A stretch of 64,000 nucleotides of DNA from Eledone cirrhosa (Eukaryota), in contig OZ024744.1 in assembly GCA_964016885.1 (NCBI GenBank), positions 16,988,001 to 17,052,000 of the forward strand. Direction: 5' to 3'. The notes under the pieces are model-generated. The model ran no database searches, was not told the DNA's origin, and worked only from the letters and a program-made list of their open reading frames with translations. Below are positions 1 to 64,000 of this stretch, piece after piece (positions within the stretch are counted from its first letter, which is position 1; each line of letters starts with the position of its first letter). A program made the translations under genes and the position numbers.

Positions 1-2832
1 TTGTCCTTGATCCCTACATTACCACAGAGAGGACGGACTCTGGTGTCCTAGGTCCTCATGTTACAATAGAGGAGAAGACCTGGTGTTCTTGGTCCTCACA
101 TTACCACAGAGAAGATAAACTCTGGTGTCCTTGGTCCTCATTTTACCACAGAGGAGAGGACCTCTGGTGTCCTTGCTGCCCACATTACCACAGAGAAAAA
201 GACCTCTGGTGTCCTTGGTCCCTACATTACCTCAGTGAATACGAACTCTGGTGTCCTTGGTCGTCACATGACCACAGAGAAGAAGAAGACCTCTGGTGTC
301 TTTGGTCCCCACATTACCACATAGGAGAAGAAGACTTCTGGTGTCCTTGGTCCTCACATTACCACAGAGGAGAAGAAGACCTCTGGTGTCCTTGGTCCCC
401 ACATTCCCACATAGGAGAAGAAGACCTCTGGTGTGATTGGTCCCCGCATTACCACATAGGAGAAGATCTCTTGTTTCCTTGGTCCCCACATTACCACAGA
501 GGAGAAGGAGTCCTCTAGTGTGGTTGGTCCCCATATTACACACAAAGTAGAAGACATCTGGTGTCCTCCTTGGTCCCCACATTACGATAGAGGAGAGGAC
601 CTCTGGTAGCCTTGGTCGCCTCATAACCAAATAGAAGAGGAGACGACTTCTGGTGTCCTTTCTACTCACATCACCACAGATGAGAAGAAGTCTTGTGTCC
701 TTGGTCCACATATTACCACCGAGGAGAAGACCTGGTGTCCTTGGCCCTCACATTACCACAGAGTAGAAGAACTCTTGTGTCCTCATATTACCACAGATAA
801 AAAGAAGTCTTTTGGTGTCCTTGTTCCCCATATTACCACAGAGGAGAAGGCCTCTGGTGTCCTTGGTCCCTACATTACCACAGAGGAGAACACAACTGGT
901 GTATTTCGTCCCCACATTAGCACAGAGGGGAAGACCTCTGGTGTCCTTGGTCCCCACATTTCCACAGAAGAGAAGACCTCTAGCGTCCTTCGTCCCCATA
1001 TACCACAGAGGAGAGCAAGAATACTGGTGTCCTTGGTCCCCACATTACCACAGAGGAGTTTGGTCCTTACATTGCCACAGAGGAAAAGACATTTGGTGTC
1101 TTTCGTCCCCACATTTGCACAGAGGGGAAGACCTCTATTGTCCTTGATCCCTACATTACCACAGAGAGGACGAACTCTGGTGTCCTAGGTCCTCATGTTA
1201 CAATAGAAGAGAATCCTGGTGTTCTTGGTCCTCACATTACCACAGAGAAGACAAACTCTGGTGTCCTTGGTCCTCATTTTACCACAGAGGAGAGGACCTC
1301 TGGAGTCCTTGCTGCCCACATTACCACAGAGAAAAAGACCTCTGGTGTCCTTGGTCCCTACATTACGTCAGTGAATACGAACTCTGGTGTCCTTGGTCCT
1401 CACATGACCACATAGGAGAAGAAGACCTCTGGTGTCCTTGGTCCCTACATTACCACATAGGAGAAGAAGACCTTTGGTGTCCTTGGTCCCCACATTACCA
1501 CAGAAGAGAAGAAGACCTCTGGTGTCCTTGGGCCCCACATTACGACAGAGGAGAAGAAGACCTCTGGTGTGATTGGTCCCCATATTACACAAAGTAGAAG
1601 ACATCTGGTGTCCTTGGTCTCCACATAACCACAGAGAAGAGGAGACGACTTCTGGTGTCCTTTCTACTCACATTACCACAGAGGAGAAGAAGTCTTGTGT
1701 GCTTGGCCCTCACTTTACCACAGAGAAGAAGATCTCTGGTGTCCTTGGACCCCATATTACCACAGAGGAGAGGAAAACTTCTGGTGTCCTTGTTCCCCAT
1801 ATTACCACAGAGAAGAGGAAGTCTGGTGTCTTTGGTCCTTACATTACCCCAGAGGAAAAGACATCTGGTGTCTTTCGTCCCCGCATTAGCACCGAGGGGT
1901 AGACCTCTGGAGTCCTTGGTTCCCACATTACCACAGATTAGAGGACCTCTGGTGTCCTTGGTTCCCACATTACCACAGAGAAAACCCCTGGTGCCCTTGG
2001 TCCCCACATTTCCACAGAGGAGAATAACTCTTGTGTCCTTGGTCTCTACATTACCACAGAGGAGAAGACCTATGGTGTCCTTGGTCTCCACGTTACCACA
2101 GAGGAGAGGACCTCTGGTGTCCTTGGTCCCCACATTACCAAAGATGAGAGGAAGAACTCTGGTGTCCTAGGTCCACACATTACCACAGAGAAGAATACCT
2201 CTAGCGTCCTTGGTCCCCATATACCACAGAGGAGAGGACCTCTGGTGTCCTTGGTCCCCACATTACCACAGAGGAGAGGAACTCTGGGGTCCTTGGTCCC
2301 CACATTACCACAGAGGAGAGGACCTCTGGTGTCCTTGGTCCCCACATTACCACAGAGGAGAGGACCTCTGGGGTCCTTGATCCTCAATTTATCACAGAGG
2401 GGGAGAACACCTCTGGTGTCCTTGGTCACCACATTACGACAGAGAAGAGGACCTCTGGTGTCCTTGGTCACCACATTACCAAAGAGGAGAAGACCTATGG
2501 TGTCGTTGGTCTCCATATTACCACAGAGGAGAAGATCTCTTGTGACCTTGGTCCCGATATTACCACAGAGAAGACATCTGGTGTCATTGGACGTCACATT
2601 ACCACGGAGGAGACGACCTATGGTGTCCTTGGTCCCCACATTACCAGAGAGGAGAAGAGATCTGCAGTCCTTTGTTCCCACATTACCACAGAAGGGAGGA
2701 AGACCTCTGGTATCCTAGGTCCCCATATTTCCACAGAAGAGAGGACCCCTGCTGTCCTTGGTCTCCATCTTTCCACAGATGAGCAGACCTCTGGTGTCCT
2801 TGGTCCCCATATTACCACAGAGAATAGGAGGA
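1..2832. repeat. Minisatellite, mostly 39/42-bp unit (consensus ~GACCTCTGGTGTCCTTGGTCCCCACATTACCACAGAGGAGA(AGA)), with a ~1137-bp higher-order duplication
   Basis: The unit repeats throughout; variant units starting at position 1 recur in the same order from 1138. The overlapping ORFs are translations of the unit. Confidence 0.95.
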
Positions 2833-3100
2833 CTTTTGGTGTCCTTTGTTGGTAGTGTTGGCTGTTGTGTTGGTGGTGGGGGTGGGGGTGGTGGTGATGG
2901 TGGTTTTAGCTGTGTTGGTGGTCGTGGCCATGTTGGTGGTATTGCTTGTCGTGGAGGTGGTCGTGGTCGTGATGCGGTTAGTGTTGGTTGTGTTGGTGGT
3001 GGTGGCGGTGGTGGTGTAGGTGGTGAAGGTGGTGGTGGAGGCGGTGTTGATGGTGGTGTGTGCAGTGATGGAAAATATACGGAATGGTGGTGGTTTTGGT
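2833..3100. repeat. Degenerate (GGT/GTT)n low-complexity tract
   Basis: GGT-rich sequence; reads as poly-Gly on + and poly-Thr on -. Confidence 0.85.
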
Positions 3101-3279
3101 GACGGAACCTCTAGTGTCATATTTTTTACGTCGGTGACAGCGGTGGAGCTGGTAGTGGTGGGCATGTGGATAATAATGATATTACGTAATCGGTATTTAT
3201 AGGAAAACGAGTACAATTTATACTGACATGTACCCACCTCTACTCACATGCATACGTACACCGGAACACATGTCGCTAT

Positions 3280-4340
<1,061 letters not shown>

Positions 4341-4519
4341 ACTTTGAAATTTCATTCAGGTATGTAGATGGATATATATTATGCATACAGGTGTGTGTAG
4401 TTAAAAGTAGTTTGAACAAAATCAAAAAAAGTTATTTAAAAAAATATCGCTACACGTGTGGAAATGCCTAGAGGCGTATGTATATATGTATGTATCTCTT
4501 TCTCTTAATTTCGAGTATA

Positions 4520-5042
4520 TTTTTTTGACCGGCCACCTTCCTGGTGGCAAGGTTGTAAAAGAAAAGAAATTGTCATCCCTTGAATCGCAAGAATGTTTTT
4601 CAAATTTTGAAGGTGCCAGCTATCGCAGCCAATTGTAGACTATGAATTAGGGAGCTGCGCTTTTTGTCCGCAAATCCAAGTTCAGTCATACTTTGGTCTA
4701 AGCGGGTTGGTATATAACCCGTAGCTCCAATAATGATGGGTATGAAGCTAAAGGTGTATCTTGGATACTGGATTTGTAAACTCCTCATCAATGGTCCGTA
4801 GATGTTCTCCTTCTCCTGTATTTTTCCGACAACGTTTACATCAAGTGGGCAGCTGATCTCCACAACAGAACACGTTTTCAATGTGTGGTCCCAAACAACA
4901 ATATTAGGCCGGTTGTGCTTTAATTTGGTGGCAGTTTTTATTTTCAGGTTTCACCAGTATTCCTTAGTGCCATCTGTCTCAATATATTCCAGTTTATTTA
5001 TGTTTATTGTTTCTGTGATTTGTCTAAACATTGCGTCTTTTC
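4520..5042 (-). mobile_element. 3' fragment of an RLE-type (R2/R4-group) non-LTR retrotransposon
   Basis: Minus-strand translation KHNRPNIVVWD..CSVVEISCP..EKENIY..PIIIGATG is a restriction-like endonuclease domain; 3' stem-loop GCCACC-AGGAA-GGTGGC at 4532-4548. Confidence 0.8.
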
Positions 5043-5585
5043 CTATTTAATTTTGGTTGGAGTTCATTTATGTTTATTGCCTCTGTGATTTGTCTAAACA
5101 TTGCGTCTTTTCTGTGTATAAGACGCAATGTTTAGACAAATCACAGAGGCAATAAACATAAATGAACTCCAACCAAAATTAAATAGAAAACATGAATGGA
5201 ATAGCAACATCACAACTTACAATTAAGGACAAAATGAAAACACACACACACATAGAACAAACAACCAACCTGTAACATGTAAATAAAAAAATAAATAAAC
5301 AAATAAAAACACACACAGACACCCGGATGTAACACATGCGCAAACTAAGCACACAACTCACACAAAAACAAGATGGCGTAGGACAGAACAAAGGAGAGGC
5401 ATAAAACAAAGAAAAGAATCCCCAGTCACTGAAGAGGTCACAGAATGTGTGACGAAAGAACTTTGACAATATATGAACAACCGTCCGGTTGTGGAACCAA
5501 CCAACCAACCATAAATTTATAATAAATTGGAGTGAAAGCACTGGTGCGTGTGTTTCTTATTGGCAACATGACCCTCCCAAAGTAT

Positions 5586-5641
<56 letters not shown>

Positions 5642-5752
5642 GTGTGTTTGTGTGTGTGTATGTAATATATATATATATGTATACATATATATGTATATAT
5701 TTACTCCCTTCTCACACTACTCTTACATGTATCTGTTCTCGCCTTATCCGTA

Positions 5753-5789
5753 CTTTTCTGATGAAGGACTTCTGTCGGAAACGTTGAAA
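5753..5789 (+). ncRNA. Minimal type I hammerhead ribozyme motif (Penelope pLTR type)
   Basis: TTTT-CTGATGA-AGGAC TTCT GTCG-GAAA-CG-TT-GAAA; palindromic stem III ACGT; one stem II mismatch. Confidence 0.7.
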
Positions 5790-5868
5790 CCTCCTCCACA
5801 TCCACGAAGCGTGAAACTAATATATCTGTAAAAGTACCTCCTGTGTTTTGTTTATTTCATTTGTTAAC

Positions 5869-5906
<38 letters not shown>

Positions 5907-6229
5907 CGTGTGTGTGTGTGTCTATCCAAATGATTTTGGTCAATTCCAGTTTCAGATTTCCTTTTTCTCATGATTGTACGAATTGAGCAATACGTGGCAC
6001 TCTTGTTCCTATTTCATTTTCGTAATCATCATCATAATAATAACGTTATTCTATCGACCCGTAACTCCTAATAGAGTTGTAGGGACGCCGTAATGGCATA
6101 CAGCGTTTCTTGGGCATTTTAAGCCTGGAAGACCCCATCTCGTCTATAGACTTGAGAACAGCAGATTTGTTCCAGAGAAAGATAGAAAGTGGGAGAGAGA
6201 GAGAAAAGGAGAAAGAGATATGGAGGAAG

Positions 6230-6390
6230 AATCGACCCCAGTAGTAGACTGGTACTTTGTTATATCGACCTCGAAAGGACGAAAGGTAAAGTTGACCTCG
6301 ACAGGATTTGAACTGAGAATGTAGAGAGCTCGAACGAATACCATAAAGTATTTTATCTGATGTTCTAACGACTCTGATAATTCGCCGCCT
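6230..6390 (-). mobile_element. Diverged tRNA-derived Nin-domain SINE
   Basis: Clearly similar to the copies at 6464, 33561 and 42754 (GTACTTT..ATCGACC.CG.AAGGA.GAAAGG.AAAGTT.ACCTCG..GGATTTGAACT on +). Confidence 0.75.
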
Positions 6391-6463
6391 TCTTACGTTG
6401 TTATAGGCAAGTAAATAATACATCGTGGTAATGATTTTTTCCATATTTGTCAAGTGAAATAAT

Positions 6464-6639
6464 TGTTTCTACTTTTTGGCACAAGGCCAGCAATTACCCA
6501 GTGTACTACTGGTACTTTATTTTATCGACCCCGTAAGGATGAAAGGCAAAGTTAACCTCGGCGGGATTTGAACTCAGAATGGCAAGGGCCGTAACTCTAT
6601 GCGTCAAAGCATGGTGTCCGACCCTCTACCGATACTGGC
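6464..6639 (-). mobile_element. tRNA-derived Nin/Deu-domain SINE
   Basis: B box GAGTTCAAATCC and core GCCTTTCATCCTTACGGGGTCGATAAAATAAAGTACCAG on -; flanked by AAATAAT on both sides (candidate TSD). Confidence 0.85.
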
Positions 6640-6819
6640 AAATAATATTCTAGTTGTAAACTTAAACACTAAGGACAAACTTAAAAGGCATGAATACTGA
6701 TCGAAGATATTAGAAGTTCGAACATACAGAAAACAAATAAAGAAAAAAAAAGAAGAAGAAAAAGTCAACGCCTTTTAGGAAAGATGGGGAATTGATCTTG
6801 ATCCATATGCATTTTCCAG

Positions 6820-6994
6820 ATTAAGTGAAACAACCTGACTATAATTCTTAGCGTGCTAAATGCAGTTCCAACATAGGAGGCCATGCTCGAAGCCGCCTGC
6901 GAACAAACAATGAAAAATGGGCTTTCTGAACTGGTGTTCATGTCTCCTTTCAGTGCAGGCAACCTGGGTATCGTGCAACCACTCTATAACAAAG
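6820..6994 (+). other. Candidate host exon (5' UTR plus start codon at 6883)
   Basis: Acceptor ATTTTCCAG| at 6819, donor AAAG|GTAAGT at 6995, GGCCATG start; non-repetitive island. Peptide not recognised. Confidence 0.3.
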
Positions 6995-7019
6995 GTAAGT
7001 CGTTACAAACCGAAACAAC

Positions 7020-7510
7020 ACATACACACACAGACACTCACACACAGACACACAGACACACATACACTCACACACAGACACACAGACAGACACACACACA
7101 CACACACTCACACGCAGACACTCAGACACACACACACACACACTGACACACACACACATACACAGACACTCAGACACAGACACACAGACACACACACACT
7201 CACACACACACACCGACACACAGACAGACACACACACATACACACACACACACTCACACACAGACAAACATACACATGCAATCAGACACACAGACACACA
7301 CACACACACACAGACAGACACATACACTCAGACACACACAGACAGACAGACACACACACACAGACATACACATACACTCAGACACACACACACAGACACA
7401 TAGACAGACACACTTACCTGTATTAATGCACATGTATGGAAGCATACATAGACACATCGATTGCAAAGATAACTTGCTTTCTTCTTGTTCAGTCTATTCC
7501 GCCCCTAACA

Positions 7511-7558
<48 letters not shown>

Positions 7559-8150
7559 TACATACATACACACACTCTCTCTCTCACATACTCTCTCTCT
7601 CTCTCACACATACACTCTCTCTCTCACACACACACACTCTCTCTCTCACTCTCTCTCTCTCACACACTCTCTCTCTCTCATTTACTCTCTCTCTCTCATA
7701 CATACTCTCTCCTCCTCTGTCACCTCCTCCCTCTCTGCCACCCATCCTCTCTGTCACCCCATCCCCCTCTTCCACCGCCACCCCCTCTACCGCCCCATCC
7801 CATGTGTCACCGCTCCCCTCTGTCTCCTGTCCCCATTTGTCACCCCTCCCTCCCTGTCACCCCTCTCCCTCTGTCACCTGTCCCCATCTGTCACCCCTTC
7901 CTCTCAACACCCCTCTCTCTCTGTCACACCTCCCTCTCTTTCACTCCCCCCCTATTTGAAACCTCATCCCCCCTCTTTCACCCTTCCCCTCTATCACCCC
8001 TACCCCTCTGTCACTTCATCCCCCTCTATCACCCCTCCATTTATATCACCCCTCCCTCTCTGTCACCCACCCCCTATGTCACCCCTCCCTCTCTTTCACC
8101 CACCCCCTATGTCACCCCTCCCTCTCTGTCACCCCCCTCTCTCTCTGTGG
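7020..8150. repeat. (CA/CAGA)n, (CT)n and degenerate C-rich TGTCACCCC repeats
   Basis: Direct reading. Confidence 0.9.
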
Positions 8151-8239
8151 CTACAAACAAAGGAAGAGAGCAATAAACATATAATCACAATATTTATATT
8201 GACAGTTTCACTTTATTCAAAAGCAAACATTAAAAAACT

Positions 8240-9120
8240 TATTTAGTAATAAAAAAAAAGGGGGGAAACAAAAGGAAAGAAAGAATAGGGAAATATAGAA
8301 AAAAAGAGAGAAAGAAAGAAGGAAAAGAAGGGGAAAGGGAGGGAACGGTAAGAGCTCTGGTGTCGCAGAAGAGAGGGAGGTGATGCGGAGGGTGATAAGG
8401 CTTAGGGCCTAGGGCAAGGAGGCAGGAGTGCTGTGCTCCGCGGACAAGACTGCAAAAGCAATACCCTCATAAAATGACTACCGACACCAACTGCAACAGC
8501 CACCCTTCGCGGGGTTCCTTCCTCAGACGGGCCGTCGACACCCCGATCTTACAGAGGAGCTCGGCAATACGGGGTCCAAGTACGCCTGAGGTCTCGACGG
8601 TGACCCGTGCGAAGAGGAAGTGGCCGGTCAAACCCCGGTATTTGTTTATTTTACGTTCTTCTACGAGGTGGGCTGCGATGCCAGGGTTTGTGGCCGTAGC
8701 GACTAAGTTGGAGGTGGAGAACGTGTCGCAACAGGTGACGTCACAGATGAGCTATCTACCACCTTCGAATGGCAAGAGGGTGATTCTATCGGGGCGCTTG
8801 CCATCTCCACGGTCTAGGCTTGTTGGCTCCAGTCTTCTTCTCAATATATCATTGAGAGCGGCATGTCGGGGGAACCGGGCTGTGCTCTGGCGGCAAGACA
8901 GTGGGTGCAAGCCGAACTTGTCAACAACCGCCCCGCAACGGCATTTATGTGGCTCACACATGCGGGGGCCAAGGTGTTGGGCTACTCCGATGCGAGTGCA
9001 CTCATCATCAAGAAGGGTACCGGTTGATGAGGAGGGCACAATTGAGGCACGCGCCACTGTTGAGCTGATAAGTGAAGCGGAGGCAGGCGGGGTGGTATTG
9101 GTCCAAGCCGGACTAGATCT
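8240..9120 (-). mobile_element. 3' fragment of a CRE-like RLE non-LTR retrotransposon
   Basis: ORF 8752-9057: zinc knuckle CRCGAVVDKFGLHPLSC, RH..LND, DGKRPD, then *LICDVTC (RLE); interrupted by stops. Confidence 0.8.
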
Positions 9121-9649
9121 GCCTGACAGAAGACCTGCAATTGATGTCGTCCCAGTTACGTTGGACCGCGGTATACTGGGGTATAGAGAATCCTTCGCCT
9201 GGCCAGTGAGTTTCTCAGCCTGACCTGGCCCCCGATATTCATCTCGGGGGCCAGGTCAGGCTGAGAAACTCGCTGACGAGAGCGCGACAAGAGGATATAG
9301 AGGATATAGAGGTAAAGATTGGTCCGAAACTGATCGGAGGCCGAGGTGACCGAACCTCACTGGAAGTGTCGCCTGTTGCCAGCCTGCGCTGTTGAAACTG
9401 ACATGGCTTCATATAGAAGTAAACAGGTATTTTCAACAATACACCGAAACACGTAATACTTTATATACATTATAAAACTCCTTTTTAAAAGGATTGACCC
9501 TCTCATTTTTTTAATAATTTCACTTTGACGAATCAAAGAAAGGGAAAAAAAGAAAAACAGACCCTAAAATATATTTTCCGTGCTATTTCCAACTTCACCT
9601 TCTCTTTATAACCACTTTTTTTTTATAGAACCTTACTTCTCTTTTCTAT

Positions 9650-9682
<33 letters not shown>

Positions 9683-9942
9683 ATGTGTGTGCATGTGTGT
9701 CTATAAATATATATATAAATATATATATATATAAATATATATATATATATGTGTGTGTATACACACATCTATGTATGTGTATTTAGGGGCTCATGTGTAC
9801 GTGGGTATATGTGTATATTTTTGCGTGGTATACGCACGTGTGCGCGTGTTTATGCGTATGTTTGTGCATATGTATGTATAGCGTGCGTATTCGCGTATGC
9901 ACGTGTATGTACGGATATATGTGAGTGTATATATATATATAT

Positions 9943-10060
9943 ACTAGCAGAATGGCCCGGCGTTGCTCGGGATTCTAAACATAGATTGGCCTTTCTGAAA
10001 CAGTACAGAGAAGTACGGAATACCTCGGACTGGGGATGGTGTCTACATTTTGTGCTTAGG
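9943..10060 (-). mobile_element. Helitron 3' terminus
   Basis: Minus strand reads CCCGAGCAACGCCGGG (hairpin) then CCATTCTG-CTAG|T; near-identical end at 20320-20350, and shared internal sequence 9998-10055 / 20497-20556. Confidence 0.75.
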
Positions 10061-10301
10061 CAAATAATTTTCCATTAAGATTTTTCAAAAGCATTTAATT
10101 GCGTTCCCTCTCTTTTGTTGTTGTTGTTTTTGCTGCTGTTGGTGTGATAGCAGTCGTTGGTCGTACTACTAACACAGTCTCGTCCTTCTCCAGCCAGTCG
10201 TGTATATCCCCTTCTGGCTCATCTACCAGGGAACGTCTTCACGAACCATTTTCCATTTTCCTTCGGTTGTAACGTTTTTCGAAATACTTACTTCTGCGTT
10301 C

Positions 10302-10378
10302 ACAGATTGATTTTATTTAGTTTCAGAAGATCCCGTTAAGGGTGAAAGCAACGATTCTTTGCTTAAACTTTAATCTGT
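10302..10378 (+). ncRNA. Variant type I hammerhead ribozyme (core CAGAAGA)
   Basis: Stem I AGTTT/AAACT plus distal ACAGATTGA/TTAATCTGT; stem II CCC-GTTAA-GGG; GAAA; stem III GCAA/TTGC; cleavage triplet CUU. Confidence 0.65.
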
Positions 10379-10389
10379 TATTTTAATAC

Positions 10390-10770
10390 ATATTTGCTCT
10401 TTAGGGTTAATAGTATCAGATAGTGTAGGCGTAGGTGTATGACTAAGAGATACTGGTGAGGAGATAAGAGGGTTAACTGGAATAGAATTATAGTTCGAAT
10501 TATGAATATGCAGATGGTTGTTAGGTACATCAAATAGGCATGCCCTATGCTTATTCAATTTCTTATGGTTACTAAAGGCGATGTAATCGGTCAAGTTAGG
10601 GGTGGTAGAGAAATAAATCTTAACATTATTTTTGTTAAAACGTTTGTAGTATTTGTGGTCCGGAGGGAAATTGTTACGCAGGATGGAGAAGAACATTCTA
10701 GGGGGCAGGGTTAGAAGCGACATTAGGGAGGATTTAGCCAGGATACATTGCGCGATCAAAACCGCCTTAC
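10390..10770 (-). pseudogene. Degraded Naiad-type Penelope RT-thumb fragment
   Basis: FFSILRNNFPPDHKYYKRFNKNNVKIYFSTTPNL aligns with [34 protein letters not shown] of the 35164 ORF. Confidence 0.8.
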
Positions 10771-10786
10771 AATCTCTCTCTCTCTT

Positions 10787-10865
<79 letters not shown>

Positions 10866-10869
<4 letters not shown>

Positions 10870-12285
10870 TATAAAGCTCACAGCCGTACGTATGTAACAA
10901 ACTTTCCGCCAAGCGGCTGGACCAAACAGCACACAATTTGCACCATAGATGTAACTTTTTCCAAGTAAAAACGTGAGGGCATTTTTGTCTACGGAATTTT
11001 GTTAAAAGATTAAAGACATTATTTAAATATTCACTTCTTTAAAATTTCAAATGTCAACAATTCCGGTTATACGTCATTCCTCACTTTTTCTTATGATGTC
11101 GCACAATATTCCTCTCTTTTTCTTAGTCTGTCTTTTTAGATAGATACATAGCTATAACGTCGCGCACTTATAATATGTCTCTCTATGTCTGGCTGTCTGC
11201 ATTAGATAACTTTTTTCGAAATATTTACTTCTGCGTTCACAGACGGATTTTTTTTTGTTTCAGAAGATCTCGTTAAGGGTGAAAGCAGCGATTCTTTGCT
11301 TAAACTTTAATTTGTTATTTTAATATATATATACGTGTACAGATATTTTTGCATACACAAAAACAAAAACCTATTTATTTCATGAAAGCACAGACGGCTT
11401 ATCGTCATTGTTACTGTTCGAGGTTAGAGGACCACAGTCTTTCCATGATCTGAGAACCATCAATGGCCATCAATGTTCCACTTACCGTTTGGCTTGCAGA
11501 TGCGTGGTATGTTACACGATGACAGCCATAGGGACCTCCCCCTACAAGAAGCAGCATCTGCTAAAGTCCCTTCTCAGCTGCGAAAAGCTTTTGCTATTAT
11601 GCTGCACAACTGCGATCTCGCCGACCCTCTTGCACTGTGTAACAACCACCGTGAAAGTCTAGCTAAGGACATCCTCCACCGCACACACAGACACAATCCA
11701 AACGTAACATACGATGTCATTTTCAATGAGGCGCTCATTTGTCTTGAAAACAGTGTCCTGGAGATTGGTGGTAGGCCTCTAAGTCACTACAGCTTACCTG
11801 CTCCTGACAGGAGTGTTCAGAGGTCAACGTCTACAGAGCTTCTCTGCGAGACGAGCTACGAAATCAATGATTCTCCCATGGTCAATTGTATGTAGGATGT
11901 TCTAGGGTGAGCTCGCCAAACAATCTTTTCATCTTTGCTCCGGAGGGCCGAACAAAAAATATTGTATATCTGAGGCTCTAACAATGTAATTTAAATATTT
12001 TCTGTTACTTGGAATATCCATTATGGTTGTACAAATTATTATTTTTTTAAAAATTTGTTCTCTGTTCAGCCTTTATTATTGTAACTATCAATTTTCTTTA
12101 ACGTACTGGCTGCTGAAATGGGGAATCCTAAAAACTATTCAAACCCAAGATCAGAGCACGTTAACCCCACCCCCTCTCGTAACTTGAGAGGGCGTGCGGT
12201 ATCTTTGCACTGGAGTGTAGGGGGATTCCCGAAAAGATAAATTAACGGTATACCTAGCTGGGCGCCAGCCGGACGGGACAGTTAG
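10866..12285 (+). mobile_element. Non-autonomous Helitron with Rep/Hel remnants and a captured Penelope hammerhead (11239-11315)
   Basis: LLFEVRGPQSFHDLRTING (Helitron RepHel) at 11408, VGCSRVSSPNNLFIFAPEGRTKNIVY (PIF1-type C-terminus) near 11890-11970, 3' GC-rich hairpin region followed by TTAG|T. Confidence 0.85.
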
Positions 12286-12286
12286 T

Positions 12287-13045
12287 ATATTATAAAGCTG
12301 ACGGCCGTATGTAACAAACTTTTCGCAAACGGCTGGACCAAACAGCACCGAATTTGCACCATAGATTAACTTTTCCAAATAAGAAAGTGAGGGTATTTTT
12401 TCTACTAAATTTAGTTAAAAGATTAAAGATATTTTATCGTTTATTTAAATATTCACTTCTTTAAAAATTTCAAATGTCAACACTTCCGGTTATATGACAT
12501 TCCTCTATCTTTCTTAGTCTGTCTTTTTAGATAGATACTTAGCTATAAGGTCGCGCCCTTATAATATGTCTCTGTATGTCTGGCTATCTGCATTAGATAC
12601 ATAGCTATAACATTGCACTCTTATAACATATGTCTGTCTGGCTGCCTGTCTGCATTGACTTCGCTTCTAACCAACTTTTAATTAATAACGTTTTTCGAAA
12701 TATTTACTTCTGCGTTCAGAGATTAATTTTTTTAATTTCAGAAGATCACGTTAAGGGTGAAAGCAGCGATACTTTGCTTAAACTTTAATCTGTTATTTTA
12801 ATATATATATATAATTATATATTCGTGTACAGAAATGTTTGCATACACAAAAACAAAATATAAACAAACGTATTTATTTCACGAAAGCACAGAGAGCTTA
12901 TCCTCATTGTTACTGCCGATATGCCAACCAAAAACTCCCAGCCTGGCCGCAAGATCAGATTTTACAGAAGAAAAAATGTTACTAGAGTAACAGAGAGACT
13001 AAGCTTCGCGATTACCAACAACAAAGCTCAGGGTCAAACCATATC
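12287..13045 (+). mobile_element. Second tandem Helitron copy with captured hammerhead (12718-12793)
   Basis: 12287-12915 is homologous to 10866-11415; ends in RLSFAITNNKAQGQT, a PIF1 helicase motif. Confidence 0.8.
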
Positions 13046-13333
13046 TCTCAATAGATATTTCCACAAACTATGGTATATCCCAGCACTCACTAGATATTTC
13101 CACACACTGTGATATATCGTAGGTGTAAATAGATATTTCCACATCATGTTTCCACAATTTAATTATTTCTTGGAACAAATAAACTGTTATAATAACTCTA
13201 AAGATAATAAGATACTGTATAATATTTCTACTGTCATTGATATATAATGGTGCAAAGCATTTACAGGTGAAAAACATGTTCAGCTGTAAAACAATTACAG
13301 GTGTAGGGCAATTACGTGTGTAAGACAATTACA

Positions 13334-13475
13334 GGTGTAAAACTAAATAGAAAAAATAATCGTCTCACCACTTCGGTGATAATTGAACTCACATGCAGGC
13401 TTAGAGAACGTCTTGAGTTCTACAATAACCACCAAAGTACTGAGAGGTGTATGTGTCTGAAATATCAACTGGACA
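13334..13475 (-). repeat. Unclassified dispersed repeat (other copies 16205-16292 +, 19226-19400 +, partial 18373-18396 -)
   Basis: Shared CAGTTGATAT..CAGACACATACA..CTCAGTACTTTGGTGGTTATTGTAGAACTCAAGAC.TTCTCTAAG. Confidence 0.8.
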
Positions 13476-13625
13476 CTACGGCTTAATACGGGATGTTTGT
13501 TTACAAACACACCGAGCATTATAATAAATGTTCGTTGAATCCATACGTACATATATATATGTGTGCATGTATGTGTATATATATACATACTACTGTATGT
13601 CTTTATACATATATGTATGTACGTG

Positions 13626-16095
<2,470 letters not shown>

Positions 16096-16130
16096 CATGT
16101 ATATATATATATATATATACATATATATAT

Positions 16131-16206
<76 letters not shown>

Positions 16207-16288
16207 CACAATTCACCAGTTGATATTACAGACACATACACAGCTCAGTACTTTGGTGGTTATTGTAGAACTCAAGACGTTCTCTAAG

Positions 16289-16350
<62 letters not shown>

Positions 16351-16355
<5 letters not shown>

Positions 16356-17540
16356 ACTAGAAATTGATTAACATATAAATAAACATGAATAATCACAGGA
16401 GATAATTTTTACAAGTATGTAACCACACATAGCTAGGTAGGTAACTAAATAAAGTTGACCAGAACTTCAAAAATAGATACCTCATAATATGATTAATCTT
16501 CCCTGTATATATTCCATTAAAGAAATATATTTCACCAATTAATCGAATGGTAAACCATGGAGGCCGGTACTTGGATTTTCAACAAGGAAGAAGTTCCAAC
16601 AATCCGTGTTTACACTTCAAGTTCAAATCTGCGACTGGTCATCACCACGTGTTGTATTTACTAGAAATACACACATCATAGTAGCTTCGTCCCAGTGGCG
16701 TGAATAGGGTTATCGACAACTAGAAACAGCAGTCGATTCCTTTCAACAGAGTTAGCTCTACAATTAAGGAGCCGTATTTATATATCTATATCCCAAATTA
16801 AGATTATTGTGATTATTCATGTTTATTTATATGTTAATCTATTTCTAGTTATTATAAAATGCTCGGACCCACTCGTTAGAATCTTAGAGCTTATTTTCCG
16901 GGTGATATGGCGCATGTCTTTCTGGCATGACACCCATAATTTTGATTTGGATTAAATTCATTTGGTTTATCTTAATTTTGGATATAGATATATAAATACG
17001 GCTCCTTAATTGTAGAGCTAACTCTGTTGAAAGGACTTGACTGCTGTTTCTAGTTGTCGATAACCCTATTCACGCCACTGGGACCAAGCTACTATGATGT
17101 GTGTATTTCTAGTAAATACAACACGTGGTGATGACCAGTCGCAGATTTGAACTTGAAGTGTAAACACGGATTGTTGGAACTTCTTCCTTGTTGAAAATCC
17201 AAGTCCCCACTTCCGTGGTTTACCATCCGATTAATTGGTGAAATATATTTCTTTAATGGAATATATACAGGGAAGATTAATCATATTATGAGGTATCTAT
17301 TTTTGAAGTTCTGGTCAACTTTATTTAGTTACCTACCTAGCTATGTGTGGTTACATACTTGTAAAAATTATCTCCTGTGATTATTCATGTTTATTTATAT
17401 GTTAACCTATTTCTAGTTATTATAAAATGCTCGGACCCACTCGTTAGAATCTTAGAGCTTATTTTCTGGGTGATATGGGGCATGTCTTTCTGGCATGACA
17501 CCCACAATTTTTATTTGGATTAAATTCATTTAATTTATCT
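16351..17540. repeat. 454-bp inverted repeat combined with a ~568-bp partial tandem unit (pLTR-like architecture)
   Basis: 16351-16804 is the reverse complement of 16969-17422; spacer 16808-16968 is repeated at ~17376-17540. Confidence 0.9.
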
Positions 17541-17897
17541 TACTTTTGTATATGTATATATGAACTTATGTTTACCGAATTCGCAGACCAGACTCCTTCT
17601 TCCTCCCGTTAGACCTGTGCGAAATTCCTTCCTTGCTCACATTTCAACCAGGTTTGATGGTCTTTATTCTCTCGTTCACGATTCCACCGAATTTATATAC
17701 ATAGAAATCTGGGACTTGTTTCCTTCTTCATCACTTTCTGGTGCTTAAACCATTTTGTTTGTTTTCCCTAACGTCCCCTTTATTTACGTGTCCCAACGAC
17801 TTTTTTTTAGCCGTTGCTCGCACCAACCTGAGGTATATCGCCTTTAATGCGACGAAATGCCTACGACGGTTGGATGGCCACTGATGAGGACATACTT

Positions 17898-18035
<138 letters not shown>

Positions 18036-18049
18036 TATATATATATAAC

Positions 18050-18370
18050 TTTGATAGGTTTCGGCCAGTATTGGCCCAGGTCATGTCTAACTTAATAGCA
18101 CCACCTGGCGAAGTCTTACAAGTCAGTGTTTGGGCACCGTGGCCCACTCCAGCAGAGAGTTATTGTTTACGGGGGAATATCCGGGTGTAGGAGGCTTATC
18201 CGGGATTTCTTGAAGGAATTTATCCAAAGACTTCTTGAACTTGATGGGGTCTGTCTCTGGTTTGATGTGTTTTGGTGTAATGTTAAAGAGTGCAGGGCCA
18301 ATTGAGGTGAAATAATTGTGCTGTATTGTTGTCATGAGATGCGAGTGGGATTTTTGTCGTGGGCGGATAG
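18050..18370 (-). mobile_element. 3' end of a CR1-group LINE
   Basis: [39 protein letters not shown]-terminus; 3' hairpin GGCC-AATACT-GGCC-GAAACC. Confidence 0.7.
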
Positions 18371-18417
18371 ATATATATCAACTGGTGAATTGTGAAATAG
18401 AGAAATGTCTTCTCTCT

Positions 18418-18926
<509 letters not shown>

Positions 18927-19439
18927 TTCATTCTACTGACATGGCTATAAAATTGAGGCTTGTTTTCAAAATTGCAAACTTATTGAATGTTATTATTAAT
19001 ATTCGAAAAACTCAGATTACATTTATTGTATTCAGCCATTTAGAGCGAAATCTTTATATATATATATATGGGAAAACGTATGACCCCGACGGCAGAGCTC
19101 AAGCCGTCGAGGTCATACTTTTTTCTATTACTCTGGTATGTTATGGTCCATCTGGTTCCTTCCCACAACTCCTTCGTTATATATATATATATATACTTAT
19201 ATTTATATATAAGTCAATTCTCCACTTCACAATTCAACTGTTGATATCATAGACAAATACATAGCTCAGTACTTTGGTGGTTATTGTAGAACTCAAGACT
19301 TTCTCTAAGTCTGTATGTGAGTGCAATTATCACAGAAGTGGGGAGTCGACTTTTTTCAATTAAGTTTTACGCCTGTAAATGTGTTACACCATTATATATC
19401 AAAGAAAATAAAAATATGTGGGTTCCACTGCGAATAGTT

Positions 19440-20260
19440 TCATGAAAAGATGGTATGTGCACACCCATACATTTAAAACCCCCAGTTTAGCTAGATATAC
19501 AACCCTGGCAAAAAACAAAACAAAAAAACTGCGATCTGAAGCGCTCTAATATTGAATACATACTACAATGGTCCGTGCTAAAATTCGCCCTGTGAATTGA
19601 CCCTGTGAATTATGTCTAGTGGAGGTAATTGAAATAGTGACCAGAAGGGACCTTCTAAATACCTGGCATGATGAGATTTTTAATTGCAAACAGAATATTC
19701 TAAACCCCTTCGCTAAATACAAACTGGACTAGAACAAGATTCAATCCCTAATACCCAGGTTTTACTACACCCTATAGTACATTTACTGTGACATTTGAAA
19801 TTTTCACACCCAAAGAATCAATAATATTCAAAACAATCTCATTCTCTTAATTCCTTTCCTCCCTACCCACTCTACCATACTCTTAATCTCTACTCTCTCC
19901 TTTTTCTGTCCTCTACACTCTCGACCATATATAGTAAACATCAAAACCTTCACCTATACCGATGGTCAAAGAATAATTGTTCCACATGAGAGCACACAGA
20001 TTGAACTCTTTACCCCCACTCTCTCTCCTCTATACTACTTCACTAACTGACATTTCTGTTTTTTAACTTATTTACGTTTTCTTAAACGAAAATTCCATTG
20101 CTGAACTTACCACGTAGTGAATAGTTGACTTCCACTACTATAGGCTTGCTGGTGAAGTGTGATAAATAATTAAGTATTGCATATGATTGAATAATATATA
20201 TTGTAGTCAGCATATGTAGACAAGTATAATAGACACAGAAACATATGTTAAAGCAAATGA
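19440..20260 (+). mobile_element. Old, degraded Naiad 3' remnant ending in a degenerate hammerhead (20144-20254)
   Basis: Remnant PCELCLVE..EI GIY-YIG C-terminus near 19600; GCTTG-CTGGTGA-AGTGT...ACAC-A-GAAA-CATATG-TT-AAAGC. Confidence 0.55.
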
Positions 20261-20319
20261 ATTCCTCCTTCACACCGACGGTTCATTTTTCTTGGTGCAA
20301 TAACTGCTTATATATATAT

Positions 20320-20463
20320 ACTAGTAGAATGTCCCGGCGTTGCTCGGGAGTTCTAGGGTTCTTATATATTTGATATATGTTTATCCTTATCGAGCCTCGT
20401 GAAATAAATACGTTTGTTTATATTTTGTTATTGTGTATGCAAAAATATCTGGACACGAATATA

Positions 20464-20498
<35 letters not shown>

Positions 20499-20995
20499 CA
20501 GTACAGAGAAGTACGGAATACCTCGGCCTCGGGATGGTGTCTACATTTTTGTGCTTATAAAAAGAATTCGTCGTAGATTACCAGGGTTGCACATGGATAA
20601 CATGTTATAAAATGAGTCCCTCATCAGTGATTTGCCAACGGTCATAGGTATTTCATTGCATTAAAAATCATATACCTCACGTTGGCAATACTAACTAAAA
20701 TAAGTTATTAGGACAATTAAAACGCGTAAAGCGAGTGAGACAAGTAAACAACACAGAGGAAAGCTAACCGAAGATAGGAAGAGATACAAGTTACATAGTT
20801 ATTCTATCAGTATAAGCTGGGTGAATATATGAGCAAGTAGAAAATAAACCTTTCGAGATGAAACCGATGTGAGAAAGAAGGAAAATCGTTAACTTCGCGA
20901 ACGGGGGAAAGTGAGAAGGGGAGAAACAGTGAGTGAGTGAGTGGAAGTGTGAGGAAGAGGTCAATAGAGAGAAAGTTCTAACTGACATGGCAGAG

Positions 20996-21034
<39 letters not shown>

Positions 21035-21150
21035 AAATAACAGATTCGAGTTTAAACAAAGAATCGGTGCTTTCACCCTTTACGGATCTTCTGAAACTAA
21101 AATAAAAAATCAATCTGTGAACGCAGAAGTAAATATTTTGAAAAACGTTA
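20320..21150 (-). mobile_element. Non-autonomous Helitron carrying Naiad pLTR pieces
   Basis: 3' hairpin and CTAG at 20320-20350; 20398-20470 is the reverse complement of 12810-12885; 20358-20396 matches the Naiad pLTR; variant hammerhead at 21040-21118. Confidence 0.7.
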
Positions 21151-21269
21151 CACACTATATATATATATATGCACACATTATATATGCATACATATACACA
21201 CACGCACACAGCTAAGTCATAATGTCGTAATGCAACTGGCCAGGCATAGACAGATATTATAAGGGCGCA

Positions 21270-22462
21270 AATAGAGTACCCACTCTTACTAATAAATAAT
21301 GGAATAGAAAGGGCTAAAGCAATAGGCATTGATGAATTACGGAAACAGAAACAAATTCAAGGTACGTCCAATATTCTATCATATATCTCAACACACAACC
21401 CAAGAAATGCGGAAGCTTACAACACTATTCACAATAACATCCCACTACTAAAACAAAACCCAAGAATGAAAAAAGCCCTTGAAACACACAAAATAATCAA
21501 AAGCAAAAGACAACCCAAATCACTGAAAACATTACTCACCAATGCCAAATTACCTACCACAAACCCACAACCAAGTATCAAAAAATGTGGTCGCTCTAAT
21601 TGTGGAACCTTCACTCACCTCATTGAAGGCAACACGTATACATTTAAATCAGGACAAAATTTTACTGTAAAAAATCACTTCACTTGCTCATCAAAAAATC
21701 TAATTTATGCCATTAAATGTAAAGGATGCAATGAAGATTATATAGGACAAACTAAACTCACACTCAGAAACAGAATGACAGTTCATCGCCAACAATTACG
21801 AGATCCAACCACGAGACAGATACCACTGAGTGCAGATCTAGACATTTGCGCAAGTAATAAGAGACCCAAATTCCAAGTCTTCCCATTTTACCTTTGCACT
21901 AACAATATAACAGAACAAATGCGAATAAATAAGGAAAATATGTTTATTCAAAAATATAGACCAACATTAAATATGGTTTAATATACATTATGTCAACACC
22001 ATAATATGACACACACACACACATAACACCTTCTACTTTAGAAAATAAAAACCCGAACTAAATAAACCTTAACATACGTTTGCACTGACAATACAACAGC
22101 AAACACGAATAAGTAAGGAAAATATGCTCATTCAAAAATATTCCTACTAAAGGAATCACTTTCCCACACACACACATACACACACACACAATATATATAT
22201 ATATATATATATTCTCTTCATCTTAACATGCTAACCATACTCCCACACACATAACACCCATACACACACATAACAACCCCCACACCCACAACTCCCTCCC
22301 CATTTCTACTAATAGAACCACTTTCCAACACACATATATATACACACACACAAAATATATATTCTCTCCATCTGAATATACTCGCACACACACACATAAC
22401 ACCCATATACACACACACACAACTCCCTCCCCCATTTCTACTAATAGAATCATCTTCCAATA

Positions 22463-22507
<45 letters not shown>

Positions 22508-22800
22508 ACACACAAGCACACAAATAAACATACATATCTTCACTTCAATAGAAAATCTGAACTCTGACACCCCAGCGAACTAACCATATTCACTGAACCA
22601 GAACAATTCTCCGATCCCTTTCTCTTGACCATTATCTTTCACTTATCAAAAAATTCTCTAAAAAGGCTACAGAATGGATTACCAAATAAGGGCACAACAA
22701 TTTAATGAAAATTTGTTCACGTGACAGCCATAATTTCATTTATAACCAACCCCAAAAAAGCCTTCGTGAGCCTCCTTTTTTCAAGTAAAAAGAAATTCAA
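21270..22800 (+). mobile_element. 5'-truncated Penelope-like element (Neptune-type linker plus GIY-YIG)
   Basis: ORF 21466-21981: KRQPKSLKTLL, CGRSNCGT, FTCSSKNLIYAIKCKGCNEDYIGQT..LRNRMTVH..KENMFI. Confidence 0.85.
21466..21981 (+). CDS. GIY-YIG endonuclease domain of a Penelope-like element (partial)
   Basis: LIY...YIG motifs with conserved Arg and Glu. Confidence 0.75.
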   Translation: MKKALETHKIIKSKRQPKSLKTLLTNAKLPTTNPQPSIKKCGRSNCGTFTHLIEGNTYTFKSGQNFTVKNHFTCSSKNLIYAIKCKGCNEDYIGQTKLTLRNRMTVHRQQLRDPTTRQIPLSADLDICASNKRPKFQVFPFYLCTNNITEQMRINKENMFIQKYRPTLNMV

Positions 22801-23126
22801 ACACTCATATATGAAAAAACAACCTGTGACAACCCCCCCCCTCTTATTTGAAGAACTATTGTAACGCGAACTGGCGCGAAATTTATTATAATTATTGACA
22901 AACCAATCAAATTACTTCTCGAAAAACCTGGCATTTCGAGCCACTTTTTCCATATAAAACAAGAAACATTCAGAGACCAACCAGATGTGAGAAAAACCAC
23001 AGACCCTCCATCTCAACTCACCTTTTGAAAAGCAGAAGAACTGCGAAACCGGTAAAGGAACCAAATAAATATATATATTTAAAAAAAAATAAGACTCCAG
23101 TTGCATTTTCGATTTCATCTCTTTTT

Positions 23127-23188
<62 letters not shown>

Positions 23189-23254
23189 CGTAAAATAAGA
23201 AGATCTTTAAAAAAAGTTTTAAAAAATTTTTTTAACTTACTTACTTAAATTTTC

Positions 23255-23336
23255 ACTCCAACTAATTAGTTTCTGCAATGGGATAAAGAGAGTTACGCAA
23301 TCTAACTGTCGAGAATTCATTGCGTCACCAGGGAGT
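23255..23336 (-). ncRNA. Type I hammerhead motif with core CTGGTGA
   Basis: ACTCC-CTGGTGA-CGCAATG...CATTGCA-GAAA-CTAATTAG-TT-GGAGT; palindromic stem III ACTAATTAGT. Confidence 0.7.
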
Positions 23337-23495
23337 CTATTCTCAGCTAAGTCTCCAGGCAATGCGCGGACACTGGGGACTCATATAAAAATAATAATAA
23401 TTCGGTAGATGGAACAGCTAGCGGGGACTAAATTCCATGCACTGAAATCCTCGCTGCCTCTGGTCAAATGGCCGATTCTAAAGAATCAATCACGT

Positions 23496-23585
<90 letters not shown>

Positions 23586-23592
23586 TACATAC

Positions 23593-23643
<51 letters not shown>

Positions 23644-23644
23644 C

Positions 23645-23695
<51 letters not shown>

Positions 23696-23696
23696 C

Positions 23697-23764
<68 letters not shown>

Positions 23765-23769
<5 letters not shown>

Positions 23770-26700
23770 ATTAAATAAATGGAAACTATATTTATAAAAC
23801 CATATTAATTTCGTTATATATATTTCAGGGATATCATATTAACAATATGTTATGCCTTCTTCAGACAAAATACAATATAAACAGTCTTATAAATAAATAG
23901 ATACGACATACCTTTCAATCACCTTGCATTTGGGAGGTTGATTTGGCAGTAAAAAATATTGTGGACAGTTGTAAAAAGAAAGAGAAAAAGAAAGAAAGAA
24001 AGAGAAACGAAGAAAAAGAAGAAATGCATGTGACTAAATAGAGAGATATAGAAAGATAGATAAAGAGAAGAACTTCATGTAAAGAAACAGAGAGAAATAT
24101 ATATAGAGAGAGGAAGAAAGAAAGAGATAGATAGAGATAGATAGAGAAACTAGGAAGTTGAGTATCGGTTGATACATTTATTTATTTATTTATTTATTTA
24201 GCTCTAGTATTAATGTAAAGAGAGATGTATGTAGTTAAGAGAGAAAATAGCCGTTATATAGAGAGAAAAAAGAGAAAATGAAAAAGAGAAAATGAAAAAT
24301 AACCAGACATAAACGAGGCAGAATTTAAAAACGCTATGTTTCATCTTGTAGAAAATATTAGTTCGTATAAAACAGGCATTATAATGTAAATATCAGTATT
24401 CATGAATGAGACATGTATCTATAATGTGTGAAAAGTAATGATCTTATGTCTAGTTTTTAAAAATTCATATGTTTATGTCATAATTATAAACAAACTCCCA
24501 TTTCACTATCCATTTCACAAGTTGAATGAAAACTTAAACTATGTCAGCTTTAACTCTAACCACCCCAGATCTGTTAAAAATACTATAGTAAACTCTGTTC
24601 AATCACGTATCTCTAGAATCTCATCTAATAAAAAGATTTTCGACGAAAAAGCCCATTATTACAATGAAGCGTTAGCTAGAGCAGGATATAGTGATAAAAT
24701 TATGTACATAGATAATGATAAACAAATTAAACAAAATAACAACTATTTTAATTACGGCCACAACCTTAACAACTATATTAGAAAGCATTACAATAATTCC
24801 AAAAGCCATAAAAGAAATGGAACTAGGAATATAATATGGTTTGCCCCCCCCCCTTTCTCACTAAACATTAAAACCCACATTGCTAAACTATTTTTTAAAG
24901 CTCTTGATAATCGCTTCCCTAGAACACATAGGTATCACTCAATTTTCAATAGACATACTATAAAACTAACCTACTCATCCACCAAAATTTAGCACAAAAT
25001 ATTAATAGAATAAATAACAGGAACTTAAAACCTAGCGATAATAGCATAAATAATATCCAAGTTAACAAATGTAACTGTAGAGATAGTTCTAAATGTCCGT
25101 TAAATAACAACTGCTTAGTTAAAAATATAATATACAACTGTAATGTTAAAACGGACGTTAATTCTTTTAACTACGTTGGTTCTACATCGACGGAATTTAA
25201 ACTTCGTTATAACAACCACAAGAATTCTTTCACAGATCCATCCAAAAAATCTTCAACAGCACTATCAGGCGTACTCTGGCAACTTAGGCATGATAACGTT
25301 AGATATTCGACGACTTGGAATATAGTTTCAAGGGGGATTCCTATTAATTCATCCTCTGAGACATGTGACCTCTGTGCGGAGGAGATATTCTTTATACTAA
25401 AATCTAAAAATTCCCTTAATCTACGGACAAATTTATTCAGTTGCTGCAGACATAGATTGAACTCAACGTTTAAATATAAATTTAAATTTAAAATGTAGTT
25501 ATGTTTGATTTGATTTGTAATTATTTATGAAACTAGCCGATAAATCTTTCGATTTCTTCTTCTTATTAAAACATTCTTTTTATTAAAACATTCTTCATGA
25601 ATAATTAAACTACCCTAAAAGCTGATGCTCCAAATATATCGAATTAAATTTTACACTAGATAAACTTCTATATTAAATATAAGAACATATGTAGACCAAA
25701 TGGGTATCCTAAACTTTTGGAATGATTTCTGCTAGACAGCATTTGGTAAACAATTTTTGTTTTATCTGTTTCGACTCTGATGCTTTTGATGAACTTGGCA
25801 ATATATTGTCAATTAACTTTGAAAGGCTGATCTCTGTGGCCGATTCGCGTGGCATACTATGTTTTAATTTTATTATTTTTTAATATTTTTTAATATTTTT
25901 TAATATTTTGTAATATTTTTTATTTTTAATATTAAATGTTTTAGTTTTCTGTTTATTTATTTATTTTCTTGTCTCTGATATTTTTATTGATATTTTTATT
26001 TTTATTTTTATTTTTATTTTTATTTTTATTTTTATTAATATATTGAAATCTGTTCTCTATTTCTGCTTGATTGACAATCATGTAGAGTAAAGACAAGAAT
26101 AGTATTGTTAAAATTAATATAGACTCTATATATATGTGTATATATACACACATATATGTATACTTGAATTTTTATAGCACAATGAGATTGTTTTCGTGTG
26201 AATTGGGAGTTTGTTTATAATTATGATATAAACATATGAATTTTTAAAAACTAGACATAAGATCATTACTTTTCACACATTATAGATACATGTCTCATTC
26301 ATGAATACTGATATTTACATTATAATGCCTGTTTTATACGAACTAATATTTTCTACAGGATGAAACATAGCGTTTTTAAAAATTCTGCCTCGTTTATGTC
26401 TGGTTATTTTTCATTTTCTCTTTTTCATTTTCTCTTTTTTCTCTCTATATAACGGCTATTTTCTCTCTTAACTACATACATCTCTCTTTACATTAATACT
26501 AGAGCTAAATAAATAAATAAATAAATAAATAAATGTATCAACCGATACTCAACTTCCTAGTTTCTCTATCTATCTCTATCTATCTCTTTCTTTTTTCCTC
26601 TCTCTATATATATTTCTCTCTGTTTCTTTACATGAAGTTCTTCTCTTTATCTATCTTTCTATATCTCTCTATTTAGTCACATGCATTTCTTCTTTTTCTT

Positions 26701-27015
26701 CGTTTCTCTTTCTTTCTTTCTTTTTCTCTTTCTTTTTACAACTGTCCACAATATTTTTTACTGCCAAATCAACCTCCCAAATGCAAGGTGATTGAAAGGT
26801 ATGTCGTATCTATTTATTTATAAGACTGTTTATATTGTATTTTGTCTGAAGAAGGCATAACATATTGTTAATATGATATCCCTGAAATATATATAACGAA
26901 ATAAATATGGTTTTATAAATATAGTTTCCATTTATTTAATATCATAAATATACTCCAAATACTTGTTGAGTGCTTTTATATCAGTTATAAATATTTACTC
27001 GTTGTTAACCCAACA
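23765..27015 (+). mobile_element. Naiad-type Penelope element with a ~740-bp inverted 5' pLTR
   Basis: 23765-24500 is the reverse complement of 26204-26945; coding remnant 24505-25498 (YPFHK..SNHP, CNCRDSSKCPLNNNC, NIIY..YVGST, CDLCAEE, CRH) with a frameshift near 24990. Confidence 0.9.
26832..26908 (+). ncRNA. Canonical type I hammerhead ribozyme (mirror copy at 23802-23878 on -)
   Basis: TATTTTGT-CTGAAGA-AGG..CATATT GTT AATATG..CCT-GAAA-TATATA-TA-ACGAAATA. Confidence 0.85.
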
Positions 27016-27051
27016 ATTTAAATATAACTTTCCATGTATATATATATATAT

Positions 27052-27810
27052 ATAGTAATAATAATAAATTTGAAGACTAAAATCCAAAGAGGGCTCGATA
27101 AGGATAAATATATATCAAATATATAAGAACCGTAGAGCAAATAAGTATATATTACCTGTATGTTTTGTGAAGGTAGGTATACTTTCTCGTACGTATATTT
27201 GATTGTATATGTTATGGCGTATATTTTATATATTCTGGTACATATGCTTTTGGTTATGTGTATACGTGAGTTTTGCAACTGTGTGAGTATGCGGGTTCGT
27301 ACGTATGTAGGGTGTGTGTATATATGTAATTCGTGTTTTGGTTGACGTACGTCTCCGAACATTGTGTATTTATATGTAGGTATGTGTGTGCGCTTGTTAT
27401 ATACGTATTTATTTATTTATATACGTTTATTTAATGATTTGTATACACGCACACACACATATTTATATGTGCGTGTATTTGTATACCTATGGCGAGTGTT
27501 TTCGCGTATGCTTGTGTATGTACGTATATGGATGCGTGTATGTATTTATTTAATTTCAATTACCTCTGTATTTTATTTACTTTATTCTTAACTCTGAAGC
27601 CGAGAATCATTCGGTTTCCTAGTTAGAATTTTAGTCTACGACTTCAGTTGTACCATTTACGTGGTTTTGTCTTTGCGTGCAATTGTTCTCGACGCCCCAC
27701 ATATGACGTATTATCTTCGTTTTTCCGTTCATTGCCAGAGAACGTCTCTATGAACCACCTAAGAGAATATAAGTCTACGACCTCTTTTATTCCATAAACG
27801 TGGTTCTGAT
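27052..27810. mobile_element. Rearranged Naiad pLTR/3' UTR (27052-27142 on -, 27143-27810 on +)
   Basis: 27052-27142 matches 28698-28788; 27143-27810 is a diverged reverse complement of ~29030-29692. Confidence 0.8.
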
Positions 27811-27834
27811 ATATATATATATGTCTAAGGCGGG

Positions 27835-28065
27835 TAAAATTCCCGAGATCAATGGACGAGTTCTCTCCAGCGGTCTCTGTCCCTCATTATCGCTGCCATG
27901 TCCTGCATCTCCAACAGACCAGTGTCTGTCCTTAGGGCATCAACATACGTTAACCTTGGTCTTCCTCTTCTAGTGTGTCCATGTAGGGACTCCCAAAGGA
28001 GTACTGAGTGCAATGTCAAATCTGGATGTCGGTGAGCATGTCCAGCAAACCTCAGTCTCCTCTGT
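27835..28065 (-). mobile_element. 3' end of an RTE-group LINE
   Basis: QRRLRFAGHAHRH..VLLWE..GHTRRGRPRLTYVD..MRDRDRWR. Confidence 0.8.
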
Positions 28066-28066
28066 G

Positions 28067-28134
<68 letters not shown>

Positions 28135-28252
28135 ATAATAATATATATATAGTAATAATAATAATATATATAGTAATAGTATATATAGTAATAATAATAT
28201 AGTAATAATAATAATATATATAGTAATAATAATATATATATAGTAATAATAA

Positions 28253-28693
28253 TGTTTTATTTATTAACCACAAGGGTTCACATAAAGTAGACATTAATGA
28301 CAGTACAGGACAATACAGGACGGTACAAATGGGCATTTCTGCGTGTAAAAAAACAGAGGTTGAAATAAAATAACAAAGAAAAATTCCCCAATAGGGGGGA
28401 GACTTCCAAGGGACATTTGTGGAGAAAGCCCATTAAAAGACCACAGTGGCCCTGATCACCAGGGCAAGTGCCCTCTCCCAGTTTTCCACCTTTAATTTAC
28501 AGACACATACTCAGAGAAGGCCCATTCAATCGGGCCATACTTGCTTCTCTCACCCATCTTTCAACAAAATGCTGGGAAGAGAGCACTTCCCTCTCTACCC
28601 TGATTTTCCTTTTCAAATGAAATTTGAAAAAGTTAATCAGGGCATCACCGAAGAGGTAAGTGCTCGTCTTCAGCCCTTTCAAACGTATCCACC
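28253..28693 (-). mobile_element. 3' fragment of a Tx1/L1-like element
   Basis: WWIRLKGLK..FFKFHLKRKIRVER matches the ORF2 C-terminus at 46704; ends in AATAAA next to degenerate (AAT)n. Confidence 0.85.
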
Positions 28694-28696
28694 ATA

Positions 28697-31600
28697 TATA
28701 GTAATAATAATAAAATTGAAGACTAAAATCCAAAGAGGGCTCGATAAGGATAAATATATATCAAATATATAAGAACCGTAGAGCAAATATTTATTAAAAT
28801 AACAGATTAAAGTTTAAGCAAAGAATCGCTGCTTTCACATTTAACGGGATCTTCTGAAACTAACAAAGTCAATCTGTAAACGCAGAACTGGATATTTCAA
28901 AAAACGTTGCAACCGGAGGAAGACAGGAAGAGGATACTTTGGTTCGTGGTAACGTTCGCTGGCAAAGAACGGAAAAAAAAACGAATAATACGTCATTAAT
29001 AGGAGCGGTGAAAAACAATTACGCGCAATGGTATAAAAGAGGTCGTGGACTTATGTTCTCTTAGGTGGTGCATAGAGACGTTCTCTGGCAATGAACGAAA
29101 AAACGAAGATAATAAGTCATATGTGGAGCGTGGAGAACAATAGCACGCAAAGACAAAACCACGTAAATGGTATAGCAGAAGTCATAGACTAAAATTCTAA
29201 CTAGGAGACCAAATGAATCTCTGCTACAGAGTTAAGAACAAAGTAAATAAATACAATACAGAAGTAATAGAAATAAATAAATACATACACGCAAACAAAT
29301 ACGTACATACACAAGCATACGCAAAACCTTACCATCGGTATACAAAACCACGCACATATAAATATGTCTGTGTGTATATGCTTGTGTACAAATAAATAAA
29401 TAATTATATAAACGTATATAAGTAAATAAATACGTATATAACAAGCGCACACACATACCTACATATAAATACACGAATGTTCGGAGACGTAAGTCAACTA
29501 AAACAAGAAGTACACATATACACAAAGCCACCATACGTACGAACCTGCATACTCACGCAGACGCAAAACTCCCGTATACACATAGCCAAACCCTAAATAC
29601 CAGAATATATAAAAATTATACGCCATAACAATCAGATATACGTACTAGAAGGTATACATACCTTCACAAAACATACGGGTAATATATACTTACCTATGCA
29701 AATAAGTAAAGGAATAAACAAAACTTATACTTAGCTCCCACATCAAGACGTAAAATATCGACGTATAGATCGTACTATCCGTTAGGGTATAACGTGGGGC
29801 TGTAATACAGGAAGGTTTTGAGCAATTTATGTTTACAAGCCGAAATTGCCTCAGATTTTTTGTTTAAGATGTGGTCTGTGGCGTAGTGTATTTCCAGGGC
29901 CTCAGCGGCGCAGAGGTCACATGGTCTTTTATTTCCGTTATACGATCTAGCCCTAGCTAGGATCTCCCAGTGTAACTTATATTGGGTGTGGTTGTCTTTT
30001 AGACTCCAGATATAAGCTGAAAGTGACGTCATATTCCTTCTTAGAGTGTAACGAAAAGAATGGGTATGCATTTAAAGACGCTGCTTGAAACTATTGGCGG
30101 TTAACCTTATGTAGGCCCTACGGGACGTGGGTGTTACAACCTTACATTTGTAGACAATGTTACTAGAGAGGCATTTCCCGGATAGGGGGCAATCAGCCCG
30201 ATTCCTACAATTACAGTTAGTACTAACTACAGGGTTGCACGTGTTCCTACGGCTAGGTAGTTTAGCTAAATTTGAAGCTGTGATGTTATGTGCAAGGTTA
30301 GGAGTAGTCGAGTAAGAAATTTTAATAGTATTTCTATTAAAAATGTTACTATATTTATGTGTAGTGGGAAAATGCTTCATAATAAGTGAAAGAAAGATCT
30401 TAGCTAATGGTGTGGCCACCTCCATATTATATGGTGGGTTAAACCAACAAATGCGACAGGATCTATTTCTTCTAGGTCTATAATCGTACTCTGTATATGC
30501 TACCTTATCGACAAATCCACTTCGAGCAAGAGCTTCATTGTAATAAGTGGAATGGTCGTTGAAAATGCGCTCGTTGGTGGAAAGATGGGAAAGCCTCAAC
30601 GAAACGTTTCTTACCAGGTTCTTGGTTATGCTGGCAGGATGGTTGGAATGCTTACTTATGTAATTAAGCGTATCATTCGGCTTTCTATACGGGTAATACA
30701 ACCCATTCAATAAATTGAGGGTAACGTCGAGGTAATTAACGACCGAGAGATTGGCCTCAACCTGTATAGAGAGGTTGAAGCCTTTAAAGAAGGCTGTGAG
30801 TTCTTTTCTGAACCTGTCGCAAGCACGAGGTCCGCACTGAGTCATGGTCAAAAGACAATCGTCACGGTACAAACCACCACCGCGTTGGGGAATTCGTCCT
30901 TGATAGAGAAAAGAAGGAAAAGGCCAATATGATCAGTAACCTCCGCAGAGTCACTGGCGCCCATACTCACGTCGAATGGGGTACTATTGGATTTTTTAAT
31001 CGAAATAGAGTCGTCAAAATTAATCACCGACTTTCGGGCATTAAGGATGACATCAACTTCAAAATCCTTAACCACTGTGAGTGTTTTAGCGAAATTGATA
31101 GCTCTAAGGAGAAGTGGTAAAGTGATGGAGGAGTAGTAATTGTTGATGTCGAATTGGATAAAACGGCAATATTCCTTGTTACATATGCCGTTGAACCAAT
31201 CAATCACTGCGAAAGAATTGTTCCACAGTGCGAGAGGGGCCAAACTTCTAATTTCAGGTATAATTCTATCAAGAATCGTTTTACTAAGTCTACCTAAATC
31301 GGACTTCGTAGGGTTAATAAGCCGAATAGAGGGGTTGTTCGGAAAATTGGATTTGTGATCCTTCAGGGTAAAGTGGGGAGAAATAGGGTCCAGAGGTTCG
31401 GTCCGGTCCAGGATGTTGAGATCAGATGTGATTTTAAACCCAGCCTCGTTGATTTCATTGATGACGCACCGATTAGTTTTACGGTAATCCTTAATTACAG
31501 CATTATGTAGTAGTTGATGGTAAGTACTGCGCTCCACTTGATATAGGTTGCCAGTTTTGTCGGAATGGACGTGCACGGCATTAGAATCCTTAATAGAACG

Positions 31601-31770
31601 AATTCTATCCTTCAGGTCTTGCTGGAAGGAATTGCTCCTATTCCGAAATTTGATACTCCGAATGAGTTCCAAGACATCATTTTCGAAGGGTAGCATTGCT
31701 GGGTTCCACGAGGGGTTATTATAAGTTTTAAATCCAAATTTATTCTGTTTGTTGTCTGCTTTTCGCGGAT
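28697..31770 (-). mobile_element. Naiad-type Penelope element, copy 1 (5'-truncated)
   Basis: RT (FDINNYYSSI, MGA, YRDD), CNCRNRADCPLSGKC linker, GIY-YIG; frameshift near 30880, TAA at 30072-30074; pLTR hammerhead at 28802-28877. Confidence 0.95.
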
Positions 31771-31789
31771 ACTTGAACTTCTCCACCTA

Positions 31790-33140
31790 CTTCAGTGGAA
31801 CTCAATTTACATGTAGAGTGCAATGCGCAGGTGGTTCAGTTTTCGCAGTACTGCTTCAACTATTAAGTGTTGCGAGTGAAATAAGCTTTGTGTAGCACCA
31901 GATGTCAGGAGGACCCCTTGGTTCAATTAAGAGGTCAAGGATGCCATCCGAGTAAAGAAAGTGGCTTACAAAGCTTGGCTTGGAATCAAGTCCTCCTTCT
32001 TGCACGCTGTACAAGCAGGCTCGAAAAGTCGCAGCAGAGACAATAAAAGTATCCAAAGTTAAGACATGGGAGGAATTGGGGGTTAAGTTGGAATCCGACT
32101 TCAGAATAGTAAATAAAGTGTTCTGGTAAATCATCCGCCGACTTCATTATAAGAAGCCCTCCTCCACATCTGCTATCAAGAACGCGTCTGGGGTTTCCCT
32201 CTGTTTATAGAGGTGCATCTTTGCGGGTGGAGAGAATACTTTGCTGACCTCCTAAAACCCGATCACAGCAACATCTTCTGATGTATACGAGGTGCAGCAG
32301 GGAGCGGTGACTAATCTCTCAGAGACTGAGGTCACAAGAACAGTTAATTTGCTCAAATGTGGCAAGGCCGCTGGGGAAGACAAAATCCGGTCCGGGATGT
32401 TAAAAGCCTTAAATAGAGAGAGTATTCTCTGACTCATTCGTGTGTGTCGGGTGGCTTGGATCTCTGTATGGGTACTTAAGGAATCGTAATCGGGAGTGAT
32501 AATCCCAATTTTCATAGAGGGAGACGACAAAGATCCCTCTAATTATAGAGGGATCACCTTGTTAAGCCTCCCTGGTAAAGTCTATTGTAAGTGTTTGATA
32601 AAGAGGTGTAGGGAGATTGTCGAGTTCAAGCTAGCTAATGAACAGTGTGAATTTTTCGTCGGACACAGTACAGCCGACCTAATATTCACACTGCGACAGG
32701 TCTTCGAGAAATCGTAGGAGTATTGCCAAGGGGTATATTCTTGTTTTGTAGACATTGAGAAGGTAGACGACCGTATTGCTCGGGACCTGCAGTGGAAGAC
32801 TATGGGAGTATGGGATTGATGGTCAGCTTCTTATTGCCCTAATGTCTTCATACGAATGCTCAAATATGTGTTCGGATAAATGGTGCTAAATCGAAACCAT
32901 TCAATGTGCATGTTGGACTCCACCAAGGGTGCGTACTGTCACCTCTCCTGTTCTTATTTACTTGAACAGGATTGACATGGGCAGCCGGGTTTGGAAGTCG
33001 AATCATGACTCGTGTGTCTAAAATCAGTTAGCTGTAATTTGCAGACGACATAGTGTTACATAACTCGACAGAATGTGATCTCCGACTTGCGCCTGATAGT
33101 TTTGATACCGAGTGCTGTCTGGTTGGAATATAAATCTGTG
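31790..33140 (+). pseudogene. Degraded RTE-clade LINE reverse transcriptase
   Basis: GKAAGEDKI..MLK, IIPIF..GD...SNYRGITLLSLPGKVY, later GL.QGCVLSPLLF and FADD remnants; many stops. Confidence 0.85.
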
Positions 33141-33560
33141 CAACATCTATATAGTTACCTTTTGTTTATCTAATCAGGTACTAGAGTAAAAGTTTTGTTT
33201 GGAACTTTATTAATTTTATATTGCTCAGATATTTCAAATAAGGTATTGTCCTTTAAAATTCAACATATTGTTATTTAACGGTGTCGGTTTGTTTAAGTTC
33301 CTTGCCTAAAAACTTAACATACTGTCTCACACATTTATAAATATCTATATATTGGTTTTACTAAAGGAACATTTATGAAAGACTAATATTTGGTTTGATT
33401 TAGGACATGTTTAGTTAGAATCAGTTTATTTCACTATAATTTGGTATTTCTTCCTATTTTACTTTCCCTTCCACCTCTATTAGTATTCCTCTAGAGTTAT
33501 ATTAAAGTGTATATAGATAACATTAAAACAAAATACAAAAATATTAGGAATAACTATAAT

Positions 33561-33751
33561 TGTTTCTACTTTAGGCACAAGGCCAGCAATTACTCAGTGC
33601 ATTACTGGTACTTTATTTTATCGACCCCGTAAGGATGAAAGGCAAAGTTAACCTCGGCGGGATTTGAACTCAGATCGTAAAGGGACGTAACTACGCTGGA
33701 AAGCATGGCGTCCGACCCTCTACCGATACTGCCAATCCACCGCCCTATAGT
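33561..33751 (-). mobile_element. Full-length tRNA/Nin-domain SINE with 12-bp TSD
   Basis: A box TGGCAGTATCGG, B box GAGTTCAAATCC, Nin core; AATAACTATAAT at 33549-33560 and 33752-33763. Confidence 0.9.
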
Positions 33752-33865
33752 AATAACTATAATGGTAGTTCGTAGATCTTTTGGAAGTTGAGTTTACTGA
33801 TTTACAAATTCATTTGGAGAAATATTCGGAACTCTTCTTTTTTTATATATATATATATATATATA

Positions 33866-36800
33866 TATTTATTAAAATAACAGATTAAAGTTTAAGCAAA
33901 GAATCGCTGCTTTCACCCTTAACGGGATTTTCTGAAACTAACAAAACCAATCTGTAAACGCAGAACTGGATATTTCAAAAAACGTTGCAACCGGAGGAAG
34001 ACAGGAAGACGATACTTTGGTTCGTGGTAACGTTCGCTGGCAAAGAACGGGAAAAAACGAATAATACGTCTTTAATAGGAGCGGTGAAAAACAATTACGC
34101 GCAAAGACAAAACCACGTTTATGGTATAAAAGAGGTCGTAGACTAATGTTCTCTTAGGTGGTGCATAGAGACGTTCTCTGGCAATGAACGAAAAAACGAA
34201 GATAATAAGTCATATGTGAAGCGTGAAGAACAATAGCACGCAAAGACAAAACCACGTAAATGGTATAGCAGAAATCGTAGACTAAAATTCTAACTAGGAG
34301 ACCAAATGAATCTCCGCTACAGAGTTAAGAACAAAGTAAATAAATACAATACAGAAGTAATAGAAACAAATAAATACATACACGCAAACAGATACGTACA
34401 TACACAAGCATACGCAAAACCTTACCATGGGTATACAAAACCACGCACATATAAATATGTGTGTGTGTGTATGCTTGCGTACAAATAAATAAATAATTAT
34501 ATAAACGTATATAAGTAAATAAATACGTATATAACAAGCGCACACGCATACCTACATATAAATACACGAATGTTCGGAGACGTAAGTCAACTAAAACAAG
34601 AAGTACACATATACACCCCCCACCATACGTGCGAAACTGCACACTCACGCGGACACAAAACTCCCGTATACACATAGCAAAACCCTAAATACCAGAATAT
34701 GTAAAAATTATACGCTATAACAGTCAAATATACGTACGAGAAGGTATACATACCTTCACAAAACATACGGGTAATATATACTTACCTATGCAAATAAGTG
34801 AAGGAATAAACAAAACATATACTTAGCTCCCACATCAAGACGTAAAATATCGACGTATAGATCGTGCTATCCGTTAGGGTATAACGTAGCGCTGTAATAC
34901 AGGAAAGTTTTGTGCAATTTATGTTTACAGGCCGAAATTGCCTCAGATCTTTTGTTTAAGATGTGGTCTGTAGCGTAGAGTATTTCCAGGGCCTCAGCGG
35001 CGCAGAGGTCACATGGTCTTTTATTTCCGTTATACGATCTAGCCCTAGCTAGGATCTCCCAGTGTAAATTATATTGGGTGTGGCTGTCTTTTAGAATCCA
35101 GATATAAGCTGAAAGTGACGTCATATTCCTTCTTAGAGGGTAACGAAAAGAATGGGTATGCATTTAAAGACGCTGCTTGAAACTATTGGCGGTTAACCCT
35201 ATGTAGGCCCTACGGGACGTGGGTGTTACAACCTTACATTTGTAGACAATGTTACTAGAGAGGCATTTCCCGGATAGGGGGCAATCAGCCCGATTCCTAC
35301 AATTACAGTTAGTACTAACTACAGTGTTGCACGTGTTCCTACGGCTAGGTAGTTTAGCTAAATCTGAAGCTGTGATGTTATGTGCAAGGCTAGGAGTCGT
35401 CGAGTAAGAAATTTTAATAGTATTTCTATTAAAAATTTTACTATGTTTATGTGTAGGGGGAAAATGCTTCGTAATAAGGGAAAGAAAGATCTTGGCTAAT
35501 GGTGTGGCCACCTCCATATTATATGGTGGGTTAAACCAACAAATGCGACGGGATCTATTTCTTCTAGGTCTATTTTCGCACTCTGTATATGCTACCTTAT
35601 CGACAAATCCACTTCGAGCAAGAGCTTCATTGTAATAAGTGGAATGGTCGTTGAAAATGCGCTCGTTGGTGGAAAGATGGGAAAGCCTCAACGAAACGTT
35701 TCTTACCAGGTTCTTGGTTATGCTGGCAGGATGGTTGGAATGCTTACTTATGTAATTAAGCGTATCATTCGGCTTTCTATACGGGTAATACAACCCATTC
35801 AATAAATTGAGGGTAACGTCGAGGTAATTAACGACCGAGAGATTGGCCTCAACCTGTATAGAGAGGTTGAAGCCTTTAAAGAAGGCTGTGAGTTCTTTTC
35901 TGAACCTGTCGCAAGCACGAGGTCCGCACTTAGTCATGGTCAAAAGACCATCGTCACGGTACAAACCACCGCCCACGTTGGGTAATTCGTCCTTGATAGA
36001 GAAAAGAAGGAAAAGGCCAATATGATCAGTAACCTCCGCAGAGTCACTGGCGCCCATACTCACGTCGAATGGGGTACTATTGGATTTTTTAATCGAAATA
36101 GAGTCGTCGAAATTAATCACCGACTTTCGGGCATTAAGGATGACATCAACTTCAAAATCCTTAACCACTGTGAGTGTTTTAGCGAAATTGATAGCTCTAA
36201 GGAGAAGTGGTAAAGTGATGGAGGAGTAGTAATTGTTGATGTCGAATTGGATAAAACGGCAATGTTCCTTGTTACATATGCCGTTGAACCAATCAATCAC
36301 TGCGAAAGAATTGTTCCACAGTGCGAGAGGGGCCAAACTTCTAATTTCAGGTATAATTCTATCAAGAATCGTTTTACTAAGTCTACCTAAATCGGACTTC
36401 GTAGGGTTAATAAGCCGAATAGAGGGGTTGTTCGGAAAATTGGATTTGTGATCCTTCAGGGTAAAGTGGGGAGAAATAGGGTCCAGAGGTTCGGTCCGGT
36501 CCAGGATGTTGAGATCAGATGTGATTTTAAACCCAGCCTCGTTGATTTCATTGATGACGCACCGATTAGTTTTACGGTAATCCTTAATTACAGCATTATG
36601 TAGTAGTTGATTGTAAGTACTGCGCTCCACTTGATATAGGTTGCCAGTTTTTGTCGGAATGGACGTGCACGGCGTTAGAATCCTTTATAGAACGAATTCT
36701 ATTCTTCAGGTCTTGCTGGAAGGAATTGCTCCTATTCCGAAATTTGATATTCCGAATGAGTTCCAAGACATCATTTTCGAAGGCTAGCAATGCTGGGTTC

Positions 36801-37215
36801 CACGGAGGGTTATTATAAGTTTTAAATCCAAATTTATCCTGTTTGTTGTCTGCTTTTCGCGGATTATCGAAATAAAAGGCACGCCAACGCAACCTTTTAA
36901 TGAACGCGTCTGTTTTCTGTATCATGAGTTTTAGGTATGTTTTCCTGCTTGGTACGGGTATTTTCTTTGTAGAAATATTCAGATGTTGTTTCTGCATGAT
37001 GAATATAAGTCAGTAGAGTGCTCAACCGAAGGAGAAAAATAGTAATAATAATAAAATTGAAGACTAAAATCCAAAGAGGGTTCGATAAGGAAAATATATA
37101 TCAAATATATAAGAACCGTAGAGCAAATATTTATTAAAATAACAGATTAAAGTTTAAGCAAAGAATCGCTGCTTTCACCCTTAACGGGAATTTCTGAAAC
37201 TAACAAAGTCAATCT
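33866..37215 (-). mobile_element. Near full-length Naiad-type Penelope element, copy 2, with direct pLTRs
   Basis: 33866-33955 is repeated at 37128-37215, both covering the hammerhead; complete ORF in between; (TA)n on both sides. Confidence 0.95.
34867..36997 (-). pseudogene. Naiad RT/GIY-YIG polyprotein (~710 codons) with one frameshift and one in-frame TAA
   Basis: STKKIP..IKRLRWRA N-terminus, LYRDDGL, CxCx5CPx4C, NIVY..YIG; extra T in the run at 36648-36652 (copy 1 has 4 T); TAA at 35164-35166. Confidence 0.9.
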
Positions 37216-37234
37216 ATATATATCTATCTATCTA

Positions 37235-37292
<58 letters not shown>

Positions 37293-37483
37293 ATAGTTGC
37301 AATAAATACGTCCGTAGGCGGAGGCCGGTTGAGCACTCGATGCTCGCGCAGAGCAGAGTATATTATTCTAGATAACGAGGAATCAATGATGCATCAAAAC
37401 ACAATTTAACATATTACATATCTTTCTCCGAGCGATCAGCTCAGGGCAGGATCTGTAACAGATCCTACTGATTCCTCGTTATG

Positions 37484-37542
<59 letters not shown>

Positions 37543-37545
<3 letters not shown>

Positions 37546-38125
37546 TTTTCTTTATTAACCACAAGGGTTTACATAAAGTAGACATTAAGGACAGTACAGG
37601 ACAATACAGGACGGTAAAAATGGGCATTTCTGCGTGTAAAAAAAAACAGAGGATGTAATAAAAATAACAATGAAAAATTCCCCAATAGGGGGGAGACTTC
37701 CGAGGGACGTTTGTGGAGAAAGCCCATTAAAATACCACAGTGACCCTGACCACCAGGGCAAGTGCCCTCTCCCAGTTTTCCACCTTTAATTTAAAGACAC
37801 ATACTCAGAGTAGGCCCATTCAGTCGGGCCATACTTGCCTCTCACACCCATATTTCAACAAAATGCTGGGAAGAGAGCACTTCCCTCTCTACTCTGATTT
37901 TCCTTTTCAAATGAAATTTGAAAACGTTAATCAGGGCATCACCGAAGAGGTAAGTGCTCGTCTTCAGCCCTTTCAAACGTGTCCACCATACTATCTCTTT
38001 CACCATGGCCACCAGGCAGATAAAAACTGCCTGCCCTTCCCGCCTAAAGGAAGAGGGCAGGGCAATCCTCATGATGGTCTCAGCTGATAGCTGGATCCGT
38101 CCTACACGCGACAGCAGGTGTTTGA
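37543..38125 (-). mobile_element. 3' fragment of a Tx1/L1-like element
   Basis: EGQAVFICLVAMVKEIVWWTRLKGLK; (AAT)n on both sides. Confidence 0.85.
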
Positions 38126-38144
38126 CATAATAATAATAATAATA

Positions 38145-38840
38145 GTGGCTGAAACACCATATTTACAAGGAGGAGACTAGCCCACTGTGCAGGATCTGTG
38201 GAGAGAGAGAGAGGAGACTGTGGCTCACATTGTATCCGAGTGTAAACACCTAGCCCAGACTCACTATAAAGGCTGGAGACATGATGTGATGGGCAGGGTG
38301 ATCCACTGGCACCTATGCAATGTAAACAATTTACCACATTCTGAGAAGTGGTATGAATATAAGCCAGAGTCGGTGATAGAAAACGATCAGATGAAGGTGC
38401 TGTGGGATTTTAGGATACAGACGGACAAGACACTGGAACACAATAGACCTGACCTGGTGGTTTTGGACAAGGAAACGAGATCGTGCCTGATTGTGAATGT
38501 GGCCTGCCCATTCGGCACGAGAGTGCAAGAGAAGGAGGGGGAGAAAATTAACCGATTCCAGGACTTAAAGTGGGAGGTAAAACGGATTTGGAACTGCCAT
38601 GAAGTCAAAGTGGTCCCGATTGTCATAGGCGCACTAGGTACTATCTCAAAAGGTTTCCAGGGATGGTTAATGAAAATTGGTCCCGCCCCGCTTTTTGGAA
38701 CACTTCAAAAGGCATGCTTGCTGGGAACAGCAAAAACCCTCCGATGCGTCCTGAATATCTGAGGCTGCAGGTAGTGGCTTGATATTCATTTCAACAAACT
38801 TTCCAGTTAAATAACATCAATGACTGAGACTCAAAGAACA
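38145..38840 (+). mobile_element. R4/Dong-like RLE element, family A, short 5'-truncated copy
   Basis: CRICG..ETVAHIVSEC knuckle, RHD, HNRPDLVV..ACP..EK, VIGALG; (AAT)n flanks. Confidence 0.9.
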
Positions 38841-38896
38841 ATAATAATAATAATTGTTTCTACTTGTGGCACAAAGAACAATAATAATTATAACTG

Positions 38897-40712
38897 CTTC
38901 ACTTTTGAAGGGCGAAGCTAAGGGCTATTTTGTTTTTTTGTGCAGACCATTTGCCACTTCGCTCCCGCCTCAACTCCATGACGGATTCCGTGCCGTCGGG
39001 GATGGGTATGTGCTCCACTGCTATTGGTGGTGGTAGTGGAGCCATCTCCGGCAATTTTGTTGCTGATGCAGCTACTGCAAATGTAGCAATTGGTGTTTCC
39101 GCCACTGATGCTGCTGCTTTAGTTGTCCGTGGCCTTGGTACGGGTGCCACGGACGTTGCCTTTCTACTCACCGTGGAAGGGGCTTCTGCGTTTGTTGCCT
39201 GCCCTGCTCTTGGTAGCAGTGGACCAGGTATTGGAAGTAGAGAGGCCTTCTTCTTCGCTGTCTTCTGCGGCAAAAGGCCCTGAGGTGACCCTTTGACCCA
39301 CAGAGATAACATTTTGGCCGTCTTCCTTCTACGCTTATAGGGAGTTGGAGTCCTTCCTCAACCTCTATGATATCGGGGATAGCGTCGATACATTCCTGGT
39401 CAGTTTGTATAAGCATTTGCATGCCTATACCAGACCAGTTCTCTCTCCCTATTTTCTATACTTGCAGCATGGCCGTCCTGTCTTCGATTCCAGCAAGGAC
39501 AGACGCGGCCAGCCAGGGTATGGGCAGGTCGGGTGGGACCTGGGTCACTTTGACCCTCACAATTTTCTGTCCGCAGTAGGAGGGCACCAAGACTATCTCC
39601 TCACTCTTTAGGGTTTCCAAAGCGTGAGACTTCGCTTCTTGGGGGGTGGCGAAAAGTACGTCTACTGTGGCGTACTTTCTGCCTCGGGTGATGTGGGTTT
39701 TGCGTGTCCAAACGCATCTCAAGGCCTTTTGGATTTGAGCCTCCGTGGCTCTCTCTACCCGATGTGGGATTTTGCTTACGGTGCGGTAAGTCACCGTCCG
39801 TAGCTGTGGGTCCTTGAAAAAATCGGGTGGAGGTTTCAGGGAGACTCTATTGGCGCTTCTCGTCACCATGGCCCTAGCAACTGCCATCTCCTCCTCTGTG
39901 ACTAACACTGTCTCGATATTTCGGGCGACACCTGCAAAAGAAGTGGTCCCTTTTTCAGCAGCACCACTATTGCTGCCGTTACTGGTCTTACTGGTGGTAC
40001 TGAGATCGCTATTACAGGTATCGATGTCATTGTTGATGTTTTCGTTGGTACTGTTGTTGCTGTTGTTGTTGTTGTTTTCGTTGTTGCTGCTGTTACTGTT
40101 ATTGTGGTTGTTGTTATTGTTGTTTTTGTTGATACTGTTCCTACTATTATTGTTGTTGTGGCTGTTGTTATTGTCATTGTTATCGACCTTACCGCTGTTA
40201 TTTTTGTTGTTGCTGTTGTTATTGATGTGTTGTTGTTGGTGTTATTTTTGGTGTTATTGTTGGTGTTATTGATGGTGTTGTTGTTGGTGGTGTTGTTGTT
40301 GCTGTTGTTATTTATGGTGTTGTTTGTGTTAGAAATATTTGGTCATTTTAAATCTGTAACAATATCATTAAAAATGATATTGTTCCTCTTTTCCTTCGTA
40401 ATATTTTCTTTTATATTTACCTTCACTAGAACGCTGTCTTGTTGACATGTTGACAAAGTCTCCCTCTCTCTGTGTTGTCTGACAGCGCTCTCTCTCTTTC
40501 TTGTGTTATCCATGTTGAAATTTTTTTCTTTCAAAAAATATTTTTACACAAATACGACACCCCATAAAGGGGTGCCGTATCATTTACGAGTGAACCCCTG
40601 TATAAGGTGGGTCACTTCTTCTAAACCTTTATCAAATTTAAAACTTGAATAAAAGGTTTAGAACGGTTGAAATCGAGGTAAAACGTTGAAAAAAACTGGA
40701 GGCAATAAGAAG
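38897..40712 (-). mobile_element. 5' part (5' UTR plus ORF1) of a Tx1/L1-like element, ORF2 absent
   Basis: CYLCGSKGHLRAFC knuckle; close homologue of ORF1 at 62760-63860. Confidence 0.85.
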
Positions 40713-40736
40713 CGTGGCTTTGCCAACAACAACAAC

Positions 40737-40774
<38 letters not shown>

Positions 40775-40775
<1 letters not shown>

Positions 40776-42712
40776 GGACGAACAGAAAGGATGCCGAAAG
40801 AAGTCACGTGGTACAAAGGACCAGTTACTTATTGATGAGATGGTAATGGGGAATTGCAGGAGGAGACACACTGATCTTGCCATGGGATGGATAGACTACA
40901 GAAAGGCATTTGACATGGTGCCTCATTCTTGGATCACCAAAAGCCTGGAGATCTTCAGGGTGGCAGATAACATCAGACAGTTGCTGGGCAGGAGTATGGG
41001 GTCCTGGGAGACAGAGTTGACATCAACTGGAGTATCCTTGGGAAGCGTGAAGATCAAGAGAGGTATCTTCCAGGGAGATAGCCTGTCCCCTCTGTTGTTT
41101 GTCCTTGCCCTGATGCCCTTGACCATTATGCTGCGAAAAGTGAGAGCAGGATACAAGTTGGGAAGGGGAGAGCTTACCATCAATCACCTCCTCTTCATGG
41201 ACGATCTTAACCTCTTCGGGAAGAGTGAGAAGGAGTTGGATGTGCTTGTTGACACTGTCCGTATTTTCAGCAGTGATATATGTATGCAGTTTGGTATTAG
41301 TAAGTGTGGAGTCATTGTGATGAGGAGGGGTAGGTTGAGCAGAAGTAACGGAATCCAGATACCAACAGGTGAGATGATAAAGGAAATTGACTCTGAGGAA
41401 GGATACAAGTATTTGGGCGTTCTGGGGGCTGATGACATCAAGAACAAAAGAATGAAGGAATTGTTAAGAACTGAATACATTCGGAGAGTAAGGAGCGTAT
41501 TGAAGTCACATCTGAACAGCAGAAATGCCATAAGCGCAGTAAATTCCCGAGCTGTGTCTATTATTAGGTACAGTGCGGGAATTCTGAGATGGAATGTTGC
41601 TGAACAAAAAGAAATGGATAGGAAGACTAGGAAGCTATTGACTATCTACAACATGTTCCACAAGAGGAGTGATGTCGATAGACTCTACCTAAGGAGATCT
41701 GAGGGTGGAAGAGGTCTTATCAGCATAGAGGACGTGTTCAGATGTAGAAAAACAACCTATACAAATACGTGACCTATAGTAAGGAGCCAATGCTCAGAAC
41801 TGTACTGAAGGAGGGGACAGTAGGCCAGGGGATGTCCAAGGAGGAAATAACATCAAGGAGGAAGAGCAGCCTTAAGGGAAAATCCCTTCATAGTACCTTC
41901 TTTGAGAAAACTGAATTTAGAGATCCACAGACATGGAACTGGTTGAGAAGAGGAGACCTCAAAAAGGCTACAGAAGGAATGCTAATGGCTGCGCAGGAGC
42001 AGGCCCTAAAAACGAAGTGGTTGAAGCACCATATTTACAAGGAGGAGGCTAGCCCACTGTGCAGGATCTGTGGAGAGAGAGAGGAGACTGTGGCTCACAT
42101 TGTGTCCGAGAGTAAACACCTAGCCCAGACCCACTATAAGGGCTGGAGACACGATGTGATGGGAAGGGTGATCCACTGGCACCTGTGCAAAGTAAACAAT
42201 TTACCACATTCTGAGAAATGGTATGAGCATAGGCCAGAGGCGGTGATGGAGAACAATCAGGTGAAGGTGCTGTGGGATTTTAGGATACAGACGGACAAAA
42301 AACTGGAACACAATAGACCTGACCTGGTGGTTGTGGACAAAGAAAAAAGATCGTGTCTGATTGTGGATGTGGCCTGCCCGTTCGACACGAGAGTGCAAGA
42401 GAAGGAGAGGGAGAAAATTAACCGATACCAGGACCTTAAGTGGGAGGTGAAAGGGATTTGGAACTGCCATGAAGTCAAAGTGATCCCGATTGTCATAGGC
42501 ACACTGGGGACTATCTCCAAAAGTTTCCAGGGATGGTTAAAGAAAATCGGCCCCTTCACGCTTTTTGGAACGCTTCAAAAGGCATGCTTGCTTGGAACAG
42601 CAAGAACCCTCCGATACGTCCTGAATATCTGAGGCTGCAGGTAGTGGCTTGATATTCATTCCAACGGACTTTCCAGTTAACCAACATCAATGACTGAGAT
42701 TCAAGGAATAAC
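40775..42712 (+). mobile_element. R4/Dong-like RLE element, family A, 5'-truncated
   Basis: RT ([24 protein letters not shown]), knuckle and RLE (NRPD..D); frameshift near 41750; (AAT)n flanks. Confidence 0.95.
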
Positions 42713-42753
42713 AACAACAATAATAATAATAATAATAATTATTATTATTATTA

Positions 42754-42938
42754 TTTCTACATTAGGCACAAGGCCAGCAATTATCCAGTGTATTACTGGT
42801 ACTTTATTTTATCGACCCCGTAAGGATGAAAGGCAAAGTTAACCTCGGCGAGATTTGAACTCAGAATGGCAAGGGCCGTAACTCTATGCGTCAAAGCATG
42901 ACGCCCGACCCTCTACCGATACTGCCAATCCACCGCCC
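42754..42938 (-). mobile_element. tRNA/Nin-domain SINE inserted in (AAT)n
   Basis: Same family as 6464 and 33561. Confidence 0.9.
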
Positions 42939-42939
42939 T

Positions 42940-42974
<35 letters not shown>

Positions 42975-42975
<1 letters not shown>

Positions 42976-44133
42976 GTTGCGTTGAAAACTGCAACAATTG
43001 GATTATCCACATATCTAAGGGAATCACATGATTGGATGATCAAACTCGTTTTGAAACACGAAAGTACCAAAAGATCATATTCCATTACAAAAGATGCACA
43101 AAGATACAGTAATGGACTACAAATTTCAGAAGTCCCATTTACTGCTGAAATGGAAAACACAGAAAAAGCAAAGCAGGTAAAAGTAACTGCAAAGAAAGAA
43201 CTGCTACAGAAACTGGCTAAGAAATGGCAAGAAAAGCCTCTGTATGGAAAATACCCAGAGCGAGCTAACAATCCTGATGTTGACAAAACTTTAACCCATC
43301 AGTGGTTGGCATCCTCTGGACTGAAATCGGAGACTGAAGGACTGATTATATCGGCACAAGATCAGTGTCTGCCAACAAAAAATTACCAAGCCAACATAAT
43401 AAAAAATGGGTGCAGCCCATTATGCCGTGTATGCAAAAAACAACCAGAGACCATTGACCATATAATTTCAATGTGCAGTCCTATAGCTCCAACCGAATAC
43501 CTAAACAGGCATGACAGAGCTGCACAATACATACATTGGATAATGTGTAAGCATTTTGACCTGCCCCATCAAAAGAATTGGTGGGAGCATCAACCACCTC
43601 CCATACTTGAAAAAGATCACATCTCAATCTTGTGGAACTTTAGCATCCAAACAGACCGAAAAATAGATGCAAATAGACCTGATATAATATTGAAGGACTT
43701 TTAAAAGAGGGTATGCCTGCTAATTGATATGTCTGTTCCAATAGACAAGAATGTATCTATAAAAACATTTGAAAAATTGAGCAAGTATAAGGACCTAGAG
43801 CTAGAAATTGGAAAAATGTGGAAATTGAGAACTAAAACAATACCAGTGGTTGTAGGCGCTCTGGGAATGATACCTAAGGGGTCTAATGACTACTTATCGC
43901 AAATCCCAGGAAACCCGCATATACGAGAAATACAAAAGATAGTACTAATGGGAACTGCCCATATACTAAGGAAGATTCTGTCAATATAAGTACATCACAA
44001 GTCTAAACAATAGAGATGCATGTGTGAATATGTATGTTCTTTCTTGAACATGGCGGACCTTGTTGTCTCTTGAGGTCACTGGTTGTGACTTGGTGATAAC
44101 TCGTATGAACATAAAGCAAGATAAATGCAACTG
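42975..44133 (+). mobile_element. R4/Dong-like family B, copy 1 (short)
   Basis: Nearly identical to 45284-46441; TAA at 43702-43704. Confidence 0.95.
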
Positions 44134-44159
44134 TAATAATAATAATAATAATAATAATG

Positions 44160-46441
44160 ATGGCTAGTTAACGGCATTACATTCCTGCTTCCGAATAATG
44201 ATGAGACAAACAATCCCAAAAATTACAGACCGATAACTTGCTTGACCACAATGTATAAAATTTTAATATCAGTCCTAACTGAATACACATATGACCACCT
44301 GATAACAAATGACCTATTTCCCATTGAGCAGAAAGGGTGTAAACGAGGCTCATATGGCTGTAAGGATCAGCTTCTGGTTAACAAAATGATACTGGAAGAT
44401 TGTCATAATAGACCCAAAAATCTATCGATTGCTTGGATAGATTATAAAAAAGCATTCGATAGTTTGCCACACAGTTGGATTGAAAAATGTTTAGAGATTT
44501 TCAAAATATCCCCCGTTGTCAGGAGGTTTTTGTCATTCAGTATGAAGACATGGAAAACGACACTCCTTTTGAATAGTGAAACAAAATTACTGGAACCTGG
44601 AGAAGTTAATATTAATTGTGGAATTTTTCAGGGTGACTCTTTATCACCGTTTTTATTCTGCATCGCACTTATACCATTAAGTAAAATGCTCAATGAAACA
44701 AAACATGGATATAAAGTCTATGACAAAACCATTAATCACCTGTTCTACATGGATGACCTGAAACTATTTGCAAAAAATGATGAACAATTGCAAGGGCTAT
44801 TATCCACTGTGAAGCAGTTCAGTGATGACATTAAGATGGAGTTTGGACTAGATAAATGCGCCAAAGCAACGTTCACCAGAGGAAAGCTGCTGAAGAGTTC
44901 AGACATTAATCTTGATCGGGGGAACGTGATAAGAGAACTTGATCAAGAAAAAACTTACAAATATCTAGGTGTTTGTGAAGGAGATGGAATCAAGCACTCG
45001 ACAATGAGGGAAAGGATAAGGAAGGAATGTTACCGCAGAGTAAGAGCAATCTTAAGAACGGAATTGAATGCAAGGAATAGGATCGATGCCATAAACACGC
45101 TTGCCATACCAGTAGTAACCTACAGTTACAATGTCATCAACTGGTCAAGCACAGAGATCCGTAGGCTCGATATAGAAATTCGAAAATTCTTAACCATGCA
45201 CAGAATGTATAACCCTAAGGCAGATATAGATAGAATATATCTCCCTAGGAAAGAAGGAGGACGTGGGTTAATCCAGTTAGACATTGCGTTGAAAACTGCA
45301 ACAATTGGATTATCTACATATCTAAGGGAATCACATGATTGGATGATCAAACTCGTTTTGAAACACGAAATCATCAAAAGATCATATTCCATTACAAAAG
45401 ATGCACAAAGATACAGTAATGGACTACAAATTTCAGAAGTCCCATTTACTGCTGAAATGGAAAACACAGAAAAAGCAAAGCAGGTAAAAGTAACTGCAAA
45501 GAAAGAACTGCTACAGAAACTGGCTAAGAAATGGCAAGAAAAGCCTCTGTATGGAAAATACCCAGAGCGAGCTAACAATCCTGATGTTGACAAAACTTTA
45601 ACCCATCAGTGGTTGGCATCCTCTGGACTGAAATCGGAGACTGAAGGACTGATTATATCGGCACAAGATCAGTGTCTGCCAACAAAAAATTACCAAGCCA
45701 ACATAATAAAAAATGGGTGCAGCCAATTATGCCGTGTATGCAAAAAACAACCAGAGACCATTGACCATATAATTTCAATGTGCAGTCCTATAGCTCCAAC
45801 CGAATACCTAAACAGGCATGACAGAGCTGCACAATACATACATTGGATAATGTGTAAGCATTTTGACCTGCCCCATCAAAAGAATTGGTGGGAGCATCAA
45901 CCACCTCCCATACTTGAAAAAGATCACATCTCAATCTTGTGGAACTTTAGCATCCAAACAGACCGAAAAATAGATGCAAATAGACCTGATATAATATTGA
46001 AGGACTTTTAAAAGAGGGTATGCCTGCTAATTGATATGTCTGTTCCAATAGACAAGAATGTATCTATAAAAACATTTGAAAAATTGAGCAAGTATAAGGA
46101 CCTAGAGCTAGAAATTGGAAAAATGTGGAAATTGAGAACTAAAACAATACCAGTGGTTGTAGGCGCTCTGGGAATGATACCTAAGGGGTCTAATGACTAC
46201 TTATCGCAAATCCCAGGAAACCCGCATATACGAGAAATACAAAAGATAGTACTAATGGGAACTGCCCATATACTAAGGAAGATTCTGTCAATATAAGTAC
46301 ATCACAAGTCTAAACAATAGAGATGCATGTGTGAATATGTATGTTCTTTCTTGAACATGGCGGACCTTGTTGTCTCTTGAGGTCACTGGTTGTGACTTGG
46401 TGATAACTCGTATGAACATAAAGCAAGATAAATGCAACTGT
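44160..46441 (+). mobile_element. R4/Dong-like family B, copy 2
   Basis: 589-aa RT + knuckle ORF 44242-46011 (NYRPITCL, FYMDD, CRVCK..HIISMC, NRPD); TAA at 46009-46011, with the RLE continuing in frame to 46296. Confidence 0.95.
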
Positions 46442-46703
46442 AATAATAATAATAATAATAATAATAATGATTTTATTTATTGGCCACAAGAGCCGACATA
46501 TAGGGGGCAATACAAAAGACTAGGACTGGGGTTTTACAGAAAAATCGAGTAAACAATATGAATCACAATAACAAACGAGAAAAAATTCCCCAATAGGGGG
46601 GATGACCACCCAGGGTTCGCTCAGGTACCCCACCAATCCTGAACGACCCGACGCTTCGAGAGCACCCTGGAAGGGCACCCCTCTCCTCTTCAAATTTACC
46701 TAC

Positions 46704-49700
46704 CTACAGCCGCATGACCAGAGTAGGCCCAGGCACACGGACCATTCTCGCCACATTCACCCACCTTTCGGCAAATGTACTGGGGGGGGGGGGGGCAGCA
46801 CTTCTCTCTCCACCCTCACCTTCCTTTCCAAGTGAAACTTGAAGAAGTTGATGAGGGATTGGCCGAAGAGAAAAGTGTCTGTCTTCAGTCCTTTCAACCT
46901 CGTCCACCATACAACCTCTTTCGCTACTGCCACCAGACAGAGGAAAATTGCCTGCCCTTCCTGGCCAAAAGAAGGTGGCGGGTCGATCTTCACTATGGAC
47001 TCGGCCGATAGCCGGATCCGTTCTACACGCGACAACAGCTGTTCAACATAACTCCACAAGTCAGTAATGCACGGACACTGGACGAGTGCGTGCAGAACGG
47101 TTTCGTCGCTCTGCGCGCATCTCGGGCAGGTCCGTCTGACAGCACTTCCGTGCCTGTAGAGTTTATCTCGAACTGGCACTGCCAAGCGAGGGATTTTTGG
47201 AAATTATCCATCGTCCTCGGCTCGAAAGTCCTCCAGTACAGACTGGTTAGTTCGACTGTTGACACCCAGAGCCTCTCCGAGGGCGTCGTCGCACTTGCCC
47301 ACCACTAATCCTCTATAGAACTCGAGAGTGGAAGTTCCACTGATCGCATTGTCCACCTGGTAGAGGGCAGTGAGGGCCTGGCAATATTCCAGATGCCAGG
47401 CACCCAGTCTCGGTCTCTTCTTGACCCAGGACTGCAGCTCAGTCAAAGAAACGAGCTGCGGAAAGGCCCGTCTGATAAACGGTGACCACACCTGTTCACC
47501 GTTTAGGCAGAATATCTGGAGATGACGTAGCCTCAGCGCGTTCCTGTGCATCATTAGCCACGGCATGCCCAGCCCTAGATGTAGAGGGTGCTAGCAGCAG
47601 ATGGACCACCTCACCAGCGGAACTTGACCCCTCCACAAGAATTTGAAGAGGAGCCGCTCCAAGATGGCGAGGCAACGGGGTCAAGGGACGACAGTCAGAC
47701 GGTAGTAGATGACGGACGCGATGTACGCGTTCACCACCTCCGCCCGACCTTTCAGTGATAGCGTCATCCCAGCCCATTTCTGGGTGAGACTGGCTACCCT
47801 TCCCGTCCCCTCGTCCCAATTCTTATCCACCAGGAGGTCTGGCCCGAAGCAAACCCCGAGCAACTTTACCGGTCCGTCCGTCCAGCGCCTAACGATGCTG
47901 TTGGACGGCATGGACTTGCCTCTCCAGGTGCCGAGTTGCAAGCCCACCGACTTTTCCGGGTTTAGTTTTGCTCCCGTCAACCTTTCATATTCCTCCAATA
48001 AGTTGCCGACCACCTCGATTTCTGAGGTGTCCGACACCATCACGGTGATGTCGTCCGCATAAGCCGACACAACCTTTCCGCGTTCCGGTTCGAGCGGGAT
48101 GCCCTGCAACAGCTCCAGCTTCCGCAGTAAGTGCTCGAGAGTCAATACGTATAGAAGGGAGGAGAGAGGGCACCCTTGACGGACCGATCGGGAGACCTGA
48201 AAAGGTTCCGAGAGGTGGCCATTAATTTTGACCATCGAGCAGGTGCCACTGTGCATTGCAGCGATCCAGCTTCTGAAGACGGGGCCGAAGCCAGCCGCCT
48301 TGAGGACAGCCTCCAGGTACCGATGGTCGATCCTATCGAATGCTTTCGATTGATCTAAATTGATCAGAGCCACATCGAAGCCAGATTTACACCCTACCCT
48401 CTCTATGATATATCGCATTAGGTGGAGGTTGTTGTGTATGGACCTGGTTGGGATTGCGCAAGTTTGCGCCTCCCCAACCAAATCCCCGACGAAAAGCGCC
48501 AACCTCTTCGCTAACACCCTGGCCAACATCTTAAACTCTGTATTGAGCAGAGTTATGGGCCTGAAATTGTCTAATGTGTCCCTCTTGTTCTCGTCTTTCC
48601 TTATCAGCGTCACTACGCTCCGGCTCACAGAACTGGGAATACTCCTGATTTGCTGCCAGTTGCAGCAGAGGGCTTCGAGTCTGGCATATTTACGTAAAGC
48701 TCGTAGGGCAGACCAGCCGAACCGGTGACTTGCGCCTCATGCAGCCGACAAGAGCATCCTGATATCTCGGCTGAAGTAATTTGGCCTTTCGCAGCGCCCA
48801 GCGTCAGCCGTCGAGTATTGCGGCAAGCCTTCGAGGTAGGGACTGAAGTCCGCCACCATCTCTGACCCGCCACTTCCCCCGAACAACCGAGCAAAATGTT
48901 GGCGAAAGGCCTCACACATCCGCTTGGAATCGCTCAGCTCGTGCCCGTCTCGGCCCGTCAAAGACCGAATCGTGGTTTTATTACCACGCTGCGCCTCTGC
49001 CACGCGGGCCCATCGAACAGCTTTGGTTCCCTCGTTTCTCAGAGCACGCGCCTTAGCTCTGACAATGCAACCTTCGTGTTTCGCATTGAAGAAATGGTCT
49101 AATGCCATTCTCGCCGCTAGCACATCAGTTGCAATGCCACTATCAATAGCCTCGTCTAACTTATCTACCAACTCCCCCTCCTTTCTATTTTTCTCTAACG
49201 CTACTTCTTTAGTAAACTCTATCGACATTACTCTAATCTCTCTTTTGAGAGCCCCCCCCCCCATCTATTGTTGACGACTCCCCCTGTCAACTTTTTCTTA
49301 ACTAAATTGTTGCCCTGGTCCCTGTGAGCCTTACGTGCCGGAAATGACATGTTTAGTTTCCAGTAACGAGGTCCTAACCTACGCGTCTTATCTAGGTCGA
49401 TCATTCAGATCACAAACTTGTGATCTGAATAGGCGACCGTTTCAAAACGTGGACAGCTTACACTATTTCTGTGTATTTTCCTAATGAATATCCTGTCTAT
49501 ATACGATCTAGATGACACTATGTGGTTAGCCCAAGTCCACACTGGCGCATTAGGAATATCTAGTCGGTACCTGTCAGACAGTTGGAACTGGCTGATCAGG
49601 TTCTTGAGACTTTTGCACCCCCCGCTCCTATTGGATACTCCCACACAGTCCCAGCGTGCGTCTAAGATGCCGTTCCAGTCCCCCGCTAACAGTAAAGGGC

Positions 49701-50098
49701 GAGACGTACCCAGAAAGGCTTCCAGGCGTCTAAAGAAGTCCGACCGTCCTGCCCCAGTAGGAGCATAGACGGCCACCAGTCTAAAGGCACCACCTTCGTT
49801 ATTGTTCACGTCCAGGACCACCAACTTCCCGTCCGGGTCTCGGAAGATCGACCTTACCTCGAGATCTAGGCCTTTCCTTAACAGGCCTGCCACCCCGATT
49901 CATTCCCGGCCGGCTAACCGGTGCAAAGATCTGATAGTCGTCGAAAATGGGGCCTAGTGCGCGCGTGTCGGAAATCCTGGTCTCGCTGACGGCAATTACA
50001 TCCATTTCTAGAGACCTAAGGTCGTTGAGCAGGTGACCCTGCTTCCAGGACGATCCCAGGCCTCGAGCATTTAAACACCCTACTCTTAATACGGCCAT
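46704..50098 (-). pseudogene. ORF2: APE endonuclease + RT + zinc knuckle (frameshifted)
   Basis: CLNARGL..SET..VYAP..GDWN..YIDRIF..SDH; FRPITLLN, DQSKAFD, VRQGCPLS, YADD; CPRC..HALVQC. Confidence 0.9.
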
Positions 50099-50129
50099 GT
50101 TGGCAGGTTAAACAGAGAGAGAAGAAGGT

Positions 50130-52093
50130 TTACTTACCTTCCGGGCTCTTGTGAAGGTCGGGTTGTTCGACCTCCATAGATAGTGGGGTTTCTTTTGGGA
50201 ACCCCTTTAAAAGTTTTGAAGTGGGTTTTACGTTCGGGGTTCCCACGTCCCGAGGAAAGCTGTCTCGTATTTCTTTGTATAAATCGAGCGACATTCGCAC
50301 CAGAACCAAATCTTCCGGCACGCGAAATGTGCTCGATTTAAAAATTCCCCCCTCTTTTTGTATATTTTCACTTCGTGCTACGAGGGCCATCAGTTCCTTG
50401 TTGGCCCTCCTGACGATCACGAAGTTTTGTATGTTTTGTTGGTGTGATTTTATTTGTTTGCGTGGCTGTGGTGGAGATGGTTTTGGTGGTGTCGTTTCGG
50501 TTGTGTCTGGGTTTGTTGTGAGTGCGGTGTCTGTGGTTTCAGATGTTTGTGTGTATATTTGTTCTTGCGTCTGTTTAGGTTGTTTGCGTTTGGGGGATTC
50601 TGGTGATGGTGATGGTGGTGTTGATGTTGGTGTTATTGGAGAGATGTTTGCGTGGGTGGTGTCTGCGTTTTTTATTGTGGGTGATTTTGTGCTTTGTTGA
50701 GTTTTTTTTTCTTTTTGTGATTCCTTTTTTTGTATTTTGGGGGATTTTGGTTTTCCCTCATCATCACTACTGGTAGATGAGGGTTCTGTGTCTGTAAGTG
50801 TCTGTGTGTATGTTTATGGTTTTATTGGTGTGTGTATTTTGGGGGGGAGGGGGAATTTGACAGCTTTCCTCGTTTCCGCCCTGGGTTGTCAATGTTGGTG
50901 GTGGTCTTTCTATTGGTGTTGTTGTTAGTGGTTTTGCCGGTGCTGGTGTGCTTGTGGTCCTCGCCCCGGCGTCGGCAGCAGTGGAGTCTTTCGACCCCTT
51001 GCCTCTTTCAGCAGTTGAGGGCAGAAGGCTCGCAAATGGGTTTTTCCCCACAAACAAAACACTGCGGCCTTTTGCCTTCGGTCATAATGTGAATGACAGT
51101 CCCATTCTGAAGTCGGATGTGGTCTGGGATTGTCTTCACATTCTCGGGCCTGATCTGGAGAAGGATCTCAAGGTCAACCCCGGACCAGTCCTCTCTGGCC
51201 GTTCTGGTCACTTCTATAGGGACGGTATCCGTCCCCTCCACAATCACACATCCCAGAAGCCACCACATGTCAAGCCTGGTGGGATTCTGGGAATGCGGAG
51301 ACGTGCCGTTCTTTTTCCCATGTGGGAGGGGTACATTATGACCTTGCTTGTTTTGCAAGGAGTCATAGCGTGTTTGATAACGAGGACTTCTGACTTGAAC
51401 AACACCGAAATGGTGCCGTACTGTCTGCCCCTCGCTATATATTCGGTGTCTTCTCTGATGCACCTCAGCGCGACTTCGATATCTTCTTGTGGGATTAACG
51501 CTGCCCTTTTGGTTTGTGCTGAGATGCATCTATAATGCACCGTTCTGCCTCAATAGCTTCTACCGGGACAGTTAAGTTGACCCAGGTTTGCTCTTGCTTG
51601 ATGAGCTTCCATGCCTGGGCCAACTTTTCATCTTTGTTTGAGAGGTCCATGTTGAATCATGGCCTCTTATTTGCTGCTGCCGCAGCGAAAGTGTTCTTGT
51701 TTTAGTTGGGGGTGTTGTTGTTGTCGTTGTTCTTGTTGGTGTTGTTGTTATCACTGTCGCTGTTATCATTGTTGTCTTTGTTGCTGCCGTTGTTCTCGGT
51801 GCAGTTGGTATTGTTGCTGTTGGTGTTGTCGCTATTTGTTTTCATGTTAGTGGTGTTGATATTGTTGTTGCATTTGTCATTTTTTTTTTGTTATCTGTAT
51901 TTTCGTTGTCGCTGTTACTGTCATTTTTTTCAAAATTAGAGTTCTCATTGGTATCATTGGTGTCTTTGTTTACCTTGTTTGAAGTGGTGTTTGTGTTATC
52001 AATTTGTGTTACTTTCGCTGTAGCGCTCTTCTCAACTTCTACGTCGCTCTCGCACGACAGCAGACATATCGCTGGGGGGCGTGGCTCAGCCAT
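50130..52093 (-). pseudogene. ORF1 (gag-like, Thr/Asn-rich N-terminus, partial CCHC knuckle)
   Basis: EGKRPQCFVCGEK; homologous to ORF1 of the second family; frameshifted. Confidence 0.75.
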
Positions 52094-52317
52094 GTTTTTT
52101 TTTTGTTTTTTTCCTCGTAAATTTTTTAAAATGTAAAAAAAGTTCAAATATTTGGGCCAAAAGGCCCAAATATTATTCTTTCCCCTTCAGGGCAAAGTCC
52201 AATGGCTTGTATGCCTTACACAACAACAAAATTCAAAAAATCAGTTTTGATAGGTAAATAAGTGAACTTACGGGAGCGAGCAAAAAGACGTCCGTTCAGA
52301 CTCAATAAAAATAATAC

Positions 52318-52374
<57 letters not shown>

Positions 52375-52375
<1 letters not shown>

Positions 52376-54727
52376 TGCTAAATCAATACCACCCAAGGAG
52401 GAAGTGCAAGAATTCTGGGAAAAGATCTGGGCCGAAGAAAAAGTTCATAACATACATGCCCCATGGATAGACAGACAAATGAAAGAAACAGCTCACCTTG
52501 AAGAACAAACATGGGAAAATATAACAGTTGAACAGCTGCGCTTGGCTCTAAGAAAAACCAGCAAATGGAAATCCCCAGGAAAAGACAAAATACAAAACTT
52601 TTGGATAAATGCCTTCACAGAGTCTCATGAGCTGTTAGTCCAACTTTACAATGAAATAGTTAAGGAGCCAGAAAAGATACCATCATGGCTAGTTAACGGC
52701 ATTACATTCCTGCTACCGAAGAATGATGAGACAAACAATCCCAAAAATTACAGACCGATAACTTGCTTGACCACAATGTATAAAATTTTAACATCAGTCC
52801 TAACTGAATACACATATGACCACCTGATAACAAATGACCTATTTCCCATTGAGCAGAAAGGGTGTAAACGAGGCTCATATGGCTGTAAGGATCAGCTTCT
52901 GGTTAACAAAATGATACTGGAAGATTGTCATAATAGACACAAAAATCTATCGATTGCTTGGATAGATTATAAAAAAGCATTTGATAGTTTGCCACACAGT
53001 TGGATTGAAAAATGTTTAGAGATTTTCAAAATATCCCCCGTTGTCAGGAGGTTTTTGTCATTCAGTATGAGGACATGGAGAACGACACTCCTTTTGAATA
53101 GTGAAACAAAATCACTGGAAGCTGGAGAAGTTAACATTAATTGTGGAATTTTTCAGGGTGACTCTTTATCACCGCTTTTATTCTGCATCGCACTTATACC
53201 ATTAAGTAAAATGCTCAATGAAACAAAACATGGATATAGAGTCTATGACAAAACCATTAATCACCTGTTCTACATGGATGACCTGAAACTATTTGCAAAA
53301 AATGATGAACAATTGCAAGGGCTATTATCCACTGTGAAGCAGTTCAGTGATGACATTAAAATGGAGTTTGGACTGGATAAATGCGCCAAAGCAACGTTCA
53401 CCAGAGGAAAGCTGCTGAAGAGTTCAGACATTAATCTTGATCGGGGGAACGTGATAAGAGAGCTTGATCAAGAACAAACTTACAAATATCTATGTGTTTG
53501 TGAAGGAGACGGAATCAAGCACTCGACAATGAGGGAAAGGATAATGAAGGAATGTTACCGCAGAGTCAGAGCAATCTTAAGAACGGAATTGAATGCAAGG
53601 AATAGGATCGATGCCATAAACACGCTTGCCATACCAGTAGTAACCTACAGTTACAATGTCATCAACTGGTCAAGCACAGAGATCCGTAGGCTCGATACAA
53701 AAATCCGAAAATTCTTAACCATGCACAGAATGCATCACCCTAAGGCAGACATAGATAGAATATATCTCCCTAGGAAAGAAGGAGGACGTGGGTTAATCCA
53801 GTTAGACATTGCGTTGAAAACTGCAACAATTGGATTATCCACATATCTAAGGGAATCACATGATTGGATGATCAAACTCGTTTTGAAACACGAAAGCACC
53901 AAAAGATCATATTCCATTACAAAAGATGCACAAAGATACAGTAATGGACTACAAATTTCAGAAGTCCCATTTACTGCTGAAATGGAAAACACAGAAAAAG
54001 CAAAGCAGGTAAAAGTAACTGCAAAGAAAGAACTGCTACAGAAACTGGCTAAGAAATGGCAAGAAAAGCCTCTGTATGGAAAATACCCAGAGCGAGCTAA
54101 CAATCCTGATGTTGACAAAACTTTAACCCATCAGTGGTTGGCATCCTCTGGACTGAAATCGGAGACTGAAGGACTGATTATATCGGCACAAGATCAGTGT
54201 CTGCCAACAAAAAATTACCAAGCCAACATAATAAAAAATGGGTGCAGCCCATTATGCCGTGTATGCAAAAAACAACCAGAGACCATTGACCATATAATTT
54301 CAATGTGCAGTCCTATAGCTCCAATATGTCTGTTCCAATAGACAAGAACGTATCTATAAAAACATTTGAAAAATTGAGCAAGTATAAGGACCTGGAGATA
54401 GAAATTGGAAAAATGTGGAAATTGAGAACTAAAACAATACCAGTGGTTCTAGGCGCTCTGGGAATGATACCTAAGGGGTCTAACGACTACTTATCGCAAA
54501 TCCCAGGAAACCCGCGTATAGGAGAAATACAAAAGATAGTACTAATGGGAACTGCCCATATACTAAGGAAGATCCTGTCAATATAAGTACATCACAAGTC
54601 TAAACACTAAGGATGCATGTGTGAATATGTATGTTCTTTCTTGAACATGGCGGACCTTGTTGTCTCTTGAGGTCACTGGTTGTGACTTGGTGATAACTCG
54701 TATAAACATAAAGCAAGATAAATGCAA
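52375..54727 (+). mobile_element. R4/Dong-like family B, copy 3 (longest; ~235-bp internal deletion)
   Basis: 645-aa ORF 52404-54341; junction GCTCCAA|TATGTC near 54324 lacks the sequence equivalent to 45800-46034. Confidence 0.95.
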
Positions 54728-54745
54728 ATAATAATAATAATAATG

Positions 54746-55410
54746 ATTTCTTTTTTGGCCACAAGGGCTGACATCAAGAAAAACATTACAGACGGCACAG
54801 GACGGTACAGGACGGTACGATGTGTGGGTTTTGTGCGTGTAAATACCTTTATTATTTATATAAGAAAATAAAAAGACATAGAAACATATATATATAAACA
54901 ATAAAAATGAAAATTGAAACAATGAAAAATTCCCCAATAGGGAGGAAACCTCCGAGGGTTACTCGTAGCGAAAACCACACAAAATACCACGGCCACCCTG
55001 ACTACCAGGGCAAGCACCCTCTCTCAATGTTTCCATTTCTCAAACTACAGGCGTATATTTAGAGCGGTCCCGTTCACTCAGACCATTTTCGCTACATTCA
55101 CCCACCTTTCAACAAACTTGCTAGAAGGCAGCACTTGCCTCACCGCCCTGATTTTCCTCTTGAAGTGAAACTTGAAAAAGTTAATTAGGGATTCGCTGAG
55201 AGGAAAGTGTCTCTCTTTAACCCTTTCAACCATTTCCACCACACAATCTATTTCGCCATGGCCACCAGGCAGATGAAAACCGCCTGCCCTTCCTTCTCGA
55301 AGGAAGACGGCGAGACCATCTGTACAATGGACTCAGTTGATAACCGGATCAATCCTACACGCGACAGCAACTGTTCGACATAGCTCCACAAGTTAGCAAT
55401 CCTCGGGCAC
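54746..55410 (-). mobile_element. 3' fragment of a Tx1/L1-like element
   Basis: QCPRIANLWSYVEQLLSRVG..EGQAVFICLVAM. Confidence 0.85.
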
Positions 55411-58400
55411 TGAATTAGTAATTGAAAACCAAACATCTGCTGAAGAACACAGGGAGACTATGAAGGAATTAAAGCAAAAAATACTGAATGAGCTTGCAGT
55501 AGTAAGACATTCTAGTATAAATGATAGAGAACCACTTCAAAAACTCCCAAATACAATCCAAAATAGAAAACGAATAATGATTGGTAATTCTGTGACAAAA
55601 GAAATCATAGAAGAACTATAACCTGATCTTACTGAGTTAAATGAAATCATTTATGCATCTGCTAGAGTAATTGAAACAAGTTGTTTATCACCAAAAAAAC
55701 AAAAAGAGTCGAGCCTTCGAGGTAAACCAATTTGGAGGAGTAGAATCGAAAAGGAGATTGACGTAATGAGAGGAGAAATATCCTTATTGAATGAGTTAAC
55801 CGCTGGAAATGGTATAAGATCCAAGAAGGTAAGAAAGCTAAAGAGAAAATAGTTTCTAGAGAAGCAATAATTTCAACAAAAGAATCTCTGAAACAAAAGG
55901 TCCAAGTAAAAGCACAACAAATTAGTAGATTCGAGAAGCGAAACAACATCTACAGGCAAAATAAGTTGTTCTCATCCAATGCCAAGTCATTTTATAGAGA
56001 AGTAGGGAAGAAAAAAAAAATATTGAAGATAGAAGAAGTTGAAAACTTATGGAGTAAGATTTGGAGTGATGAGATAACATATAATGCTAATGTAGATTGG
56101 ATTAGTCGCCTGGAAAAATCCTACACAAATTTAGAAGAACAGGCGTGGAAAGACATCTCTATAGCGAACCTAAAGACAGCACTCAATAAATCTCATAAAT
56201 GGAAATCTGGTAGAGACAGGGTGCCAAATTTCTGGCTTTCCTCACTTCCGTGCACTCACAATATATTGGTGAAGCTGTTTAATGGAATTATGAAAGATAA
56301 AAAAAACACCTGATTGGATAGCAAGTGGCATTACCTACCTTCTACCAAAGAACAACGGAACCAAAGATCCAAAAACCTATCGGCCCATAACCTGCTTGTC
56401 CACCACTTATAAACTATTAACCTCTATTCTCTTGGAAAAAGCAGACGTGGTTTTGGAGAAGAACAATCTTTTCCCCATTGAACAAAATTGGTGTCGACGA
56501 GCTTCATATGGTTGCAAAGATCAACTTTTGATTAATCGTATGATCCTTGAGAGCTGTCATAATAAACACAGAAATCTCAGTTCTGCATGGATCGATTATA
56601 AAAAAAAACTTTGACAGCATACCACACTCATGGATTCTGAAATCACTGGACATCTTCAAAATCTCACCTGTGATCTCAAACTTCCTGAAACACAATATGT
56701 CATTATTGAACACAAATCTCCAATTGTCTCATTCCACTGGGGTACTGTGCTCTAGGAATATAAACATCAACTGTGGTATATTCCAGGGTGACTCACTTTC
56801 ACCCTTGCTTTTCTGCATAGCTTTAATACCCCTTACATCCGAACTTAATAGAACAGGGTACGGTTATAGAATTGACAACAAAAAAATAAGCCACCTATTT
56901 TATATGGATGATTTGAAGCTATATTGCAAAGATAATGAGGAACTGGAAGGCCTTTTGCGGACAGTAAAAACGTTTAGCGATGACATCAGGATGGAGTTTG
57001 GACTTGACAAGTGTGCAAAAGCCACTTTCAAGAAGGGGAACTCAGACTCAGTTGAATTGGATGCTGAAACAATCATAAAGGAACTTGAGCAGGAACAAAC
57101 CTATAAATATTTAGGGATTAATGAGGGCTCTGGCATACATCATGCAAGTATGAAATAGAGGATAAGGAAAGAATGTTACAGGAGAGTACGTGCACTTCTG
57201 AGATCAGAACTAAACACTCGTAACAAGGTGCTAGCCATAAACTCCTTGGCAGTCCCAGTTGTCACTTATAGCTTCGGTGTGTTGAACTGGAATATGAGTG
57301 GAATCAAAAGAATCGGCACCAAAGTCCGTAAGCTTCTGACCTGTAATAGGATACACCACCCAAAAGCAGATGTAGATCGTATTTACCTTCCTAGAACTCA
57401 AGGAGGCCGTAGCCTGATCCAATTTGAACTTGCTTACAAGACCACCATCATTGGACTGGCCAAATACCTTGAAACAACTAACAACTGTATGCTGAAGCTT
57501 GTTGAAAGGCATGAGAGAAGTAAGAAGCTTCGTTCTATCTTGAAGGAGAGCAAAACATATGTTACTGATCTCATGCTTGATACCCAGGCTGGACAGACTA
57601 AAGAAACTGTTGCAACTGATGCTGTTAGGGACATAAAATCACTGACAAAAGCAAAAGGGCATGACAATTAGCATCAAATTGGGAGCAGAAACCTCTGCAT
57701 GCAAATATGTGGCCCATAGCAAACAAGCTGGTGTTGACCAAAAGCACACCCATCAGTGGCTACGTAGTTCAGGGCTAAAAGCGTAGAGTGAAGGCTTCAT
57801 CTTAGCTGCCCCAGATCAAAGCTAATTGACTCGTAATTACCAGGCCAATGTGATGAGAAACGGAATAAACCCAAAGTGCCGATTCTGCAATGCTGAGGTT
57901 GAAACAGTGGATCACTTAGTCTCTGGATGTAAAGTTTTAGCACCAGTAGAATACAAATATAGACATGACAGAGTTGGCCAATATCTACACTGGGTAATAT
58001 GTCGGAGTTACAAAATCAAAGCTGAAGACAAGTGGTACAATCATCACCCTGAGCCTGTAACTGAAGGAGAAAAAGTAACAATTCTCTGGGACTTTCCTGT
58101 ACATACTGACAGGACCATAAAAGCAAATATACCTGACATCATTGTAAAAGATCAACACAACAAGGTCTGTTTATTGATAGATATGAGCATCCCATGTGAT
58201 CACAATATCGCGGCAAAAGGATTTGACAAGCTACGAAAATATAAAGATCTGCTTATTGAAATTGAGAAAATGTGGCACCTCAAGGCCGTTACAATGCCAG
58301 TGATTCTGGGAGGACTAGGAATGATCGAGAAAGAAACAGAACAATATTTGCGAATGATTCCTGGTTTACGCTCTCTGCACGAGGTGCAAAACATGTTTAG

Positions 58401-58640
58401 ACTGGTACTGCAAATGTATTGAGAAGACCACTATCTCCGTAAAATTGATATCTCTCCTTGTATTTACATATGCATATGCACATGTGTATATATGTATACT
58501 GTTTTTTTTTGTTTTTTTTTTATAATCAATGTACTGTATTAACTGGCTTACCAATGCACAGTGTGAATTTATTTGCCCTAGGTGTCAGGAAGACACTCGG
58601 CATATATCTCAGAAACAATAATGAAAGAAAATAAAAATGA
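55411..58640 (+). mobile_element. R4/Dong-like family C, degraded
   Basis: [40 protein letters not shown]; many frameshifts and stops. Confidence 0.9.
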
Positions 58641-58656
58641 TAATAATAATAATAAT

Positions 58657-61600
58657 GGTTTCTTTATTGGCCACAAGGGCTAACATGAAGAAAAACAGAA
58701 CAGTACAGTGTAAAAAGGGCTATAAAAGACAGAAACGTGTAAAATAAATTAAAATTCAAATAACAAAAATTCCCCAATAAGGGGGAAGCTTTCGAGGGAC
58801 AGTCATGGCGAAAACCACACAAAAGACCACGGCCACCCTGACCACCAGGGCAAGCGCCCTCTCTCAGTTTTCCCACTCCTCAGTCTACAGGCGCATACTC
58901 AGAGCAGGCCCGTTCACGGACCATTCTCGCTACACTCACCCACCTTTCAAAAAACTTACTAGAAGACAGTACTTGCCTCTCCACCCTGATTTTCCTCTTC
59001 AAGTGAAACTTGAAAATGTTAATCAGGGATTGGCCGGAGAGGAAAGTGTCTGTCTTCAACTCTTTCAACCTTGTCCACCACACAATCTCTTGCGTCATGG
59101 CCACCAGGCAGATGAAGACTGCTTGTCCTTCCACTTTAAAGGAGGATGGCGGGACTATCTGCACAATGAACTCAGTCGATAACCGGATCCGTCCTACACG
59201 CGACAGCAACTGTTCGACATAGTTCCACAAGTCAGCAATCCTCGGGCACTGAACGAGTGCGTGAAGAACGGTTTCGTCACCCTGCGCACATCTCAGCTAA
59301 AAGCATCTCCGTGCCTGTGGAGCTTATCCTGAACCGGCAACGCTCCCCAGTAGCACTGCCAGGCTAGGGATTTCTGGAAATTGTCCATAGGTCCGGGGCT
59401 GAGAGTTCTCTTAAAGAGAGCAAACAGCTAATCGTCTTCGACGCCCAGGGTCTCCCCGTGAACGAGGTTGTTCTTCCCCTCCACTAGCCCTTTATAGAAC
59501 GCCAAGGTGGATGTTCCACCGATATCAGTGCGCAGCTGGTAGAGACCGGTCAGCGCCTGGAGACATTCCAGCTTCCAAGCGCTATCCCTTGGTCTTTTTC
59601 TGATCCAGGACTGAGCTCTATCAAGGAGACGAGCTGGGGAAAAGCGTGTCTGGCAAACAGCGACCACACCTGTTCACCGCCAAAGAAGCACCAGAGATGT
59701 TGCAGCCTGAGCGTATGTTTGCGCATCATTAGCCACGGCACACTCAGTGCTCCAAGCAACGGATGCTGACAGCAGATGGATCCTTTGACCATGGGAACAC
59801 GTCCCTCCACAAAAAGCGGAAGAGAAAGCGCTACATTTTGGTCAGAGTTGGACGGGGTAGGGTACGACGGTCAGGCGGTAGCAGATGACGGACGCCATGT
59901 ACGCATTGGCCACCTCCGCTTGACCTTTCAGAGACAGCCTTCTCTCAACCAATTTCTGGGTGAGAGAAGCCACCCTGCTCGTCACCTCGCTCTAGTTTTT
60001 CTCCCTCTGGAGGTCCGGACCGAACCAGACCCCGAGCAATTTAACCGGTCCCTCCGTCCAGTGCCCCACGACGCTGTCGGACGACATGGACTTGCCTCTC
60101 TAGGTGCCGAGTTGCAAACATACCGACTTTTCCTGATTTATCTTTGCTCCTGTCACCACTTCGGAATCCTTGAGAGTGGGGCCGAGCATCTGGATATGTT
60201 TGGTACTGGACACCACCGCGGTCACGTCGTCGGCGTAAGCTGACACGGATCTTCCGCATCCCAGTTCGTGAGGTACCTACTTATGGTCTCCAATTTGTGC
60301 AGTAATGGCTCGAGGGTCAGTACGTACAAGAGGGACGAGAGGGGACAATCTTGGCGGACCGAGTGCATGATGCTGAACGGCTGGTACAGGTGACCATTCA
60401 CCCTCACAATCGAGCAGATGTCGCTGTGCATCGCAGCGATCCAGCCTCTAAAGCCGGGTCCGAAGCCGGCTGCCTCGAGGACTGCAGCCAGATACCGATG
60501 GTCGACCCTATCAAATGCTTTAGATTGATCCAAGTTGATCAGAGCCCCACCCATGCCAGGTTCCTCAACCACCCTCACTATGATGTATCGCATGAGATGG
60601 AGGTTTTCGTGGATGGATCTGTCTGGAATGGCACATGTCTGCGTGTCTCCCACCAGATTACCGACGACAAGCGCCAATCTCTGCTAACAGCTTGGCCAAA
60701 ATCTTGAACTCTGCGTTTAGCAGAGTTATGGGCCTGAAGTTGTCTATAACGTCCTCCTTGTTCGCGTCTTTTCTCAGCAGTGCCACCGCTCCCCGGCTCA
60801 TAAAACTGGGAATGCTCCCGTTCTGCTGCCAGTTGCCGTAGATATCTGCCAAGAGGTCGCCGAACAAGTCTGTAATGTACGCATAAATCTCGTAGGGCAG
60901 ACCATCCAAACCTGGCGATTTACCCCTCGAGCAGTCAGACATCGTTTGCCGTATTTCACCTGCTGTTATCGGCTCTTCGCAGCACTGCACTGCGGCCGTC
61001 GAGAGCCGCGACAGTCCGTCGAGGTATGTACCGAAGTCCATACAGCGATCCGGCCCATCGCCGCTCCCGAACAATTGAGCAAAGTGCTGTTGAAAAGTCG
61101 CATACATCTGCTCGTGTTCTAGCAACATGCGCCCATTTTGATCAGGCAAAGCCCAAATTGTGGACTTGTCACCACGTCGCGCCTCCACCACCCGGGCCCA
61201 TTGAACGGCTTTCGTTCCCTCGTGTCTTAGAGCACGCGCTCTAGCTCTGACAACGTAGCCTTCACGCTTTGCGTTGAAGAATTGGTCGAGTGCCAAATCT
61301 CGCCGCAAGCACGTCGGTTGTGATACCTGTCCTAAACGCCTCTTCTAGCTTTCTAACTAACTCTCCCTCTACTCTATTTTCCTCTATCATTACTCCTTTG
61401 CTAAACCTTATCGATTCTACTTTAATAACCCTTTTAAGGGTAAACCACCACCTGTTGTTGACGATCGCACCCGTCAAAGCACGCTTAACTTATTCACTAA
61501 TCCGGTTTCTGTAAGCTTTGCGCGCCGGGAACGACGCGTTCAGCTTCCAGTAACCGGGGTCCGTGTAGTCGGCTACTTTAAATTGTGGACAACCTACACT

Positions 61601-64000
61601 AGCCTTATCTGTTTCCCTACAGAATACCCTATCTAAATACGATCTGGATAACCCGATGCGGTTTGCCCATGTCCACATTGGCACATTCGGATAATTCAGT
61701 CTATACGTGTCAGACAGATCAAAACGTCTGAGCAGGTTGTTGAGGCTTTTACACCCTCCTGCCCTGTCTACTAGGCCCACATTATCCCAGCGTGCATCTA
61801 AGATACCGTTCCAGTCGCTCACTAACACTAAAGAGCGGGACGTTCCAAGAAAGGTCTCTAGACGTCTGAAGAAATCTGTCCGTCCTGCTCCTGTTGGGGC
61901 GTAGACGGCTACTAGGTTGAAAGCATTGCCTTCGTTGCGGGTCACGTCCAGCACCACCGACTTACCTTACGGGCCCAAGAATGGCGAGATCCAAGCCTCT
62001 CTGGAAAAGCACGGCAACCCATCCCCCGATCCTGGACGGCTGGGAGATGTATATACATCGTAGCCGCCGAAGATCGGTGCGAAGGCTCGTGCTTCGGAGA
62101 TTCTGGTCTCGCTGATGGACACCACATCTATGTTTAGTGACCTGAGGTCGTTGAGCAGGTGACCCTGCTTCCAAGATGACCCCAGGCCACGTACATTTAT
62201 ACATCCTATTCTAAGTACGGCCATGTTGAATGAGAAACGGGGTAAGTAAGAAAGGATCACTTACCTTGATCGTGTGGTGAAGGGACAGTAGAAGCGTCCC
62301 TTTGGCTGGTCATGGGTGTTTCCAAGAGGATGTCGGTGTATATCCTCTTGGTAACCGACACTCTGAAGTCTCCAACTGCGTTGGAGACCTTTTGTTTTAA
62401 AAGTTTGGAATGTTCTATTCATATTTCAATTATGCTTATGTTTGTCGGGAGAGGTGTTGGTGGGGTGTAGTAGTTTTTCTGTGATGTCTGTGTGCTGCTT
62501 TATATGTTGTAGGAGTTCTTTATTTGCCATGTGTATTGGCTGTGTACTTTTTGTGGGGGAGGGGGGTATTGTGTTGCTGTTTTCTTTTTGTTGCTGTTGG
62601 GTGTGTAATTTGTTGTGTTTGCAATGTTGATATTTTTAGTGATACTGGTGGTGGTGTGGTTGTTGTTGGTGGTGATGCCTGTGGTGGTGATGGTGGGATG
62701 GTGGGATGGTGGTGGCGTTGTTGCAAGTTTCCTTGCAGCCTTTACCCCTCTCCGTTTACCTTCGATTTTAGAGAGTGAAGCTAAGGGGTCTTTCCTTTTT
62801 TGTTTTTTTGTGGCAGACCGTTTGCCTCTTCCCTCCCGCCTCATACTCCATATCGAATTCCGTGGCGTCTGGGAGGGGTATGAACTCCACTGCTGTTGGT
62901 GGTGGTAGTGGAGCCCGCTCCGGCGATATTGCCGCCGGTGTAGCTACTGCGACTGTTGGTGTTGCCGCCACTGCTGCCGCTGTTGTCCCTGGCCTTGGAA
63001 TAAGTGCCACGGACGTTGCCCTCCTATTCACCATGGAAGGGTTTTCTCCCGCTGTTGCCTGCCCCGCTCTTGGTAGCAGCGGATCCGGCGTCGAAAGGGG
63101 GGAGTGCTCTTCTTGGCTGTCTTCTGCGGGCAGAAGGCCCTAAGGTGACCCTTCTGTCCACAGAGATAGCACTTTAGGCACCTTCCCTCCACGCTTATAG
63201 GGAGTTGGAGTCCTTCCTCGACCTCTATGATATCGGGGACAGCGTCGATACATTCTTGGTCAGATTGTATAAGCATTTGCATGCCTATACCTGACCAGTT
63301 CTCTCTCCCTATTTTCTCTACTTGCAGAGAAAATAAGGAGAGAGAACTGTCCTCGATTCCAGCAAGGACAGACGCGGCCAGCCAGGGTATGGGCAGGTCG
63401 GGTGGGACCTGGGTCACTTTTACCCTCATAATTTTCTGTCCGCAGTAGGAGGGCACCAAGACTATCTCCTCACTCTTTAGGGTTTCCAAAGCGTGAGACT
63501 TCGCTTCTTGGGGGGTGGCGAAAAGTACGTCTATTGTGGCGTACTTTCTGCCTCGGGTGATGTGGGTTTTGCGTGTCCAGACGCATCTCAAGGCCTTTTG
63601 GATTTGAGCCTCCGTGGCGCTCTACACCTGATGTGAAATTTTGCTTACGGTGCGGTAAGTCACCGTGCGCAGCTGTGGTCTTTGAAGAAATCGGGTGGAG
63701 GTTTCAGGGAAACTCTATTGTCGTTTCTCGACACCATGGCTCTTTCCACTGCCATCTCCTCCTCCGTGACTAACACTGTCTCTATATTTCGGGCCACACC
63801 TGCGAAAGAAGTGGCCCCTCTTTCAGCGGCACCATTATTGTTGCCGCTATTGGTCTTGTTGTTGGTGCTGTTGCTGTTGCTACTGCTAAAACGGTGTTGT
63901 TGGTGTTGTTGCTGTTATCACTTTTGAAGTTGGTTGTGTTTTTGGTGCCACCGTTGTTGTTGTTTCGGTGCAATTTGTATTGTTGCTGTTGGTGTTGTCG
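58657..64000 (-). mobile_element. Tx1/L1-like LINE, family 2 (5' end runs off the window)
   Basis: ORF2 from ATG 62224 (MAVLRIGCINVRGL) to ~58885 with APE and RT motifs; ORF1 with CYLCGQKGHLRAFC; frameshifted. Confidence 0.95.

Follow-up and report, generated by a model that had tools for sequence, protein, structure and literature searches.

The main conclusion of this analysis is that the SINE described below is probably mobilized in trans by the ORF2 protein (ORF2p) of Tx1-like LINEs of the ATT lineage, through a predicted 3′ hairpin common to both elements; we put the chance of this at roughly three in four. The elements were found in the window, i.e., the whole stretch of 64,000 nucleotides that was analyzed (Eledone cirrhosa contig OZ024744.1, positions 16,988,001 to 17,052,000), to which all positions below refer unless a locus is named. 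The same predicted hairpin and the same insertion footprint occur in both elements, and for this reason the SINE likely borrows the Tx1 copying enzyme, a kind of partnership that has seldom been reported for animal members of the group. A sequence-only reading of the window had proposed that the Tx1-like LINE mobilizes and targets this SINE. Tails and footprint agree with this idea, but the partner would be the ATT lineage and not the broken copy at 58657, and the SINE is less array specific than the LINE.

Copies, structure and class of the SINE

The SINE copy at 33561..33745 (-) is ~185 bp long and belongs to a short subfamily that carries an internal deletion compared to older long forms. 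A slightly 5′-truncated copy is located at 6464..6641 (-), another within an ATT array beside a Dong/R4 3′ end (42752..42938 (-)), and a tail-only fragment of ~25 bases was also found in an ATT array (38853..38878 (-)). The tRNA-type head of the 33561 copy contains motifs resembling Pol III promoter boxes at 33723..33734 (-) and 33660..33669 (-), which, by comparison of the sequence with the box consensus, we take to be the A box and the B box, respectively. Close to the 3′ end, a hairpin with a stem of 3 to 4 bp and a five-base loop (33577-33581) is predicted at 33573..33585 (-). Its small size, the lack of coding capacity, more than 100 dispersed copies, the A- and B-box-like motifs, the target site duplications (TSDs) and the 5′ truncation are those of a tRNA-derived SINE, whose RNA would be made by Pol III. 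Neither ARAGORN nor Rfam detected an intact tRNA at the head of the 33561 copy, and no Rfam family matched the SINE. An exact pattern count over the 3.0-Gb assembly gave 116,579 exact tail matches for the subfamily of the 33561 copy.

The element had been labeled a Nin-domain SINE. However, compared by eye, its core bears no resemblance to published Nin sequences (Lottia, Littorina and Nucella), and a conserved Nin motif is absent from the 64-kb window at up to 3 mismatches. The label is not supported by these comparisons, and we drop it until the element has been checked against a domain library. Single printed examples of the Meta/MESC, V, CORE and Ceph domains, also compared by eye, did not match the body of the SINE.

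At ~6200-6395 (-) and at loci L003, L071, L075 and L076, there is an older SINE whose head is related and whose core is the same. Its 3′ part is long and pyrimidine rich, with no hairpin tail in the stretch seen, and this SINE has likely undergone a tail exchange with another partner. We also observed tandem runs of the SINE in which each unit has the same target duplication (L022/L226, L116, L138, L141 and L199), which suggests either that the SINE reinserts into its own end or that a single site is primed repeatedly. Other repeats in the window include a tandem array at 1-2850, with a period of ~42 bases and copies 75 to 80% alike, and several Penelope-like fragments at 21250-36684, with a reverse transcriptase (RT) and a C terminus that we take, from its motif, to be of the GIY-YIG type, some of them with inverted terminal copies.

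Tx1-like LINEs of the ATT arrays

All five Tx1 3′ ends of the window are on the minus strand, as are the SINE copies at 6464, 33561 and 42752 and the fragment at ~38,855, so the common polarity that had been noticed for the two elements was confirmed. The five Tx1-like copies are a broken element of an older ATT subfamily with its ORF2 in pieces (58657..64000 (-), whose 5′ end lies ~400 bases past the window, L335), a second element, full length but decayed, between ATT arrays (46470..52303 (-)), and three 5′-truncated copies, one with a tail hairpin (54745..55414 (-)), one in an ATT array (37545..38129 (-)) and one (28254..28693 (-)) flanked by an 18-bp TSD (28236-28253 and 28694-28711) in the register of the SINE. 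In the right half of the window, Tx1-like (-) and Dong/R4-like (+) elements are stacked inside ATT arrays, and ATT is on the minus strand in 15 of the 16 arrays of the window. At least three Dong/R4-like families share the Tx1 arrays but face the other way, frequently in a tail-to-tail arrangement (38144-58422 (+)). Genome-wide, an exact pattern count gave 10,431 ends of the ATT-type Tx1.

An intact Tx1-like copy was found at locus L235. It has ORF1 and a stop-to-stop ORF2 frame of 1,204 residues, with APE endonuclease (PF03372), RT (PF00078) and C-terminal zf-RVT (PF13966) domains, as in the L1/Tx1 group. The nearest solved structure was human L1 ORF2p (E value of 1e-52, compared to 1e-21 for R2), and the sole named homolog was "Transposon TX1 149 kDa protein." In the RT tree, the L235 group is placed apart from CR1, BovB and Dong, but its link to the TX1 protein is not resolved, so "Tx1-like" is the safe name. 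The preference for repeat targets characteristic of the Tx1 clade was also found, since, in addition to the families in ATT arrays, a sister lineage is inserted in ATCT repeats, often in tandem (L179, L184-L186, L190-L192, L255, L256 and L314). This lineage forms its own branch in the tree (99/100), the ATT families fall on two branches, and its tails have the same hairpin with a variable middle loop base.

As the library of full-length Tx1 copies was picked by a 5′ ATT run, the figure of 10/10 copies with a 5′ array is circular; ATTAT was present near the mapped 5′ end in only 25 of 66 truncated or broken Tx1 copies. ATT-type Tx1 elements with near-identical ORF2 have at least four unrelated types of 5′ untranslated region (UTR) (L215, L235, L217, window positions 52000-52303 and L335), a variety that, from the sequences, suggests repeated replacement of the 5′ end. 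Rfam had no family for three Tx1 5′ ends and thus gave no ribozyme match. ARAGORN called a tRNA-Thr at 62862-62945 (+), inside the Tx1 ORF1 region but on the opposite strand, probably by chance.

A predicted, covarying 3′ hairpin shared by the SINE and Tx1

The ungapped alignment of the two 27-base 3′ ends that had been reported from the window was recovered at the same places, with 21 of 27 bases identical. However, the last five bases of the match are target, namely, part of the 12-bp duplication of the SINE and of the ATT array of the Tx1, and the element-derived match is therefore only 16/22 (17/25 with three more bases). For this window family, the end-anchored match had a p value of ~5e-5 in 20,000 shuffles. 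Compared in register, four SINE tails and five Tx1 tails (20 pairs) were identical at 12 to 18 of 25 positions (p 0.015 to 5e-5), versus 3 to 10 of 25 (p 0.07 or more) in the 20 pairs formed by the SINE tails and five CR1, RTE, BovB and Dong tails. Since unanchored matches of 15 to 17/25 arise by chance in shuffled 5.8-kb elements, the weight of the tail case lies on register, pairing and footprint.

The SINE and all Tx1 families sampled have in common a predicted hairpin of 3 to 4 bp with a five-base loop, at an equal distance from the end and with compensatory changes in the stem. What had been described as 27 shared bases is indeed a common 3′ end, although the shared signal is better described as a covarying hairpin plus spacer. 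The hairpin of the 58657 element (58669..58681 (-), loop at 58673-58677) has the loop and register of that of the SINE, and the closing pair is C-G in both, but the second stem pair is swapped, with G-C in the SINE where Tx1 has C-G. At the third pair, several Tx1 families have G-C like the SINE, and another Tx1 family has A-U. Seen in this comparison of families, the mismatches within the SINE-Tx1 alignment are more than noise. The two elements thus have a 3′ end in common whose stem-loop is conserved, as in stringent LINE-SINE pairs, with an extent of ~25 bases that are only 50 to 70% identical. The G-C second pair of the SINE was seen in no Tx1 3′ end, either among the sampled families or in the pattern searches.

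We evaluated pairing in an alignment of 19 hand-picked rows, comprising 4 SINE tails (three of them rare variants), 14 Tx1 3′ ends and one Tx1 5′ UTR. In this alignment, 86.8% of the cells were paired, three of the four pairs had changed on both sides, and the covariation score was 0.437 versus at most 0.114 with slid partners; the shuffle counts are not probabilities, because the 19 rows are related. RNAalifold, unaided, predicted three of the hairpin pairs. Single-sequence folds contained the hairpin in five of six window copies, and it was part of the minimum free energy fold of the 6464 SINE copy, whereas the 33561 copy folds otherwise. Folding-energy z-scores of the hairpin were not significant (-1.8 to +0.6).

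The weak predicted stability of the hairpin favors a different explanation, namely, that Tx1 ORF2p moves the SINE in a relaxed manner through the AUU end of the RNA alone, the hairpin being an inherited relic or a signal for 3′-end processing. Among L1-clade LINEs, the majority are considered relaxed (PMC3472496), and a young ATT-tailed CR1-like family (see below) shows that such tails are common in this genome. Still, the stem has been kept paired via double changes across differently targeted Tx1 lineages and the SINE, and CR1, which also ends in ATT repeats, lacks the Tx1 footprint that it might show if any such RNA were accepted. We therefore regard recognition of the AUU end alone as improbable.

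The tails of the ATCT-targeting Tx1 match the SINE tail equally well (17 to 18/25), and consequently the tail alone cannot name the Tx1 lineage. From these sequences, the tail would point to the Tx1 group as a whole and the target to the ATT families.

In one 5′ variant of the youngest Tx1 subfamily, a hairpin resembling the SINE tail was also found near the 5′ end; 7 of the 17 full-length copies have this variant. The hairpin is located ~150 bases from the 5′ end and ~30 before the start of ORF1 (L212:5712-5745 and L215 ~5760-5785, both (-)), and it has the second pair of the SINE. The identity to the SINE tail (17 to 20/25) is better than that of the LINE's own 3′ end, and none of 300 shuffles reached 19, for a hairpin of one lineage picked after the fact from 10 aligned and 17 scanned copies. 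Four of these seven have a changed loop base, and at the corresponding place in other 5′ variants the hairpins are different. This 5′ hairpin might serve ORF2p as a second site, or the SINE tail might derive from it.

Insertion footprint and target preference

The footprint common to the SINE and Tx1 is a duplication of ~10 to 20 bp that starts with ATTA, usually after a pyrimidine. SINE targets showed a strong ATTA motif and strand bias, with ATTA two bases past the A-run, at the same offset, in 135 of 164 SINE ends. A TSD of at least 10 bp was found in 62 of 164 SINE copies, versus 2.6% in swapped-flank controls, and none was found in 51 of 164; the median length was 15 bp. Of 46 single SINE copies (11 tandem copies were set aside), 45 had a pyrimidine (C or T) before the site, compared to 272 of 594 background sites. 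Within the window, the AAT-like TSDs previously attributed to the SINE were verified for two of the copies, with 12 bp at 33561 (3′ copy at 33549..33560 (-) and 5′ copy at 33752..33763 (-)) and 7 bp at 6464, but the 42752 copy is in an array, and no duplication is measurable there.

Tx1 TSDs are measurable only outside arrays. In a sample of 134 rows (99 + 35, with some loci counted twice), 14 copies had clean TSDs of ~9 to 19 bp at the offset of the SINE, 13 of them after a pyrimidine. The majority of these loci were retrieved with a pattern in which ATTAT had to follow the tail, so that the initial five bases of the target were given in advance; the independent features are therefore only length, register and the preceding base. 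No TSD was seen in many of the other Tx1 copies outside arrays. The comparison of insertion sites and ages suggested by the sequence-only reading therefore gave a match in the start and length of the TSDs, together with overlapping identity medians (see below).

Array preference is where the two elements differ, in spite of the same insertion signature, which is another property of stringent pairs. Among 30 unselected ends of each element, the sequence continues into an 11-base ATT repeat in 21 for Tx1 but in only 3 for the SINE, and only 206 Tx1 ends match the short-site pattern. Genome-wide, 11 bases of ATT repeat come after 14,956 SINE ends, whereas none of 594 background sites within 200 kb had such a repeat. 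The SINE is strongly enriched at ATT repeats, yet far less array specific than Tx1. This gap in strictness may come from a short AUU end on the SINE RNA, from selection against long insertions elsewhere or from an unsampled sister family.

The last possibility, taken as an explanation of the whole pairing, would make the driver a sister L1/Tx1 family that has a relaxed ATTA target and is unsampled, of low copy number or extinct; the Tx1 families that seek arrays would then only share its tail by descent. It would account for a SINE that is mostly outside arrays when Tx1 is mostly inside, for the second stem pair and spacer of the SINE, which are in no sampled Tx1 3′ end, and for old SINE forms that predate the sampled Tx1 families. 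On the other hand, five pattern searches, either for Tx1-type tails in which the stem or loop differs or for SINE-type tails that lack the SINE in front of them, gave, in the loci inspected, only known families, mutants and SINE fragments, array Tx1 elements that land off array leave the footprint of the SINE, and ~15,000 SINEs do occupy ATT repeats. We consider such a sister family unlikely, if the most plausible of the alternatives to mobilization by the ATT-lineage Tx1.

Other LINEs as possible partners

A different LINE with a better-matching tail would have argued against Tx1, and none was found in our survey, which covered ~1.9 Mb enriched for SINE and Tx1-type elements together with pattern searches of the genome. 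The search for a LINE with the SINE's own tail gave 495 pattern matches; all 30 that we inspected proved to be variants of the SINE or fragments consisting of its tail, and in a further search, five of five were SINEs. Tx1-type tails with other stems or loops gave 609 matches, the 30 inspected being known Tx1 families, and another tail pattern gave 49 matches, which, judged from the listing, were scattered mutants.

The young family mentioned above, found by a Pfam RT search in which the 30 loci fetched were CR1 and not a spread of clades, is represented by loci L081-L110 and L146-L175, and its name is our assignment from a C-terminal motif. It has a 945-amino-acid open frame and an ATT tail and is dispersed, with 8,502 exact tail copies up to 99% identical. 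These properties, as well as the SINEs inserted in its copies, would suit a partner, with the Tx1 likeness then due to chance, and CR1/L2 partners serve several SINE superfamilies (PMC3747384). Nevertheless, its tail is identical to that of the SINE at only 3 to 4 of 25 positions in register and has a different hairpin. A TSD of at least 10 bp was found in just 2 of 37 CR1-like copies with a mapped 5′ end, both in tandem repeats, versus 62 of 164 SINE copies. This contrast largely refutes CR1, which we rejected as a very improbable partner. As a separate observation, SINEs have inserted repeatedly at one ATTATT site in the CR1-like 3′ UTR (L004, L104, L153 and L175).

RTE/BovB and Dong/R4 elements are both abundant, Dong shares the arrays, and RTE-type SINEs make TSDs (PMC6007223). 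However, the terminal repeats are GAT in the RTE families and, in Dong, AAT with the polarity reversed, and the tails of RTE, BovB (from one copy) and Dong are identical to the SINE tail at a nonsignificant 6 to 10 of 25 positions. They were likewise rejected, as partners that we find barely credible. Some short elements in the survey end in an RTE-type tail with GAT repeats (L210, L147, L164 and L220) and are probably RTE-dependent nonautonomous elements.

Ages and nesting

The median nearest-neighbor identity was 95% for the SINE (163 copies) and 98, 94, 92 and 90% for the Tx1 subfamilies, figures that depend on sample size. The lowest of these corresponds to the older subfamily of the 58657 element (7 of 10 copies scored), and it is likely that the younger Tx1 subfamilies (94 and 98%), not the broken 58657 copy, drove the SINE subfamily of the 33561 type. 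Older long SINE forms had a nearest-neighbor identity of 85%, compared to 90% or more for the sampled ATT Tx1 subfamilies, and by this measure look to predate every one of them.

Insertions were found in both directions. Three clean cases of a SINE inside a Tx1 body remained after 13 of 16 rows of the nesting scan were dropped, as they matched one library entry that itself contains a SINE, and a truncated Tx1 lies directly behind a SINE tail at L043, L218 and L333. This reciprocal nesting fits overlapping activity, and, with the identity medians, the activity periods of the SINE and Tx1 overlap, as in stringent pairs.

A model of mobilization and its relation to known pairs

In the mechanism that we propose, ORF2p of the ATT-lineage Tx1 would read the loop and accept any paired stem, by analogy with zebrafish L2 proteins. 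The APE endonuclease would nick the AAT-reading strand just before a purine, the short AUU end of the RNA would pair with the freed 3′ end, and a second nick ~15 bases further on would generate the TSD. A short ATTA(T) site would suffice for the SINE, whereas the LINEs occur mostly in arrays.

Loop reading with tolerance for a swapped stem has been demonstrated experimentally for ORF2p in UnaL2/UnaSINE, ZfL2-1 and ZfL2-2 (PMC4176376). The SINE and Tx1 tails show the same pattern of change (loop kept, stem swapped) in another clade, in which loop reading is deduced and not experimental as for L2 (PMC4176376). Within the L1 clade, stringent pairs are LINE1-1_ZM with ZmSINE2/3 in maize and sorghum and L1-1_CR with SINEX-3_CR in Chlamydomonas (PMC3472496, PMC3747384). 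As in the pair described here, they have a conserved 3′ hairpin with a fixed loop and compensatory stem that is common to their SINEs, but they belong to plants or algae, share longer tails (45 to 80 bases) and have no microsatellite target in the portions of these reports available to us (PMC3472496, PMC3747384). A survey of >800 L1-clade families lists only three tail-sharing pairs, all in plants or algae (PMC3472496), and no Tx1 or animal L1-clade pair appears in Table 1 of the Ohshima survey (PMC3747384).

The closest precedent is SINEU and Tx1-Mar of crocodilians, paired by target and age, for which no LINE sharing the SINEU-1 3′ end was found (PMC4494074, Kojima 2015). There too, a SINE with a Tx1 partner shares its target preference, most of the SINE families showing it less strongly than the LINE does, but SINEU has a snRNA head and a Mariner target, unlike the tRNA-type head, microsatellite target and shared tail hairpin found here (PMC4494074). 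Kibi, Koshi and their crocodilian relatives are also Tx1-like APE-RT elements inserted with fixed polarity in simple repeats, although the targets here are ATT and ATCT repeats, and the same partial source describes no partner SINE for Kibi and Koshi (PMC4494074). SINEs of the Nin/Deu, Meta/MESC, V, CORE and Ceph types have a similar architecture, with a tRNA-type head, a central body and an exchangeable LINE-type tail, but their known partners are L2, CR1 or RTE, and their printed bodies differ by eye from that of our SINE (PMC4758252, PMC4824008, PMC5804259). Tx1 is not mentioned in the consulted part of Kojima 2018 (PMC5786205), and in the literature outside subscription papers, Repbase and Dfam, we found no tail-sharing LINE-SINE pair of an animal Tx1. 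The LINE clades of the window (RTE, Dong-R4, CR1, L1-Tx1 and Penelope) are those whose activity has been reported in Octopus vulgaris (PMC13282606).

LINE-SINE pairs with a common tail are frequent, but the one Tx1-SINE case that we found in print, SINEU, rests on target preference (PMC4494074). The present analysis names a likely engine for a SINE with >100,000 copies. More tentatively, and with the odds somewhat against it, there may be, among animal Tx1 elements, a stringent lineage in which ORF2p recognizes a five-base loop of the RNA whatever the DNA target (ATT or ATCT), a lineage that one of the dominant SINEs of this genome would exploit while escaping the array restriction. If this were true, target strictness would lie in the RNA end as well as in the endonuclease, and the pair would offer a natural contrast between strict (LINE) and loose (SINE) target use by one enzyme. 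In an animal Tx1 that has young copies still intact, a natural passenger and covariation in its 3′ hairpin, it becomes testable whether stringent recognition is ancestral in the L1 group, and the pair bears on how stringent RNA recognition was relaxed in mammalian L1.

What the first reader, a model, noticed from the sequence alone, without database searches (positions are those of the whole stretch)
37490..64000. 26-kb (AAT)n-targeted array: two unrelated retrotransposon clades with a strict opposite-strand rule
Six R4/Dong-like RLE insertions (three families) are all on +; five Tx1/L1-like APE segments and a SINE are all on -. Almost every junction is an (AAT)n run (55410 is an exception). 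(TAA)n targeting is established for Dong. Here an APE-endonuclease clade appears to use the same microsatellite on the other strand, and each insertion regenerates target, giving a self-extending array (inference). Read-through would produce antisense RNA to the neighbouring clade, as in a piRNA-cluster-like trap.
Basis: partly seen in the sequence, partly recalled or inferred. Interest (0 to 1): 0.75.

Follow-up and report, generated by a model that had tools for sequence, protein, structure and literature searches.

The report
Opposite-facing retrotransposons stacked on AAT repeats
In this likely octopus genome two unrelated kinds of jumping gene, plus a very common short element, sit in the same AAT repeats facing opposite ways and pile into stacks tens of kilobases long, likely because their enzymes cut opposite DNA strands and each landing leaves fresh repeat for the next.

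Summary
Observation confirmed: six R4/Dong-like RLE segments on +, five L1-group (Tx1-like) APE segments and a SINE on -, joined by (AAT)n; the stack runs on to about 68.3 kb (~31 kb). The rule holds elsewhere in the genome: 69 of 72 Dong-Tx1 neighbours face opposite ways, so it is strong but not strict. The refutation test failed to refute: 38/41 full-length and 29/68 truncated Tx1 5' ends abut AAT (background 3%), 1/68 abuts ATT. Target-site duplications of the SINE (13-20 bp) give a cut site ATAAT^purine (18/18 purine), pointing to endonuclease choice. The SINE shares a CUUGU stem-loop 3' end with the Tx1 families and is their likely passenger, but mostly uses short sites. Polarity follows simply from which strand each enzyme nicks; no pairing beyond a shared target was seen and nothing supports the piRNA-trap idea. 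Precedents: Dong on (TAA)n in molluscs, Kibi/Koshi on microsatellites, TRAS/SART opposite on TTAGG. New: an (ATT)n-type Tx1 target shared with an RLE clade, and the SINE partner. The scan already reported this system at eight or more other places in this genome.

The parts
37491..37544 (.). (AAT)18 run, left end of the array, after a (TA)n stretch and a Penelope element
37545..38129 (-). Tx1-like family c, 3' 585 bp, 5'-truncated; (AAT)5 at its 5' junction
38145..38840 (+). R4/Dong family A, 3' piece (CCHC + RLE motifs, 3' UTR)
38855..38873 (-). 19-bp SINE 3' remnant flanked by a ~16-bp duplication of the DongA tail
   Evidence: sequence
38890..40726 (-). Tx1-like family e: 5' UTR + ORF1 only, broken off in ORF1; natural 5' end abuts (AAC)3(AAT)12
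   Evidence: same 5' end in L112, L202, L392
40775..42712 (+). R4/Dong family A, 5'-truncated (RT, CCHC, RLE)
   Evidence: RVT_1 E 1e-17
42751..42941 (-). SINE (~190 bp) with CUUGU stem-loop 3' end shared with the Tx1-like families
42974..44134 (+). R4/Dong family B, 5'-truncated; shares private variants with the next copy
44159..46441 (+). R4/Dong family B, 5'-truncated (RT, CCHC, RLE)
   Evidence: RVT_1 E 4e-28; only R2 proteins hit in PDB
46469..52303 (-). Full-length, frameshifted Tx1-like family a: ORF1 with CCHC knuckle, ORF2 APE-RT-CCHC
52375..54726 (+). R4/Dong family B, 5'-truncated, with an internal deletion at 54324
54745..55414 (-). Tx1-like family d, 3' piece; joined to DongC without AAT
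55415..58627 (+). R4/Dong family C, lacking ~2 kb of 5' end relative to full-length copies
58657..64000 (-). Tx1-like family b, full length (5' end at 64467 beyond the window)
28254..28696 (-). Outlying Tx1c copy inside a Penelope terminus with an ~18-bp target-site duplication ending in (AAT)3

Best explanation
This is a nested stack of ordinary non-LTR retrotransposons from two unrelated groups that share the AAT/ATT repeat and face opposite ways, likely because each group's endonuclease nicks a different strand. Shown: Dong-like (RLE) copies read AAT at their 3' end; Tx1-like (APE) copies and the SINE read ATT; both kinds have the repeat at 5' junctions far above background; SINE and Tx1 insertions make 13-20 bp duplications ending in ATAAT followed by a purine. 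Inferred: the APE enzyme nicks 5'-ATAAT^R on the AAT strand and primes reverse transcription on an RNA ending in a CUUGU stem-loop plus AUU; the RLE enzyme nicks the TTA strand; each event leaves repeat on one or both sides, so tails and duplications become the next landing sites and stacks grow with fixed polarity. Dong insertions likely often delete upstream target, giving AAT-less head-to-head joints such as 55414. The SINE likely borrows the Tx1 machinery.
For: Neighbour orientation in 1.06 Mb of fetched loci outside the window: Dong-Tx1 69/72 opposite, Dong-SINE 46/48 opposite, SINE-Tx1 68/73 same strand; 44/44 neighbours at 87 Tx1 3' ends conform. 3' ends: Dong 107/109 AAT; Tx1 130/146 with >=2 units and 13 more with one. 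5' ends: full-length Tx1 38/41, truncated 29/68 AAT versus 1/68 ATT and 3% background; Dong truncations 63/100. Tx1 3' junctions have >=3 units in 63/87 versus 176/1338 of genomic ATAAT^R sites, while TSD-resolved copies add 0-1 extra unit. Base after the nick is a purine in 18/18 genuine SINE TSDs versus 60% expected, P 1e-4, a position RNA annealing cannot select. Shared loop CUUGU with compensatory stems (GGCC/GGCC, AACC/GGUU, UGGC/GCCA) in Tx1 and SINE. TSDs that copy the end of a neighbouring Dong or SINE (L065, L250) show tails reused as targets.
Against: 39 of 68 truncated Tx1 5' ends lack AAT (about 12 are direct joints to a Dong 5' end, others rearranged or unexplained; my reading), and 65 further ends were set aside as internal rearrangements. 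In 40 evenly spaced windows only 2/32 SINE 3' ends have >=3 units, no more than background (P 0.43), so the machinery is not confined to microsatellites. No informative TSD for Dong (0 genuine of 73), so its nick site is not mapped. Only 4 of 129 Tx1 copies gave an informative TSD, so the cut consensus rests mainly on the SINE. Loci are the best-scoring 30 of 40 scored per query, i.e. young copies like the window's. No biochemistry.
Confidence: 0.85

Rival explanations
1. Tail-annealing only: a weakly specific APE nicks AT-rich DNA and the RNA's (AUU)n end selects complementary sites; longer LINE tails would favour longer runs.
For: LINE copies prefer long runs (63/87) while SINE copies do not (2/32); every TSD ends in the sequence complementary to the tail; annealing of target-like RNA is proposed for SART1 (PMC7265360 passages).
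Against: The purine 3' of the nick (18/18; 26/26 clean cases) lies outside the annealed region.
Confidence: 0.2
2. Selection filter: long LINE insertions land at any ATAAT site but survive mainly in existing gene-free stacks, inflating the apparent microsatellite preference and array length.
For: SINE versus LINE difference in run length; some Tx1 copies sit at short unique sites (L006, L096, L105).
Against: Explains enrichment, not polarity or the cut consensus; many LINE copies sit in long runs with no recognised neighbour (43/87 had none).
Confidence: 0.3
3. The array is a piRNA-cluster-like trap: read-through makes antisense RNA against the neighbouring clade and the polarity is maintained by the host.
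For: Head-to-head and tail-to-tail joints make read-through antisense by geometry; 31 kb of contiguous element DNA.
Against: Polarity follows from target strand alone and also holds at dispersed two-element sites; any one transcript would be sense to one clade; similar chains are widespread.
Confidence: 0.07
4. Part of the array arose by local duplication, gene conversion or template jumping rather than by independent insertions.
For: DongB copies at 42974 and 44159 share private variants and a stop; the 5' half of the 42974 copy matches the 52375 copy (99.8%).
Against: Applies to one of 12 segments; other same-family pairs are 71-91% alike with different truncation points.
Confidence: 0.35

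Closest known systems
Dong (R4 clade; Bombyx Dong, DongAg, DongBg, Darwinula Dong1/2)
   Same: Single ORF RT-CCHC-RLE, Myb-like N-terminal motif, (TAA)n on the sense strand; PMC7998251 (passages) gives (TAA)n as the target in most insects, molluscs and cnidarians; PMC3812793 (passages) lists TAA-targeting Dong.
   Different: Nothing of substance; three young families here share the target with an APE clade. No HDV-like ribozyme detected by Rfam.
Microsatellite-specific Tx1-clade LINEs: Kibi (TC)n, Koshi (TTC)n, crocodilian (TTCC)n/(TTTC)n families
   Same: APE-type L1-group elements preferring a simple repeat (PMC4494074 passages).
   Different: Target here is ATT/AAT with cut ATAAT^R, tail is ATT rather than poly(A); not found in the papers searched.
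TRAS1/SART1 on Bombyx (TTAGG)n
   Same: Two lineages inserting into one repeat in opposite directions, endonuclease reading ~10-12 bp and cutting at T^A (PMC7265360 passages).
   Different: Both are R1-clade APE elements at telomeres; here an RLE and an APE clade share a dispersed microsatellite.
SINE/LINE pairs with shared 3' stem-loop (eel UnaL2/UnaSINE1, monocot L1 pair) and SINEU/Tx1-Mar
   Same: Shared 3' stem-loop with conserved loop and compensatory stems (PMC3747384 passages); shared target between a SINE and Tx1 families (PMC4494074).
   Different: SINEU has a poly(A) tail and was paired by target; here an animal L1-group LINE shares a short hairpin and an ATT tail with the SINE. The pairing is inferred.

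Membership tests
R4/Dong clade | Single ORF with RT, CCHC finger and C-terminal restriction-like endonuclease, no APE | tested here: met
   RVT_1 and zf-RVT hits; RHD / RPD..D motifs read in ORFs; PDB hits only R2 proteins
R4/Dong clade | N-terminal Myb/SANT-like domain, no N-terminal zinc fingers | tested here: inconclusive
   A Trp-led helical motif and no CCHH finger seen by eye in a longer DongC copy; not aligned to the PMC7998251 set
R4/Dong clade | (TAA)n target on the sense strand | tested here: met
   107/109 3' ends, 63/100 5' truncations; full-length DongC 5' ends follow AAT in L389, L390
R4/Dong clade | 5' HDV-like ribozyme (shown for Bombyx Dong, PMC3774820) | tested here: inconclusive
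   Rfam scan of 6 loci found no ribozyme family; divergent HDV folds can be missed
R4/Dong clade | RT phylogeny inside R4 rather than R2/NeSL/HERO | not testable with these tools
   No labelled R4, NeSL or HERO references were obtainable
Tx1 clade | L1-group ORF2 with APE-RT-CCHC and intact APE catalytic motifs | tested here: met
   Exo_endo_phos, RVT_1, zf-RVT; 160 bits to human L1 ORF2p versus 85 to R2; N, E, Y, GDWN, D, SDH motifs read
Tx1 clade | ORF1 with CCHC zinc knuckle (feature recalled) | tested here: met
   CX2CX4HX4C visible; zf-CCHC E 1.3e-3, just under the Pfam cut-off
Tx1 clade | Target preference with target-site duplication | tested here: met
Tx1 clade | RT phylogeny with Tx1L/Keno/Kibi rather than other L1 lineages | not testable with these tools
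   No hit carried a Tx1 name; 'Tx1-like' is by architecture
piRNA cluster | Dense uniquely mapping 24-31 nt RNAs from the locus | not testable with these tools
   No small-RNA data reachable
piRNA cluster | Elements biased antisense to one transcript (unistrand type; feature recalled) | tested here: not met
   About half of the array is on each strand

The most novel reading that the evidence does not exclude
Dong, the Tx1-like LINEs and their SINE build each other's niche: SINE landings at short ATAAT sites seed AAT repeats, both LINE clades extend them into 20-40 kb polarised arrays, and read-through of these arrays makes antisense RNA by which each clade silences the other, so that self-assembled arrays act as the octopus's piRNA source loci.
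Probability: 0.1. Interest if true: 0.75.

Novelty: new variant of a known kind. Interest (0 to 1): 0.42.

Why it matters
It adds a target (ATT/AAT, cut ATAAT^R) to the list for APE-type Tx1-like elements, gives a case of an RLE and an APE clade converging on one repeat from opposite strands, and names a likely LINE partner for a SINE that covers about 2.6% of sampled DNA. Together the three classes cover about 6% of 400 kb sampled, so the system shapes repeat clustering in this genome. It offers a clean in vitro test of endonuclease versus RNA-tail control of target choice. Each ingredient has precedent, so a specialist would find it neat rather than startling.

Tried and rejected
DongA 3' end genome search returned nothing because common words are skipped; DongA ends were counted from other loci instead. 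Metagenome scan for sister elements returned only distant (24-42%) relatives, 1 of 80 with an ATT run of 4 or more, uninformative. Sequencing-run search: no RNA holder listed; no reads were laid. Rfam: nothing on the SINE, no ribozyme on DongC. Protein atlas gave only generic RT clusters. Idea that full-length Tx1 RNA carries a 5' (AUU)n leader: 1 of 36 complete copies shows extra repeat inside its TSD (L096), 1 shows none (L189), the rest are uninformative; not adopted. Specific Dong-Tx1 pairing: 20/87 Tx1 3' ends abut a Dong tail, comparable to 6 Dong adjacencies at 25 runs in evenly spaced windows; no pairing claimed. A repeat on the Dong strand beside L063, L070, L078 did not match the Tx1 library and is not counted as an exception. 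No RT tree was built for lack of labelled references; no structure prediction was run as it would not decide strand choice.
Full report
Setting. The window is G000:C28:16988001-17052000 of a 3.0-Gb genome. The nearest named relative of the APE-element RT is from Argonauta hians, 64% identical, so the host is likely an octopod (inference). In Octopus vulgaris, PMC13282606 (passages) lists recently active Dong-R4 (5 families), L1-Tx1 (13 families) and 900 SINE families; the passages found say nothing on targets.

Observation. The + elements carry RT, CCHC and RHD/RPD..D motifs and hit only R2 proteins among solved structures. The - elements carry ORF1 with a CCHC knuckle and ORF2 with APE, RT and CCHC; an 867-aa frame of a sister copy scores 160 bits to human L1 ORF2p and 85 to R2. 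'Dong' and 'Tx1' are therefore group-level calls by architecture and target; no labelled references allowed a tree. The array continues to about 68.3 kb, then three SINEs of reversed polarity follow. Caveats: the 38890 segment is broken in ORF1; two adjacent DongB copies share private variants and a stop against 22 aligned copies.

Genome-wide test. I fetched the 30 best loci for six end queries (a seventh query was empty; 40 candidates were scored per query), 59 longer stretches (three more cover the window's right flank) and 40 evenly spaced 10-kb stretches. Among adjacent pairs outside the window, Dong-Tx1 were opposite in 69 of 72, Dong-SINE in 46 of 48, and SINE-Tx1 on the same strand in 68 of 73 (junctions de-duplicated by sequence). 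In the evenly spaced set, 10 of 25 runs of four or more units touch one of these elements and all 14 contacts conform; SINE, Dong and Tx1 cover 10.2, 7.2 and 5.9 kb of 400 kb. About a dozen of the AAT-less truncated ends are direct joints to a Dong 5' end, like 55414; 37 of 100 Dong 5' truncations lack AAT and several clip the neighbour's 5' end, which I read as upstream deletion by Dong insertion (inference; PMC3774820 passages mention variable target deletions at R2 5' junctions).

Cut site. Informative target-site duplications were found for 19 of 142 anchored SINE copies (one is a tandem duplicate and was dropped); 17 of the 18 are 13-20 bp, they end in ATAAT (16, one after removing a tail unit ends otherwise in the listing) or ATAAC, and the next base is A or G in 18 of 18 against 60% of genomic ATAAT sites, P 1e-4; a looser search gave 26 of 26 among its clean cases out of 36 hits in 188 copies. 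Tx1 LINE copies gave 4 genuine cases among 16 hits in 129 copies, plus 28254 in the window, all of the same form. Dong gave none in 73. Because RNA anneals only 5' of the nick, the purine points to the endonuclease. LINE copies favour long runs (63 of 87 with three or more units versus 176 of 1338 candidate sites), the SINE in evenly spaced windows does not (2 of 32, P 0.43); tail length or survival bias could explain this and it is unresolved.

SINE partner. The SINE's last 20 nt align with all four Tx1 3' ends (shuffle P 0.003-0.017) and with no Dong end (P 0.25-0.79). All share a CUUGU loop closed by a 3-4 bp stem that changes on both sides between families (the pattern selected on the loop, so it tests the stem only). 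With the shared strand and cut site this makes the SINE a likely Tx1 passenger (inferred).

Mechanism. APE nicks ATAAT^R on the AAT strand, RLE nicks the TTA strand (the latter inferred from tail polarity). Duplications and tails leave repeat beside each new copy; TSDs that include the end of a neighbouring Dong or SINE (L065, L250) show such reuse. Polarity needs no interaction between clades: SINEs at an ATT motif inside the DongC 5' UTR face the Dong way (L388), and 20 of 87 Tx1 3' ends abut a Dong tail, about what shared use of runs gives. The piRNA-trap idea is geometrically possible but untested.

Comparison with print. Dong on (TAA)n including molluscs: PMC7998251, PMC3812793 (passages). 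Microsatellite-specific Tx1: PMC4494074 (passages). Opposite use of one repeat: TRAS1/SART1, PMC7265360 (passages). Stem-loop SINE/LINE pairs: PMC3747384 (passages). Dong ribozyme: PMC3774820 (passages). PMC4640811, PMC3531059, PMC4824008 (passages) and PMC12988792 (term search, no hits) added no target or partner for octopus elements. Searches found no report of an ATT-targeting Tx1, of RLE/APE sharing, or of this SINE's partner. Kojima and Fujiwara 2004 and the Tx1L endonuclease paper were not held, Repbase is not searchable, and I opened no supplements (those of PMC4494074 and PMC13282606 may bear on novelty).

Earlier scan notes. Eight listed reports (455 notes fit the words) describe the same system elsewhere in this genome; none near this window. 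They are not independent evidence; my counts were made here.

Verdict. Real, genome-wide, mechanistically plain; a new variant of known site-specific retrotransposon behaviour. Interest 0.42.

Noticed in passing
window 27143-37130: Penelope-like (GIY-YIG/RT) elements in (TA)n, including a 3-kb pair at 96.5% (28787-31770 vs 33865-36864); their terminus carries (AAT)3 and was hit by a Tx1c copy at 28254.
   Followed up: partly
window 23758-26952: 755-bp inverted repeat (98.4%) around a Penelope-like fragment.
   Followed up: no
window 2-2824: 42-bp tandem array, about 67 copies, CpG-depleted.
   Followed up: no
window 8752-9255 and 11449-11895: Fragment of another RLE-type element (-) and a Helitron-like helicase fragment (+), by eye only; no Pfam hit.
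   Followed up: no
L063, L070, L078 (DongB 3' flanks): An unidentified repeat, apparently a fold-back with a TATT/AATA centre, holds three DongB insertions.
   Followed up: partly
L134: Tandem series of ~94-bp Tx1c 3' ends and of ~57-bp SINE 3' pieces, possibly template jumping or local duplication.
   Followed up: no
L171-L206: Most full-length Tx1a copies carry internal deletions of 0.1-4.8 kb with both ends intact.
   Followed up: no
L238:6538-9528: 997-aa open frame of an RTE-like APE-RT element in an evenly spaced window, likely young.
   Followed up: no
Tx1 3' ends, e.g. window 46474-46482: An AATAAA signal lies about 10 nt before the ATT tail, yet no copy seen has poly(A).
   Followed up: no
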